A DNA stretch of 64,000 nucleotides, from the NCBI GenBank assembly GCA_964016885.1, contig OZ024748.1, forward strand, positions 51,274,001 through 51,338,000, read 5' to 3'. The notes beneath the pieces are model-generated. The model was given only the letters and a program-made list of their open reading frames with translations. It did no database searches and was not told where the DNA came from. Positions 1 through 64,000 of this stretch are shown one piece after another (positions within the stretch are counted from its first letter, which is position 1; the number at the start of each line of letters is the position of its first letter). The translations under genes were made by a program, and so were the position numbers. The DNA is from Eledone cirrhosa (Eukaryota).

Positions 1-292
1 ACCTGACCAGACCAGACCAGACCAGACCAGAATCTGGTGAGGGGAACCAGTTTTGTTGCCAACCCCTCAACTATGAAGTAGGTGGTACTAGATTGCACTG
101 TACCAGTAGAAGTTTATCAGAAGCAGGGGCTGGAAGTAAACACATTGCCACATCTTACAATAACATTATCAAACTGACAAGAAAAACAGTATTATCAAAC
201 AGAAAAGCAAAACATTATCAAGTTGACAATGTGATCAAACTGGTAACACCATTGTCAAACTCACACACTGTTACGTAAATGACAATATAATG

Positions 293-415
293 GTTTCTTA
301 TTTAGGCACAAGGCCAGCAATTTGAAAGGGAAGGTAAAGTTGATTAAATTGACCCCAGTACATTACTGGTGCTTTATTTTAGCGACCCTGTAAGGATGAA
401 AGGTAAAGCAAACTT
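293..415 (-). mobile_element. Meta/MESC-like tRNA-derived SINE, 3' fragment
   Basis: ggcacaaggccagcaa...ccccagtacattactggtgctttatttt...gaccctgtaaggatgaaagg matches the fuller copies at 38662-38849 and 54001-54189. Confidence 0.7.
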
Positions 416-1057
416 GTAAATGACAATAATATTATAAAAAACTGATAGCAACAACATTGTCAATCTAACAACATTAGAACTTCCTACAAAGATCCAGTTT
501 AATAAAATATATATATAACCAATACTCTAAACATGAATATTTGAAAATTGAAAAATAAATTCTTATTTTTAATTCACTTTGTGCTTCATAGAATTAATGG
601 AAGGGATAATTGTGTTGTTTTTTTTGCTGTTGTTGAGCCCCAAATCAGTCCTGATCTAGCAAACCTATGAGCAAATCCATTGAAGCTATGACAATTTTTG
701 GCTGGGTAGGGTGGGGGTTTGGTTAGAGTGTATAGCAGATTGTTATTTTAAGGTGTGAATAGAGGGAGATTTGGTAACTATTTCTTGGACATCGAGTGAC
801 TACAAAGACTCATGTAATCACCATATATTCTTGAATATAAGAGAATCTGTATATAAGTTGTCCCCATATTTTATGTCTGAGAAATTAGTAAAAATCCAGA
901 CTGTTTCTATAAGTTGGTGAAAATCATCAAAATATTGACCCCTCAAATATAAGCCCTGCACCATTTTTCCATTAATTGATTTGGTCACATATTTCTCATC
1001 TGATATTCAAATATACACACTAGTTTGTGTGGCATAGTGTTGCTCTTTTTATGTTGT

Positions 1058-1313
1058 TTAACCCTTTACCATTTACATTACTTTATATTTACTATTGTAT
1101 TCTCATGGTAAAACTTTAATACTTTAACATCAGTAGGAGTGGCCGGTTATGGCCGGTTTGAACACAAAGAATTGAGAGAATTCTGGCCAGATATGGCTGG
1201 TTTAAATGCTAATGGGTTGACATCAATAGGAGTGGCCGGTTATGGCCAGTTTAAACAGAAAGAGGTGAGAGAATTCTGGCCAGATATGGCTGGTTTAAAT
1301 GCTAAAGAGTTAA
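1058..1313. mobile_element. piggyBac-like MITE (TTAA-CCC ends) with internal duplication
   Basis: Ends ttaaccctttaccattta / taaatgctaaagagttaa; same body as 18492-18707, 54903-55256, 61804-62026; the right ~90 bp is tandemly duplicated. Confidence 0.7.
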
Positions 1314-1499
1314 ACTTTGGTTGACCTTGAACTAGCTGTCCTATGGTTAAAAGATACTCCCAACCTTGTCTATTCCATATTTTCATTAGACAGAACAGGG
1401 TATCTTGTTTTTGTTTGTTTTTATCATTTAAAAAATATAATTTGTAGGATGAGATTTGAGGAAGACATGATTGCTATTTCTTGAAGCTTAGATTGGCTG

Positions 1500-2450
1500 G
1501 TGTGCATGTTGTTGTTGTTATTGTTGGTGGTGTTGGTGGATATAGTGGTTATGGTGTTGGCACTGGTGGTGGTTGTGGTCATGGTGATCATGGTGGTGAT
1601 GGGGGGGGGGACACACACACTAATGGTGATGGTGGTGGTTGTGGTCATGGTGATCATGGTGGTGATGGGAGGACACACGCTGATGGTGGTGGTGGTATTT
1701 GCACTAATGGTGGGGGGAAGGCACTAATGGTGATGGTGTTGGTGATGGTGGTATCCATGCTGGAAGTAGTGGTGGTGGTGGTGGAGATGGCGATGTTGGT
1801 GATGTCAGTGGCGTTGATGTTGATGGTGGTGGTGAAGATGGTGGTATTGGTGGTGTTAGTTGCATTGATGTTCATAGTGGTGGTGGTGGAGGAGGTGGTG
1901 GTGGAGGAGATGGTGGTGTTGATGATGTCAGTGGTGTTGATGTTGATGGTGGTGGTGAAGATGGGGGTGTTGATGGTGTTAGTTGCATTGATGTTCATAG
2001 TGGTGGTGGTGGAGGAGGAGATGGTGGTGGTGGTGGAGGAGGAGATGGTGGTGGTGGTGGAGGAGGAGATGGTGGTGGTGGTGGAGGAGGAGATGGTGGT
2101 GGTGGTGGAGGAGATGGTGGTGGTGGTGGAGGAGATGTTGGTGGTGATGGAGGAGATGGTGGTGTTGATGATGTCAGTGGTGTTGATGTTGATGGTGGTG
2201 AAGATGGTGGCATTGGTGAGGTTAGTGGCATTGATGTTGATGGTGGTGGTGAAGATGGTAGTGTTGTTGGGGTTAGTTGGTGGTATTGACTGTGACAGTG
2301 GTAATGGTAGTGATGATGGTAGTGATGATGGTGATCATGTTGCAGAGATGGTTGTGGTGATAGCGATGGTGGTGGTGGTGGTGGAGAGGGTGGACAAGAG
2401 AATGATGGTAGGTTTGATGTTAGAGGTGGTGGAGTAACAGTAGTGGTTAT
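1500..2450. repeat. (GGT/GAT)n trinucleotide low-complexity tract
   Basis: Visible degenerate GGT/GAT repeats with a 24-bp higher-order unit gtggtggtggtggaggaggagatg. Confidence 0.9.
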
Positions 2451-3039
2451 GTGTGTATGTGGCAAGTCGTGTCATTTCACGCCAACGGAACATATTTCCG
2501 ATGTTATCAGGAAAACATAACAAGCCAAAGGCAAAACTAAAATTCAAATATCAATCATAAAATTAAATAAAATAAAAAGAAATAAAAAACATATTAAATT
2601 AAAAAAATAATAATAATAATAATTTTACAAAATAAAATTTTAAACATATTTTAAAGAGTACTTTCCTTCATTATTATTATTGTTATTATTATTATTGCTA
2701 CTACTACTACTACTACTTATTTCAACCACTAATTTCATTTGTATGTTTTATTAATAGTTTCGTATGTTTACAGTATGTTTTCCTGTATATTTTGTTGTTT
2801 TGTGAAATAGTTTTTCTATTTTTATTATTAATTATATTATTTTACCATTTATAGAATTTTTTGGTAATTATTTTGAATTTCTTTTTCAGCTTCAAAAATG
2901 TTTCTTTTTAAAATTTAAACAAATACTTTTAAAATTTTTGTATGTTGTTATTTGAGATTTTATAAAGATTAGTTTGGTAAAATCTGTCTTGGGGTTTAAT
3001 TAGAATATATCCTTATCTTCATCGCAACATACATGCATG

Positions 3040-3166
3040 AACATGTGTGTGTGTGTATGAATGAGTGTGTGTGTGTATGAGTGATTGTGTGTGTATAAGT
3101 GAGTGTGTGTCTGTGCATGCATGTGTGTATGTATGTGTATGACTAAGTGTGTGTATGAGTGAGTGA

Positions 3167-3197
<31 letters not shown>

Positions 3198-3561
3198 TCC
3201 TGTGTCACTGTGTGTCTGTGTCTGTGCATGATTGTGTGTATGTATGTGTATGAGTGAGTGTGTGTGCGTGTGTATGAGTAAGTGTGTGTGTGTGTATGAG
3301 TGAGTGTGTATGTGTGAGTGTGTGTGTATGAGTGAGTGTGTGTGTGTCTTGTGTTGCTGTGAGTTTGTGTCTGTGTGTCTGAATGCATATATGTATATTT
3401 GTGTGTGTGTGTGTATTGTGTCTGTGTCTGAATGTATGTGCATATGTTTATATCTGTGTCTGAGTGTGTGTGCTTGCTTTTGTGTATGTGTGCATTTGTG
3501 TGTGTGTGTATCCATATGCATATGTGTTTATCTGTGTGTGCGTGTGCGTGTGCGTGTGCGT

Positions 3562-3596
<35 letters not shown>

Positions 3597-3635
3597 CGTG
3601 TGCGTGTGCGTGTGTGTGTGTGTGCACATGCATGC
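3040..3635. repeat. (TG)n-rich microsatellite
   Basis: Visible TG/TGCG repeats. Confidence 0.9.
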
Positions 3636-3707
3636 GTGATATCTTAATGAGTGTCTCACTTATCATTAACCAATCAATCAATTGTTTATTTATCAACTGT
3701 TATAGCC

Positions 3708-4350
3708 ACTGCCATGACCACCATTACCACCATCATCACTACCACTACCACCACCACCATGACCACCACTACCACTACCACCACCACCATCACCACCACT
3801 ACCACTAGCACCATCACCACCACCACCACCATCATCACCACCACTACCACCACCATCACCACCACTACCACTACCACCATCACCACCACCACTACCACTA
3901 GCACCATCACCACCACCACCATCTTCACCACCACTACCACCACCACTACCACCATCACCACCACCACCACCGTCACTACCACTAGCACCATCACCACCAC
4001 CACTACCACCATCACCACCACCACCACCACTGCCACTGCCACCAACACCACCGCCACTACCATATCCACCACTAGTATTACCACCACCAATGGTGGTGGT
4101 GCTTATAGTGGTGGTGGTGGTGTTGGTGGTGATGTTGCTTATAGTGGTGGTGGTGGTGTTGGTGGTGATGTTGCTTATGGTGGTGGTGGTGGTAATGTTG
4201 TTTATATTAGTGTTGGTGTTGTTGGTAGAGGTATTGGCAGCAGTGGTGGTGGTGGCAGTGGTGGTGGTGGCAGTGGTGGTGGTGGCAGTGGCAGTGGTGG
4301 CAGTGGTGGTGGCAGTGGCAGTGGTGGCAGTGGTGGTGGTGGTGGCAGTG
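3708..4350. repeat. (ACC)n switching to (GGT)n trinucleotide tract
   Basis: ACC repeats to ~4089, then GGT repeats from ~4091. Confidence 0.9.
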
Positions 4351-4419
4351 TTGCTATTGACATGTTTGCTGGTGATTTTAAATTATTATTTTTGTTGCTA
4401 ATTTTATGAAAATTATTTA

Positions 4420-4487
4420 TATATGTGTGTATGTGTGTATGTGTGTATGTATGTATGTATGTATGTATGTGTGTGTGTGTGTATGTA

Positions 4488-4520
<33 letters not shown>

Positions 4521-4910
4521 GTATGTGTGTATGTGTGTATGTATGTGTGTGTGTATGTATGTGTGTGTGTATGTGTGTATGTGTGTATGTGTGTATGTAT
4601 GTATGTATGTGTGTATGTATGTATCAGTGTATGTATGTATGTATGTATGTATGTATGTATGTGTGTATGTATGTATGTATGAGTATGTATGTATGTGTAT
4701 ATATGTATGTATGTGTGTATGTGTGTATGTGTGTGTGTATGTATGTATGTATGTGTGTATGTGTGTATGTGTGTGTGTGTATGTATGTGTGTATGTATGT
4801 GTGTATGTATGTATGTGTGTATGTGTGTATGTATGTATGTATGTGTGTGTGTGTTTGTATGTGTGTATGTATGTATGTGTGTATGCATGTGTGTATGTGT
4901 GTGTGTGTGT
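4420..4910. repeat. (TG)n/(TATG)n microsatellite
   Basis: Visible repeats. Confidence 0.9.
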
Positions 4911-6059
4911 TGAGAGTGGAATGTTAGGTTGGCAATGTTTGTATTTACCGTGATTTTCTTTTAATCAGTGTTCCTTTGCTTCATTGTGTCTACTTTTGTT
5001 GTTGCTTTTTTTTCTTTCTTGCATTGTATTTTTATTTAATATATTTGTTTGTTATTTCATTTTATTGTTGTCATCAATATAGAAATTGTGGCACAATGGA
5101 GGCACTGAGAAATACTGTAAAGCACTGCAACTACATGACTTACAATATATATATATATATAATCCTACCCAGGGCCAGACTTTCACGTGCTGACACCATA
5201 AACTATATGAAATTTGAGGCCCTTCTCGAGAAATATATAATTATTATTCTTTATATTAATTTTGATGATATATAACAAATAATATATAAAATAAGGAAAA
5301 TGCGAAGTTCAATGTCGATGTTAAAGAGTCCTATATTAACAAAGCTGTGATACATATTCCAATGGTGATTGTGGCTATATGATTGTTCAATTAAGTAACC
5401 AGTCACGTGATCTCATCAGACATCATAATTATGTAATAGGGTTATATTTCTGAGGCAATCAACTATCAAGACAAGGGAATGTTTCTATAGCTGATGTCTG
5501 CTCCCTTGACATTGGCTATAAAAGCATTTTCCTTATTCTACATATACTTCATCACTGACTGACAAATCAAATTTGGAAGAAAAACCTGATGTTGAGTGCT
5601 TCAATTGAATTGCATCACTATTTCCTGATGGTGCAATGCAAATGTTACCCCATTTAGTCTGCATACTTGCAGTATATATATATATATATATAATGTTTGA
5701 TGATTTAGTGTTAAAGAATAAAAACAAATAAAATAAAAAATATATTTTAAAAATGCATCCCCTGAGGGTGTGAAGCACCGAGCTATAACTTATAGGTAAG
5801 TCCATCACTGATCTGTATTTTTAATGAGTTGAAAGACAATTCCCATCACTATTTTCAAAGTTTCTGAGACTGATAAGTTGAAGGAGGAAAGGAACCCTCA
5901 AACCAGAAACTTGGTTTGAATGCTTGAAACAGAGTGGTTTCAGTTCAAGGCATTAAAGGGCCAAGTGTTGATGTTAAACCAGACAACAGATTAAGTCTAA
6001 TGGTTCAAATAGACCACGGTGAGACTGAACTCAAGACACAAGGAGCTACATCAAATACA

Positions 6060-6205
6060 TATTTCTACATTTGGTACAAAGCCAGCAATTTGAAGGGGAG
6101 GGCTAAGCCAATTTACTCAACCCCCAGTGTGTTACTGGTACTTTATTTTATCAACCCAGTAAAGATAGAAGCCAAAGCTAACTTTGGCAGGATTTGAATT
6201 CAGTA
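6060..6205 (-). mobile_element. Meta/MESC-like SINE, degenerate
   Basis: ttactggtactttattttatcaaccc...ggcaggatttgaattcag. Confidence 0.6.
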
Positions 6206-7447
6206 ATCTACCAATTACTGCCAACCCACAAATACAGTAAGACATCTCTATATCTATGACCACATCATATAACATATTTTCCCCTTTTCAAAATGGTAGG
6301 ATGTCACCTGAGAGATTTGACCATTGTATCTAGCAAATCAAGTAACCATATGACTCATTAGACAACTTTGCTGCTGTTGCAGTTGTCACATATGACTGGT
6401 TTATGTTCTTATCTTAACTTCCATTCATCTACTGAGTGTGAGGACATCAGTGTTGGTGTCAATATGGTTGTTATTCTTTATTATTTTAAGGTGGTGGATT
6501 GGCAATATTGGTAGAGTATCAGTCACCTGCTTTGCAGGATAGAATTATGGCCTTTTACGTTCTGAATTCAAATACCACCAAGGTTAACTTTGCCTTTCAT
6601 CCTTACTGTGTGGTGGGGGCAGTGTATTGTCAAAGCCATGATAGCAACTGACAAATATTTAGCCCTATACTGGTTCTTGATGTTCTGAGTTCAAATCAGA
6701 CTTTTATCCTTCCCGGGTTGATAAAATAGAGTACCAGTAAATTACTGTTGTTGTCGGTGGTGGTGGTGGTGTGTGGTGTTGAGCATTAGTGATGCTGGTG
6801 GTGTTTGGTGGTGGTAGTGGTGATGCTGCTGCTGCTGCTATTGGTGTTGGTGATGGGTGTTAGTGGTGGTGATAATGGTAATGCTGTTGTCATTGTTTGT
6901 GATGGTTTGCAGCAGTGTTGGTGGTTTTGTGATGGTGGCAATGGTGTTGGTGGATTTGGGTGTTAGTGATGGTGTTGCTAATACTATTGTTGTTGTTGTT
7001 GTTGTTGTTGTTTTTGTTGATGGTGGTGGTTGGTGGTAATGCTGTTGTTGTTGGTCATGGTGATGTTGTTGGCGATGGGGTTGTCATATTTGTTTTCATT
7101 GTAGCAAGATATAAAGATGTCATAACTGTAAAACTCTTCTGACAGAGAATGTGGGTTGATGTAGGTGATCGACCAATACAAATTTTAGTTAAACCCATAA
7201 CTCTTTGTGGCCAATTCTATCCTATTGTTCATATTATTATTGTCATTATTATTATTATTATTATTATTACTATTATTATTATTATTGTAACTCTTTGCTT
7301 TGTTATGTTGTTCTCTTTGTTAAATTGTTGTTGTATCCTGGCTCCTATTTCTGTACTTTTTTTTACAATTTCATTTGCTTCTTCTTGCTTTTGAATATTT
7401 GTGTGGGTATATATATATGTGTGTATATATATATGTATATATATATA

Positions 7448-7478
<31 letters not shown>

Positions 7479-7819
7479 TCCAAGAATAATATTAATGATA
7501 TTTTTATTGTTATTATTATTACTATGCAAATTTAATTTTTTGTTATTTTTTGTTTTCAAGTTCATCATATTTTTTTAAAACTAAGAAGTTTATATATTTC
7601 TGTTGTTGCTGTTGGTGTTGTTGTTAGTATTATTATTTACATATCTTGTCTTTTTTCAAATTCATCATATTTTCAAAAAAGATATTCCTATCATTATTAT
7701 TATTGCTGGTATTTTATATATATATATATATATACATGCATATAAATATATATACACACACACATATATATATATATACACACACACACATATATATATA
7801 CGCACACATGCACACACAT

Positions 7820-7855
<36 letters not shown>

Positions 7856-9669
7856 TACAAGCTTATCATATTTGGTAAATCAGCTTTGAATTGGAATTGG
7901 TCAACGTTTCGTTCTACTTCATTATTCCGATAAAAATCTCTATATTTGTTTTGCTTTCTGTCTTTCATTTTTATGTAACTATTTTTTTCTGTTCATATTA
8001 AAAATAAATAAATTAATAAATATAAATAAATTAATAAAAATGAAATAAAATGAATTTAAAAAAAAACAACATAAAATAAAATAAAATAAACAATGAATTT
8101 GAAGACTGATAAACACACAAAAAAGAATTTCAATAAATTTCATAAAACAAATGATTGGATAAATGTTTAAATAAATAACTAAATAAACAAATGTTGCTGT
8201 TGTTGTTTATGGAACGTTGGGGGAGGAGGAGTGTGAGGAGGTGTGAGAGGATGGATGAGATAAAATTTATAAAATAAACAAAAGTATAGACAAAACTTTT
8301 AAAATTTTATTCATCTGCCATGTTGGAAGCAGAAAGACAAAATGGCAGACATAGTGAGATGTCAATATGTTTGTATGTGCATGTGTATGCATATATTTTG
8401 ATTTATTCATGTGTGTAAGTGTGTGAGAGAGAGAGTGTGTGTGCATGAGAGTGTGTGTGTGTGAAAAAGACAGAGAGGGTTTGTATGTAAGCATGTGCTG
8501 CAAATATTCATTTAATATCTTCAAATAGATCTGAATCTGACAAAAGTTCAAATCCATGCCTGTATGACTTGGTCTTTTATACCACCAGGGTCAACAAAAC
8601 AAATACCAACCAAGAAAAAGAATGTTAAGTAACAGTTAATTTTCCATTAAATAACACACTACCATCTTAATAAATGAAGATGACATTATATAATGCAGTC
8701 CTTGATAGATAATGTATGAAGGAAAAGAAGAAATATTCAGGGATGATATGTCTTTTATAGATTTGTTCTAGCTGAACTAATGTGGAACTAAACATCAACA
8801 CAAACAACAACACCAGAGGGATACTACAAGTGGTCATTCAACCTGCTAGAAATTACGACCAAATCTACTCTAGATCACAGTCTACCATTTTGATATTGAA
8901 AGGAAGCATTAGATAATACAAGTCCTAGTTAGAAGTTTCGTTTCTGAGTAACAAATAATTGGTCATGGCTGGAATGAAAATCTATAACCAGTGCTGACAT
9001 GGAAATCATTATCATCACAACCATCATCATCCTCATTTAATGTCCATTTTCTAAGCTTACATGGAAATTGTGTGTGTATAATAAATAATAAAAAAAAATA
9101 CAATAAAAGATGTACAAGTCATACAGTTTTGGAAGTAAAGTATAACATACAATAAAAGGATTAGTTTCCACACATACTTAAATATCAGCTGAGGAACATG
9201 TGACCAAAAACAAATCGATGGTAAAATGGCTTATATACACCATCTAAACAATGTATTAATTAGCTGCTTTGGTTTATAAATGGATTTTTGGATTTTTGCC
9301 TATATTTCAGACAAAAGGTGGGGGTCAGCATATATTCAGGTATATATGGTAAATGTTATTTTCCAATTATTACTCCCATACTGTGTCAGTAGCCAATACA
9401 CTTTGCTGTCAAATCTCCCAGTTCATCATCTAATTGCAAATTGCAACTGTAGCTTGAGACTGTAAAATTGCTGAGTGCTTTGTTAGCTTGCAGTGCTGTG
9501 GGGCACTTTCTCCCACAGGTTTAGTACAGGGAATGACTAGTTGTCCCAAGATTGATTTTCCTTGATAAAATATATTTAATTTTAATTATTTCATATCAGA
9601 ATTTGTTACTAATTTCCAAGGCATCAAGCACAGATTTATTATATTTCTGACACAGTCTTTTCTCTTGCA

Positions 9670-11240
9670 CACTACCTTGAAATCCTCTTAAACCCAGCTT
9701 CTCCTTCAACTAATCGAAGGTCTGCTGTTTGTCACACTTACATTACACATCCAACAAAGCATGGTTGCTTCCTTTCTCTCCAGTCTAAGCTTGTCCTCCA
9801 CAGTTACAGCACATGTTTCACTACCATGCAGTATTGCACTTCGCACACAAGCATCAGACAGTCGTCCTTTTGTACGTAGGGAGAAACTTTTCGTGGTCAA
9901 CAGTGGAAGTAGCTCTCTGAACTTTTTACATCCTATCCTTATTCTAGCTATTCTGCTCTCAGAACACCCGATCCATGGCTAATTATGCTGCCTAGATATC
10001 AGAAACTACCAACCACTTCTATGGGTCTTTCCTGTAACTGGAATAGGCTTAAATTATTGGTTACCTTCCTTTTGGTTACCCTTGTGCATCCTCTACAAAC
10101 AAAGTCTTCCCTTCCTGGTAGCTTACTTATCCATTTACATTGTGTACATCGTATGGGGTTTATGCCTACTCCCTTTCTACTTATTGAGCAGGGCCACTCT
10201 CGTTAGCACTTTAGTTTTGGCTAAGTGTACTCTTAAGCTTTTTGATTCCAAATTTTGTTTCCATAGTCGGAACATATTTTCTAGGTCTTTAATGTAAGGA
10301 CCAGATTCCATGGCCAACCTGTCTTAAACTCCTGTGATATAGCTTGGAGGACTATAAGAAATAGTGGGCTAAGCACCAAACTTTGATGTATTCCTATTTG
10401 TACCTTGAATTCCTCACTAAATTCACTTCCTACTCACACTAACAGATTCTCTCTATATGACTTTCACTGCTTTCACCAACCATTCTTCTACACATAATTT
10501 CCTCAAGGATCACCAGATAATAGATTCGGGTACTCTGTCAAATGCTTTTTCTAGTTCAATGAATGTAAGGTACAGTGGCATACTTTTAGCTAGGAACTTC
10601 TCTTGTAGTTGCTTTACTAAAAAGAGGGCATCTGTAATACTTTTCCAAGGCATGAAACCAAACTACATCTCGTCTAATTTGACTCTTTTTCAAATAGTTG
10701 TGCTATAACTCCTTTCATCACTTTCACAACTTGGTCCATTAGTTTTAATCCTCTTTAGTTATTCCTCTCTAGAGCATCACTTTAGCCCTTATAGCAATTT
10801 TCAATTGTACTGCTGCACCAGTTATTGGGTATGACACCATCCTGTATAATATGATCAACTATGCTGGTTACTAGTTTGACTCCTACTTCTAATGCTTTTA
10901 GCATCTCAGCAACTAGCTCTGATGGTTCTGCAGCTTTACAATCTTTCATCTCTTTAATTCCTTTTTTTTTAACACTATAACTGTCAACTTCAATGGCTGG
11001 CTTTTCTATTGGGTTGGATGGGTGTAGTTTCTCTTTTTCCCATTCATTCTCTACATTCATCAGTCTCTCATAGTAACATTTCCAGGCACCTTTCTTTTGA
11101 GCATAAGTGGTGCTAAATGACACGGGTGTCATTTCTAACACACTTTTCCCCAACAATGTCATGATTCACACGGACACACTGCCTTGCAATGCAGAACACA
11201 TTGTGTCTTTGGTCCTCACATATCAGGACATTGGCAAACT
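9670..11240 (-). mobile_element. RTE-clade LINE ORF2, degraded (RT, PHD remnant, C-terminus)
   Basis: Minus-strand peptides KAAEPSELVAEMLKAL...IPNNWCSSTIENCYKG and KGRLSDACVRSAILHGSETCA; homologous to 19878-21200; stops and frameshifts. Confidence 0.9.
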
Positions 11241-11759
11241 TCCTTTCTTCAGCTTCTCTCTCTTTATATATGTACAAATATGACTTGCTTCCATAGAGTT
11301 ACAGTCTACAGAATTGGTCCCAACACATTGCTACAACTTTGCTATAGTAGAAGAATCACAATTGGATCAAACCCAGGACCACATGCTCACAAAGTGAATT
11401 TTTTAATTACACCAGCTTGCCTCTGGGCATATTTTAATTTCTTTTTTTCTTTGATTGTATTTTGAGAAAGAAATACAATAGGATAGCACTGGAAAAATAT
11501 CATATTGGACAAATGGCTATAGGGTATATTTTAAGGTATATTTTTTTGGCAGGTAAAGAGGGGGAAATGTATTGACAACTACGTTTGAGTATAAATATCT
11601 TTTGATGACAACAACAAAATGGCAATGACAAATACTTCAAAAAAATGTACTAAACAATAAAGTAGATAAAAGAAAACATTTATGGAAATAATTTCCTATT
11701 CAACGCACAGAATTAAGTTACTTAGCACTATTTTGTCACATGCATTTTTTTCAAAGAAT

Positions 11760-11884
11760 ATATATATATATATATATGTGTGTACATACATATGTATATG
11801 TATGTGTGTGTGTGTGTAGGTGTATGTCTGTGTGTTTATGCATATACATATAGGTCTATTGTATATGTATATATATATATATGC

Positions 11885-11921
<37 letters not shown>

Positions 11922-12615
11922 TAGATATATAGATATATATATATGTACATACATATGTCTGTGTGTGTCTGTGTAGGTGTATGTCTGTGTTTATGCATAA
12001 ATATATACATATATATATATATATACACATATATATACACATATATATATGCATGCATATATATATATATGTATATTTATTTATGCATATATATATATAT
12101 ATATATACACATATGTATATACACATACATGTATATATATATATATATATAAGCATACACACATATATATATATAAAGGTGAATTCAATAATGAAGGAAG
12201 CTGCAGTGTCTTCTATCTTCTATATTAGCCATGAGGAATATATTGGAAGAGATTTATTAATAACATAATGCTGTGATTGTCCATTAACTGTCCAGTTTTC
12301 TTAATATTCAAAATAAAATTCCATTTATTTCGTAAGAAACTTTCAAGCTTCAAGCCAAGAGAATGAAAGTAACAACCTTATTGAAATCTATTTGATGATT
12401 CTGTTTTCTCACAATATGTGTGTATGTATGTATGTGTATGATTATATTATATATATGTATATATGTGTATGTGTGTATATATATATATACATATATATAT
12501 ACACAGGTATATATATATATATAAATCCATACATACATATATATATATATATATATAAATCCATACATATACATATATATAACAGACACACACACATATA
12601 TATATATATATTTAT
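11760..12615. repeat. (TA)n/(CA)n microsatellite tracts
   Basis: Visible. Confidence 0.9.
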
Positions 12616-12934
12616 AATTTATTGTATTTCATTTTCCAGATTGGTGGTCAGTGTGTCCAACCATGGGCAAAGACTTTATGTGGAAAAATATTGAAATGAA
12701 ATTCCATTACTTTGATAATACTAAAGAGAATCACATCTCCTAAATAAGTATGTTATAACGATGAAGAGACCATTTTTTCTTTTCTTTTTGTCTCTTTCAT
12801 TTTGATGTGAGAAATAAAAGATTTTTGAATCTATCAGAGTTTATATATAGCAGAATCACCTGGCTTAGAATTGTTAGGGCATTGGACAAAATGCCTTTCA
12901 GTGTTTAGTTATGGCACTTTATATTCCAAATCAT

Positions 12935-13420
12935 TGGATGGTGGATTGGCAGTAGAGCATTGGACATTATGCTTTACAGCATAGAGTTATGGCCCTTTAT
13001 GATCTGAGTTCAAATCCTGCTGAGGTTAACTTTGCCTTTCATCTTTACAAGGTCGATAAAATAAAGTACAAGTAATGCACTAGTTTTGATTTAATCTACT
13101 TTGCACTCCCCAAACTTTGTTGGCCTTGTGCCTAAAGTAAAAACAAATATTATTGACTTCTACCTCTTACAGTCGACTGGCTGTGGCCATACTGGGGTAC
13201 TACCATTATTGTTATTATTGTTGGAGTTTTGGACAATATGTTTTGCACCATAAAATTATGGCCCTCTACATTTTGAGTTCAAATCCTGCTGAGTTTAGTT
13301 TTGCCTTTCATCCTAAAGGGTCAATAAAATAAAGCACCAGTAATGCACTGGGGTAAATTTATTCCTTTCCCTTTTCCTACAAATTTCTGGCCTTGTACCT
13401 AAATCAGGAAGCATTATTAT
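12935..13420 (+). mobile_element. Cluster of Meta/MESC-like SINEs
   Basis: Two copies with B-box gagttcaaatcc followed by tttgcctttcatc...aataaagtacaagtaatgcact / aataaagcaccagtaatgcactgg. Confidence 0.75.
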
Positions 13421-13439
13421 TGTTATCATCATTAAAGTG

Positions 13440-13740
13440 GTTGTGTAGGTGTTACAACAAAAAGCAACCAACACACACTGTAAATGTAGTTGACGTTTGG
13501 AAGGGCATCCAGTTGTAGAAACCTAGCCAGAAACATTTCTATATGAATAGGACATGGTCACCTGACCCAACTTGCCTCTAATGGAACAACCTGTCTAATC
13601 AATTCTTGCAAGGAAAATGGACTTTAAATAATTGTTTCTACTTTAGACACAAGGCCAGCAATAACCCAGTTCATTACTGGTACTTTATTTTATCGACCTC
13701 GTAAGGATGAAAGGCAAAGTCAACCTCGGCGGGATTTGAT
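13440..13740. mobile_element. RTE 3'-tail fragment (+) followed by Meta-like SINE fragment (-)
   Basis: acacactgtaaa...ggaagggcatccagttgtagaa tail motif, then the SINE core on the minus strand. Confidence 0.65.
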
Positions 13741-14220
13741 GATATTGATCAAAGGAATGAAAGACAATGTTGACCTTGGTGAGATTTAAATTCTTTAAGT
13801 TCTATATTGTTCTTGTATTATTCTTTTCTTGTATGTTTATTGTTATTTACTGTTATCTATTTATTAATATCAGTATTGTTAATGTTGATCTCATTTTAAC
13901 TTGTCTTGTTTGTAGCTTTCTTTTCTATGTCACATTCTTTGTTCTGTCCCCAGCATCTTGGGCTCCTTCTGGCCAATAAAGAATTCATTATCGTTATCGT
14001 TATTATTATTATTATTAGTAGTAGTAGTAGTAGCAGCAATGGTACTATCACTCCCACCCAACCTCAGGATTATTAAATATCTCTGTCACTCCATTTACAC
14101 CAATAGCATCAATCTAAAGGTTATCAATATTATTGGAAATAAGTGGCAGATAACCCAATACTTTGTTCTCTTCCTATATATATACATATGTCTGTATGTG
14201 AGTGTGTGTGTATACATATG

Positions 14221-14283
<63 letters not shown>

Positions 14284-14356
14284 GTATGTATATATATATA
14301 TATATATATACACATATGTATGTATATATATATATATATATATACACATATGTATG

Positions 14357-14387
<31 letters not shown>

Positions 14388-14831
14388 GTATATATATATA
14401 TGTATATATAAATATGTGTATGTGTGTATATATATATATATATATAGTATCAGCTATATTATATATTTGGTAGTCGTTTTTATCTACTTTATTCATGGAT
14501 TTCTCTTTCATTTTACTTATATATCCTTTCTTCTTTTTGTTTGCTTTTAATCTTGTTATATTTTGTCATTTTCCAATGTCAATTCCCCCATATATCTAAA
14601 AACGGAAAATGTTATATTTATCATTATTATCATTATTACTATTATTATTATCAACAATAATGATGATGATGATGATGGTAATATTAATAATGATAATAAT
14701 AATAATAATGATATTGACAAAGTACATTACATATTACAAGGATCAAAGAGATTTATAAGAAATTTTAGTTTCCTGAAAAATTACATTCAGGCTTGGTTTA
14801 GGAATATTATCAAAGCTTATATATATATATT

Positions 14832-14881
<50 letters not shown>

Positions 14882-15274
14882 AACAACAAAAAAATAAACA
14901 AGATATATAAATCAAAATCTTTCAGAGTTAATTCATATCCAACATGAAAATTGGTTGGACGAAAAAAGTTGAATAAATTATTAAAAGCATGAAAAAAAAA
15001 AATAACAATTATTATTATTATTTTTGTTGTATATTTCTTTTTTACAAAGTAGATGTCAGGATTTTTTCAATTTTTTTCTACATAATTCTTTTTTATTTTA
15101 AATTAAAACTATACAAACCACCACTGGGGCAGGAGAAAGGGTTATTACCTAAAGATTTGTGTGTGTGTGTGTGGGGGGGGGGGGGGTTAATGCTCTTTTT
15201 TTGTTTTGTTTTTTCTTATTCTAAAGAGACTCAGCATTGCCAAATAAGTTGATGTCTCATATTGATTTGCCACT

Positions 15275-16812
15275 ATGTCATTCACCTTCTTCATATCAAC
15301 ACCATTGTGTGGAGGGGAGAGGATATAGCTAAATCATTCACCTTCCTCATATCAACACCATTGTGAGGAGGGGTGGGGATATAGCTAAATCATTCACCTT
15401 CCTCATATCAACACCATTGCGAGGAGGGCTGGGGATATAGCTAAATCATTCACCTTCCTCATATCAACACCAGTGTGAGGAGGGGTGGGGATATAGCTAA
15501 ATCATTCAACACCATTGTGAGGAGGGGAGGAGATATAGCTAAACCATTCAACACCATTGTGAGGAGGGGAGGAGATATAGCTAAACCATTCACCTTCCTC
15601 ATATCAACACCATTGTGGAGGGGTGGGGATATAGCTAAATCACACAACACCATTGTGAGGAGGGGTGGAGATATAGCTAAACCATACAACACCATTGTGA
15701 GGAGGGCTGGGGGATATAGCTAAACCATACAACACCATTGTGAGGAGGGCTGGGGGATATAGCTAAACCATACAACACCATTGTGAGGAGGGCTGGGGGA
15801 TATAGCTAAACCATACAACACCATTGTGAGGAGGGCTGGGGGGATATAGCTAAACCATACAACACCATTGTGAGGAGGGCTGGGGAAATAGCTAAACCAT
15901 ACAACACCATTGTGAGGAGGGCTGGGGGATATAGCTAAACCATACAACACCATTGTGAGGAGGGCTGGGGGGGATATAGCTAAACCATACAACACCATTG
16001 TGAGGAGGGCTGGGGGATATAGCTAAATCATACAACACCATTGTGAGGAGGGGTGGAGATATAGCTAAACCATACAACACCATTGTGAGGAGGGCTGGGG
16101 GATATAGCTAAACCATACAACACCATTGTGAGGAGGGGTGGAGATATAGCTAAACCATACAACACCATTGTGAGGAGGGCTGGGGTATATAGCTAAACCA
16201 TACAACACCATTGTGAGGAGGGCTGGGGAAATAGCTAAACCATACAACACTATTGTGAGGAGGGCTGGGGATATAGCTAAACCATACAACACCATTGTGG
16301 GGCGGGTATATAAGCTAAACCATTCAACACCATTGTGGGGCGGGTATATAAGCTAAACCATTCAACACCTTTGTGAGGAAGGGGACGTAGTTAAAACATT
16401 CACCTTCCTCATATCAACACCATTGTAAGGAGGGGTGGGTATATAGCTAAACCATTCTCCTTCCTCATATCACCATTGTATGGAGAGGTGGGGATATAGC
16501 TAAACCATTCAACACCATTGTATGGAGGGGTGGGCATATAGCTAAACCATTCAACGCCATTGTGAGGAGGGTATATAGCTAAACCATTCACCTTCCTTTT
16601 CAATACCATTGCGAGAAGAGGAGAGGATATAGCTAAACCATTCTACACCATTGTATGGAGGGGTGGGCATATAGCTAAACCATTCAACGCCATTGTGAGG
16701 AGGGTATATAGCTAAACCATTCACCTTCCTTATCAATACCATTGCGAGAAGGGGAGAGGATATAGCTAAACCATTCTACACCATTGTGGGGAGGGGATAT
16801 ATCAACACCATT
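15275..16812. repeat. Minisatellite, ~41-43 bp unit AACACCATTGTGAGGAGGGCTGGGGGATATAGCTAAACCATAC with ~55-bp variants
   Basis: Roughly 30+ contiguous head-to-tail units with no unique spacers; edge units carry an extra TCACCTTCCTCATATC. Confidence 0.95.
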
Positions 16813-16937
16813 GTCAAAAGTGGGAGTGATGTAGCCAACCAAACACTTCCATTCAGAAATGTTTTGTTTGTAAGAAATCTGCCACCTGAAGAATACATGT
16901 ATGTACATGATAGATGAATACCTTCCACATTACCTGT

Positions 16938-18010
16938 GTAGTGGTGGAGGTGGTGGTGGCAGTGTTAGTGTTGGTGATAGGTGGTTTATCGTGGTGGTGG
17001 TGGTGGTGGTGGTGGTGGTGGCAGTGTTGGTGTTGGTGATAGGTGGTTTATGGTGGTGGTGGTGGTGGTGGTGGTGAGGATTGTGGTGATAGTGATTTGT
17101 GGTAATAGTGATGGTGTTGGTAATGAGTTGTGGTAATAGTGGTGGTGGTGACGGTGAGTTGTGGTAATAGTGGTGGTGGTGGTGCTGATTTGTGGTAATA
17201 GTGGTGGTGGTGGTGGTGGTGATTTGTGGTAATAGTGGTGGTAATTTGTGGTAATAGTGGTGGTGGTGGTGGTGGTGATTTGTGGTAATAGTTGTGGTGG
17301 TGACGGTGAGTTGTGGTAATGGTGGTGGTGGTGAGTTGTGGTAATGGTGGTGGTGGTGGTGACGGTGAGTTGTGGTAATAGTGGTGGTGGTGATGGTGAG
17401 TTGTGGTAATGGTGGTGGTGGTGACGGGGATTTGTGGTAATAGTGGTGGTGGTGATGGTGAGTTGTGGTAATAGTGGTGGTGGTGGTGGTGATTTGTGGT
17501 AATAGTTGTGGTGGTGACGGTGAGTTGTGGTAATAGTGGTGGTGGTGAGTTGTGGTAATGGTGGTGGTGGTGGTGACGGTGAGTTGTGGTAATAGTGGTG
17601 GTGGTGATGGTGAGTTGTGGTAATGGTGGTGGTGGTGACAGTGATTTGTGGTAATAGTGGTGGTGGTGATGGTGAGTTGTGGTAATAGTTGTGGTGGTGA
17701 CGGTGATTTGTGGTAATAGTGGTGGTGGTGATGGTGAGTTGTGGTAATAGTTGTGGTGGTGACGGTGATTTGTGGTAATAGTGGTGGTGGTGATGGTGAG
17801 TTGTGGTAATAGTGGTGATGGTGGTGGTGATTTGTGGTAATAGTGGTGATGGTGACGGTGAGTTGTGGTAATAGTGGTGGTGGTGACGGTGATTTGTGGT
17901 AATAGTGGTGGTGGTGATGGTGAGTTGTGGTAATAGTGGTGGTGGTGGTGATTTGTGGTAATAGTGGGGGTGGTGGTGGTGATTTGTGGTAATAGTGGTG
18001 GTGGTATGGG
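16938..18010. repeat. GGT-based minisatellite (~27-30 bp, ttgtggtaatagtggtggtggtgatggtgag)
   Basis: Visible tandem units. Confidence 0.9.
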
Positions 18011-18491
18011 TGATGGTTGTGGTTTGAGGTGTAAGTTATTGTGGTGGTATTTATGATGGTAGGGGTGTTGTTCCTGCGACGATGATGGAAGTGTTGGTGG
18101 TGGTGGTGTTCTTGTGATGATATGGTAGTGTTGTCATTGGTGGTGTTATGATACTAACGGTGATTGTAGTTGGGGTTCTGGTATAATGATAGTATGGTAG
18201 ATGACAATATTTAGCCCCAGATCAGCCTTCATTCAGTAGCTCTATAATCAAAGCCATTTGAACCATGACAATCCAATCTATTTGTTTATTCAAATATAGT
18301 ACAGATCTAGGACTACATTAGAGAGTGTGCCCTTCCATTTTAAGATGGTAAGGTGCAATTTAGGTAGATTGAGTGAGGCTCAATCATCTGACTGTCAAGC
18401 CTCAAAGGGTGACTTCATCTTTAACCCCATGCAAACATGGAAAATAGATACTATACGATGATGATAATGATAATGATGAAAATCTAAAAAT

Positions 18492-18707
18492 TGAACCCTT
18501 TAATATTTACATTACTCTATATATACTATTGTATTTACATGGTAAAGGCTTTATCTCACATAATATCGAATCTTTGAGATTTTGATATTATTTATTTTGA
18601 GAACAATACGTTAACATCAGAATGAGTGACTAGTTATGGCCATTTTGAACACAAAGAGGTGAGAGATTTCTGGCTGGTTATGGCCGGTTTAAATACTAAA
18701 GAGTTAT
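18492..18707. mobile_element. piggyBac-like MITE, degenerate
   Basis: Same family as 54903-55256. Confidence 0.65.
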
Positions 18708-19511
18708 GTTGAAAATTAAAAATCAGAGATTAGACATTAAATTAAAAAATGAAAATAATAAAAAAAATTAAGTGTGGTACACAGTCATTACCATCTCCAG
18801 ACTTGTAGCTAAACTGAAAACACAGTAATGCAAGGTAAAGAAAGATCTGTTAAATTGTTCAGTACAGGTAACTAATTCCAGTGGTGCCTTTAGATGGTTG
18901 CTTGGCTTGCTAGTAATATCAGCTAAGTTTCCTCCCAAATTACGAACCATACTGTTTTAAGATGGAAGGAACTTTGTCAATAATGTATAATTAAATACAT
19001 CTGGTGAAGTTATGTTTGTACTGCTTTTGATCATAGGTCTGCTTGATCAGAGGAGATTTTGAGAGTACAACAACAACAACAAGAATATAAATAAATACAA
19101 ATGGAGACCCAATTTCCAGGTTCAATGTGTTACCAACAAAGATCAAGGTCAACACAATTGGTGATTTGTTTTGGTTACATTATTAACCCTCTTGTTACAA
19201 TATTTCGAATGAAGTCCACTAGCAATGATTTGTAAATAATTTTGAATATAATCATGAATTTGAAGGGATTTAGAAATATGAATATCTTTGTCATTATTAA
19301 GCTGGTGTTTGAAGAAAAACTTTTCAAAGATTCTTACATAAGATTATGATGGAAGGTGTTCAGATAAACATTTAGAAATAAACAGCTTTATATCACAGAA
19401 TCTAAGGCTAGGTTTGAGCAGTTTCATATCAAAAGGGTTATCATGAGGACTTATCACAAGATATTAATATGCAATCTTTTGAGATATTGTCCAGTACATT
19501 ATATATATATA

Positions 19512-19598
19512 TAGTAATAATAATAAATTTGAAGACTAAAATCCAAAGAGGGCTCGATAAGGATAAATATATATCAAATATATAAGAACCGTAGAGCA

Positions 19599-19605
<7 letters not shown>
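19512..19605 (-). mobile_element. Penelope-like pLTR tail fragment (family of 33164-33400)
   Basis: gaagactaaaatccaaagagggctcgataagga...gaaccgtagagcaa is near-identical to 39231-39320 and the reverse complement of 33300-33395; flanked by (TA)n. Confidence 0.6.
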
Positions 19606-19638
<33 letters not shown>

Positions 19639-19649
19639 TGTATATATAT

Positions 19650-19745
19650 ACAAGTTTATCCCGGGTTCAATACAAAGCAGAGTATACATATTTAATATAG
19701 AAAAAGCTTCTACAGGACTAGAACTGTTTCATTCATCATCAAATA
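19650..19745 (-). mobile_element. Penelope-like pLTR fragment with 3' half of hammerhead (family of 49580-49765)
   Basis: Minus strand reads tgaaacagttctagtcctgtagaagc, as in the 49705-49751 hammerhead. Confidence 0.6.
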
Positions 19746-19819
19746 TTCGTGACCCCAACGGCTTAACTAGATCCGAACTCTTGAGTAATGGTGTAACTAG
19801 TTTTTACTGCCTCCATTCT

Positions 19820-19853
<34 letters not shown>

Positions 19854-19877
19854 CACATATATATATATATATATATC

Positions 19878-21706
19878 GGGTTTGTGTCAGGTAAAAGTAC
19901 CACAGACGCTCTTTTCATTGTACAACAACTACAAGAGATGTACCTAGCTAAAAGTAAACCCTTATACTTAGCTTTTGTTGACTTGGAGAAAGCCTTTGAC
20001 AGAGTACCCTGCTCCATTATCTGGGGGGCGCTTAGAAAACTAGGGGTTGATGAATGGCTTGTGAGAGCTATACAAGCCATGTATAAAGAAACAGTCAGCA
20101 AGGTTAGAATTAACAACGAATATAGTGAAGAGTTTAGCGTAAAAGTTGGTGTTCATCAGGCCCTGTTCTTAGCCCCCTACTTTTTATTATTGCCCTTCAG
20201 GCTATAACAGAGGAGTTCAAGACTGGCTGCCCATGGGAACTCCTATATGCAGATGATCTAACGCTCATAGCTGAATCAATGGCTGAACTAGAGAAGAAAT
20301 TCCAAACATGGAAGCATGGCTTAGAATCAAAAGGCCTTAAAGTTAACTTGTCTAAGACTAAAGTTCTAGTTTGTAGGAAGGAAAATAGGGCACCGGTCCC
20401 ATCTGGGAAATGGCCATGCTCAGTGTGTAGGAAAGGAGTAGGCAGAAACTCCATTTTATGTCCCAAATGCAAAGTATGGTTGCATAAAAGATGTAGTGGG
20501 ATCACAGGTAAGCTAACTAAGAATATAGATTTTATATGTGGCCGGTGCTCTGGTGCAATAAGTAGCAGCAAGTACCCACAGAATACTAGCACATTCCATT
20601 GCACAGATGGTACTATAGAAATAGTGGACACCTTCCGTTCCCTGGGTGACAAAATCAGCAGTGGGGGAGGGTTCTCTGAAAGTACAGTAGCTAGAGTCAG
20701 AACGGGATGGAAAAAGTTCAGAGAGCTTATACCACTATTGGCCGCTAAAGGGTTATCTCTAAAAATGAAAGGCAGGCTGTATGATGCCTGCATACGAACA
20801 GCAATGTTACATGGCAGTGAGACCTGGGCATTGTGTGCAGAGGATATATGCAGACTGGAGAGAAACGAAGCTTGCATGCTCCGCTGGATGTGTAATAGTA
20901 ATATATGTGAACAGCAAAGCATAAACGAACTAAGGGAGAAATTAGGAATAAGAGGGATCAGATGTTGTTTACTCGAGAGAAGACTACGTTGGTATGGTCA
21001 CGTGATGCGCATGAAAGACGACAGCTGTATAAAAAAAGTGCAGGGCGATAAAAATAGACGGTAGCCACGGAGTAGGCAGACCCAGGAAAACCTGGGACGA
21101 CTTGATAAATTCCGACCTCACACACTTACACTTCTCCAAGACAATGTCACTGGACCGAGATCTTTGACGCTACACAGTCATACAGAAGACCCACCTTGCC
21201 TAAGTACAAAGTGAAACCCACAGTCAGTTGGCACCTCTAACAAAATACCCCCCCCCCCTTCCAATACCCCCCCCCCCCCCCTGCTCCCCCCCCTTAAATG
21301 TGAAGTCATGTTGGTGTCACAACATCCAGTCCGAAACAAATGAGGTCATGTAGGTGTCACGACAAAAAAAAAAAGACACAATCCACGCTGTAATGTGGCC
21401 GTGTAGGTAACACGGTAAAAACCTCCCAGTCCACACTGTAAACGTGGTTGGTGTTAGGAAGGGCATTCAGCCGTAGAAAACCCGCCAGACAGTCCACGCT
21501 GTAATGTGGCCGTGTAGGCAACACGGTAAAAACCTCCCAGTCCACACTGTAAACGTGGTTGGTGTTAGGAAGGGCATTCAGCCGTAGAAAACCTGCCAGA
21601 CAGTCCTATACGAGCAGGACAACAAATCTTGCCTCAAGTGGGAAACCTCCCGTCCAAACCCATGCAAGCGTGGAAGATGGACGTTAAACGATGATGATGA
21701 TGATGA
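19878..21706 (+). mobile_element. RTE-clade LINE, 5'-truncated, frameshifted ORF2 plus 3' UTR and (GAT)n tail
   Basis: RT motifs STTDALF, FVDLEKAFDRVP, VGVHQ, LLYADDL; C4HC3 PHD finger; RRLRWYGHVMR; ~114-bp duplication in the 3' UTR; ends ggacgttaaacgatgatgatg. Confidence 0.95.
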
Positions 21707-21804
21707 TATATACCCTTGCGAGGGAAAAGCGGATGTATGATGATGATGATGATGATATACACTCACACAATGATGTACAACAATATGACCCTCCTCAAGT
21801 ACAA

Positions 21805-21870
21805 CAATATATATATATGTTTATATATATATATATATATATGTTTATATATATATATATATATATATAT

Positions 21871-21929
<59 letters not shown>

Positions 21930-21949
21930 TATATATATATATATATATA

Positions 21950-22021
<72 letters not shown>

Positions 22022-22150
22022 TATACATATATATATTTTTATATATATGTGTATATATATATATATAAATATATATATATACATACACACAAAGATGCAT
22101 ACATGCATATATTTACACACACAGATATACACACACACACACATATATGT
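21805..22150. repeat. (TA)n microsatellite
   Basis: Visible. Confidence 0.95.
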
Positions 22151-23039
22151 CTTTACACACACAACTTACTAACTAACACATATGTGTGTGTTGCATGTGC
22201 ATCTAATGTTACAACACTTGATGTAGTTCTATGAAGTTAACATAAATCAGAAGATTAATTTCTACCCCTACCCAGCTTCATTCCCCCCTCACACTCCCAC
22301 ATTTCCCCCTTCGCACTCCCATCTTTCCCCCTTCCTACCCCCACCATACACCTCACATATTCTACTTCACTCCCTGCACACTTAACACTCTTAACAGTAA
22401 GCCTTTATTATTTATGTGAGATTTAATTTCTTTTTATAGATCTTCAGGGGTAACGGAATTTGTTTCTTATATGTAGATATAAATATGTATTTTTGGATAT
22501 CACACATACACACATATATGTGTGTATGTGTGTGATTATTAATGTAATATATATTCCATATCCATTATATACATACACGCATATATTACTAATATAATTT
22601 ATAATTGCAAAATATCATCATCATCATCATTTTACGTCCGCTTTTCCCTGCTTGCAATATCATATATATATATATATATAGCTATATATATTTTTACATA
22701 TATACATATAAATATATATATATATGTACTTATATACAAACATATACATACATATATGTATATACATACAAACATATATATATATATTCGTGCAATACAT
22801 ATACATAAATGTAAATATATATATACCTATACATACATATATATAAACCTATACATTCATTCATATATATATACATACACACACATATATATATATGTAT
22901 ATACACATACACACAAATATGCATGTGTATGTGCACCTGTGTGTAAGAAAATGTATAGCCATACACCACATGGTCCAGAAATTGAACTCACAATCTCATC
23001 ATTATGAATCTGACACTCTAACAAATAAGCCACGTATAC

Positions 23040-23410
23040 CATCATCATCATCATCATTTTACGTCCGCTTTTCCCTGCTTGCAAGTGTGGGATGGGAGCT
23101 GATTCTGGCTTGATTTCTACAGCTGAATGCCCTTCCTAACACAAACCTCATTTACAGTGAGTGCTGGGTACTTTTTTTTTTCGTGGCGCCTACATGTCTA
23201 CTTTACAGTGTGGGTTGGGTGCTTCTTTTCTGTGGCACCGCCACGACTACTTTACAGTGGAATGATAGGGACCCCAGTCCCTATCATCTCATTTCTACAG
23301 CTGAGTAAACTGGAGCAATGTGAAATGAAGTGTCTTGTTCAAGGAAACAACACATCACCCGGTCTGAGAATTGAACTTACAAACTTTTGATTGCAAGGCC
23401 TATGCTCTAA
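23040..23410 (-). mobile_element. CORE-type tRNA SINE with RTE tail
   Basis: Reverse complement of the 49822-50166 family. Confidence 0.85.
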
Positions 23411-23957
23411 TATACATATATCAATATACATATTATCATCATCATCAATATCATCGTTCAACGTCCATCTTCCACGCTAGCATGGTTTAGACGATTATGT
23501 TCCATTAGATGCGGAGAATGGTCGGGAGACTGTGTACATGAAAAAAAATTGATTTTTCTGCCTTACAAAGGGGAACCTGTCTCTATAATTGGGAAACTGC
23601 AGCCCCTGTCACTATTAGATATTGAAAGTCAAAAATGAGAGACATCAAAATACACTAGGGTTCTTTGGCCTGTGTAGATACTGACTAAGATGAACAATAT
23701 ATATATTGGGGTGGGTTCCCAATGGGTATTGGGAAGTGACCACAGTTAAAGAAGGTAGTTAATGATTTTGTAGATTATAAGAAGCAGGAGTAGACTTGTT
23801 TCATTCATTGGAAATCATTATGATTTCATATGAATGAAACAGATTTAATTCGGTGGAAGTCATTTTCCTATAAAATAAATAAATAAATATATATATATGT
23901 ATACATATATATATACATATATATATATATACACATATATATATATATGTATATATA

Positions 23958-24303
23958 GGCACATGGCATAGTGGTTAGAGCATTGGCCTTGCAATCGAAA
24001 GGTTATGAGTTCAATTCTCAGACCGGGTGATGTGTTGTTTCCTTGAGCGAGACACTTTATTTCACATTGCTCCAGTTTACTCAGCTGTAGAAATGAGATG
24101 ATAGGGACTGGGGTCCCTATCATTCCACTGCAAAGTGGTCGTGGAGGTGCCACGGTAAAAAAGCACCCAGCACTCACTGTAAATGAGGTTGGTGTTAGGA
24201 AGGGCATCCAGCTGTAGAAATCAAGCCAGATTCAGTTTCCGTCCCACCCTTGCAAGCAGGGAAAAAGCAGACGTAAAATGAAATGATGATGAATGATGAT
24301 GAT
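23958..24303 (+). mobile_element. CORE-type tRNA SINE with RTE tail, full length
   Basis: A-box tggcatagtgg, B-box gagttcaattc, CORE-like ttccttgagcgagacactt, palindrome atgatagggac-tggg-gtccctatcat, RTE tail, (GAT)n. Confidence 0.9.
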
Positions 24304-24309
24304 ATATAC

Positions 24310-24343
<34 letters not shown>

Positions 24344-24499
24344 ATATATATATTATCTATTTATTTATTGATTTATTTATGTGTGTTGTATTGAAGTGAA
24401 TAACTATGTGTATACTCTGGGAATGTATCCTACATTGCCTATTGAGTACACTGAGATACAACCGGTACTGGCATTGATAAATTGCTGGGTCCGTCAACT

Positions 24500-24558
<59 letters not shown>

Positions 24559-24612
24559 TATATGTATGTACACATACATATATGTACCTATATATACATA
24601 CATACTTATATA

Positions 24613-24652
<40 letters not shown>

Positions 24653-24744
24653 TAAATCATGTAACTTAAAACAGATAATAGATTTTCAGTAATTTTTGTT
24701 TATTTATATATAATGTACATACCAATCTATCTACCTATGTATCT

Positions 24745-24812
24745 ATCTCTCCATACACACACACATACATACACACACACACACACATATATATATTTAT
24801 GTTAAATAAATG

Positions 24813-24857
<45 letters not shown>

Positions 24858-24948
24858 TATGTATGTTTAAGTGGATATGTTTGTATGTATATTTACCTAT
24901 TCTGGGACACACACACACACACATATATATATTTATGTTAAATAAATG

Positions 24949-24987
<39 letters not shown>

Positions 24988-25045
24988 TATGTATGTTTAA
25001 GTGGATATGTTTGTATGTATATTTACCTATTCTGGGACACACATG
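24745..25045. repeat. ~135-bp tandem duplication containing (TA)n
   Basis: atttatgttaaataaatgaaaa(TA)n catatgtatgtttaagtggatatg...tctgggacacac occurs twice. Confidence 0.85.
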
Positions 25046-25118
25046 TGTGTAAGGATCTTATATAATATAAATATTTTCCCATATTAAATTCTTTGTTTAT
25101 CATCATCATCATCCCAGC

Positions 25119-25170
<52 letters not shown>

Positions 25171-25479
25171 TATATTGTGATCATCATCATCATCATCATC
25201 ATCATAAATGTTTTAAATCTCTCCCATCCAAAATCTCAAAACAACAGAAATAACACACAACTGTTGTACGTATGTATGTATATGCATTTGTAATGTAGTT
25301 TGTATGCGGGTGATAGAGGTGGAGTGTATGGGTGTATGTGTATGGTGTGCATGCGTATGTCTGTGTGTATGTGTGTATATGTATCTGAGTGTTTGTGTTT
25401 TATTTTGAAGGGGACGTGGGTGGAGTGTCAGTGTGTGCATAGCTGTATGTGTATAGGGGTAGGTCTGTGTTTGTGTTGC

Positions 25480-25519
<40 letters not shown>

Positions 25520-25819
25520 TGTGTGTGTATGTGTGTGTGTATGCGTGTTTATGTGTGGCTGCATGCATGGCTGAGCATGTGTGGGTATGAGGGCCCACAT
25601 GTGCCAGTGTGAGGATGGGTGTACGCCTGCTTCTGTTGCAATAATTCAGTCAAATGAATGAAATTTAGTTAGTTTTGTTGTTTGTGAGTTTGCTGGTGAT
25701 GTGTGAAAAAGAAAAAAAGAAGATGGACCAAAAAAAAAAGAGTTTTATAGTTATTTGTGGGGTAAATGTGGCTGTTTTGTCTTACTTTTTCATATACTTG
25801 TGTGTGTTTGTGTGAATAA

Positions 25820-26840
<1,021 letters not shown>

Positions 26841-27117
26841 ACATGTTTCTGTTATTCCCACTCTCCACTAACACCAAAGTGTATAGAATGCATTGATTGC
26901 GAAATACTTTGCAATACACAAGTTTGTTTGATTTTTGTTTCTATCGTATTGTCGATGACGTATATATATTTTTCTCATTTCAGATGGTAGGGTGTGTGTG
27001 TTTGTTGTTGGTGGGGTTGGTTTCATCTTTTATATGTTTTTTCTTGTCCACTTTTCTTTTTTGAATGCTTTTTCATATATTTTCTTTTCCATGCCCATTT
27101 TCGATTTTTTCATATCA

Positions 27118-27153
<36 letters not shown>

Positions 27154-27314
27154 TATAATGTGTGAGTGTATAAATATTATCATATACATGTGTATATAAA
27201 TATATGTATATGCATTTGTGCGTGTGCGCATATATATATTTATCATTAAAAAATCTTAACTGTTATATTATATATATATATATGTGTGGGACTCTCTTTC
27301 TCTCTCTCTCTCTT

Positions 27315-27346
<32 letters not shown>

Positions 27347-27649
27347 CATATATATATATATATATACACATTCTACCCCACACTCACAGAAAACTTTCAT
27401 GTGTATTGCAATTTTTTTCTCTATTCGTCTCTTTTCTACCCTACAATAATGTGGGCTTTTTTTTACTGGTTTTCTAAAAAAATGTTTTTGGTATTTGATT
27501 TATTCATTTATTTGTATATTTATTTATTTTCTCTGATTTTTGAATTTTTTTCTCCTAGTAATATTTATTACTGTTATATATTTATCATTGTGTTGTTGTT
27601 GTCTTAATTTTGCTTTCTATGAATACATCCCCCCCCCCCACACTCACAC

Positions 27650-29750
<2,101 letters not shown>

Positions 29751-30230
29751 AATTATGCAGATGAAGGAGATGATCTGTAGATGCACATGTCATATGCATC
29801 TGTATATATATATGCTATATAAGTATGTATGCATGCTATACATGTATGTATGCATCTGAATTAGACTGAAAACAATGCAGCAAACATACCATAGACCCTT
29901 CATGTGTGTCCATGCATATTTACATATATAAATATATTTTCTTCCTAAGATAAAGAACAAGAAAGAGAAAGACTAAGAGAAAGAAAGAGGGAGGGAGTGA
30001 GAGTGAAGCGTGAGAGAAAGAGAGGTGTCGGTGATACTAAAGTGTATATGCATGTAGGTGTATGTATATGTATATTTATGTCATTTATGTGTTTGTATTT
30101 GTGGGTCTATGTATGTATATGTATGACTTTAGAGATCATTCGCACATATATTATGTTGTATCTTTCCAATGTGAGCCTAAGTGTATGAATGTGTGTACTA
30201 CATTCACACCTACATATATGTGTGTGTTTT

Positions 30231-30270
<40 letters not shown>

Positions 30271-30451
30271 AACGCACACAAAGGGGAAAAAAACGTAGAA
30301 ATATAACTATATAAACACATACATGCATAACCTCATACACAGATTTACACAGAAATAGATGCCCAAAATGTCTAAAATTGCAAACAAACAAAACGCACAC
30401 AAAAAAAAAATGTGGTACACACAGACATACATATATACTAACACACAGATG

Positions 30452-30526
<75 letters not shown>

Positions 30527-31082
30527 GTCATTCCCTCCCTCTCATGTCTTTTTTTAATATCTTATTTTCTTTTTTTTTTCTTTCCTTTTATTTTGTCATT
30601 TTTTGTCTATTTTTTTTTTCATGTGAATATAAAGGTTTCCCTTGTGATGTCTGCGTGTTCAAATATACACGCCATCAAGATTTATAGAACTGATGGTGGC
30701 AGGAATTGTTTAGAAGAATCGATAGATAGCAGAAAGTATACCTCTAAGATTTTTGATATTTTGGCTTCAAATTCCTTTGATTCATTTCAAATGCATTCCT
30801 GCCAGAGAAATTGTGCATGAATGTACCCAGCTCGAATTTTTATTTGGTTTTGTTAATGTGTATGTGTATGACAATGTATGTATATGTGTGCGTGTGTGAA
30901 GAGAATGAGGAGGTCTATTTGTGGGATATGAACACAATTCATCTGATGTGATTTTCAGGGACTTTAGAGAATTGGGATGAAGACAACAGTAGCAACAATA
31001 AGTGTCATATATATATATATATATATATACACTGACATGTGCATGCACATACATATGTATGCATATATATATATATATATAT

Positions 31083-31122
<40 letters not shown>

Positions 31123-31136
31123 CCACACGCACACAC

Positions 31137-31167
<31 letters not shown>

Positions 31168-31209
31168 TATATATATATATATATGTATCCCTCCACACGC
31201 ACACATATG

Positions 31210-31246
<37 letters not shown>

Positions 31247-31248
31247 AG

Positions 31249-31285
<37 letters not shown>

Positions 31286-32302
31286 TGTGTGAGTCTTTGA
31301 TTGTTATGTTAGTGACTGTGTATTTTCCAATCAGCTACCTAGCTTTTTTTATTATTTTATTTTTAGTATGATCTAGGATGCTTTTATGCTTAGCAACAGC
31401 ACTTCTCTGATATATGTGAATAACAGGGTCCAAACTATGAGGAAGATGGAACAAACATGATCTCCATCTAACTCACTTATCTCATTGAAATGAACGAACA
31501 AGTTGGCCACTTGTTTGTCATTTGACTTTCTAGAAATAACTGTCAAATCTCTCTTGAATCAAACTGTAACCTCTATAATAAATACTGAAGAGACATTTGA
31601 TAATGTAGTCATACATGCTTTTAACATGACAGGAAAGCCATATCTGCTTGATCATTGCTTACCTGAAGCTAATCACCAGCAACAACATCAATAGGTTTTA
31701 CTGTAGCAATAATTCTTTCACTTACTACATGCCACAACAAATATACAGTACAGAAATTTAATTTCTTCGTCTTCTTTATCTGGCGATTTGTCCTGGGAAG
31801 CATGGAATGGACACAAAGATAGTATATTCCAAGACCCTAAAGAGGGTTCAGCAAGGAAATAAACTACAACCATTCTAACCTGGAAGATCACAACCCATTC
31901 AGGTAAGGAGCAGTAACCAGTGGAGAAGGCCAGGTACTACAGGAAATAATTTAATAATTCTGAAAAAAAATTTTAGAGTATCCAATCTATTCCTGTAATT
32001 CACAGAGTTACTTACAAGACTATCAATTATTCCAGGAATAACTTTCTAGTCTAATATTTCTGTTTTCCTTTTCTAAAGACAGTAGAATATGATTTGAGTC
32101 ATATGACGTTTAATTTTAGCAAGAAGGGCAACCTGGAAGCTCACATTTGATAATATAGTCCGAAATACACTATATTTGGCAAAGAGATAGAAATGGTTTT
32201 AGAGAGAATTCGTTTGATTAGATGTATGCTCCAGGATTAGAATTATTTCATTTGCATGAAATCTTATGAATGAAACAGTTCTAGTCCCGTAGAAATATTC
32301 CT

Positions 32303-32351
<49 letters not shown>

Positions 32352-33163
32352 GTTGGCATTAGGAAGGGCATCCAACTGTAGTAACCAAGCCAAAATCAAT
32401 TCTGTATGCGCAAGACATGGTCACCTGACCTAGCATTTCCCACAACAGGACCACTCGTCTAAACCATGCTAGCATGGAAAAATGGACGTAAAACAGTTAT
32501 GATGATGATGATGATATATCAGAAGACACTAAGTATAATTTTGGCTCTGAGACATGCCCTCACATTTATAAGTAGCCACAGTGATATATGGTGCCAGGAG
32601 TGACTGATGACATCTTAGATTCACCATCAGTGCATGACATGGTGGACAATATGAATAATAATTTCTTATTTAGGAACAAGGCCAACAATTATGGGTGAAG
32701 GGAAAGTTGATTAAATTGATCCTAGTATATTACATAAGGATGAAAGGCAAAGTTAGCCTCAGCTCGATTTGAACTCTGAACATAAAGGGACATATCTAAA
32801 TGCTGCAAAGCATGTTGTCTGAGACTCTAATGCTTCTGCCAATCCATCACACTTGGTCAATAAGAATGCTTATAATTTCATATGCTATTATAAAAATGTG
32901 GGCGATGTGCAGATGACTAGTGGATAGATTCAAAATGACATAGAACGAAATTATGCATCTCCTTTGGAGAACACTTGTGCTTAACAATGGTTTGTTATCC
33001 ACTGTATAGTGTAAAGCTTACTACAGAAAATGAAACAATCCAATGCTGTTACTTCAACAACATTGCCTCAATGCAACAGAAGAGCTGTTAGGTGTGGCTG
33101 AAAGAACTAACACGATACTCCTTGGGTAAAAATGGGATATATATGCAATGATATATATATATA

Positions 33164-33400
33164 TATTAAAATAACATTAAAGTTTAAGCAAAGAATTGCT
33201 GCTTTCACCCTTAACGGATCTTCTTTTGTTTCAGAAGATCCCGTTAAGAGTGAAAGCAGCGATTCTTTGCTTAAACTTTAATCTGTTATTTTAATAAATA
33301 TTTACTCTATGGTTTTATATATTTTTTATATATATATATTATCCTTATCAAGCCCTCTTTGGATTTTAGTCTTCACATTTATTATTATTATTATTACTAT
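33164..33400 (+). mobile_element. Penelope-like pLTR with inverted 5' duplication
   Basis: Palindrome 33164-33296, hammerhead-like fold in the right arm, tail shared with 19512-19605 and 39231-39390, (TA)n on both sides. Confidence 0.65.
33228..33276 (+). ncRNA. Type I hammerhead ribozyme-like motif (U4A core variant)
   Basis: gttt CAGAAGA tcccgttaagagt GAAA gcag cgattct ttgc TT aaac: stem I gttt/aaac, stem III agcag/ttgct. Confidence 0.55.
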
Positions 33401-33619
33401 TACTATATATATATATATATATGGATGGACATAACAATAGAAAACAAATAAAAAAATAACAAATGCCACCAAAAACAAGTACCCCAATAGGAGGAGAGTA
33501 CTTTAGGATAATCCCAGTGAGAAACCCCACATAAAACCCCAGATTACTTTGTTACTTCAGAGGATTAAAAGTGCCCTCTACTGGTTTCTTTTCTTCTACT
33601 CAGAAAATAATACAATAAT

Positions 33620-33917
33620 AATGGTTTTTGATTTAAGCACAAGGTCAACAGTTATTTTTTGGAAGGGGCAAGTTGATTATATCAACCCCAGTGCAGTACT
33701 GGTACTTTATTTTATCAATCCTGTAAAGATGAAAGGCAAAACTAACCTCGGCAGGATTTGAAATCAGAATGTAACAACAAAAATAATAACAATAATAATA
33801 ATAGATCCTACTTTAGTAAAAAAAGGCCAGCAATTTGAAGGGGGGAGGAAAGTCAATTAAATTGACCCCAGTGCGTGACTGGTGCTTTATTTTATTGACC
33901 CTGTAAGGATGAAAGGA
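33620..33917 (-). mobile_element. Two Meta/MESC-like SINE fragments
   Basis: ccccagtgcagtactggtactttattttatc...gatgaaagg cores. Confidence 0.7.
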
Positions 33918-34258
33918 AAGGAGAAGGAGAAAATTAACGGATACAAGGATTTAAAGTGGGAGTTAAAAAGAATTTGGAATTGTCATCAGATCAAGGTCAT
34001 CCTGATTATCATAGGAGCACTAGGTACTCTCTCAAAGAGTTTTCAAGGATGGTTAAAGAAGATTAGTCCAGCCCCCTTTTTTGGAACACTTCAAAAGACA
34101 TGCTTGCTGGGAACAGCAAGAACCCTTTGATATGTCCTGAATATCTGAGGCTGCAGGTGGTGGCTTGATGTTCATTTGAACAAACTTTATAGTTAAATAA
34201 CATCAATGACTGAAGCTCCAATAATAATAATAATAATAACAATAATAATAATAATAAT
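33918..34258 (+). mobile_element. Dong/R4-clade LINE 3' end (restriction-like endonuclease C-terminus) with (TAA)n tail
   Basis: KEKEKINGYKDLKWELKRIW...IIIGALG...LQKTCLLGTARTL matches the EK..KY.DL..EL.R.W...GALG...QK..LLGTAR.L signature; ends in (TAA)n. Confidence 0.85.
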
Positions 34259-34430
34259 GATTTCTAATATAGGCCCAAGGCCAGTAATTTGGGGGGGGGG
34301 GAAAGTCGATTAAATCAACTCCAGTATGTTACTGGTGCTTTATTTTATCGACCCAGTAAGGATGAAAGGCAAAGTTAACTTCAGCGGGATTTGAACTCAG
34401 ACAGTAAAAGACTGTTACTCTATGCTGACA
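34259..34430 (-). mobile_element. Meta/MESC-like SINE
   Basis: Core plus B-box gggatttgaactcag on the minus strand. Confidence 0.75.
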
Positions 34431-35077
34431 GATTACTAGTCAAAGCATAAGGGCATACATCTTGAAGGGAGTCTTGTAGTTAATTATATCAACATCAGCA
34501 TTTGTTTTATTTTTCAGTCCTAGAAGGATAAAAGACCAAAGTTGTCCATGAAAGAATTTGAACTCAAAACAAAGATCAATAACTACTGCTAGGAATTCAA
34601 TTTCATGCACTACCCCAATAAGATGATAATGAGTGATGATGATGATGATGATGATGAGCACACCTCCAATGCCAGTGGCGGTGGTGGTGATGGGGTGCCA
34701 GTTCTCACCCACCCATATCATCTCTGATCTACTTGTTGATGTACTTCTTATAATTCTTTCTTCAGATTGCATTTATATATATCTGCATCTATCTATCTAA
34801 ATATATATATATATGTATACAGGTCTCTCTCTCTCTCTATATATATATATACACATGTATATATACATATATTTGGTAAATAGTATATTTTTGTATTATT
34901 TTATTGTATTTTATTTCCATTTTAATTTAGTTCTTGGCTTCATTTTTTTTTGCTAAATTTAATTGAATTTACCATGATCTCCAGCAATATTAATTTCAAT
35001 TACATAGTGTGTAGAAAAAAGATTATAAAGAAGTGTGTGTATATATATATATATACACACACACACTTATGTATATG

Positions 35078-35108
<31 letters not shown>

Positions 35109-35589
35109 GTAAGTGTGTACGCACACATACATATATAAGTATATATACATATGTTTGTGCGTCTGTGGGTGGGGGTTTGTTTGTGTCAGATGATACACAC
35201 ATACATATGTATACTTAGATAGATATAGATATAAACCTAACAAATTCAGAGAAAAATACCATTAAAAAAATGGGAAAGTAAAAAATTAGAAAAAATAAAT
35301 GAAAATATGAAAATTCTCAGTTTTAAAACATCAAATGTGAATTTAACTTTGTCATAAAAAAGATTTAATTTGAATAATATGTACATATATATACCCACAC
35401 ATATGTGTGTATATATGTGTGTATATATGAACTGCATAGAATTGAGTTAGTACTATAAACATTGACATTATCACATACTTAAAATTATAGGTGGGATATT
35501 TTTATGTGTTTTTACATACATGCATGTATGTCCATAGTAGATTCCTTATTAATTATACACATTTATGTGCATGCATAAGCATGTGTGTT

Positions 35590-35640
<51 letters not shown>

Positions 35641-36159
35641 AGTTTTTTTTTTGTTTAGTATGATACCATTGGGAAACATTTAAAGAGACACATATTTTAC
35701 ATGAAGATTTGTGGGTGATAGATAGCTGTGTAATGGAATCATATATTATATACAAATATATGTAGGTGTAAAATGATATTTGTCTGTTTTATAAATATTC
35801 ATATGTGTATATGTATTTCTGTGTGTGCAAATATAGTGGAATCTTTCGATGAGAATCACATGTGCGTCATTCTTTCATTTTTTAATGGTGTTTCAGTCAT
35901 TACATGTGGGCCATTCTGGGCCATAAACACAGACTTGAGGCTTTGGGGATAATAATTGCCAACACACAGTAATCAAATAGATATGTTTGTTAGCTCTAGA
36001 AAAATAATAATGATAATACGAAAAAAATATATATGCAAGAAAAAATTTTTTTATTTGTGTCCTTCCATCTTCCATGAAAACATATGTCCATTATTGCTAT
36101 TTTATATGGTTAATCAATCAATCATGTTCCTGCAGCCAGTTATTAAGATGCCACTCTAG

Positions 36160-36525
36160 ATTCTTTCATAGTCAACCATTGCTATTGGTCTTTATTCTCC
36201 ATCATCCATAGAAGGGTCTTGATGTTGTGGTCAGTCCAGCCTATGATGTTGTCACATCAGAATTTTCTTTGCCTGTCCTTTGCCCTCCCTTGACTATTTC
36301 TTGAAGAATGGTTTCAGACAAGGAATTGTGGTGGGATACATGACCATACCAGGCAAGCTTGTATCTTTTCACCATTATAGGAATAGTTCAGTTCTGTCAG
36401 TATATTTACTAATTTGCTGCCTAACAAACTTATTTGTTTTGTGCTCCTTGTATGGGATGTTTTGCAGCCTTCTGAGACATTTGTTCTTGAATGCTTGGAT
36501 CCTTTGCTTCATGTCAGCTCCATCG
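36160..36525 (-). mobile_element. RTE-clade LINE C-terminal fragment (different subfamily)
   Basis: Minus strand gives KLAWYGHVSHHNSLSETILQ, then a frameshifted G.RQRKF...NIIGWT-like motif. Confidence 0.7.
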
Positions 36526-36886
36526 TACATAGGTCATAAAAACAATACATGGGATAGATTATATGTGTCAATGAAACCCCCTAGCAGAATTGAAAGCAAA
36601 ACATCATTACTGGAAAGTGAACTCCTTAAATGATTGGCCAAGTATGTGCCAATTATACATGAATATATCATCATCAACATCATCATCATGATTTTATACT
36701 TGCTTTACATGCTGGCATGAGTTGGGTGGATTGTCATGGTTAGAGACCAGAAAGGTTGGAGTGACCTCATCTTGCTTATACATTTCATATTTGGTATTGT
36801 TTCTATGGATGGATAGCCTTCCTAACAGCAACCACAGTACAGAGTGTACTGAGGGCACCTGATATAGCATAATTATTTCCACTTTA

Positions 36887-37282
36887 GGGCGGTGGATTGA
36901 CAGTATCGGTAAGGGTCTGACACCATGCTTTGCAACAAAGAGTTATGGCCCTTTATGGTCTGAGTTCAAATCCCGCCAAGGTTAACTTTGCCTTTCATCC
37001 TTACGAGGTCGATAAAATAAAGCACCAGTAATACACTGGGATAATTGCTGGCCTTGTGCCAATAGTAGAAACAATTATTACCACTTTAGGGTGGAGGATT
37101 GGCAGTATCGGTAGAGGGTCAGATACCCTGCTTTGTAGTATAGAGTTACGCCACTTTACAATCTGAGTTCAAATCCCACCGAGGTTAACTTTGCCTTTCA
37201 TCCTTGCGGGGTTGATAAAATAAAGTACCAGTAATGCATGCGGGTAATTGCTGGCCTTGTGTCAAAAATAGAAACAATTATT
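36887..37282 (+). mobile_element. Head-to-tail dimer of Meta/MESC-like SINEs
   Basis: Two full units (gggcggtggattg...agaaacaattatt) bounded by three copies of aattatt(a/t)ccacttta. Confidence 0.85.
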
Positions 37283-38338
37283 ACCACTTTACAGAGTGGA
37301 CTGGATGCATTATATCAGAGCACTGATACTATCACTCCAGAGATTGTACTGAGTACATGTTAGAGTGGTAACAACATTACAGAGGTTGTCATATGCTCAA
37401 TCTTATTGAAGGGGCCCTTTCAGTGCCATCCCCTGTCTCTCATCAGGTATTTGCGACAGTGCCTCTACTGGTGGATGGGTCTTTTGTATTATGGCATATC
37501 ACCAGTCAGATTAGTCCTGTGTCATCATATTTATGAAGTTCAGTTTCTTTACATCAATCATCATAATTCTGTTTTTTGACTTCCACTTGTTCCATCAACT
37601 TTATGTATTTAACATTTGTTTATGTCTTTCTTGCTCTCCATACATATCACATGATAATATGAGCATAAGTGTTTTTATTGTACTCTACATTCAATTTCTC
37701 TCAAAATCTGCTTCTCTCTTAGTTCACTTCTGCTCATGTGTTTTCATCCAAGCATCCTAGCATATTTACACACACACAGGTCTATTTTCAAAGATGTTAT
37801 GCTAAAATTCACCATGTACATCAAATGTATGGATGTAAATGGGGATCACTTGGAACATATAATGTAACACTGGACAGAAAGAGCGGAAGATGGCGAATTT
37901 TTGATATGTTATTGTTAATGGTTTGAAATAAATATACTCAAGGTTTCATCAGCTTTTGTCAGCAAATAAATTCTGTATAAAAAAATGAAGATGTAGCAAT
38001 TTGCTCTTTCTCTCTCTCCATCTCTTTCTCTATATATGTATGTGTGGGTGGGTGTAAAAGGTAAACAGGAATAACAAAAGAAATGACACAGTACGTAGTA
38101 GGAATATATATTAGTTTAATGCTTGAAATGGCAGGAAGAGGGTCTTAACATTTCGGATGATAGAATGAGAAATTAAAGAAGAAACAGAAAGATTGAAGAG
38201 ATGGGCAGGGTAGAATTGGAAAAAGAAAAAAACATTTTTTAGAGAAATATAACAGGTCCAATCATATTGTCTTCTCTTCATATATATATATATAATAGAA
38301 AAAACAAGGAAGTTTCATTTAAATATGGTAAATATTTA

Positions 38339-38447
38339 TTGCATATCGACCTGCTACATGTGTTTCGCAGAGGAATGGCTCAAAGCGACACATAGGGGTT
38401 ATGGACCTGACTCCAGTATAAATCTGCTTCTCGGACAGGTGATGCAA
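38339..38447 (-). ncRNA. Hammerhead-like fold with long stem II insert, non-canonical core
   Basis: Minus strand: ttgcat c acctgt CCGAGAA gcaga [~50 nt] tctgc GAAAC acat GTA gcaggt cgat atgcaa. Confidence 0.45.
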
Positions 38448-38469
38448 CAAAATATATACATATATACAC

Positions 38470-38500
<31 letters not shown>

Positions 38501-38579
38501 CACCCTTGCAAGCAGGGAAAAACGGACGTAAAATGATTTTATTTTTGTTTTTATATATATGACGGCAATGAATTTGTTT

Positions 38580-39060
38580 TGTTTTGCAAGGATTTTTATA
38601 TGAAATCGTATGTCAAAACAAATAATGTTATACTTGGGGAGGCTCATATTGTTGTAATAATTGTTTCTACTTTAGGCACAAGGCCAGCAATTATCCCAGT
38701 GCATTACTGGTACTTTATTTTATCGACCCCGTAAGGATGAAAGGCAAAGTTAACGTCGGCGGGATTTGAACTCAGATCATAAAGGGAGGTAACTCTATGC
38801 TTCAAAGCATGGCGCCCGACCCACTACCAATACTGCCAATCCACCGCCCTAATAATATTGCCAGAAATAATAACAGAACACACTCACTGTTTGGTGTATC
38901 TTTTACATCTCCATAGTTAATTTATTTGGCAATCATTGATTGAACAACGGTTAAAAATACAAATATAAATATATTTATATAATCTATCAAAGTTCTTTTG
39001 TTGCACATCTGCAACATCATCAGTGGTACTATTATGTTCCCTCCTATTGTATTGTATTGT
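38580..39060 (-). mobile_element. Penelope-like pLTR (family of 41640-42630) interrupted by a SINE
   Basis: Aligns to 42315-42630; CTGATGA at 39017-39023 (-) with stem II gttgca/tgcaac. Confidence 0.75.
38662..38849 (-). mobile_element. Meta/MESC-like tRNA SINE, full length, 7-bp TSD
   Basis: TSD taataat at 38655-38661 and 38850-38856; empty site visible in the paralog at ~41670. Confidence 0.9.
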
Positions 39061-39230
39061 AACGTGAAGAACTGAAAGTTCAGTGTGCGAAGAAAGAATG
39101 AACGTGAAGTCGAAGAGTGAGATTCAGGGGCGGTAATAGGTTAATGCTAGAAAATTCATATAATGGTCAGAGTGAAAGGGTTGCACAACATATATATACA
39201 CACACACACATCTATCTATCTATCTATCTA

Positions 39231-39390
39231 TAGTAATAATAATAAAATTGAAGACTAAAATCCAAAGAGGGCTCGATAAGGAAAATATATATCAAATATA
39301 TAAGAACCGTAGAGCAAATATTTATTAAAATAACAGATTAAAGTTTAAGCAACGATTCTTTGCTTAAACTTTAATCTGCTATTTTAATAA
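39231..39390 (-). mobile_element. Penelope-like pLTR fragment with 31-bp-arm palindrome
   Basis: Arms 39322-39352 / 39360-39390; loop cgattct is the stem III loop of the 33228 motif. Confidence 0.65.
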
Positions 39391-39464
39391 ATATATATAT
39401 ATATATGTTTTATATGTCTCTTGTGTTGAAAAGGAGGTCAAGTATGTTATAGATCACTAAATAG

Positions 39465-39513
39465 TTGCTCCGAAGAATCCAAACCTCGGTTTGGAGGAAA
39501 CAATTGTAAGCAA
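39465..39513 (+). ncRNA. Minimal type I hammerhead ribozyme motif (U4C variant)
   Basis: ttgct CCGAAGA a tccaaac ctcg gtttgga g GAAAC aatt GTA agcaa: 5-bp stem I, 7-bp stem II, palindromic ACAATTGT stem III. Confidence 0.7.
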
Positions 39514-39707
39514 AAAAATGATTTAAACTGAACTTTGATTATTGTAATCTCTATATATTTTATATGTCTCTTTGATTATTGTAATCTCTCTCTCTCTATA
39601 TATATATATATTCATATATACATACATACTGTAAAATCATTGCTGTGATTCAATTTGAGAACAAAACGTGAATTTTCCACATAGGATTGATGGAGTAATT
39701 TTATAAT

Positions 39708-39872
39708 AAGGAATACATAGTTTAGAAGATAAAGTCCTTTATTGATAAGACTGTGATACATATTTCGATGATGACATTGGCTACACGATTTGGCGTGGCC
39801 AGTGTCATCATTGAAATATGTATCACAGTCTTATCAATAAAATACTTTATCACCTAAACTTTGTATTTCCTT
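39708..39872. repeat. ~77-bp-arm imperfect palindrome
   Basis: aaggaatacatagtttag...gacattggctac / gtggccagtgtc...ctaaactttgtatttcctt; single-arm homolog at ~5292-5380. Confidence 0.85.
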
Positions 39873-40003
39873 GTTTTACATACATATATGTATATAAATA
39901 AAATACTGAGTTACTAACTCATATGATACCCTGCAATATATGTATATACGTATATATATATATAGATACCCCGTACCATCAATCTATCTTATTTCTCATT
40001 CTT

Positions 40004-40039
40004 TCTTCTGATGATGGACTAGCGTCCAAAACGTTAAGA
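40004..40039 (+). ncRNA. Minimal hammerhead motif, G12A-mutated copy
   Basis: tctt CTGATGA tggac tagc gtcc aAAAC GTT aaga; the paralog at ~38130-38172 (-) retains tccGAAAtgttaaga. Confidence 0.6.
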
Positions 40040-40436
40040 CCCTCTTCCTGCTATTTCAAGTGTTAACCTAATATATTCTTTCCATATACTGAACCGATTC
40101 TGTTGTTATTTCTGTTTACCTTTTACATATATATATATATATATATATACATATATGTATGTATATATACCATTATAAGGGACCAAGACAAATGGAGAGA
40201 AGCCGTGCTTAATGAGAGCCGTCCCACCCTTGCAAGCAAGGAAATGCAGATGTAAGATGATGATGATGAAGATGATATATATTATGTATATATCTATATA
40301 TATTATATGTATATAAATATATATTATATATATCTATATATATTATATGTATATAAATATATATTATATGAATATAATTAGATATTATATATATATAAAT
40401 ACATATTATATGTATATAGATAGATATTATATATAT

Positions 40437-40775
40437 CATCATCATCATTTAATTTTACGTCCGCTTTTTCCCTGCTTGCAAGAGTGGGACGGGAACTGAT
40501 TCTGGCTTGATTTCAACAGCTGGATGCCCTTCCTAACACCAACCTCATTTACAGTGAGTGCTGGGTGCTATTTTGCTGTGGCACCTCCACGACCACTTTG
40601 CAGTGGAATGATATGGACCCCTGTCCCTATCATCTCATTTCTACAGCTGAGTAAACTAGAGCAATGTGAAATAAAGTGTCTTGCTCAAGGACACAACACA
40701 TCACCCGGTCTGAGAATTGAACTCACAACCTTTCAATTGCAAGACCAATGCTCTAACCACTAAGCCATGTGCCTC
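40437..40775 (-). mobile_element. CORE-type tRNA SINE with RTE tail, full length
   Basis: Reverse complement of 49822-50166. Confidence 0.9.
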
Positions 40776-40919
40776 CAATATATAAATATATATTATATAT
40801 ATATCTATATATATTATATATATATGAATATATATTACATATATATCTATATATATTTCATGTATATAAATATATATTATATATCTATATGTGTTATATG
40901 TATATAAATATATATTATA

Positions 40920-41215
40920 TCATCATCATCACCGTTTTACATCCGTTCTTCCACGCTAGCATGGGTTGTCCTGCTGTGGGCAGTGTCTGGTCAGCTGACT
41001 TTGTCTTGCTCATACGGTAACTTATTCTGGCTTGATTTCTACAGCTGGATGCCCTTCCTAACATCAGCCTCCTTTACAGTGAGTGCTGGGTGCTTTTTTT
41101 CCCTGGCACCTATGCATCCACTTTACAGTGAGGGCTGGCTGCTTTTTTGCCGTGGCACCTCCACGACCACTTTGCAGTGGAATGATAGGGACCCCAGTCC
41201 TATTATCTCATTTCG
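40920..41215 (-). mobile_element. CORE SINE variant with longer RTE tail, 5'-truncated
   Basis: Tail matches LINE 3' UTR 53147-53415 and includes the palindromic linker. Confidence 0.75.
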
Positions 41216-41444
41216 ATTGCAAATATATATATATATTATATAAATATATATAATATATATATAATAATTGTTTCTACTTTTGGCACAAGGCCAGTAATTA
41301 CCCAGTACTAATAATATATGCGAGCAAGACAACAAATCTTGCCTCACGTGGGACAATTGCCATCTAAACCCATGGGAGCGTGGAAGATAGACCTTAAACG
41401 ATGATGATGATGATGATGATATATATATAGAATGTATGTATATA

Positions 41445-41499
<55 letters not shown>

Positions 41500-41882
41500 C
41501 TATATCTATATATACTATATGTATATAAATATATATTATATAAATATATATATAATATATATATAATATATATATATATATAATATATATATAATATATA
41601 TATATACATATATTTCTAATATATATATATCTAATATATAATATTGTTATACTTGGTGAGAGTCATATTGTTGTAATAATATTGCCAGAATTAATAAGAG
41701 AACACACTCACTGTTTTGTTGGTTTTCGCTTCTGTATCTTTTATATCAGTTAATTTAATTTATTCGGTCCTCAATGTTTACCATTGACTGACCAACGGTA
41801 AAAAATATAGATATAATATAGGCACAAACACATATATATATTTAGTCTAACAGAGTTCTTTCGTTGCACATCTGTAACATGG

Positions 41883-42086
41883 TCAGTACTATACGAACAT
41901 GCCAGACAACAACACGACGGTAACATAGACAACATAGAAATAATATCTAAACCTAGAAATGACCCAGCAGACAGGCACATCAGAGAGGCCAGTGAAATAG
42001 AACTTAGAAGGCCAAAGCTAAACAAAAAAAATGAATGGAATAACAACAACACCCAAACAAACAATACTGATCTAAAAGAAATATAA
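41883..42086 (+). pseudogene. GIY-YIG endonuclease C-terminal remnant (Penelope-like)
   Basis: Manual translation SVLYEHARQQHDGNIDNIEIISKPRNDPADRHIREASEIELRRPKLNKKNEW...stop; S.L.EH...H and R.I.EA..I....P.LN motifs; no start codon, so absent from the ORF track. Confidence 0.75.
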
Positions 42087-42338
42087 ATAAAATAATTAAA
42101 TAAATAAATACACAGACAAGCGCAATAACAACAAACACATATAAACACACACTAGTAAACTAAGATAAAATACAATAACCAAAGCACAGTCAGCCAAACA
42201 CGAACACACATCAAACACTATACACACACGCAAACGCAAAGAAGAAGACAGAAATAAATAAATAATTAAATAAATAAATAGATTAAACAGATTAAATAAA
42301 GATGCCGTAGACATACAATACAACAGGAGGAAACATAA

Positions 42339-42390
42339 TAGCACCAATGACGATGTTGCAGATGTGCAACGAAAGAATTCTGTTAGGCTA
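42339..42390 (+). ncRNA. Hammerhead motif in pLTR (C3A in this copy)
   Basis: tagcacca ATGACGA t gttgca gatg tgcaac GAAA gaattc tgttaggcta; paralogs give CTGATGA (39017-39023 -) and CTGACCA (41879-41885 region, -). Confidence 0.55.
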
Positions 42391-42966
42391 TATATATGTG
42401 TTTGTGTCTATATTATATCTGTATTTTTGACCGTTGGTCAGTCAATGGTGAACATTGAGGACCGAATAAATTAAATTAACTGATATAAAAGATACAGAAG
42501 GGAAAACCAACCAAACAGTGAGTGTGTTCTCTTATTAATTCTGGCAATATTATTACAACAATATGACCCTCCCCAAGTATAACAATATTTGTTTCGACAC
42601 ACGATTTCATATCAAAAACCTCGCAAAACTAATATTTATAGAATATAAATATATATATAATTATAATATATTTATAGAATATATATAATATATACATATA
42701 CTTACATATATATATATGTATGTATATATATATAATATATATATATATATATAAATATACATACATATACATATATGTATATATATGTATATATATATAC
42801 ATACATAAATATATATAAAACATATATATATATATATATGTATATATATACATACATATATATATATAAAACATATATATATATATATTTTATATATGTG
42901 TATATATATATATATGTTTATCTATATATATATATGTTTATATATATATATATATATGTTTATATA

Positions 42967-43000
<34 letters not shown>

Positions 43001-43164
43001 CATATATAATATATATTTATTCACATATAATATATACAGATATATATATAATATATGTATATATACATATATTATATATAACTCTTTTACTCTTCTACCT
43101 GTTCCAGACATCCGGCTGAGGCCATGCTGGGGCACCGCCATTTATAACATATATTCATATACAG

Positions 43165-43223
<59 letters not shown>

Positions 43224-43539
43224 AATATATATATATATGTATTTAAATAATATATATAATATATATTTATATACATATATTATATATAGATATATATATA
43301 ATATATATTTGTATAGATATAATAAATATAAATATATATAGAATATATATCTATATAGATATATATAGAATATATATATTTTTTCATTTACCATTAGAAG
43401 GAGTCCGACGAGCCGCAGATTACAGAGTCAGGTCAGATCGATACAGATCGAACCTTGAACTGATCAGTGGCAAATCGCGCGTTACCAACCAATAAACAAA
43501 ATGAAGGAGTAACCAATCATCCTTGTTATTTTATTTCAC

Positions 43540-43614
43540 TATATATATATATATATATTGTATATATATATATATATATATAATAAATGTATATATTTTA
43601 TATATATATATATA

Positions 43615-43678
<64 letters not shown>

Positions 43679-43705
43679 AATGTATATATTTTATATATAT
43701 ATATA

Positions 43706-43761
<56 letters not shown>

Positions 43762-43767
43762 AATGTA

Positions 43768-43860
<93 letters not shown>

Positions 43861-43990
43861 ATAAATGTATATATTTTATATATATATATTATAAATGTAT
43901 ATATTTTATATATATATATATATATATTTTATATATATATATATATATATAATAAATGTATATATTTTATATATATATATTATAAATGTA

Positions 43991-44024
<34 letters not shown>

Positions 44025-44042
44025 TTTATATATATATATATA

Positions 44043-44092
<50 letters not shown>

Positions 44093-44145
44093 TACATTTA
44101 TAATATATATATATAAAATATATACATTTATTATATATATATATA

Positions 44146-44192
<47 letters not shown>
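43540..44192. repeat. (TA)n satellite with ataaatgtatatatttt units and an internal strand inversion
   Basis: Units flip to aaaatatatacatttat after ~44084. Confidence 0.85.
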
Positions 44193-44194
<2 letters not shown>

Positions 44195-44283
44195 TATACA
44201 AATCCACCCACACAAATGCATGCCCACGATCACATAGCAGATAAAAATTGTAAAATATAGGTAAAAAATAATTTAACTGAAAC

Positions 44284-44329
<46 letters not shown>

Positions 44330-44925
44330 TGTAGACGTGTGGGTGTGTATTTGGTTGTGTACATGTGTGTGTGTGTGTTTTCATGCCTGTGTAATTTACT
44401 GTATATGTAAATAATTAGATAGAGGTGGAAAGATTATTCAGAATATATCCTCAAAGAAGTCATGTACTGAACACACACATAGATGCAGTATATATATCTG
44501 TTACTGAAGTAGATACATAGGCTGAAAAATATCTATTTTTTTCTTCTCCAACAAATTCCTTTATGTATATAGGTTTTTATAAGTTACTTCCCTTACTATC
44601 TATGTTTCCAGTAGAAATTGCTGGCTGTCGGATATTTTTTTGCAGTGAGAAGAAACAGAATTGCATAGTAGAAATAGCAGAGAGAAACCTGCTTTCCCTG
44701 AATATTCAGCTGATATTTGTATATGCGTTTATATCTATATACACACACGCACACACACACACACGCACACATATATATGTGTATGTGTGTGTATGTATGT
44801 ATATAAATATATGTGTGTGTGTGTGTGAGTGTATGTATGTATATATATATATATATATATCTATATGCATATACATCTATATGTGTATGTATATATATAT
44901 CTATATGCATATATATCTATATGTG

Positions 44926-44961
<36 letters not shown>

Positions 44962-45086
44962 CATATATATATAAATATTTATGAATATATGTGTGTGTGT
45001 GTTTGTGTGTTACACTGTATAAGTATATATAATGTATATATTCCATATGTTGCTCATAAAATATATCGTTATTAGATATATATTTA

Positions 45087-45270
45087 ATAATTGTTTCTAC
45101 TTTAGGCACAAGGCCAGCAATTACCGAGTGCATTACTGGTTCTTTATTTTATCGACCCCATAAGGATGAAAGGCAAAGTCAACCTCGGCGGGATTTGAAC
45201 TCCGATCGTAAATAGCGTAACTATGCTGGAAAGCATGGTGTCCGACCCTCTACTGATACTGCTAATCCAT
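45087..45270 (-). mobile_element. Meta/MESC-like SINE
   Basis: Near-full-length match to 54001-54189. Confidence 0.85.
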
Positions 45271-45309
45271 GGAAAATGTAATATATATTTCTATAAAGTA
45301 CACACACAC

Positions 45310-45351
<42 letters not shown>

Positions 45352-45362
45352 GTGTGTGAGTG

Positions 45363-45393
<31 letters not shown>

Positions 45394-45395
45394 TA

Positions 45396-45433
45396 CGAGC
45401 TGAGGATCCACTAAGGTGAAACAATTGTTCTCG
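45396..45433 (+). ncRNA. Minimal type I hammerhead ribozyme motif, canonical core
   Basis: cgag CTGAGGA tcc actaa ggt GAAAC aatt GTT ctcg; lies at the start of a ~140-bp unique island in (TA)n. Confidence 0.75.
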
Positions 45434-45560
45434 GTATGGTGAACTAACTGTTGTGTAACCACTTCTACCAAACTCGTCCCATGGACTGAGTGCTCTACCA
45501 CTACGGATATTACCTTCCAGTGTTCTACCACTATATATATATAATTATAGTGGAATAATC

Positions 45561-45608
<48 letters not shown>

Positions 45609-46223
45609 CTGTGACTGAACAATGCCGTTGATTAAGGAATATGCAATTTGAAATATGTATATCCCAATATATGTAAGAATTGAGGAAACTAAGTATGTAA
45701 GCCTGGAAAGTAACAATATGTATAGGGGCATATCTGTTCCCCTTTTTTTCTGTCTAAAGTTGTATTTTACACAATTTTCTGAACTATTATTTATAGTTAT
45801 TGACTATTAGTATATTCGTTTGATTTGCGACAGACATTTCAAATTCACACACACGCAGCCCAGGTATCTCAATTTTCTTATCCACACAAAATTGTCTTCC
45901 TCACTGATTAACGAATGTGTGAACTCTAATCTGTTCGGATTGAGTTTTTATAAGAAAGACTTCATTACATTATTAAGTGAGGAAATGACCAAAGCTGTGT
46001 CCATTCTATTTGATAAGCTTTGTCTTTTAATATATATATATATGGATATATTCTCATAAATGCATATGCATTATACATGTGCAAGATTTATAAATTAAGC
46101 ATTATTTAGTTATATATATTTTACATGCTTTAAATATACAAATGCACACATATTTTGTACATTGAATATCTGTGTATTGCTTTTCATCCTTTTTTTGTCA
46201 ATAATGTACCAGTCTAATATTGG

Positions 46224-46282
<59 letters not shown>

Positions 46283-47758
46283 ATCTGGTAAAATTTAGCT
46301 GTGTTCAGATCTCAAGAGGAATGACCTCTGATATGTTTCAATGCCCAAGAAATGCTGTATATAATATGATGACCTATGACTCAATCAGTAGTTCTTGGTG
46401 ATTGCATGGCAATGTAAGTTATTGTTAAGTTAGTTTTGATCTCTCAATATTTGTTTACAAGTAGAAATGTAAGTAGAAATTTATTCATTTGAAGAGTACC
46501 CCCTATGCATGATAAAGAGTTGATAGGACTGCTCAAGATACAAACCCACATCTCATTACTAATTCCATGGTGTCATGACCCAGTTGAAATATGTCATTAT
46601 TCCTTTTGATACCAAACATTGTTAGTTTTAAAGAGTTTATTTTCATTTCAAGACCTAACATCTTAACTGAGGGTGATTTCTGGTAGTTTGGTATCAAAAG
46701 GGTTAGAAATGATAAACTATGTTTTCTCATTTCACTCACAAGGCATGAGCCAACCACAGGCTTTGTTAAGTGTCATTTGCCCTTGATGTTAGAAAGAGTT
46801 GAAACCCAGTACCTATTGATTACAAAACAAACCTCTTTAACATTTGCCCATGCTGTGTCCAAATACAAATCCAGGGTCTTCTCACTCTAGTTGGAGGAAC
46901 CCTTCCCTCGTTGATCTGCACCTGTTTCTGTTTGCTTTTGGACATGTCATTGGGGATGTAGCCATAGTCATCATGCTTGGCCAATTGTAGGTTGGTGAGG
47001 CTATTTAACCCATAGTCGGGGCAGATGACCATTGGTTCTGGGGAGTTCAGCTGCCAATTTGTCAACTGCTCTTATTTTTTGTGCTTCTGGGGTTCTGCCT
47101 ACTTTCATCACTAGACCAGGATCTGGTGGACGAGCCGGTTTACTCACTGACCACTTGACCATGAAGCTGATTGTACTGGGTTACATGGTGCCAATAGCAA
47201 GCATAAGCCTGATCTGTGTCCAGCAGGCTAAATAACAACTAAAGTAAATACATACTTAGATACTCCAGTCCTTTTGTTGCCTCATACATTAGAGATAAAA
47301 CATATTTTTATATAATTAATCCACCTTAGTGACTTCATTAACAACAATGGAGGTCTAAGTTGACATCAGATTTTGACTCGTGACAGCACAAGAACGAAAT
47401 GTTTGTCAATCTTTACAAATGTGCAAAATTATATTTTATTCTGTTCACATCTAAATGTGCATCTGTGCAATTATGCACACATGCTGTGTGGCAAAAAAAA
47501 AAAAATCAAAATGTATGCATTTCCTCATTTATGCAAGTTTATGTATGTGTGTGTGTGTGTGGAAGGGGAGTGATGGAGCTGATCAGTGTTGCGTGTTTAT
47601 ATTTATATATATACTATATATACGTGTGTATGTATGAAAATGGAAAAGTCAACTCAGGTCAGTGAGGTCAATACTAGAGTCTGTGTGAGTGCATAAATCA
47701 TTAAATTATATATATATATATATAAACATACATATATATATAAATATATAAACATACT

Positions 47759-47802
<44 letters not shown>

Positions 47803-48169
47803 CATATATATATACATATATATATATACACACACACACACGCACACACATATATATATATAGAGAGAGAGATAGATATATATGCATATATATATAAAGA
47901 TATATATGAGTACCTGTGCATATGTTTGTGTGTATATGTGTTTCTGTGTGTGTGTGTGTGTATGTATGCGTGAGTATTTATATCATTGTCTGTGCCTTTA
48001 TGTTAGTGTATGTGTTAATGTCTGTATGTATAGAGCAAACTTCTCTATATATACACACTGGTGTGTATGTGTGTGTATGTATATATGTATGTGTACTTAT
48101 ACATAGGCATTTGCAAATGTAATGATATTGAAAAAAAAATGTGTGCCCTCTTTATAATAACTAGTTATT

Positions 48170-48204
<35 letters not shown>

Positions 48205-48699
48205 GTATATGTGTGAGTGTGTGTGTGTGCATATGTAAATATATAGTTTTGTGTAGATGTGTGTGTGCATACTTACATGAGATTACACATATATATATAA
48301 ACAGAGTGTGAATCTGAGCGTGTGTATCAATGTCTGTATGTATGTGAATGAGCTTGTTGTTAGGGCTTGTGTGAACTTTGCCAACGTATGTTAGGTAAAT
48401 GACTCACTATATGTGTGTGTTTATGTGTATGCATGTGTGAGTGTGTGGGTGTATATATGCATGTATTTATATATAATTATGTAAACATACAACAGAGTGT
48501 ATGTGTATAATCAGAAACGTGTGTGTGTTTGATGTGTAAGGTGTATACTAACACATGGTTAGGTGAGTGTATGCGTATATATATATGTAAATATATAAGT
48601 TTGCATGTATGTAAACATATAATTATTTATACAAGTATGCATGTATGTATAGAAGTATGTATGCATGCATATATATATGAATACCTAATGTGATCATAT

Positions 48700-49036
48700 A
48701 TCATCATCATCATCATTTTACGTCCACTTCTCCCTGCTTGCAAGGGTGGGATGGGAACTGATTCTGGCTTGATTTCTACAGCTGGATGCCCTTCCTAACA
48801 CCAACCTCATTTACAGTGAGTGCTGGGTGCTTTTTTGCCGTGGCACCTTCACAACCACTTTGCAGTTGAATGATAGGGACCCCAGTCCCTATCATCTCAT
48901 TCAACAGCTGAGTAAACTGGAGCAATGTGAAATAAAGTGTCTTGCTCAAGGAAACAACACATCACCCGGTCTGAGAATTGAACTCACAACCTTTCTATTG
49001 CAAGGCCAATGCTCTAACCACTAAGCCATGTGCATC
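48700..49036 (-). mobile_element. CORE-type tRNA SINE with RTE tail
   Basis: Reverse complement of 49822-50166. Confidence 0.9.
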
Positions 49037-49579
49037 CATATATGTGTGTGTATGTATGTGCATACATATATATGTATGTATGAACATATGTATATAGATA
49101 TGCATGAATGTATATAAATATGCATGAATGTATATAAATATGCATGTCAGTATATATGCATATATGTATGACTGCATGTATATAAATATATGTGTTTAAT
49201 GTAATAAAGATGATTTGTGTAAATGTTTGAGTGTGCTTACTTGTGTGTGTGTCTATATGTGCATGCTTGTGTATGAGAGAATGTGTGTATGTATGTGTGT
49301 GTGTGTAGGTGTGCTTCTGTGTGAATATGTTTGTAAATGTGACTGTCTTCATGTTTTTCAGTATGTAAGTGTGCTTACATATCTGTACTTAAAAAAATAG
49401 CTATGTTCATTGTGTCTGTGTGTTTGTGTCTATAATAATTTTGTTTGCATGTGTATAGGTATGTGCCTGCTTATAATTATGTAAGTATATGTGTTACTAT
49501 ATGTTTGTGTGTGTGTCTGTATAGATACATGACCATTTATATACATGCATGGATATATGTACATATATATATATATATG

Positions 49580-49765
49580 TTTATCCTGGGTTCAATCGGG
49601 GGTAACCACATAAGTAAGGTACTCAATACATAGAGTATAAATATTTTACATAGAAATGGCTTCTACAGGACTAGAGCTGTTTCATTTGGGAGAAATCATC
49701 AGCACTTCCTGATGATTTCTCCCAAATGAAACAGTTCTAGACCTGTAGAAGCCAGTTCTATATTA
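49580..49765. mobile_element. Penelope-like pLTR fold-back (52-bp arms) in (TA)n
   Basis: Arms 49651-49702 / 49709-49760, loop cacttc; relatives at 19650-19745, 32229-32310, 58228-58305 plus 58567-58610. Confidence 0.75.
49705..49751 (+). ncRNA. Type I hammerhead ribozyme motif, canonical core
   Basis: cttc CTGATGA tttctcccaaat GAAAC ag ttctagac ct GTA gaag: stem I cttc/gaag, stem III acag/ctgt, GUA site, weak stem II. Confidence 0.75.
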
Positions 49766-49774
49766 TATATATAC

Positions 49775-49817
<43 letters not shown>

Positions 49818-49821
49818 TATA

Positions 49822-50166
49822 TGGAGGCACATGGCTTAGTGGTTAGAGCATTAGTCTTGCAGTCGAAAGGTTGTGAGTTCAATTCTCAGACCGGGTGATG
49901 TGTTGTTTCCTTGAGCAAGACACTTTATTTCACATTGCTCCAGTTTACTCAGCGGGAGAAATGAGATGATAGGGACTGGGGTCCCTATCATTCCACTGCA
50001 AAGTGGTCATGGAGGTGCCACGGAAAAAAAGCACCCAGCACTCACTGTAAATGAGGTTGGTGTTAGGAAGGGCATCCAGCTGTAGAGATCAAGCCAGAAT
50101 CAATTCCCATCACGCCCTTGTAAGCAGGGAGAAGCAGACGTAAAATGATGATGATGATGATGATGA
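49822..50166 (+). mobile_element. CORE-type tRNA SINE with RTE tail, full length
   Basis: ggaggcacatggcttagtgg (A box), gagttcaattc (B box), ccttgagcaagacacttt (CORE-like), RTE tail, (GAT)n. Confidence 0.9.
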
Positions 50167-50296
50167 TATAGTCATAAATGTATGTATATGTGATGTGAAT
50201 AATTATGAGTGTTCATAATTGTTTTTATATGCATGAATATAAACACACACACATATATATATATATGCATTGTGTATGTGTGTGTGTATATATATA

Positions 50297-50447
50297 TAGG
50301 AAAAGACTCAGGAACCCGATGGCTGAGCTCCGGCTATTTCAACACCTAGATCCAAACTCTTTCCTATTACCCACTCTACTACCCTAAGTATGGTGTACTC
50401 TGGCGCGTTATGCTCCATCCAGTATGTTACCACACCCTCTTTGTTAT
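50297..50447. mobile_element. Penelope-like pLTR fragment (family of 52134-52327)
   Basis: Shares ctattacccactctactaccctaagtat; minus strand GAAAtagccggagctcagccaTCgggtt. Confidence 0.55.
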
Positions 50448-50689
50448 ATATATATATATATATGTGTAGTGAAGGGTGGAAAGGGTTCTTAAATCTGGTA
50501 AGACAACCTCTGGTGGCACGAACAATGCACCCAGTCCACACTGTAAAGGGGTTGGTGATAGGAAGGGCATCCAACCAGTAAATCCAAGGCAAAATTATGA
50601 AAAGCACAACCAAAGAAAATATAAAAACAATGATACATATATATATATATATATATATATGTATACAAATATGTGTACTTTTATATATA

Positions 50690-51635
50690 TATTATGGTAT
50701 ATATATATATATGGTATATATATATATATGGTATATATATATATATGGTATATATATATATGCTTTATATATATGCTTTATATATATGCTTTATATATAT
50801 GCTATATATATATGCTATATATATATGCTATATATATATGCTATATATATATGCTATATATATATGCTATATATATATGCTATATATATATACTATATAT
50901 ATATGCTATATATATATGCTATATATATATACTATATATATATACTATATATATATACTATATATATATACTATATATATATACTATATATATATACTAT
51001 ATATATATACTATATATATATACTATATATATATACTATATATATATACTATATATATATACTATATATATATGCTATATATATATATATTCTATTCTAG
51101 GGTGGGTAAAATTCCCGAGATCCATGGACGAGTTCTCTCCAGTGGTCTCTGTCCCTCATTATTGCTGCCATGTCCTGCGTCTCCAACAGACCAGTGTCTG
51201 TCCTTAGGGCATCAACATATGTTAACCTTGGTCTTCCTCTGAGGATGAAAAACTCAGTGCTGTATGGGAGCCTCCCAAAAGTCAGCTCAAAAGTGACACA
51301 GAGAAGACTGAGGTTAGCTGGACATATATATATATATATATATATAGCATATATATATGTTATATACATATGCTATATATATATGCTATATACATATGCT
51401 ATATACATATGCTATATATATATGCTATATATATATGCTATATATATATGCTATATATATATGCTATATATATATGTTATATATATATATGCTATATATA
51501 TATGCTATATATATATGCTATATATATATATGCTATATATATATGCTATATATATATGCTATATATATATGCTATTTACATATGCTACATACATATGCTA
51601 TATACATATGCTATATATATATATATACATATATA

Positions 51636-51700
<65 letters not shown>
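50690..51700. repeat. ~11-bp compound (TA)n satellite (atatatatgct / atatatatact) flanking a LINE fragment
   Basis: Visible. Confidence 0.9.
51095..51324 (-). mobile_element. RTE-like LINE 3' end with inverted 5' segment
   Basis: Minus strand RGRPRLTYVDALRTDTG...MRDRDHWR; plus strand NSVLYGSLPKVSSKVTQRRLRLAGH. Confidence 0.8.
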
Positions 51701-51706
<6 letters not shown>

Positions 51707-52043
51707 ACATGTGCATATACAAGGGTAAATACAAACCACAGTTTAAATGACTGTATGTAGTGACTGTGGTATATTTATCTGTGTTTGTGTGTTTGAACAA
51801 ATCACATGTGAATCAGTGCAAGTAATGTTCATTGCTCAGTCTCTCTCCAGAATGTGTGTTTGTGTGTCTGTGCCAGCGAAATTTTGATATATTTCAGAGT
51901 GCTATCACAAGCTTATGTTTATATACATACACACATATAAGGATATATGTGTTTGCATGAGTATGTGTTTTGAACACACGCACATAGACATATGTATGTG
52001 TAAATATATATACACATATTTACAGATTGTATACTTATATATA

Positions 52044-52082
<39 letters not shown>

Positions 52083-52133
52083 TAACATACAAACAGACAC
52101 ATACATATTTAAATATATATATATATATATACA

Positions 52134-52327
52134 TAGGAAAAAGTATAACCCCGACGGCAGAGCTCAAGCCATTTCAACGGCTATTTCTGGTCCAGAAATA
52201 GCCGTCAAAATGGCTTGATCTCTGCGTCAGGGTCATACTTTTTACTATTACCCACTCTACTACCCTAAGTATTGAGTTCTCTAGTGCGTTATGGTCCATC
52301 TGGTTCCTTACCACAACCTCTTCGTTA
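52134..52327. mobile_element. Penelope-like pLTR fold-back (~57-bp arms) with hammerhead 3' half
   Basis: Arms 52134-52190 / 52192-52247; minus strand GAAA tggc ttgagctct gccg TC ggggtt. Confidence 0.6.
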
Positions 52328-52354
52328 TATATATATACATACAGATATATAGAT

Positions 52355-53417
52355 ATAAACTGCCCCAAATGCAAACAATGGGTACACAAGAGATGTAGCG
52401 GGATCTCAGGAAGCTTAATTAAGAATGTAGGATTCACATGCAGCAGCTGTGCTGAAACAGCAAGCAAACAGTCACAGGAAACAAGTACCACCAATCTCTG
52501 GGAGGGCCCTGTAGAAACAGTAGACAGCTTCTGCTACCTAGGTGACCGAATTAGCAACGGAGGTGGGTGCTCAGAAAGTACAATAACTAGGGTAAGAACG
52601 GGATGGAAGAAGTTTAGGGAACTACTACCACTGCTAGCTGCAAAAGGCTTCTCCCTCAGAATGAAAGGCAGACTGTATGATGCGTGTATCCGAACAGCGA
52701 TGTTGCATGGTAGTGAGACCTGGGCGCTGAAGGTGGAAGACTTACGTAGATTAGAGAGAAACGAAGCCTGCATGCTCCGATGGATGTGTAACAGTAATAT
52801 ACGTGAACGACAAAGCATAAAGGAATTGAGAGAGAGACTGAGCATAAGAGGAATCAAATGCTGCGTGCAGGAGAGGCGGTTACGCTGGTATGGACATGTG
52901 ATGCGTATGAAGGATGACAGCTGCATAAAAAGGTGCAGAGCACTAGAAGTTGATGGAAACCGCGGAGTGGGGAGACCCAAGATGACTTGGGATGAGGTGT
53001 TAAAAGCCGACCTTACCCAACTACACCTCTCAAAGTCAATGACACACGACCGTGACTTCTGGCGTCACGCAGTAATACAGGGTACCCGACCTCCCATGGG
53101 TACATGCTGAAGCATATAAACAATATGCCCCCCCCCCCCCCCACCGCAAGGTGGTCGTGGAGGTGCCACGGCAAAAAAGCACCCAGCCCACACTGTAAAG
53201 TGGACGTGTAGGCGCCACGAAAAAGCACCCAGCACTCACTGTAAATGAGGTTGGTGTTAGGAAGGGCATCCAGCTGTAGAAATCAAGCCAAAATCAGTTC
53301 CTGTATGAGCAAGGCATGGTCAGCCGACCAGACACTGCCCACAACAGGACAACCCGTCTAACCCATGCTAGCGTGGAAGAACGGACGTAAAACGGTGATG
53401 ATGATGATGATGATGAT
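52355..53417 (+). mobile_element. RTE-clade LINE, young 5'-truncated copy
   Basis: Stop-free frame 52355-53110 (CPKCKQWVHKRC...VDSFCYLGD...RRLRWYGHVMR...GRPKMTW), 3' UTR, (GAT)n tail. Confidence 0.95.
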
Positions 53418-53519
53418 GTTGAAACATATATATGCACACATATATAAACATATATATATATACACATATATAAACATATATATATAGACATATATATAAA
53501 CATATATATACATATAAAT

Positions 53520-53556
<37 letters not shown>

Positions 53557-53563
53557 CATATAA

Positions 53564-53602
<39 letters not shown>

Positions 53603-53603
53603 C

Positions 53604-53856
53604 TGATGTGTTGTTTCCTTGAGCAAGACACTTTATTTCACATTGCTCCAGTTTACTCAGCTGTAGAAATGAGATGATAGGGACTGGGGTCCCTATCATT
53701 CCACTGCAAAGTGGTCGTGGAGGTGCCACGGCAAAAAAGCACCCAGCACTCACTGTAAATGAGGTTGGTGTTAGGAAGGGCATCCAGCTGTAGAAATCAA
53801 GCCAGAATCAGTTCCCGTCCCACCCTTGCAAGCAGGGTAAAAGCGGACGTAAAATG
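53604..53856 (+). mobile_element. CORE-type SINE with RTE tail, 5'-truncated
   Basis: Begins at tgatgtgttgtttccttgagcaagacac. Confidence 0.88.
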
Positions 53857-54000
53857 AATACAAATGAATACATACTTATAGATACATAAATACATATATG
53901 AGCAAGATACTGTTGTGTGATGTGCCTCTCTAGCCTTGTACTGCCCATCTAACACATGCAAGCACGGGAAATATACAGTAAACAGTGGAGATGATAATAA

Positions 54001-54189
54001 CTGTTTCTACGTTTGGCACAAGGCCAGCATTTACCCAGTGCATTACTGGTACTTTATTTTATCGGCCCCGTAAGGATGAAAGGCAAAGTTAACCTCGACG
54101 GGAATTGAACTCAAAATGGCAAGGGCCGTAACTCTATGCGTCAAAGCATGGCGTCCGACCCTCTACCAATACTGCCAATCCACCGCCTT
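54001..54189 (-). mobile_element. Meta/MESC-like tRNA SINE with 16-bp TSD
   Basis: TSD gtggagatgataataa at 53985-54000 and 54190-54205; central tttgcctttcatccttacgggg.cgataaaataaagtaccag resembles the Meta/MESC domain. Confidence 0.9.
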
Positions 54190-54302
54190 GTGGAGATGAT
54201 AATAATATCTACACAAATATACACATATATACATTAATCTACATGTATTATAATGAAACGATAGGTTCCTGGATTTGTGTAATTCCTTGAAAGGATTATT
54301 AT

Positions 54303-54360
54303 GCTATGAGCATTTCAATGACCGGGTTCCGTATGAATCCGGTGATATCATCAGGTATTC
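54303..54360 (-). ncRNA. Hammerhead-like motif with long stem II and poor stem I
   Basis: Minus strand: gaatac CTGATGA tatc accggattc atacg gaacccggt catt GAAA tgc TC atagc. Confidence 0.5.
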
Positions 54361-54432
54361 AAAATATAATACGTGAATGTAATAGATAAAATCCATGGGG
54401 CTGAAAATCGAGGACCCGAGGGCAACCGCTAT

Positions 54433-54622
54433 CTGTGGACTGGCAGAATCGGTAGAGTCAAACACCCTGCTTCGTGGCATAGAGTTACGTCCCTTTATGT
54501 TCCGAGTTCAAATCCCATCGAGGTAAACTTTGCTTGTCATCCTTACGGTGTCGATAAAATAAAGTACCAGTAATACACTGGGATAATTGCTGGCCTTGTG
54601 CCAAAGAGTAGAAACAATTATT
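54433..54622 (+). mobile_element. Meta/MESC-like SINE
   Basis: tggcagaatcggtagag...gagttcaaatccc...core...agaaacaattatt. Confidence 0.85.
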
Positions 54623-54902
54623 ATACACAACCATACATATATACAAGATGGTCAACTGAAATGTTCATAGGCTGCACAAAATACTTTCATAGAATACTCA
54701 AATATCCTGGAAAGAAACAATGCATTTACTGATAAAAAGAGGTGAAATTAAGGCCTGCAAGATTTCACAGCTCTAGCATCAAACCTTCATAATTAGCCTC
54801 TTATCTTTTCAGCGCACCTTGCACACAAAATGTATTTTCTTCAATAAGATCACTTTCCAATTATGGTTTCAAACTGTATATTTGTCTCCCTGTAAATAGT
54901 TA

Positions 54903-55256
54903 TTAACCCTTTAGCATTTACATTATTCTATATATACTATTGTATTTTCATGGTAAAGGCTTTACCTCACATAATATATCACATAACATTTACATTACTC
55001 TATATATACTATTGTATTTTCATGGTAAAGGCTTTACCTCACATAATATATCATATAACATTTACATTACTCTATATATACTATTGTATTTTCACAGTAA
55101 AGGCTTTATATTACATAATTATCTCATGTAATATTGAATCTACAAGATTTTGATGTTATTTATTTTGAGAATAATACTTGAATGTAGATATGAGTGGCCA
55201 GAAAGAGGTGAGCGAATTCTGGCCGGATACGGCTGGTTATAATGCTAAAGGGTTAA
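54903..55256. mobile_element. piggyBac-like MITE with internal ~72-bp triplication
   Basis: TTAA-ccctttagcatt / aatgctaaaggg-TTAA terminal inverted repeats. Confidence 0.8.
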
Positions 55257-56336
55257 AGAAGGAAGTGAATTAGCAGGGTCATTAGAACATCAGATAGAAT
55301 ACTTTGCTGTATTTGTGCTGTCTCTCTGCTCTCTGATTTCAAATCCTGCCATCCTTTTCAGATTTATAAAAACAGTACCAGCTTCACTTTCATTCTCTCA
55401 CTCTCTACCTTTCTATGAAGGAAATCTGCTGTGTTGAGATGAGACCCGGAGAGTGATGGGCTCTGTTAGGCTTCAAATGCCCAAGAAATGTTGTATGCCA
55501 CTATGGCAGCCCTACTACTCCATTAGCAGTTTTGGGACCATACCATATAAAATAGTTATTTCTACAAAGATTCTTATCCATTCAATACTGTATCTCATTT
55601 GTACATATATGCTGAACATTTATGTAATTATATCCTAGATATATATTATTAATGTATCATTTGTATATTTATTCACTTCCTTATGTCAGTACTCAACATA
55701 AACTATAAGGTTTCTCTTCTACAAACCTTTAATTTCTGAAAACGCAAGTTTACCAGTTTGCTATCAAGAGTATTCCTAGATCTGGTAATCCTAGTCTACA
55801 TGCCATACCAATACTGGACTCCAAAACCTGAACATATTTAATTTAGTCCACTAGTGTATATATATCATCATCATCATCTATTGTACATTTTCCATGCTTG
55901 CATGGGTTAGACAAGTCAGGTTAGGAGACCAAGTCTTGTTAATAAAGACCTGCATTTTGGCTTGATTTCTACAGTTGAATACCCTTCCTAACACTAACCA
56001 CATTAAACACACACACACACACACACACACACCTAAAGACTACTAAAACTCTGTAGTTGCTTGCTTGCTTGTCTGCAATGTAATACAGCCAAAAGGGTGC
56101 ATGATGGGAAAATACTTTGAGAGGATCACATTGCACAATATGTCCTTTCCTGATTTAAAGTGGCAGATTGTGATTTGAGGGAGATTTGGCTAGTGTTTCT
56201 AGTAGGGTCTGTCATTGTTTTGAGTGGGTTTCTTTTAATTTCAGACAAATGAAAAGTAGATTATAGAAAGATATAATTTCAGATAATTGATTATCTAACA
56301 ATCTACAGAGAAGTGTGTATGATGAACACATTACAA

Positions 56337-56524
56337 ATAATTGTTTCTACTTTAGGCACAAGGCCAGCAATTACCCAGTGCATTACTGGTACTTTATTAT
56401 ATCGACCCCGTAAGGATGAAAGGCAAAGTCAACCTCGGCGGGATTTGAACTCAGATCGTAAAGGAACGTAACTATGCTGGAAAGCATGGCGTCCGACCCT
56501 CTACCGATACTGCCAATCCACCGC
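56337..56524 (-). mobile_element. Meta/MESC-like SINE, full length
   Basis: Matches 54001-54189. Confidence 0.88.
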
Positions 56525-56654
56525 AATTTAAAGGGAACATAGTGACATGTGTGTTGGACTTGGGGTGTAGCATTAGAAAGTGCTTCATTTTAGAGAAACA
56601 GTTTTATGTGTAATGAATATGTAATATTAATGTATGTAATATTTAGTATGAACA

Positions 56655-56780
56655 TGTGTTGTGTATGGATGAGATCACTGGGTGAAGAAGTGCCAAGTAG
56701 TCCCAGTGGAAGGAAGCTGCAGTAGAGGAAGACCAAGGAAGATCTGGAAGGAAATAGTGAGAGGTAGCCTCAGATCAATC
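56655..56780 (+). mobile_element. RTE LINE C-terminal fragment
   Basis: VKKCQVVPVEGSCSRGRPRKIWKEIVR. Confidence 0.65.
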
Positions 56781-57748
56781 TGGTTTTGTCCAGTGCCTTT
56801 CGGGAGCTCTTGAAGGCTCCATTTACCATTATAAAGAGACTAGTAATAGAAGACGAATTTGAACTCAGAGCCTAATGTATCAGAACAGATATCACTAGAC
56901 ACCTTGTTTCTCCTCACCGCAAGCAGATAAATCTTTCATCTTTTATCTTGTCTGACAATTTTGCCAATCTACCCCCATGAATTTAGTTTGTTATTTATGG
57001 ATCCTAAAAGTATGATATGCAAAATTGACCTCATAAGATTTTAACCAAAACAGTTAAAAATAGAACACATAAAGCAAGGCCTTCTATCTATTACTCGAAT
57101 GGCTTCTAATTCACTTCCTTTAGTGTCCCACAGAAAATAAAAGCAGAAGTTGACTTCAGTGTGGCTTGAACTCAGAATGTAAGTGAACATAACTAAATTC
57201 CACAATGCACTTTATCTAATTCCTTGAATCATATTAAAAATATAAATGGATTAAGACATGAAAATATTAAAGAATACGAAGCCATACAAAATAATCTATT
57301 AAAAAAGAATGATTGATGTTGTCTATTTTTCATAAAAAAATGAATTGTTACAGAAATAAGACAAATGAACAGATAAAGTGATATAAGATATAAATAACAA
57401 CAAAATGACAACAACAAATAACAAAAATAACATTAGTAATAATAACAACAACAGCAGCAATGATAGAAGCAACAACAACAACAGCAGCAGCAGCAGCAGC
57501 AATGATAGAAGCAACAACAACAAAGATGATAATAATAATAATGCGTTGTCTCAAACATTTGCTATTACTCATGGTCAGTTAAGAAGGTGACATGAGTATT
57601 ACGCACTCCCTGAAATATTTGTGAAATATTGGAAAATTGTTTGTGTTATTGCAACTATTGCGCTTGTGAATTTCAAATGCATAAATACCATTATATGTGT
57701 GTGTTTGTTTGAGTGATTATTTTAAACAAAAAAATTAATTTTGCATAA

Positions 57749-57796
<48 letters not shown>

Positions 57797-57802
57797 ATAT
57801 AT

Positions 57803-57950
57803 CTAAGGCGGGTAAAATTCCCGAGATCCATGGACTAGTTCTCTCCAGCGGTCTCTGTCCCTCATTATCGCTGCCATGTCCTGCGTCTCCAACAGACCAG
57901 TGTCTGTCCTTAGGGCATCAACATACGTTAACCTTGGGGTCTTCCTCTTC
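57803..57950 (-). mobile_element. RTE-like LINE 3' end (family of 51095-51240)
   Basis: Near-identical to 51100-51238; 3' end abuts (TA)n. Confidence 0.8.
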
Positions 57951-58307
57951 TAGTGTATATACTTACTCACACATACATAACATAAGTAAAATAAGAGGCT
58001 CGATCATGAGCTTGGCAATTTCGGCTGGTTTCTTCTAACCACATATATCATCATCATCATCAATTAACGTCCATCTTCCACACTAGCAAGGGTTAGACGG
58101 GTCCCATTTAGAGGCAATTTGGGTTGGGTGACTGCGTCTTGCTAATATAGGAATATTTCTGGGCGGTTTTCTATGGCTGGATGCCATTCCTAACACCAAA
58201 TATATATATATATACATATATATATGTGAGTCCAGGGTTCAATCGGGTGTAAGGTGCTCAATACATTATTAGAGTGTAAACAACAAGGAAATCATCACGA
58301 AATCATC

Positions 58308-58569
58308 GGGTGATGTGTTGTTTCCTTGAGCAAGACACTTTATTTCACATTGCTCCTGTTTACTCAGCTGTAGAAATGAGATGATAGGGACTGGGGTCCC
58401 TATCATTCCACTGCAAAGTGGTCGTGGAGGCGCCACAGAAAAAAAGAACCCAGCACTCACTGTAAATGAGGTTGGTGTTAGGAAGGGCATCCAGCTGTAG
58501 AAGTCAAGCCAGAATCAGTTCCCATCCCACCCTTGCAAGCAGGGAAAAGCAGACATAAAAATGATGATG
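58308..58569 (+). mobile_element. CORE-type SINE with RTE tail, 5'-truncated, nested in a pLTR fold-back
   Basis: Flanks 58228-58305 and 58567-58610 match the two arms of 49580-49765. Confidence 0.85.
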
Positions 58570-58654
58570 AAACAGTTCTAATCATGTAGAAGCCATTTCT
58601 ATATTAAATTTCTGATATATATATATATATATTTACATACACATATATATATAT

Positions 58655-58862
58655 ATAAGGTTGACCTTGGTTGTTAGTTTGCTCTTTATATATCAATCTC
58701 TATGTATTGGATTGCTAAGTCCTAAAGTGCTAAGCATTGAGTTTGAACAAAGCATTGAGTTTGAACAAGGCTGCAAAATAAACTCAATGCTTAGCACTTT
58801 AGGACTTAGCAATCCAATACATAGAGATTGATATATAAAGAGCAAACCAAGGTCAACCTTAT
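58655..58862. repeat. Long inverted repeat with 67-bp perfect core
   Basis: 58678-58744 is the exact reverse complement of 58780-58846; outer arms ataaggttgaccttgg / ccaaggtcaaccttat. Confidence 0.9.
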
Positions 58863-59007
58863 TGACTAAATCTGTTGAACTTGATTCCATAGAATGGCTG
58901 CAATTCACAGATTAAAGTCCCTGTAGAATTGTATTTTCTGTGGTGTGTTACTGGATAGTTTAGGCTAGTATTTGTTTGATTGGTAAGATGGTGTAAGTAT
59001 ATTTATT

Positions 59008-59136
59008 GAGGGTGGACCAAAAGTCATTATATATAGGAAAAATATTTATCTTTTTATAAGAAACAATCTAATAAATATGAAAACTTAAAAATGTAATTAT
59101 TTTCCCAATGTATTGTGATTTTTGGTCCACCCTGTA
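59008..59136. mobile_element. Tc1/mariner-like MITE
   Basis: TIRs agggtggaccaaaagtca / tgatttttggtccaccctg followed by TA. Confidence 0.6.
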
Positions 59137-59365
59137 TTTGTCACAAAAGCTCTAACCAACATGTAGGATCAATCCATATTTATGTTTCAAACAGCAACTT
59201 GATAATGAAGATATTAGTTATAGTACAAATATTACTATATCCCTCCAAATTCTTGTTTATTATTATCGAAATTATTTCAAAACAATAGACAGTGTCTTTC
59301 TTTAGGAATACAGCAATGAAATGTTTAAAATTATACTGGCTGCCGCAATATACTCTGATGTCTGT

Positions 59366-59678
59366 CAGGGCCCATTTTAGACCTTGGGGTGGCCTAGGGC
59401 ACTTCAAGTTTGGGGGTGAGGGTCCCTCATATACGAAAAATTAGAATACACAGCAAACCCCAATTTTATATATCAAAGTCAGCTTGGTGTAAGTAAATGG
59501 AATTGGAAAGTTATACATACATGTATTAAATTCAAACAATCTAACAATCCTAAAACTAAAAAGCCCAGCAGAGGACACAAATAAATTGCTACAGCCATCG
59601 CTGGGGGACCCCCACACACCACACACTGCAGGGGCCCGTGGTAATTGCCCCCTTTGTACCCTACTAAATCCAGCCCTG
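59366..59678. mobile_element. hAT-like MITE
   Basis: TIRs cagggcccattttag / ctaaatccagccctg; degenerate 8-bp TSD atgtctgt / atgacagt. Confidence 0.65.
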
Positions 59679-60555
59679 ATGACAGTGAATGTTGGAATAG
59701 TGGGTGAAAGTGACAAAGAAGGCTATCAAAGTTTCAAGATAAAAACAGGAGGTAGGAGATAAGTTAATTGCAACGAATGAAAGTTATTCAGAATGGGGTG
59801 TTGATATTTAGAAAAGATGGTCTTTGAAAGCAATATTTATATCAAAATATATTAAAATTAGAAATGATTTTACTATATTATTAACCTTTTTGGATTGATC
59901 CAACATGTTAGTTAGATTTTCTGTGACAAATATAAATATACTTACATTATTATCATTACATTTTTAGATATTGTTCTTAATGGTATATCTTAGTAATAAT
60001 TCGATTTTGATGTGGATAATTCCTGTCCATATTTATAGTCTCTAGAAATGGGAAAGCTAATGATGGCTTGTATCACTATAAATCCAATTGGAATTAAAAA
60101 CTGAAAGATTTATGATGCTGAATGTCATTATAGCATAGAAGAATATTTTCTTATTGTACTAAAACTAGACATAAATTCTAAGGTTTTTCACAAATAGATA
60201 CAATATCTTCACAAATTAAATGATTTACACACAATATTGCAATAAAATTAAATATACACACAAAATAATATTTATATCCAGTATAGTTAGGTATGAGGCT
60301 ACATATTTTGGGAGAAAATTACAGGCAATTATATTAGCTTCACACTTCTTTGGTAATTGATATCGAACTTGGAATAATGAGTGGCAAAGTTGTGATGAAA
60401 CCTGAAAATATAACGAAACATAATCCATTTCTCACACATGTTTTACTCACAAACTCATTGATTTGGAATCGTTCAAGCTGAAGTTCATCTGAATAAATTT
60501 GAAGACTTTTGAAAGAAGACCTGTAGGGCAGTGATTAACCCATGATGATATATAT

Positions 60556-60901
60556 CATCATCATCATCATCATTTCATTTTACGTCCACTTTTCCCTGCT
60601 TGCAAGGGTGGGACGGGAACTGATTCTGGCTTGATTTCTACAGCTGGATGCCCTTCCTAACACCAACCTCATTTACAGTGAGTGCTGGGTGCTTTTTTTG
60701 CCGTGGCACCTCCACGACCACTTTGCAGTGGAATGATAGGGACTCAAGTCCATATCAACTCATTTCTACAGCTGAGTAAACTGGAGCAATGTGAAATAAA
60801 GTGTCTTGCTCAAGGAAACAACACATCACCCGGTCTGAGAATTGAACTCACAACCTTTCGATTGCAAGGCCAATGCTCTAACCACTAAGCCATGTGCCTC
60901 C
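60556..60901 (-). mobile_element. CORE-type tRNA SINE with RTE tail, full length
   Basis: Reverse complement of 49822-50166; followed by ~145 bp of pure (TA)n. Confidence 0.9.
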
Positions 60902-60902
60902 A

Positions 60903-61058
<156 letters not shown>

Positions 61059-61502
61059 TATATGCATACATACATCCACAGAAGATGATTTGCAAATAAA
61101 TAAATCCACCAAGAAAAAGAAGAAAGAGGGTGGAGGAGGAAAATGATATATATGACCGTTGTTAATTTTCTTTTTTTTATTTGAGTGTGTGTGTCTATGT
61201 GCATTGTCGATGCATATGAGAGTGAATGTTTGTGAATGCATGTATGTGTGTGTGTGTGTACGTGCTTTGTTAGTATGTATAGGAGTGATGTTCATTTAGT
61301 TGTAGCCCAGGCCTGGGTGAGCAAAGCTATAACCAGTGACTTTCCAGCCATGACCCTCCCAATTTATAATCCAGCATTGTACACTCTACACAACATTATC
61401 TGATATGTTTTTCCTTCTCTAAAGAGAGAAAGTTTCAATAGGATGGAGATTATTTAGTATTTCATGCAGGCCAACAAACACGACATTTAGAGGTTACATA
61501 AA

Positions 61503-61627
61503 ATAATTGTTTCTACTTTTTGGCACAAAGCCAGCAATTACTCAGTACATTACTGGTACTTTATTTTATCGACCCTGTAAGGATGAAAGGCAAAGTTAAC
61601 CTCGGCAGGATTTGAACTCAGATCATA
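61503..61627 (-). mobile_element. Meta/MESC-like SINE fragment
   Basis: Core and B-box. Confidence 0.8.
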
Positions 61628-61803
61628 ATAATAAAGATATAACAGAAGACCTCAGGTGTCCTCGGTCCTTAACCTGCCATTTTCCACTGCAAAATCAGGA
61701 AAACCGCAACCCATCTGAGGAAGGAAATCTGGACATAGGTTAGCTCTTGCTGGCGAGTCTCTGTGGCAATGTCTTTGTTTTTTTTTTGTCTGTAGGACAC
61801 AGT

Positions 61804-62026
61804 TTAACCCTTTAGTATTTACAATACTCTATATTTATTATTATAGTTTCATGCTAAAGGCTTTACCTCACATAATTATTTCATATAATATCGAATCTAT
61901 GAGATTTTGATATTATTTATTTTGAAAACAATACCTCAATATGAGTGGCCGGTTACAGCTGGTTTGAACAGAAAGAGGTGAGAGAATTCTGGCCGGATAT
62001 AGCTGGTTTGAATGCTAAAGGGTTAA
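61804..62026. mobile_element. piggyBac-like MITE
   Basis: TTAA-ccctttagtatt / aatgctaaaggg-TTAA. Confidence 0.8.
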
Positions 62027-63037
62027 ATATACTCCTCAGAAAAGGGTGTAAAATCTGTCCCTCCATTCCATTTTCACTTGTTTTTGTTTCTTAATCTCTT
62101 TTTATTTTTTGTTTATTTTTCTTCCTTTGCTTCTCTTTCTTTCTCATTTCCTTATTGGCATTTATAATGTACAGTTTTTCTGCCATTTTTTCTTTGGTTT
62201 ATAAACTTATTGCATCTTAAATTGAAATCAACATTTCAACTTGGGTTTGAACTTATATTTCTGCTACACTACAGTGTTTAAACATAGAATTCTACGAGAA
62301 TTAAACAAAAAACATAAATATTAGTAAATAAATATACAGTTAAACCCCACCCCAAAAATAATTAAGCAGCAAAAAACATCAAGAATATCAAAGCATAATT
62401 TTATACTTTAATTCTCATTCTTATCTCCCAAGTCACTTACAAACATATACATACATATATATATATACACACACATACACATATACACATACACACACAC
62501 CCATATATATATAATACACACATACATGTGTATATAATACACACATACACTCACATATACATATGCATGCTAATATTTTTTTGTTCTTATTTCTTTTGTA
62601 ATTTCACGAGGTGGAACATTCCAGATGGCCAACGATGACGGAGGTGGTTTTTTTTTCTTTATTTTATTTTGGTAAGGTATTTAAGAGGTGGCTACCATGT
62701 CAGTTGTCTTAAGTTACATTCATCTAAATTATGATAAATTGCCAATAGCAAGCTAATTGCTTTCCAATAGTGCTGCACCAATAGACAATCTGCACATTTA
62801 TGGGGAAATAATTACAACACATTATCCTCTTCTTGAAACTAAGATTTGACACAAAACTGTCAAATATGTTATTTTATTATTCTAAAAATTGCAGTCAACT
62901 GCGTCAAAATACATTCTACCATAGCCATTTCTCGCTCATGCATGAAATTAGCTTAAAATAAAAATTACAAAAAAAAAACAAAAAAAACACACATACACAC
63001 ACACCCACCCTCAGACACACATAACAAAATGATGATG

Positions 63038-63079
<42 letters not shown>

Positions 63080-63789
63080 GTTGTAGTTGTAAAAATAATA
63101 ATTATAATAAAAATTAAGCATAATTTCAATTCTGATTTATAATAATATTGTTGTTTTCTTTGGTATTTCTTTTTGGTTTGTTTGTTTTTATTTGTTTTAA
63201 TTTTTTTCTCTACAAATGGTAAAAGAAAAAGGAAAAAAAGTGAAATAGAAAATATTATTGAAGCATGTACTTAGAGTGGTAATTAAATGCTGTGGCTGAT
63301 TGGTTAAGATGCAAGACTATTGACATGAAGGACAAAAGTTCAAATCCATCTACTAGCTTAGTGTTGTAACTTAAAATCAGCACTCCATACTCTCCTGTTA
63401 ATATCTCTATTACACTCACACTCACATATTTATTTATGTGTGTGTTTGTATATATATATATTTGTCTCTTCTCGCTTACGCCACTGGGCAGCATTTGGGT
63501 TATACCAGATGTCGTGACCCTGGGTGGATCAGCAGTACCGATGACCCTGACGTTATGTGTCATTCGTTTGTATGCTTATGTTTTAAAAATAATTTTTTAA
63601 GGTTTCCCCTTGTTTCCATTGCCTTGTTTCCATTTGTTAATTTTTAAAGTTTATATATATATACATATATATATATATGTACTCACACACATTATATATA
63701 TATACATACATTTGTGTGTGTATGGGGAGGGGGGGGGTGATTGAAGTAATGTGCTTTGACTTTCTAACTCTTTGTGGAGTTATGAAGCT

Positions 63790-64000
63790 TTATCAGTATA
63801 TTCCATCTTTCAACTCTGCCCAACTGACACCTCTTGAATCCATTCACATAGGATCAGGATCTATCTAGAGTCTTCCATTTGATATGGAAATTCATGTGAC
63901 TGTCATTAAGGGTCCAGATCATGTCGATTGTAAGTATGTGCTTGATCATATTTCTGGATATTTGATGGTTTATTGTGGCATAGGAAGCAATTTTTAAATT
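63790..64000 (-). pseudogene. Degenerate Penelope-like GIY-YIG endonuclease fragment
   Basis: Manual translation across a frameshift: FKNCFLCHNKPSNIQKYDQ / IWTLNDSHMNFHIKWKTLDRS*SYVNGFKRCQLGRVERWNIL, resembling FK.R...H......KY...IW.LK....F.I.W......Y......RC.LC..EK..I. Confidence 0.55.

Follow-up and report, generated by a model that had tools for sequence, protein, structure and literature searches.

Hammerhead-bearing 3' ends of Penelope-like elements as the probable source of islands within (TA)n tracts of the Eledone cirrhosa genome

The short islands that separate the (TA)n tracts studied here very probably derive from about ten families of Penelope-like elements (PLEs), at least four of which belong to the Hydra clade; every family has a type I hammerhead motif in its pseudo-LTR (pLTR), and the islands would be the 5'-truncated 3' ends of these elements, likely placed in (TA)n by an endonuclease cut followed by microhomology priming. 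They occupy positions 33164-54360 of the window, that is, of the whole 64,000-nucleotide stretch of DNA that was analysed. The arrangement itself is already known, since TA-inserting, hammerhead-bearing PLEs of the Hydra clade, including Hydra-1_Obim of Octopus bimaculoides, have been published (Craig et al. 2021, PMC8557442 supplement), and the headline of the initial annotation, a diverse population of hammerheads in TA microsatellites, is therefore no discovery. In the literature we found no earlier report of such motifs at this scale (34 motifs in 600 kb), of TA-sharing at the major 3' ends or of fixed U4A or U4C cores, and a study of PLE hammerhead variants by Lunse et al. may already contain changes at position 4.

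Hammerhead motifs in the window

At the family level, all ten islands display the type I hammerhead layout and belong to interspersed multi-copy repeats, with a NUH site, three stems and both conserved boxes (CUGANGA and GAAA), family I having a U3-A8 core. Each of the 11 positions at which the initial annotation had placed a hammerhead holds a hammerhead-derived motif of a multi-copy family (Table 1). The proposal of roughly ten hammerhead families in about 21 kb thus stands for the families but not for the individual copies, of which one alone in the window, 45400(+) of family A, is letter-perfect, while most are decayed and that at 52150 is half a motif. Judged by their letters, the window copies are not a population of working ribozymes, and most of the solo ones are likely inert.

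Conservation of the boxes, also predicted, was borne out: both are intact in most tallied copies of each tallied family except C (13/28), with 37/40 in A, 31/41 in H and 19/21 in G (counts that take in one or two non-family matches), 14/18 in D, and 8/10 among the E copies shown. The description of the ribozymes as minimal fits families A, B, C and G, which have a short palindromic stem III and a small domain II, but neither D, E and I, with a domain II of 50-60 nt, nor F, I and J, in which a stem III of 16-19 nt is able to form a hairpin, the dimer duplex being predicted to be more stable. Stem covariation, proposed as a check, was found in part: three stem I pairs of family F change on both sides and 0/500 shuffles reach the covariation score, although this count ignores relatedness and a +2 slide scores about the same (0.107 vs 0.109).

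Table 1. Hammerhead-bearing islands and associated features, in window coordinates
Feature	Position	Strand	Remarks
Family J (Hydra-clade PLE) fold-back 3' end and tail	33164..33405	+	Hammerhead 33232-33272 (+); A4 as family-wide, one stem II mismatch; hairpin-capable stem III
Family J inverted arm	33164-33224	-	Cut inside first box
Family D 3' end	38295..38445	-	Decayed hammerhead 38355-38434, two core changes; long domain II; stem III palindromic in family; ORF link in one copy
Family H 3' end, SINE-interrupted	38579..39060	-	Hammerhead 38990-39023, G12A; 5' limit approximate
Second family J fold-back remnant	39235..39395	.	Cut inside stem III
Family B (Hydra-clade) 3' end	39405..39557	+	Hammerhead 39470-39508, same as its family; C4 family-wide; 8-nt palindrome
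Family C 3' end	39966..40126	+	Minimal hammerhead 40008-40035, G12A at a CpG; ORF link in one copy
Family H insertion	41640..42631	+	Hammerhead 42345-42380 (C3A in this copy, 42347(+)), 3' UTR, first end 42584, tail to 42631
Family H insertion, inverted arm	41640-41885	-	Part of 41640..42631
Family H insertion, last codons of GIY-YIG endonuclease	about 41883-42040	+	Part of 41640..42631
Family E 3' end	43378..43541	+	Decayed hammerhead 43405-43483, three core changes; long domain II; ORF link in one copy
Family A (Hydra-clade) 3' end with a TA tract on either side	45393..45533	+	Minimal hammerhead 45400-45429, letter-perfect
Family F fold-back	49579..49760	.	Hammerheads 49664-49702 (-) and 49709-49747 (+), the latter with both boxes intact and stem II short of one pair; hairpin-capable stem III; ORF link in one copy
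Family I-related fold-back 3' end	50298..50447	+	Hammerhead 3' half only
Family I (Hydra-clade) fold-back 3' end	52135..52328	+	Cut inside domain II; GAAA half only (52150/52201), at 52201-52228; U3-A8 core in full copies
Family G 3' end	54245..54410	-	Hammerhead 54305-54354 with both boxes intact but damage to palindrome and stem I; ORF link in one copy

Abundance and controls

That the motifs arose by chance in DNA rich in AT and in repeats has a negligible probability, even though most window copies fail the strict descriptor and none is found by Rfam. With a descriptor that demands a palindromic stem III and allows one core mismatch, the interval 33164-54360 contains three matches, where 200 local dinucleotide shuffles average 0.04 and 0/200 of them reach three. 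An unbiased 600 kb sample of the genome likewise exceeds its controls, with 34 motifs against about 0.75 in shuffles; by core there are 22 canonical, 9 A4, 1 C4 and 2 U3-A8 motifs, against shuffle means of 0.15, 0.05, 0 and 0.55, respectively, and two control cores have no match in the same sample. From this sample the genome is estimated to contain roughly 10^5 hammerheads. Reversed patterns gave 0 matches against 2,926 to 17,938 exact family matches, and the cores are intact in most copies of each tallied family; on these controls together, a chance origin was rejected.

Rfam contributed nothing to the detection of the islands. The window has 0 hits at the gathering score; of its 504 matches at E<=10, the 150 listed contain only microRNA-like noise, and even the letter-perfect 45400 copy returns no hammerhead at E<=10. 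Across the genome, RF00163 has 18 matches, all from one family that is absent from the islands. Since Rfam misses these motifs, the number of ribozymes in genomes of this kind is likely to be greatly underestimated. The supposition that repeat masking would hide the motifs as simple repeat did not hold, as TRF arrays overlap 0/11 cores, one array stopping 7 nt short of the 45400 core.

Linkage to Penelope-like elements

The islands correspond to 5'-truncated, often fold-back 3' ends (pLTRs) of PLEs. A fixed distance between hammerhead and PLE open reading frame (ORF) was found for five families, four of the Hydra clade (A, B, I and J) and one of the canonical type (H). An endonuclease lies upstream at about 300 nt in 29/36 copies of family H, about 950 nt in 20/80 of J, 1106-1189 nt in 8/34 of I, 1421-2016 nt in 7/60 of B and 170-281 nt in 7/42 of A, all five counts taking in a few chance neighbours. 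The coding segment of the family H insertion in the window represents the end of such an endonuclease, which relatives extend to an RT thumb, a CX4CX2C linker and a YIG motif. These distances, and the proximity of copy ends to TA tracts described below, uphold the annotation's view of a large, diverse, TA-targeting Penelope system.

Intact ORFs of 784 and 832 residues are present in family I, within a 3,542-bp tandem array, and in family B, within tandem units of about 4.2 kb, and family J has open stretches of 627-645 residues in a 3.26 kb tandem unit; the B and J proteins are 43% and 53% identical to that of I. For the family I protein, modelled with a pLDDT of 89.7, telomerase RT accounts for the top three Foldseek matches in the PDB, and its C-terminal part has an Atlas feature match of 0.95-0.96 to GIY-YIG clusters. 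The endonuclease residues Y..YxG, R, E and N are invariant in 8/8 sequences. Pfam and PDB sequence searches with the Hydra-type ORFs returned no matches, comparing the profiles of Hydra-type and canonical endonucleases gave no significant result, and the family H ORF has a weak match to RVT_1.

The Hydra-type proteins share with the Hydra clade of C-terminal EN+ PLEs, as presented in the available part of PMC8557442, an RWK-like motif (here RWR in place of RWK), DKT, CxCX5C, and CxxC and CxH around E and N, and have no CCHH; the clade assignment is made on these motifs, and for family A they cover the thumb and endonuclease part only. Family H has a CX4CX2C linker, DKS and C..C/H..H, to be set beside the CX2-5CxxC linker, the DKG-like motif and the endonuclease CCHH of the Neptune/Nematis type, of which it is a possible member. 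The overall arrangement is of the pLTR type, with tandem units (I, B and J), inverted partners and tails. Discrete 3' ends number two or three in I, J and B and two in H.

For each of C, D, E, F and G, a single copy with gaps in coverage provides a tentative link between hammerhead and ORF. In these single copies the endonucleases of D and E are of different types although their ribozymes are similar, so that some of the five families may be non-autonomous or mislinked. An endonuclease upstream of family G in locus L283 was discarded as belonging to family I. The same five families share 0.45-1.4 kb of upstream non-coding sequence, in which no ORF is supported by two independent copies, and a true 253-bp tandem hammerhead array with a stem II resembling that of family F exists elsewhere in the genome (L275). 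Both observations would suit non-autonomous units of the retrozyme kind, propagated via self-cleaved circular RNAs with a PLE enzyme acting in trans. We consider such an origin of the islands improbable, because no short non-coding tandem unit with a hammerhead was found among the window islands, five families are linked to an ORF and the other five by single copies, and the copies combine ragged 5' ends with fixed 3' ends, as in truncated insertions. The label "retrozyme-like" is accordingly given up for these islands in favour of truncated ends of protein-coding elements, a reading that is tentative as regards the ORF link of families C to G.

Core variants

Two abundant patterns depart from the type I consensus in lacking U at position 4. 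Family J, with 17,938 exact family matches, has A in 100/100 of the first 100 matches listed, and family B, with 5,000, has C in 99/100 of the first 100 listed. Contigs of four sequencing runs list no other position-4 letter of the J motif at 2%, which is not independent support. Because canonical, U3-A8, U4C and U4A cores occur in sister families, two of which have intact ORFs in tandem arrays, these families are directly comparable and provide a natural experiment on the role of hammerheads in PLEs.

On present sequence evidence, the ribozymes of J and B are likely weakened, although the families have been widely amplified, and cleavage is therefore probably not strictly needed for insertion. 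In a mutational scan, single changes in the CUGA turn led to low activity (PMC9901934), and in family J the A4 can pair with the base before G12, the resulting fold being predicted to be 3.3 kcal/mol more stable than the hammerhead. Alternatively, and with appreciable but clearly lower probability, the U4A and U4C families are active, naturally tolerated variants that tertiary contacts or the protein of the element would rescue. Such tolerance would be compatible with the finding that, among 24 multi-copy clusters, the only two fixed uncompensated core changes both fall at position 4, the remaining core positions and all three stems being kept; A or G at this position also occurs in single copies of other families. 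A viroid hammerhead with U4C retains enough activity in vivo (PMC3088659) and one PLE hammerhead requires protein for cleavage, according to the available part of PMC11167929. However, the same picture would arise if a master copy had changed recently, and two cases at one of nine positions are weak evidence, which leaves weakening as the preferred reading. Two apparent U3-A8 copies in the family F cluster were rejected as fold-back artefacts, and no core covariation within a family is therefore claimed; one of five U3-A8 clusters proved to be a tandem-repeat false positive.

Insertion into TA tracts

Insertion into (TA)n was seen for families I, J, B and A. A (TA)4 lies within 25 nt of 236/304 copy ends, against 6.9% of sampled positions, and 156 of the 304 ends form a direct junction with TA, with at least 2 nt shared in 145/156. 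All 8/8 major 3' end sites, two of which are 5 nt apart, have 2-6 nt in common with the (TA)n flank, compared with 15-34% of control positions; in the full set of distinct end sites of I, J and B, single-copy ends included, 40-57% share at least 2 nt. Such sharing suggests priming by microhomology. The likely reason for the position of the islands is the cutting preference of the element's endonuclease: it would nick within (TA)n, and the cut strand would pair with a UA-like sequence of 2-6 nt, at one to three fixed internal RNA sites downstream of the ribozyme, and prime reverse transcription. Short fold-back copies may result from early truncation and strand switching, and the ribozyme would cleave tandem transcripts, probably as dimers and perhaps assisted by protein.

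This differs from the Poseidon element PAc of the anole (Frangieh et al. 2024, PMC11167929), the sole PLE studied in vitro, whose start sites, in the available part of that report, are not homologous to the cut DNA, whereas the major ends described here share 2-6 nt with their (TA)n flank. The two systems are alike in that a pair of internal RT start sites downstream of the hammerhead gives rise to a tail and in their AT-rich targets, and cleavage is dispensable for PAc insertion in vitro. The TA shared at 3' ends offers a testable account of microsatellite targeting, unlike that of PAc. A bolder combination, which we regard as doubtful, would have Hydra-clade PLEs choose their targets by base-pairing nicked (TA)n to a UA motif of 2-6 nt, in a telomerase-like primer alignment, in a genome whose approximately 10^5 hammerheads include a U4A core that has become fixed in a recently amplified family, in over 18,000 copies, and still cleaves with the help of the element's own protein.

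Comparison with known systems

The following comparisons refer to the available portions of the cited sources. The Hydra clade of PMC8557442 shows the same (TA)n insertion, a hammerhead close to the 3' end, partial tandems, truncated copies in inverted orientation and a tail. That source has one octopus Hydra family and calls Hydra a small set outside cnidarians, whereas here there are four or more, in copy numbers from thousands to tens of thousands; the units measure 3.3-4.2 kb with long 3' UTRs, compared with mostly under 3 kb, and the Hydra hammerheads of its File S2 are all CUGA, while U4A, U4C and U3-A8 also occur here. Previously reported PLE hammerheads likewise are of type I, with a short stem I, an extra base after A9 and a palindromic stem III, and comprise many sequence-distinct families, mostly as solo truncated copies, with opposite-strand pairs and the U3-A8 covariant. 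They number 2,000-9,000, by another descriptor, against the estimate of about 10^5 obtained here, and the position-4 variants and the stem III of 16-19 nt distinguish the present families from the animal PLEs described there.

Animal non-LTR retrozymes (PMC7229834; bioRxiv 10.64898/2026.07.22.740005) have in common with the present elements type I hammerheads, kinship with PLEs and very high copy numbers, which reach 120,000 in the 28-Gb axolotl genome. They are short non-coding tandem repeats, whereas the hammerheads described here mark the ends of ORF-bearing elements.

Hammerhead motifs in the window

The hammerhead islands are genuine, and the system to which they belong is already known. 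The window is AT-rich and crowded with microsatellites, SINEs and LINE fragments; a descriptor for the type I hammerhead with palindromic stem III returned three motifs in it, a perfect one at 45400 and, at 39470 and 40008, two that each deviate at a single core position; a relaxed descriptor gained 49709. Mean counts in local dinucleotide shuffles were 0 for perfect motifs and 0.04 once one core mismatch was allowed, and 0 of 200 shuffles reached the observed counts, which upholds the excess over chance proposed in the initial annotation. Every one of the ten families (A–J) found as islands between TA tracts contains a hammerhead motif, as had been claimed, but the remaining sites listed there are decayed or partial copies. 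The expectation that the motifs would be masked as simple repeats fails, with TRF arrays covering 0 of the 11 listed cores. Rfam reported no hammerhead among the motifs of the window.

Fragments of Penelope-like elements (PLEs) that carry diverse minimal hammerheads, both solo and on opposite strands, as seen here, are described in PMC4209133, and the portion of the PMC8557442 supplement available includes TA-inserting Hydra PLEs with hammerheads, Hydra-1_Obim among them. The repeat annotation of Octopus vulgaris lists 30 recently active Penelope families (PMC13282606), the words hammerhead and ribozyme being absent from its main text, and no paper on cephalopod PLE ribozymes was found in the literature searched on octopus and cephalopod Penelope. 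To the known system we tentatively add its scale, fixed position-4 cores and TA microhomology at start sites.

Additional features of the window
Feature	Position	Remark
Further family J, F and C fragments, beyond the sites or range of the initial annotation	12541-12586, 19558-19748, 23785-23915, 32256-32344, 38054-38163, 58559-58655	
Fold-back element in TA, matching hammerhead-bearing sequence of another locus	39640-39880, 5293-5364	Probably an eleventh family
RTE-like LINE reverse transcriptase fragments	19797-21064, 52330-53110	
SINE within PLE ends	38655-38850	SINE copies numerous across window
Long near-perfect inverted repeat adjoining TA	58660-58860	No hammerhead seen; either MITE-like or a fold-back end
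106-residue frame	63255-63575 (-)	Sequence other than simple repeat; may belong to an exon

Copy number and core conservation

First-look candidates in the 3.0-Gb genome numbered 974–3,400 per family for A, B, C, D, E, G and H, and exact patterns matched 2,926 (I), 17,938 (J), 5,000 (B) and 4,164 (F) times, the reversed patterns of these four giving 0 matches. As for core conservation, the two boxes are unaltered in 37/40 (A), 31/41 (H), 19/21 (G), 14/18 (D) and 13/28 (C) matches and in 8/10 copies shown of family E; the copies were picked by likeness to the window copy, so that its own mutations are over-represented, as with G12A at a CpG, present in 13 of the family C copies.

Sixty evenly placed 10-kb stretches of the genome held 22 canonical motifs, 9 with A and 1 with C at core position 4 (A4, C4) and 2 with the covariant U3-A8 core pair. 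Shuffles averaged 0.15, 0.05, 0 and 0.55 for these four classes, and each of two control cores had 0 matches. By simple extrapolation, this density (~57 per Mb) corresponds to roughly 1.2–2.4 x 10^5 motifs per genome, an order of magnitude only, since copies cluster. In 1.77 Mb of collected loci, a biased set, 350 motifs form 51 clusters, 24 of them with at least two copies (17 canonical, 5 U3-A8 including one false positive, 1 U4A and 1 U4C). All 18 genome matches to Rfam Hammerhead_1 (L001-L018) represent one further TA-inserting family, with a Hydra-type endonuclease upstream in one copy.

Penelope-like element identity

The last residues of an endonuclease are encoded at window positions 41883-42040, and in relatives the frame takes in an RT thumb, a linker of the form CX4CX2C and a YIG motif, which identifies family H as a canonical PLE. 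An endonuclease also lies upstream of A, B, I and J, with a spacing specific to each family. The 784-residue frame of I is intact and sits within a tandem array of 3,542 bp; B has an 832-residue frame in units of about 4.2 kb, and J has open stretches of 627–645 residues in a 3.26-kb unit. Their proteins contain motifs of the Hydra clade, as given in the accessible text of Craig et al. (PMC8557442). The family I protein has 649 unnamed homologues; the best structural matches of its model are telomerase RTs, with GIY-YIG clusters matched by the C-terminal domain. A canonical-type endonuclease lies upstream of C, D and F and a Hydra-type one upstream of E and G, in one copy each, and these ORF links are tentative. 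The D and E hammerheads are alike while their upstream endonuclease types differ (single copies, L273 and L276), through either a mislink or a swap of pseudo-LTR (pLTR) modules. Asparagine-rich inserts occur in family H and B ORFs (L279, L359-L362), as also described for rotifer PLEs in the available text of PMC3846280.

Because tandem copies place the hammerhead 156–260 nt ahead of the next unit's likely start codon, the islands are pLTRs. Many copies, including five window insertions, have an inverted, truncated partner, and many family I copies, both window copies included, end 5' inside the long hammerhead domain II, whose structure may stall reverse transcription. Elsewhere in the genome, at about 201.57 Mb of G000:C1 (L275), units of ~253 bp form a tandem array, each with an intact canonical hammerhead; stem II resembles that of family F, which suggests that this retrozyme-like array descends from a PLE pLTR.

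TA targeting and 3' ends

TA targeting, also proposed initially, is supported by (TA)4 within 25 nt of 236 of 304 copy ends (I, J, B, D; some of them mismatch stops rather than true ends), compared to 1,111 of 16,200 sampled positions. Direct junctions with TA number 156, of which 141 are concentrated at eight sites, three of them in J, two each in I and B and one in D. The TA run shares 2–6 nt with all eight, compared to 15–34% of control junctions; the chance of this is ~1e-5 if sites are independent, two J sites being only 5 nt apart. A nicked TA strand would thus prime reverse transcription by short pairing. In the anole PLE, according to the available text of PMC11167929, internal start sites give a tail, which matches the two-site pattern here, but the start site lacks homology to the cut DNA, unlike the shared 2–6 nt. 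Microhomology priming of PLEs was not found in the accessible portions of the literature searched on pLTRs and microsatellites; in those of PMC3846280, microhomology is mentioned solely for a 5' junction and for deletions.

Stem III and core variants

Stem III is palindromic in A, B, C, D, E and G; in F, I and J it is longer and able to fold back, and the dimer duplex is predicted to be more stable than this fold-back. The predicted fold of the full family I motif is a three-way junction. In family F three stem I pairs are altered on both sides, a covariation inflated by relatedness and matched by one slid control.

The family I core has the known U3-A8 pair. Among the matches listed, position 4 is A in 100/100 for J and C in 99/100 for B, in patterns with fixed flanks that a diverged U4 subfamily could escape; U4 with a J-like stem III occurs at none of the loci collected. 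Sampled J copies are mostly 89–100% identical to a tandem copy, and the family therefore amplified with its A4 core. This A is predicted to favour a competing fold by 3.3 kcal/mol. CUGA-turn changes reduce activity (PMC9901934, available text), and U4C lowers it in vitro, yet a viroid survives carrying U4C (PMC3088659, likewise in part); the latter was the only U4A or U4C hammerhead among the papers listed in a literature search on such variants. On the simplest reading, the A4 and C4 families would have a weakened ribozyme, dispensable for insertion, in agreement with the anole PLE result and with the hammerhead-free Naiads. That the position-4 core is instead an active, protein-assisted variant seems to us rather unlikely, although A or G at this position in single copies of other families (L241:880, L168, L036) speaks in its favour, hinting that core position 4 changes repeatedly.

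Follow-up and report, generated by a model that had tools for sequence, protein, structure and literature searches.

At positions 41640 to 42633 of a 64,000-nt stretch of the Eledone cirrhosa genome (in what follows, the window), two arms of about 245 bp face each other in inverted orientation across a short spacer. Such a locus can be taken for a MITE; a sequence-only reading had proposed instead that it is a Penelope-like element (PLE) insertion in disguise. The question is which of the two it is, how it was formed and what its parent was. The TIR-like repeats of ~240 bp are real: 41640-41885 aligns with 42348-42589 over 246 columns at 93.5% identity (E 1e-104), and this is the longest inverted pair in the 38-46 kb part of the window. 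The spacer opens, as had been read, with the stop-free C-terminus of a GIY-YIG nuclease. The frame is open from 41817 to 42086; its portion from the junction (41883-42083) comprises 67 codons, and the EH..H, R, E and PxLN residues are all seen in the peptide. The TCAGT microhomology said to join the left arm to the ORF is also present, the five nucleotides 41883-41887 being readable either as ORF or as inverted pLTR. A 44-nt tail (42590-42633), which the earlier reading had missed, extends the right arm and is absent from the left. The locus is a head-to-head insertion of two 5′-truncated pieces of a multicopy PLE, with the following parts.

41640..41887, minus strand: inverted, 5′-truncated pLTR (left arm); its outer end is site S1 (ORF ATG+27), without tail
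41859..41886, minus strand: left-arm hammerhead core; G8>C and a stem II mismatch; the junction removes the 5′ strand of helix I; predicted inactive
41883..41887, no strand assigned: TCAGT, the 5-nt microhomology that joins the 5′ ends of both pieces
41883..42086, plus strand: last 67 ORF codons and stop; the GIY-YIG nuclease is represented by its C-terminal half, which has two His, Arg, Glu and Asn
42087..42346, plus strand: A-rich 3′ UTR, ~88-90% identical to other copies
42347..42589, plus strand: direct pLTR segment (right arm), common to the left arm; its outer part encodes the ORF start (ATG 42563)
42347..42380, plus strand: right-arm minimal type I hammerhead motif (core proper 42347-42374); C3>A; predicted cleavage after 42380; predicted inactive
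42590..42633, plus strand: 44-nt tail that corresponds to ORF codons ~10-24 and stops at site S2 (ATG+71); AT-rich microsatellite follows

The ORF piece has a 2-codon deletion relative to most family copies; its GIY and YIG motifs are missing, and it cannot itself be a working protein partner. The insertion is dead in its ORF and, by prediction, in both ribozymes. A layout of inverted pLTR, truncated ORF and pLTR is already in print for PLEs. A target-site duplication was unreadable in the AT-rich flanks. Contigs from four runs of one study cover the ORF and the arm separately; none of those listed bridges 41883-41887. No RNA data set was listed as carrying the sequence, which speaks neither for nor against its expression.

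A MITE or other DNA transposon with terminal inverted repeats of ~245 bp, mobilised in one piece by a DDE transposase, would account for long, nearly identical inverted repeats around a short spacer and for the AT-rich target. The other copies in the genome argue otherwise. A search with the spacer gave 2083 first-look candidates, a lower-bound style of figure rather than a copy count. The window's junction is found in 1 of 30 loci, whereas in 26 of the 29 other best copies the ORF goes on upstream of TCAGT, with a complete GIY-YIG domain and a CX4CxxC linker. Walking further upstream, as had been recommended, recovered the RT in near-full copies, located before the GIY-YIG. Arm lengths vary between loci, and the tail makes one outer end unlike the other. 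With no fixed-length unit and a retroelement ORF in the longer copies, a MITE is scarcely credible and we discard it. The proposal of a Penelope-like insertion stands.

Near-full copies of the parent element show, in order, the pLTR, an ORF start inside the end of the pLTR, an Asn-rich stretch, the RT motifs, the CX4CxxC linker and the GIY-YIG nuclease. The linker is nearly invariant, a CCHH motif is present and the nuclease is C-terminal to the RT. The predicted nuclease fold (pLDDT 89) has I-TevI as its best match (Z 10.5, rmsd 2.0, 88 aligned; Foldseek E 2.4e-3), and the next five matches (Z 5.5-7.8) are mostly GIY-YIG. For the RT model (pLDDT 91) two TERTs come first, at Z 14.2 (rmsd 3.6, 237 aligned) and Z 13.9; R2, at 13.5, ties with them. 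Pfam assigned no family to the window peptide or to the family EN segments, and among 48 homologs it recognised RVT_1 in 8 and GIY-YIG in 6. A PDB sequence search with the EN gave no match, and the profile ranked histone H2B noise above I-TevI, at E 0.14. For the peptide check that had been called for, hhalign matched the window peptide with the EN profile at 98.2%; because a sister copy is among the sequences of that profile, the value is no independent evidence.

The nuclease search returned 1998 representatives at E<=0.001, other clades included. Octopus vulgaris (73%) and O. bimaculoides supply the nearest named proteins; named members of the lineage come from Octopus and the coral Stylophora pistillata, and most homologs are unnamed. 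Pieces of the lineage also lie in, or cluster with, host gene models of O. vulgaris and S. pistillata (P0045, P0050, P0269-P0273); the models concerned (dynein regulatory subunit, kelch-like, Ty3 polyprotein) are probably mis-annotated. The ORF is broken in all 20 near-full copies examined, although their 5′ parts are 97-98% alike. Recoding of the stops as selenocysteine was considered and dropped, the stops differing between copies.

The Asn-rich segment is in frame and N-terminal to the RT core. In the two copies measured it spans 292 and 170 aa, with 51% and 46% Asn, and it is seen at L125 (1504-4251), L120, L031, L033 and L035; the matching span is 33-70 aa in seven homologs, against 314 in L125. 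Long in-frame Asn-rich segments are likewise described for Penelope ORFs of Adineta vaga in the available text of Arkhipova et al. 2013 (PMC3846280), which calls such inserts unique to A. vaga Penelope. They sit there between RT and thumb or EN, and not, as here, before the RT core.

Hammerhead cores had been reported at the inner end of each arm. Both are present and neither is intact (C3>A on the right, G8>C with the stem II mismatch on the left). In the family, the intact core pattern CTGANGA-17 nt-GAAA occurs in 25 of 30 copies. Rfam returned nothing in the window at gathering score, nor in an intact family copy at E<=10; our assignment relies on the motif, stem II and comparison rather than on a library match. 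In standard hammerhead numbering the cleavage site is expected to be non-G at position 17 (the H17 rule). Over 64 motifs, across subfamilies, position 17 is T in 50, A in 12, C in 2 and never G, and position 16.1 is T in 63; both C17 motifs are those of the window arms. Helix I of the family has two firm base pairs only, and the computed energy of a helix III dimer is not favourable (0 to +1.4 kcal/mol). The intact hammerhead would self-cleave, probably as a dimer or with protein help. Both window hammerheads are predicted to be inactive because G8C and a C3 change abolish cleavage in a Poseidon ribozyme, according to the available text of PMC11167929.

The family motif resembles the minimal type I hammerheads of metazoan PLEs in its extra base between 9 and 10.1, its G10.1-C11.1 pair and its short helix III, and its 2-bp helix I resembles the D. 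virilis variant, as far as these are set out in the available parts of Cervera and De la Pena 2014 (PMC4209133), which also record opposite-strand pairs 100-700 bp apart. It differs from the hammerheads described there in that the helix III loop is not palindromic in the commonest subfamily; the window copies differ further by mutation of the C3-G8 pair. Related metagenome loci carry similar motifs 95-170 nt after the nuclease. Of the 23 such loci that offer 300 nt or more of downstream sequence, the motif scan matched 8, one of them far off and doubtful; it also matched two shorter loci. A non-LTR retrozyme of tandem non-coding hammerhead units was rejected: the family units are 5′-truncated pieces of a coding element. 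The family also shows the pLTRs derived from partial tandems, the inverted copies and the single-ended tail of EN+ PLEs.

That the junction lies at the ribozyme core had been noted, and this raises the possibility that self-cleavage or the ribozyme fold sets the point at which the cDNA stops, so that the ribozyme shapes insertions. Four other pieces do start at reference positions 1960-1970, the 5′ edge of the core, like the left arm of the window. Among 58 ends, however, these four are no enrichment (scan-corrected p about 1.0), and none of the 58 falls at the predicted cleavage site, from which the window junction itself lies ~35 nt in the 5′ direction. In the available text of PMC11167929, ribozyme mutants of a Poseidon element are without effect on insertion in vitro. 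A second cluster of 5′ ends, before AAGATGGCG, comprises 7 of 58 and is not significant either (scan-corrected p 0.26). We take AAGATGGCG to be YY1-like; it lies ~45 nt upstream of the hammerhead in the family copies and at ~42298-42306 in the window, where it is mutated. That the ribozyme determined the position of the junction is very unlikely, and a start-site or ribozyme-stop model of the 5′ ends was rejected, its clusters failing the scan-corrected test.

What recurs between loci is the head-to-head geometry and the position of the outer ends. We found 32 head-to-head 5′-5′ pairs in 31 of 87 loci, with arm lengths that differ from locus to locus and variable breakpoints marked by small overlaps or gaps. 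The outer ends are discrete, at S1 (ATG+~26) or S2 (ATG+61 to +84); in loci not chosen on the ORF start, 40 ends are at S1, 27 at S2 and 11 elsewhere. Of 34 pairs seen, 31 were resolved, and 30 of these combine one S1 with one S2 end. Fifteen of the mixed pairs were read directly, two on closer look, and 13 of 13 were predicted before the sequence was fetched, although two of the predicted S1 ends fell at +16 and +19 rather than +26. The exception, L080, has a complex junction and S1 at both ends; L025, L026 and L087 give no end assignment. Were the two ends independent, at most half of the pairs would be mixed, and by our own arithmetic 30 of 31 would then have a chance near 1e-8. In all but one of the 31 resolved pairs, then, exactly one arm is tailed, which suggests that priming is coupled between two sites.

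This one-tail rule bears on a competing history, in which two independent insertions, or a later rearrangement such as inverted duplication or gene conversion, happened to abut. Separate insertions into one TA tract do occur (L012, tail-to-tail), and the two arms of the window differ by 6.5%. Yet no microsatellite lies between the arms, which instead share the 5-nt overlap; the same geometry recurs in 31 of 87 loci; and the one-tail rule is unexpected under independent events. The two arms likely came from one donor, to judge from the C17 that they share and that is found nowhere else in the 64 motifs. The private C17 opposes independent insertions, though it is compatible with later duplication. 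Overall, this history is very unlikely in either form.

We are confident that 41640-42633 is a dead head-to-head PLE insertion, likely produced in one event, whose parent is likely a PLE clade outside the eight named ones. This explanation takes in the two-piece anatomy, the family, the order of RT then nuclease, the S1 and S2 ends, the one-tail rule, the AT-rich flanks and the mutated cores. In such an event the GIY-YIG nuclease of the element would nick both strands of a (TA)n tract, and the RT would prime on each nick, at S1 of the RNA on one and at S2 on the other. The two short cDNAs would then join at their 5′ ends through the TCAGT overlap. Either a single RNA bearing two pLTRs or a dimer with two RNAs may have served as template. 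That one end of such insertions can carry a tail has been described in qualitative terms (PMC8557442, Fig. 2 legend; PMC3846280, available text), and for an in vitro PLE system the available description records that the RT starts at two sites and that both strands are cleaved (PMC11167929).

The sequence-only reading had further regarded the insertion as the link between the ribozyme islands of the window and a protein partner. The other hammerhead and PLE pieces of the window are as follows.

38552-39057, minus strand: older copy of the same family's pLTR with tail, 75-86% identity; a repeat inserted at ~38662-38849; hammerhead without the G of GAAA
21776-21810, plus strand: 35-nt 3′ end fragment of the same family, then (TA)n
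45400-45421, plus strand: minimal hammerhead, intact, from another repeat family, which is young (copies 97-99% identical)
49655-49760: near-perfect hairpin (about -54 kcal/mol) made of two hammerhead-like cores that face each other head to head across 6 nt
39470-39500, plus strand: further hammerhead-like core; stem II is 8 bp long and one base of the core is changed
54313-54354, minus strand: further hammerhead-like core
37418-37446, minus strand: further hammerhead-like core
33077-33103, plus strand: further hammerhead-like core
59676-59709, plus strand: further hammerhead-like core
63791-63943, minus strand: weak match (E 3e-4) to a Hydra-type nuclease C-terminus; probable decayed Hydra PLE piece

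The proposed link is only partly right. The first two are the only pieces elsewhere in the 64-kb window that belong to the 41640-42633 family. The core at 45400 is of a separate family, whose copies are found beside Hydra-type RT/EN: 3 of its 12 fetched loci (L105, L107, L113) hold Hydra-type nuclease or RT matches. The genome also contains a Hydra-type PLE (L103, a minus-strand ORF of 567 aa), Neptune-like PLEs (L250, L252, L253), whose long ORFs measure 938 and 1096 aa, and at L260 a PLE family of the Nematis side.

PLEs are the sister group of telomerase, and the IFD has been discussed as a link between PLEs and TERT that occurs only in the clades with an N-terminal nuclease and some Coprina. 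The parent family bears on this through its RT. We measured the A-B spacing from the aspartate of motif A to the first glycine of motif B. Of 48 aligned rows, 46 have a spacing of 129-137 aa (of the other two, one has a substituted glycine and one is truncated); among 70 metagenome loci found with lineage-derived patterns it was readable in 17, with values of 130-133. Canonical-type proteins have 57-63 (54 of 61, the other 7 unreadable), other PLEs of the same genome 61-62 and the Hydra-type copy 59. By eye from Fig. S1 of Craig et al. 2021 (PMC8557442), the values are ~61 for Penelope, ~87 for Naiad and ~118 for human TERT. The excess of ~70 aa is in frame and conserved, with the pattern CP.R..GR.P.IT...RW..W, and is confidently modelled as short helices. 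Motif A is of canonical type, RT1 reads LRKDHK and the DKG motif is DKS. For the insert, an Atlas search gave unnamed clusters only.

The available parts of PMC8557442 describe canonical PLEs as without an IFD, Naiad and Chlamys as having one of ~20-40 aa, and IFD-like regions as sporadic in Coprina; a short Cys-rich insert at the same position has been noted for two A. vaga families. The insert is like the TERT IFD in position and rough length, and TERTs, tied with R2, top the fold search. There is no sign of homology between the two, which were compared by position and length.

How far does the family agree with the named clades? Its longer copies have the single ORF with telomerase-related RT and GIY-YIG of the EN+ PLEs, although each copy seen is broken, and the hammerhead in the pLTR, mutated in the window, as noted above. 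With canonical C-terminal EN+ PLEs, as described in the available text of PMC8557442 and PMC3846280, it shares the order of RT then GIY-YIG, the CCHH motif and a pLTR that overlaps the ORF start, as well as the inverted 5′-truncated copy, the tail at one end, the microhomology junction, the AT-rich or (TA)n target and the pLTR hammerhead. It departs from them in the A-B insertion, in forming a separate long-stemmed branch and in a tail of 35-60 nt with two sub-sites. Penelope/Poseidon have no Cys-rich linker, unlike the family with its CX4CxxC. The Neptune-like elements of this genome have a long Cys-rich linker where that of the family is short, a spacing of 62, and branch elsewhere. Hydra has a CxCX5C linker, no CCHH, DKT and no IFD, none of which the family shows. 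Naiad and Chlamys resemble it in an insertion at the IFD position and a (TA)n preference, and Naiad also in a CX2-5CxxC finger. They differ in their N-terminal nuclease, CxC motif and DKA, in mostly lacking a canonical hammerhead and in the shorter IFD, whereas the family has a C-terminal nuclease, a hammerhead and an insert of ~70 aa. Athena and Coprina are without nuclease and telomere-associated; the family has a nuclease, and its copies are dispersed over many contigs.

Nematis is nearest. The parent may be a divergent member of Nematis, or of another named clade, that gained the insert and already sits in Repbase or Dfam as a generic Penelope, a possibility that we place a little short of even. 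By eye against Fig. S2 of PMC8557442, the family shares with Nematis the short CX2-5CxxC linker before the GIY-YIG, CCHH and a C-terminal EN, and its motif A is of canonical type. Many annotated Penelope families are moreover reported for O. vulgaris in the available text of PMC13282606, and an unrooted tree without Hydra puts the group on the Nematis-like side, with support of 89/89 and 92/84 for the side opposite. The A-B spacing, on the other hand, is 131 against 61-63 in Nematis, and the DKS and RKDHK motifs differ.

The phylogenetic placement that had been asked for was carried out on the RT core without the insert. With 100/100 support the group forms a branch of its own, outside those of the Nematis-, Neptune- and Poseidon-like groups; its stem is long (1.4-1.6 substitutions per site) and could itself mislead. 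The trees have 30 rows each, in subsets of 60 rows (two candidates were skipped for motif mismatch), span clades other than Naiad, Chlamys, Athena, Coprina and TERT, and carry clade labels assigned by motif and, for Haemonchus, by name. The RT core is 19-27% identical to all 21 canonical rows. In the AU test, nesting with the nematode row or with the core Nematis-like rows, two of three nestings, was rejected (p 0.0005), and a sister position to the Neptune-like rows (p 0.39), to the Poseidon-like rows (p 0.39) or to one basal Nematis-like row (p 0.12) was not.

By defining features, the family fits none of the eight clades, Naiad, Athena and Coprina being set apart by their descriptions. Among 30 loci and 15 extended regions from a GIY-YIG search of the genome there was no Naiad-type copy. 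No named clade of matching type was found in the literature compared, outside which lie Repbase, Dfam, Fig. 8 of Craig et al. and Arkhipova 2006. Four lineage motifs had no match in the Craig supplement, which holds only Naiad, Chlamys and Hydra sequences and is therefore uninformative about Repbase. A 2026 preprint (bioRxiv 10.64898/2026.07.22.740005) still lists eight PLE clades in its available text. The parent family is probably, on near-even terms, an unnamed deep PLE lineage, and it may sit in a database under a generic name.

The scar at 41640-42633 matters in itself for annotation only, such pieces being mistakable for MITEs. The wider reading is one that we hold to be evenly balanced: a ninth, unnamed PLE clade, widespread in octopuses, a coral and aquatic metagenomes, would be the first to combine a C-terminal nuclease with a telomerase-sized insertion of ~70 aa in the RT fingers, and its strict one-tail rule would reveal coupled priming of both strands at two RNA start sites. 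With the rule, what the literature has so far remarked on in qualitative terms becomes a constraint that can be counted and that the in vitro system already established for PLEs could test; it is relevant also to the unsettled origin of the inverted structures of PLEs. A large clade with both the conserved insertion and a C-terminal nuclease would change the picture of the IFD, and through the lineage repeated gain of the IFD can be tested against inheritance.

Follow-up and report, generated by a model that had tools for sequence, protein, structure and literature searches.

Hammerhead motifs in Penelope-like elements and retrozymes

Penelope-like elements (PLEs) have been described as showing 5' truncation, adjacent inverted copies, optional tails, microsatellite targets and hammerhead motifs near their 3' ends (available text of PMC8557442 and PMC3846280), and dispersed single hammerheads have been ascribed to truncated PLEs (PMC4209133). 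The minimal type I hammerheads of PLEs reported by Cervera and De la Pena in 2014 (PMC4209133) are mostly single and dispersed, with a 4-bp helix I and a palindromic helix III/loop 3; in the accessible sections of that paper they have no activity as monomers and low activity as dimers. The motif analysed here lies at 45396-45433 of the window, a 64,000-nucleotide stretch of Eledone cirrhosa DNA, within a short repeat copy referred to below as the island, and shares with these motifs the type I topology, the 4-bp helix I and the palindromic helix III. However, helix II of the PLE motifs shown in that paper is larger (in Schistosoma 7-8 bp), and these motifs have a G10.1-C11.1 pair and an extra base after A9; the motif in the island, in its CC/GG register, has none of the three.

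Two further PLE systems offer close parallels. Poseidon PLE of Anolis, PAc, shares with the family of the island its AT-rich targets, a pair of 3' ends, which in PAc delimit an optional tail, a hammerhead upstream of the 3' end, the insertion of uncleaved RNA, proposed for the island too, and the lack of read ends at the cleavage site (available text of PMC11167929). According to the same source, uncleaved RNA is the insertion template and cleavage is protein-assisted, the PAc hammerhead needing the element's protein, while cleavage is dispensable for insertion in vitro. The PAc ORF starts inside the hammerhead, whereas no open frame follows the island's ATGs, and the two 3' ends of the island's family lie 64-79 nt apart, which is longer than the 30-40 bp of PLE tails unless two 30-nt units are counted. 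The Neptune and Naiad clades (PMC8557442) share a bias towards microsatellite targets, 5' truncation and adjacent inverted copies. Since Naiads, in the available text of that paper, lack canonical hammerheads, Neptune-like is by analogy the better guess for the clade of this family.

Retrozymes form a class related to PLEs (bioRxiv 10.64898/2026.07.22.740005, in part). The axolotl motif HHR_Amex2 has, like the island, a 2-bp helix III with a tetraloop and a U-U mismatch below a weak helix II; its monomer cleaved 22% in 1 h and its dimer much better (PMC7229834, in part). HHR_Amex2 sits in 350-bp tandem repeats, whereas copies of the island's family seem to be scattered and to end in (TA)n. The literature searched yielded no paper that deals with this family or with hammerheads in cephalopod repeats, although subscription papers and the supplements of PMC4209133 and PMC8557442 may list some. 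Penelope-like families have been described in Octopus vulgaris in an article whose accessible text contains neither 'hammerhead' nor 'ribozyme' (PMC13282606).

At 45396-45433 there is a genuine hammerhead motif, carried by a truncated and slightly mutated copy of a high-copy family that is probably Penelope-like. We put at roughly 75% the probability that the island derives from a high-copy PLE family, or from a non-autonomous derivative of one, as its 3'-terminal ~150 bp (pLTR region), having inserted into (TA)n and been truncated at 45392. It is largely an ordinary case, PLE-type elements being already known to carry such hammerhead motifs.

The motif and its variation in a high-copy family

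The motif, read from the sequence, is 38 nt long, and the original prediction of a canonical CUGAGGA plus GAAA core, a cgag/ctcg stem I and a palindrome within that length is borne out in full (Table 1). The type I core residues C3 U4 G5 A6 N7 G8 A9, G12 A13 A14 and A15.1-U16.1 are all present, and the palindrome ACAAUUGU, whose computed self-duplex in helix III has an energy of -6.4 kcal/mol, is followed by U17. The NUH triplet is GUU, at 45427-45429, so that the predicted cut, claimed to follow GUU, falls at that place in the sequence, between 45429 and 45430. GUU belongs to the slower-cleaving triplets. It is listed as a cleavable hammerhead site in the available text of PMC3138052. The R10.1-Y11.1 pair at the base of helix II is absent: in the CC/GG register positions 10.1 and 11.1 are both U, and stem II is therefore only the 2 bp of CC/GG. 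An alternative register would provide an A-U or G-U pair at the cost of a 3-nt insert after A9. Natural hammerheads with U10.1-U11.1 have been reported (PMC3088659 and PMC7229834, in part), and the sequence supports the reading of 45396-45433 as a motif built like a type I hammerhead whose helix III is palindromic, of the kind that would work as a dimer.

Table 1. Features of the island and its flanks (positions in the window)
Feature	Position	Strand	Basis or remark
(TA)n run, 5' flank, likely insertion target	45366-45391	.	sequence; raw-read family depth drops ~40-fold
5'-truncated copy of high-copy repeat family	45392-45543	+	contig/read alignment
AT-rich patch, putatively the last 4 nt of a 6-nt bulge in the family's extended stem I	45392-45395	+	
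Stem I, 5' strand, CGAG	45396-45399	+	sequence and descriptor scan
Core C3-A9, CUGAGGA (DNA CTGAGGA)	45400-45406	+	sequence; N7 = 45404
Helix II region, tccactaaggt	45407-45417	+	U10.1-U11.1 mismatch, 2 bp CC/GG, 5-nt loop
Core G12 A13 A14 A15.1 (GAAA)	45418-45421	+	no variant at or above 5% in family
Helix III, palindrome ACAATTGT	45421-45428	+	2 bp plus tetraloop, 8 nt
U17 and predicted cleavage bond (GUU)	45429-45430	+	U17 with no variant at or above 5% in family
Stem I, 3' strand, CUCG	45430-45433	+	sequence and descriptor scan
Putative distal stem I, 3' strand, 7 bp	45434-45440	+	partner absent from window copy
Three TCTACCA units (45464, 45494, 45524)	45464-45530	+	exact 30-nt spacing
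(TA)n at 3' end	45532-45543	.	sequence

Public sequencing runs were aligned to 45384-45562 (179 bases) at 80% likeness, using four of the 23 runs listed (X1, X21, X5 and X12). In X1, 5,022 of 16,285,364 contigs align to these bases and in X21, a RAD library, 11,894 of 12,467,656 raw reads do so; the family of the island therefore has a very large number of copies, depth being no copy number and summed contig depth being left out as a measure of it. X5 and X12, which were taken from among the runs with small shares in other organisms and guessed to be RNA, yielded 0 aligned records, and the list of runs that contain the sequence named no RNA run; neither result has a bearing on expression. Patterns specific to the family had 0 loci in metagenomes, viral contigs and prokaryote genomes; two metagenome loci found with a looser pattern have no stem I and were judged chance matches. 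Allele shares of X21 at 45423-45426 were left out of account: in this RAD library 1,829 molecules have an end at the AATT site 45423, so that reads across 45423 are enriched for changed sites. By inference, the 1,562 loose ends behind 45426, with an agreement of 0.33 (among the best 12 of 331 loose ends), are probably chimeras of this library.

Across the family, variation of at least 5% affects none of the 11 conserved core positions and 31 of the 127 others (Fisher p=0.054, a borderline value that is to be read with the tendency of aligners to favour conserved reads). At the free core position N7 (45404), A replaces G in 21% of each of the two runs. The window copy has A at 45410, whereas 98% (X1) and 92% (X21) of the family depth has G. 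A minor C at 45395 (10% in X1, 24% in X21) would give stem I a fifth pair, and a second subfamily (917 reads, among the best 12 of 331 loose ends) has a longer 5' strand of stem I, with N7 being A and loop II larger by one base.

Two variants of the family were compared in which the 7-mer ending 6 nt before stem I pairs at 7 of 7 positions with 45434-45440. The duplexes have energies of -5.2 and -7.6 kcal/mol, and 64 of the 16,384 possible 7-mers would pair in this way. The two variants differ at two positions at which pairing is kept by one-sided transitions, which is consistent with a distal helix and falls short of compensatory proof. Their sequences suggest that intact family copies have a bulged, extended stem I. 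The break at 45392 would then apparently fall inside the bulge and have removed the likely partner strand from the window copy; the TA flank now in its place forms 5 of 7 pairs with 45434-45440. Such a distal stem I would recall the canonical hammerheads of retrozymes more than those of PLEs.

The motif was also scanned for with a descriptor composed after it had been seen, comprising the exact core and an NUH triplet, with minimum lengths of 4 bp for stem I and 2 bp for helix III, and leaving helix II free. A chance arrangement with no hammerhead origin would agree with the matches of this descriptor in 11 of 100 block-shuffled windows, with the 0 Rfam matches at gathering score in the whole window, with the lack of a hammerhead family among the 64 Rfam matches at E<=10 in 45300-45620, and with fold z-scores near zero (0.32 and -1.16). 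However, once a palindromic helix III is required 0 of 100 shuffled windows match, and the family variation affects N7 and loop II while the core is left untouched, stem I being kept or extended in the variants; we therefore regard chance as next to negligible. As a control, a stem I of at least 4 bp was found in none of the 62 distinct core-plus-palindrome matches listed from at least 120 viral loci, and these viral loci were rejected as chance matches.

Ends of the island and proposed mode of insertion

Sequence of the family continues upstream of 45392 in 3,086 reads, with an agreement of 0.81 (among the best 12 of 331 loose ends), and therefore the family extends upstream and the island is a 5'-truncated copy. 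The depth of the TA flank is 2.7% (X21) and 0.3% (X1) of that at the start of the motif. The island does begin 3-4 nt before stem I as predicted, the (TA)n run being left at 45392-45393, but the weight that had been placed on this position is lost, since the start is a truncation point beyond which family reads continue. The patch at 45392-45395 would provide microhomology to (TA)n at the 5' junction. At the other side, the exact end lies between 45531 and 45543, where the island merges with (TA)n: the earlier statement that it ends in (TA)n stands, the run being entered at 45532, whereas the end then given, 45535, lies inside the run.

Among the best 12 of 331 loose ends, a (TA)n continuation is found in 1,873 reads behind 45543, 1,322 behind 45467 and 476 behind 45464, and a (TC)n continuation behind 45529 in some contigs. 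The family thus has 3' ends at the first and third TCTACCA units, and none at the second within the same set, so that both ends lie on a motif of 30-nt period; this period is kept though the sequences between the units are unlike. A joint from 45539 to 45507 indicates that the last ~33 nt are duplicated in some copies, and six joints switch to the opposite strand, forming inverted junctions. No end at the cleavage site was found among the best 12 of 331 loose ends or in the table of molecule ends. Just 3' of the island, at 45546-45567, lies a perfect 9-bp hairpin with a 4-nt loop, whose arms resemble the last bases of the island and which is missing from almost all family reads; it is possibly a very short inverted end duplication.

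As judged from these alignments, the high copy number, upstream continuation, two (TA)n ends, inversions and tail duplication match published PLE insertions. The hammerhead is near the 3' end, 35-115 nt upstream of the family 3' ends, and 5' truncation and adjacent inverted copies are represented by the truncated window copy and the six opposite-strand joints. No RT or GIY-YIG ORF tied to the family was seen in the 30-letter loose ends or in this copy, and no Pfam domain of PLEs was found in 180 ORF translations (159 of the 272 filtered ORFs of the window, the 113 shortest being left out, plus 21 others).

The island could also be a dispersed, truncated monomer of a non-LTR retrozyme, a class with short tandem monomers, a canonical type I hammerhead and circular RNA. 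The anatomy it shares with HHR_Amex2 (PMC7229834), the bulged distal stem I that it putatively had, a feature usual in canonical motifs of type I, and the solo monomers common in some retrozyme families (bioRxiv 10.64898/2026.07.22.740005, in part) speak for such an origin. We consider it unlikely, since the reads behind the 3' end enter (TA)n or (TC)n rather than a next monomer (among the best 12 of 331 loose ends), blastn finds no second copy of the island in the 64-kb window, and fixed 3' ends downstream of the cleavage site together with inverted junctions fit PLE-type insertion. Head-to-tail monomers of 150-450 bp were found neither in the window nor among the best 12 of 331 loose ends, and a 13-nt piece of the upstream family sequence had 0 matches in the window at 2 mismatches.

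Ends in (TA)n and 5' truncation occur in LINE and SINE insertions too. Hence, a SINE-like or LINE-derived hammerhead carrier mobilized by a non-PLE retrotransposon that targets (TA)n would be compatible with both borders, as well as with the lack of an ORF, and hammerhead-bearing SINE-like repeats have been described in Schistosoma (PMC6765202, in part). However, PLEs are characterized by head-to-head inversions, by tail duplication and by a pair of internal 3' ends such as those on the 30-nt periodic motif, and the 30 upstream letters hold no tRNA-like head, a stretch too short for exclusion; such a carrier thus seems distinctly improbable.

On the Penelope-like reading, we hypothesize that a PLE protein nicked the (TA)n run and that reverse transcription began at an internal site near the 3' end of an uncleaved RNA, because the island copy spans the cleavage site. 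It would have passed through the ribozyme and halted 4 nt past stem I, and the copy would have joined the target where the AT-rich patch at 45392-45395 could anneal to TA. In full-length tandem copies, two hammerheads might pair through the 8-nt palindrome and form a double hammerhead, which would cleave after GUU, slowly and perhaps aided by the element's protein.

The window consists of AT-rich animal DNA that is full of microsatellites and dispersed repeats. Its SINE-like repeats presumably resemble those of octopods; one of them, at 45093-45269 and separate from the island, has 18 blastn matches elsewhere in the window. LINE fragments lie at 19797-21061 and 52202-53107 and comprise RVT_1 followed by a PHD finger and, in addition, a second PHD-bearing frame. 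A second minimal hammerhead of PLE type, at 39463-39512 on the plus strand, shares the 8-nt palindrome of the island; its helix II has 7 bp, A9 is followed by an extra base, stem I has 5 bp including a wobble, U4 is changed to C and the site is GUA. The repeat copy around this second motif ends in a duplicated tail, and by sequence the motif is nearer to the published PLE consensus than the one at 45396-45433. At 41700-42900 a head-to-head inverted pair contains an ORF tail (41901-42038) with no Pfam match, for which the nearest Pfam-bearing Atlas cluster is GIY-YIG (15% of members, score 0.88), which is no more than a lead. This tail is followed by a degenerate hammerhead-like motif at ~42346-42390, the inverted arm begins at the motif core, and the whole looks like a PLE remnant of another family. 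Two further head-to-head inverted pairs, at 33166-33294 and 39319-39393, belong to one family with different truncation points, the former turning at the 5' side of a hammerhead-like core with no clear helix III. At 49680-49731 each arm of a short inverted pair has CTGATGA...GAAA, and the plus arm passes the strict descriptor without the palindrome. A CTGAGTA...GAAA repeat at 23301, 40647, 48908, 53660, 58367 and 60772 passes a one-mismatch hammerhead scan and was rejected as probably no hammerhead, G8 being replaced and the stems weak.

Stem II of the island had been proposed to resemble that of the hammerhead-like element at 33228. The likeness is visible but weak: the left arm has a local score of 29 and the right arm one of 23, and six of 3,000 random 75-nt pieces of the window score at least 28, with a maximum of 29. 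Kinship beyond the ~20 nt of core and helix II that the two share is unsupported, with no blastn match between them (word 7, E 10). The majority letter at 45410 would bring the element one base closer, and the likeness may reflect common hammerhead design.

Predicted folding and the ribozyme edge

The lowest-energy fold brings 45399-45407 together with 45427-45435 in a slipped register, in which both core and cleavage site are buried. The three helices (I, II and III, with 4, 2 and 2 bp) are formable, in a cleavage-ready fold that lies 8.2 kcal/mol above the ensemble. This gap falls to 7.4 kcal/mol with the majority letter at 45410, to 5.2 with N7=A in addition and to 3.4 with the 45395 allele as well. 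For the construct 45390-45445, the hammerhead fold has a probability of about 1e-8 in the monomer, and the double hammerhead has -15.1 kcal/mol against -29.5 kcal/mol in the tandem dimer; the two-strand double hammerhead of the 38-mer has -9.0 against -15.8 kcal/mol. All energies are nearest-neighbour values, with 7-mer duplexes for the distal stem, and because they include neither Mg2+ nor tertiary contacts nor an active hammerhead control, they rank variants better than they predict activity. As 45390-45445 is predicted to misfold, a negative cleavage result with it would tell little about the family.

We predict that the window copy is unlikely to cleave detectably as a monomer and that an engineered dimer might do so at slightly less than even odds. 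With no partner in the window, the distal stem I lost and the slipped helix favoured, the copy is probably a passive, inert remnant. The description of the motif as the best intact one is not upheld, given the likely loss of the distal partner, the rare letter at 45410, the 2-bp stem II and the slipped fold. An active self-cleaving site used by the host in a transcript would agree with the 11 of 11 intact core positions, which are to be expected in a young copy anyway. However, the copy is one of thousands of similar ones, part of its stem I is lost and its rare letter at 45410 makes it likelier that G12 is paired (P 0.77, whereas the majority letter gives 0.40), and we find host use very improbable.

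A further, speculative possibility, which we hold to be improbable, is that the hammerhead itself shapes insertion: its 5' edge would be a recurrent stop or template-switch site for the PLE RT, and with N7=G the slipped helix would keep most copies off until dimer or protein binding. Four of the six opposite-strand joints end at 45391-45394, which is also where the window copy starts (rough p 2e-4 under uniform ends, with each joint backed by a single contig or by few molecule starts), and two further inverted elements of the window break 5' of a hammerhead-like core, at 33225-33232 and ~41875-41880. Because the aligned stretch contains no family sequence upstream of 45392, the clustering at 45391-45394 is possibly an edge effect, and TA microhomology may account for the site with no role of the ribozyme. 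A start at 45392 is also not the main outcome, since just ~2.7% of read depth begins there.

The function of PLE hammerheads is described as an open question in the available text of PMC8557442. The island adds one family to a class of hammerheads already counted in thousands per genome. Since the family is young and of high copy number, has many junctions and includes natural variants in which the active fold is stronger or weaker, it would be a handy test set for the effect of the ribozyme on insertion starts.

Follow-up and report, generated by a model that had tools for sequence, protein, structure and literature searches.

A hairpin in a TA microsatellite of Eledone cirrhosa: putative head-to-head copies of a Hydra-type PLE 5' end that likely turn where the element's RNA begins

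The window analyzed in this study is a stretch of 64,000 nucleotides of Eledone cirrhosa (GenBank assembly GCA_964016885.1, contig OZ024748.1, positions 51,274,001 to 51,338,000 of the forward strand). The feature under study is, judged by its sequence, an insertion of ~190 bp in (TA)n in which the 5' end of a Hydra-type Penelope-like retrotransposon (PLE) is present twice, head to head. Its parts are given below in window positions, together with family coordinates in which position 0 is C3 of the hammerhead; the boundaries of the tail are approximate, as the zone from +55 to +66 is TA-rich.

49559 to 49578, no strand: left flank, (TA)n target sequence
49579 to 49702, minus strand: long arm, PLE 5' sequence from 0 to about +128, tail included, without its own stem I 5' strand
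49579 to 49641, minus strand: tail of ~65 nt, absent from the short arm and covering the interval from ~+60 to ~+128, the two end points of the family
49703 to 49708, plus strand: loop CACTTC, the junction; the family form is GGCTTC, the stem I 5' strand, -6 to -1
49705 to 49765, plus strand: short arm, an inverted second copy from -4 to about +60, bearing the hammerhead
49705 to 49751, plus strand: type I hammerhead motif, with stem I (49705-49708/49748-49751), CUGAUGA (49709-49715) and a weak stem II (49717-49718/49725-49726)
3' part of the same motif, plus strand: GAAA (49728-49731) and stem III (49731-49734/49743-49746)
49760 to 49822, no strand: right flank, (TA)n target sequence

The long arm matched the ORF-linked copy L191 at 118 of 128 positions (92%) and a further copy, L143, at 114 of 124, while the short arm matched L191 at 62 of 69. 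A target-site duplication could not be made out within the (TA)n of the right flank. Non-LTR retrozymes are defined as head-to-tail tandem units that each carry a hammerhead (10.64898/2026.07.22.740005), and the feature is instead a solo head-to-head insertion. Here and below, statements credited to publications refer to the accessible parts of those sources.

The initial annotation had described a canonical, intact hammerhead locked inside its own antisense hairpin. The two 52-nt arms that it named (49651-49702 and 49709-49760) are indeed mutual reverse complements with three non-Watson-Crick positions (A.G at 49656/49755, A.A at 49670/49741 and G.U at 49676/49735), and the loop between them is CACTTC, at 49703-49708. 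The hairpin folded at -85.3 kcal/mol, with a z of -17, and none of 200 shuffles was equally good. The fold-back thus has the extent first given to it and more, as its antisense arm continues to 49579.

The core of the hammerhead is present, with CUGAUGA (49709-49715), GAAA (49728-49731), a 4-bp stem III and GUA (49745-49747), that is, the conserved CUGANGA, GAAA and UH with A15.1-U16.1 of the type I hammerheads. The loop of stem III contains a palindrome and the cut is predicted after A49747. The words canonical and intact do not apply: stem I has 4 bp in the window copy compared to 6 in unrearranged family copies, stem II is weakened, and no hammerhead model of Rfam matched. The canonical type I form has a G10.1-C11.1 pair and a 4-bp stem II, whereas U.U occupies 10.1-11.1 throughout the family (in all aligned rows), and the window copy has additionally lost a C-G pair of stem II. 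Compared to the family, two stem I pairs and one stem II pair are broken. The hammerhead fold of the window arm alone scored +0.7 kcal/mol versus -4.8 to -7.3 in six family copies, these being nearest-neighbour energies for relative use only. A search of the whole window with Rfam at the gathering score gave no hits; at E<=10 there were 40 matches, none of them a hammerhead, and these were rejected because they involved only miRNA models of a generic hairpin kind, with scores well under threshold. Covariation in 12 rows from three subfamilies was limited to stem I, where two of the six pairs had two-sided changes, with none in stems II and III. The window copy of the hammerhead is decayed.

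Additional repeats were observed in the window. A second, unrelated hammerhead-bearing stub lies in (TA)n at 45395-45532; its stem III is short and palindromic, it lacks a fold-back, and its family was also found beside L010 and L039. At 39712-39867 there is an imperfect hairpin of ~70 bp with a one-sided extension, likely a PLE fold-back that is older and belongs to another family. The pLTR of the element under study has four further decayed relatives, at 19617-19736, 23785-23877, 32256-32294 and 58200-58609, the last one split by a SINE-like insertion. Inverted copies of a common SINE-like repeat (48700-49096 and 49764-50161, 89-94% complementary) enclose the element, so that another duplex, larger than the hairpin, could form in read-through RNA. 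LINE RT fragments with a PHD-like finger are present at 19797-21061 and 52202-53107. Elsewhere in the genome, hairpins of other families with GAAAC-palindrome motifs were seen in the upstream flank of L020 and the downstream flank of L003, and fold-backs seem to be general among the TA-targeting elements of this genome.

The fold-back is by no means restricted to this locus, as 262 loci have exact 15-nt arms around a loop of 4-8 nt. When the sequence from 49578 to 49765 was compared with the 3.0-Gb genome, all 40 scored places (the best 40 of 5,924 candidates, the window copy among them) matched at 89-100%, and nearly all of these matches were flanked by (TA)n. A 25-mer of the tail had 13,261 exact hits genome-wide and a subfamily-specific 34-mer had 901, with none for the reversed controls of either. 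An assembly artefact as the source of the hairpin was rejected, as the arms differ from one another and thousands of copies have the same plan. DNA contigs from three runs of one sample contained the family at very high depth with varied joints, and none of them spans the locus.

A total of 146 loci were classified (the first-listed exact matches, all from contig C1), of which four were dropped as duplicates (L101, L102, L103 and L107), leaving 142. The sample was anchored on an exact tail motif and therefore misses copies lacking the tail, and the ends of local alignments are uncertain by 1-3 nt. Inverted (hairpin) copies made up 95 of the 142. Two 3' end points were found: short arms ended mostly between +50 and +67 (~+60), and long arms near ~+128.

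Copies selected only on the basis of the tail continue upstream into a pLTR with a TATA box, and two of them (L037 and L058) continue downstream into a reading frame. In L061 the hammerhead and tail are followed directly by a frame of 758 aa (P0001) with RT motifs and, at its C-terminus, GIY-YIG. L191, which belongs to the window's own subfamily, runs into the N-terminus of the same frame (75% over 175 aa) and is broken, and an intact full-length frame of that subfamily was not found. The element thereby has the makeup of an EN+ PLE: a single ORF with RT and GIY-YIG linked to a pLTR (in L061; in L191, the N-terminus only), a pLTR that is tandem or inverted, and a one-sided tail. Pfam placed GIY-YIG in P0001 at E=0.019, below the cut-off, with no hit to RVT_1, and a PDB search with P0001 returned nothing significant. 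Atlas neighbours of the protein, at 0.96-0.98, are annotated GIY-YIG/RVT_1/HTH_animal. P0001 also contains the motifs of the Hydra clade, namely DKT, the CxCX5C linker, CxxC and CxH around conserved E and N, and a C-terminal EN, with RWR at the place of the clade's RWK in P0001 and in L181-L190. Motif by motif, and by eye, it resembles the Hydra proteins of the PMC8557442 supplement. Insertion is into (TA)n, also a trait of the clade, in 125 of the 142 sampled copies, scored by the presence of a (TA)4 run no more than 60 nt past the tail anchor. By its motifs and ORF linkage, the element appears to belong to a new Hydra-type PLE family.

Many intact 758-aa frames at 99-100% identity occur genome-wide, and on this basis subfamily A looks recently or still active. 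Within the window, 63791-63919 was weakly similar in tblastn to the endonuclease part at the C-terminus of P0001 (35% over 43 aa, E=0.006). In L061 a TG/TA microsatellite of ~3 kb (2540-5700, minus-strand reading) separates the ORF from the next pLTR. Simple-repeat stretches also precede the pLTR in L035 and L181-L187, and these repeats appear to belong to the unit.

The positions at which the arms end gave an indication of how the hairpins form. Among 237 arm 5' ends, 80 fell at -7 to -3 (53 of them at -6/-5) and 10 at -30 to -8, a density of 16 per nt at -7 to -3 versus 0.43 at -30 to -8 and 1.36 at +4 to +53. The predicted cut site had no pile-up of ends in these 237 arms (1.5 per nt at +36 to +41 versus 1.36). 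Stem I, a 6-bp helix with two compensatory changes across three subfamilies, starts at position -6. The distance from TATA to C3 was 36 nt in 53 of 60 hits (overlapping loci included), which puts -6 at 30 nt. In the first 50 listed of the 262 loci, examined by eye, 19 had the loop type GGCTTC/GAAGCC and seven had a loop-less palindromic centre, which was GAAGCTTC in six of those seven and carried a substitution in the remaining one.

Further data came from the base that joins the element to its target. Genome-wide in subfamily B, to which this count is confined, 54 loci have a G between an AT run and the GGCTTC-core, four have the templated C there, and 16 have A or T (no added base). Subfamily B copies that extend further upstream mostly retain the templated C. 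The junctions of subfamily A, in the copies listed, are mixed, with G, C and several start points. An extra G is a cap signature of full-length L1 insertions (PMC11702581), and the non-templated G here likely records reverse transcription off capped RNA. The turning point of the hairpin, as read from DNA junctions, likely marks where the element's RNA begins, in which case GGCTTC (-6 to -1) would be the first bases of the transcript. The transcript start accounts for only part of the arm ends. This is because 105 of the 237 stop downstream of 0 and 22 run past -30.

The two arms of a hairpin differ in reach and share variants. Across the 95 hairpins, the short arm extended further upstream by at least 5 nt in 35 and the long arm in 19, with the two within 5 nt of each other in 41; in the window copy the short arm reaches further, by 4 nt. 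Variants common to both arms numbered 23 in subfamily A versus 5.8 when shuffled (25 of 29 hairpins usable) and 25 in subfamily B versus 6.2 (46 of 66 usable), and in each subfamily 0 of 2000 shuffles equalled the observed number. Changes private to one arm amounted to 170 in 2042 columns. As the arms share source variants, both came from one source or were homogenised, and the common variants could also stem from gene conversion between the arms.

We consider it probable that the feature arose by head-to-head insertion of the front end of the PLE into a TA microsatellite, with two cDNAs from a capped transcript or one source locus joined at its 5' end. The base that opens hammerhead stem I would be the first of the transcript, with promoter and cap deduced from the junctions. 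Priming would occur from both nicked target strands, at two internal sites of the RNA, for which the in vitro activity of PAc offers an analogue. Both cDNAs, which probably go back to a single capped transcript or a single source locus, would run to the RNA 5' end, and the two run-off products would be joined head to head, presumably by microhomology, during integration. Both junction types fit two identical cDNA ends annealing via terminal CC/GG or GC. Support for joined cDNAs comes from the fact that either arm can reach further and from the loop-less centres, which self-priming cannot make directly. The tail of ~65 nt, longer than the published 30-40 nt, counts against this explanation. Masking of the ribozyme in read-through RNA would be a side effect of the hairpin.

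A wider proposal, which in our judgment could fall either way, is that transcripts of Hydra-clade PLEs start exactly at stem I and that the ribozyme is a self-decapping switch able to free a capped leader of ~45 nt. Uncut, capped sense RNA would then be copied twice, from both nicked strands and two internal starts, and the cDNAs joined via their terminal bases.

The foremost alternative keeps the same element and start and has a single cDNA (or an antisense RNA) fold back at its 3' end and copy itself. Self-priming of this kind is favoured for the PLEs of rotifers in PMC3846280, which proposes an antisense template and leaves a sense template open. This mechanism would account for the variants common to both arms and for the 19 of 95 hairpins whose long arm is further upstream. 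It would also explain the modal junction (19 of the first 50 listed, by eye), in which the terminal CC can pair with GG at 0/-1. In the absence of later deletions, however, it cannot yield the 35 of 95 hairpins whose short arm has the extra upstream bases, the polarity of the window copy, nor the loop-less centres, and an antisense RNA template would not place a cap-like G at the sense 5' end. Self-priming thus fits part of the data only, and we regard it as unlikely for these hairpins as a whole.

It is a good deal less probable that the arms stop at stem I since a folded ribozyme or a splice junction blocks or redirects RT, rather than at the start of the RNA. The boundary does coincide with a helix end, an intron 3' end maps to the helix I 5' end in D. 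virilis (PMC4209133), and in subfamily A a T-rich tract and CAG are found just upstream of the boundary. In subfamily B, however, the bases before the boundary are not AG, and TA repeats adjoin the extra G directly, so that there is no room for an upstream exon. Moreover, a structural block would halt RT at the 3' side of the helix and not past it, and neither block nor splicing explains the G and the 30-nt TATA spacing. We would rank marginally lower the idea that the hairpin itself is mobile, a fold-back mini-element copied whole: the 40 scored copies (the best 40 of 5,924 candidates) do match the whole 188 nt at 89-100%, but junctions vary from copy to copy, and the exact loop CACTTC of the window was found at only two loci, the other of which (L028) is without the window's 3-nt deletion and its change at +15.

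The initial annotation had proposed that the fold-back sequesters the ribozyme in dsRNA and so silences itself to protect a host pre-mRNA. Sequestration is predicted, since the hairpin (-83.4 and -82.0 kcal/mol on the two strands) would outcompete the hammerhead fold, and whichever strand is transcribed, the antisense arm comes first. The protective role is unsupported, as hairpins are the commonest insertion product (95 of 142) and carry no signal of selection. That selection has kept the fold-back for silencing an active hammerhead in host pre-mRNA is the least credible of the explanations, and we give it very little credence. Apart from the predicted advantage of the hairpin on both strands, it could draw on subfamily A, the young one, in which 13 of 987 paired positions differ in hairpins compared to 12 of 579 in others (1.3% versus 2.1%; the numbers are small and the difference untested). 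In subfamily B, the window's own, the values are 78 of 1780 (4.4%) in hairpins versus 25 of 580 (4.3%) in non-hairpins, and the core is intact in 17 of 32 versus 6 of 9. The unpaired tail differs more in all classes of copies (2.4-9.3%), which may reflect mixing of subfamilies. The arms have diverged freely, unlocked copies with the stem I strand and the core start intact persist (54+16+4 AT-joined loci), and the ribozyme of the window is itself damaged. The hammerheads of metazoan PLEs are reported to be weak in monomeric form (PMC4209133) or to need the PLE protein (PMC11167929), and inverted ends are a published hallmark of PLEs (PMC8557442, PMC3846280). A scan of 141 of the 241 candidate frames of the window revealed no host exon, a result compatible with a large intron; only the LINE RT/PHD hits passed cut-offs, and a weak PAP2_C hit at 21360-21605 was rejected as a host exon, being a tandem repeat. 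The window locus is best seen as an ordinary by-product of a PLE.

Much of this architecture is known. Inverted pLTRs, tails, TA targeting and pLTR hammerheads have already been published (PMC8557442), and the EN+ PLE insertion unit (Craig et al. 2021, PMC8557442; Arkhipova et al. 2013, PMC3846280) likewise has head-to-head copies, a one-sided tail, a TATA-like box and hammerhead in the pLTR, and solo stubs. It differs in its tail of 30-40 nt, here ~65, and the accessible parts of these two papers mention neither turning points piled up at stem I nor an extra G, both of which were seen here. Members of the Hydra clade, including Hydra-1_Obim of Octopus bimaculoides, share the single short ORF with RT and then a C-terminal GIY-YIG, the DKT, CxCX5C linker, CxxC and CxH motifs, the (TA)n target and the hammerhead (PMC8557442). 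The present family differs from the clade in having RWR instead of RWK, a clear pLTR and, in L061, the ~3-kb microsatellite between ORF and pLTR. Hydra-1_Obim has another protein start and another listed hammerhead and is thus a separate family, and two DNA motifs of the window family were not found in the text of the PMC8557442 supplement, which is line-broken and partial.

The type I hammerheads of metazoan PLEs (Cervera and De la Pena 2014, PMC4209133) have the same topology, pLTR location and palindromic stem III loop, with many solo motifs and opposite-strand pairs. Those of the present family differ from them in a 6-bp stem I, a 4-bp stem III with an 8-nt loop, a short stem II, and U.U instead of the conserved G10.1-C11.1. 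In the Poseidon element PAc of Anolis (Frangieh et al. 2024, PMC11167929), each of the two strands is nicked and extended, the tail is set by a pair of internal RT start sites, and RNA that has not been cut serves as template; these features, along with the AT-rich target and a hammerhead near the 5' end, agree with what we propose. PAc belongs to another clade, its steps were shown in vitro whereas ours are read from junctions, and the accessible part of that paper does not treat inverted junctions. Twin priming of L1 (PMC11702581) is similar in its second cDNA from the reciprocal target end, its 5' extra G and its microhomology joins. There, however, the two cDNAs copy adjacent, non-overlapping stretches of RNA, whereas here both copy the same 5' stretch and yield a hairpin. 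A published reading of PLE hairpins in terms of a cap or start was not found in the literature covered, which lacks most subscription journals.

Overall, the locus combines a known architecture with a new family and a testable mechanistic clue as to how the element is copied. As a host-protective device the single locus does not matter. The origin of tandem and inverted ends in PLEs and the role of their hammerheads are stated open questions (PMC8557442, PMC3846280, PMC11167929), and the junction statistics of an abundant, partly young family provide sharp predictions: a start at -6, a capped sense template, and two cDNAs from one source. An apparently intact 758-aa protein is available for testing them. 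If the wider proposal is true, the question of sense versus antisense template for PLE palindromes would be settled, and the thousands of genomic hairpins would preserve a fossil map of where transcription of the element starts. Through this family, thousands of hairpins of ~50 bp have been spread across the genome, which, if transcribed, are potential substrates for RNA editing or small-RNA pathways.
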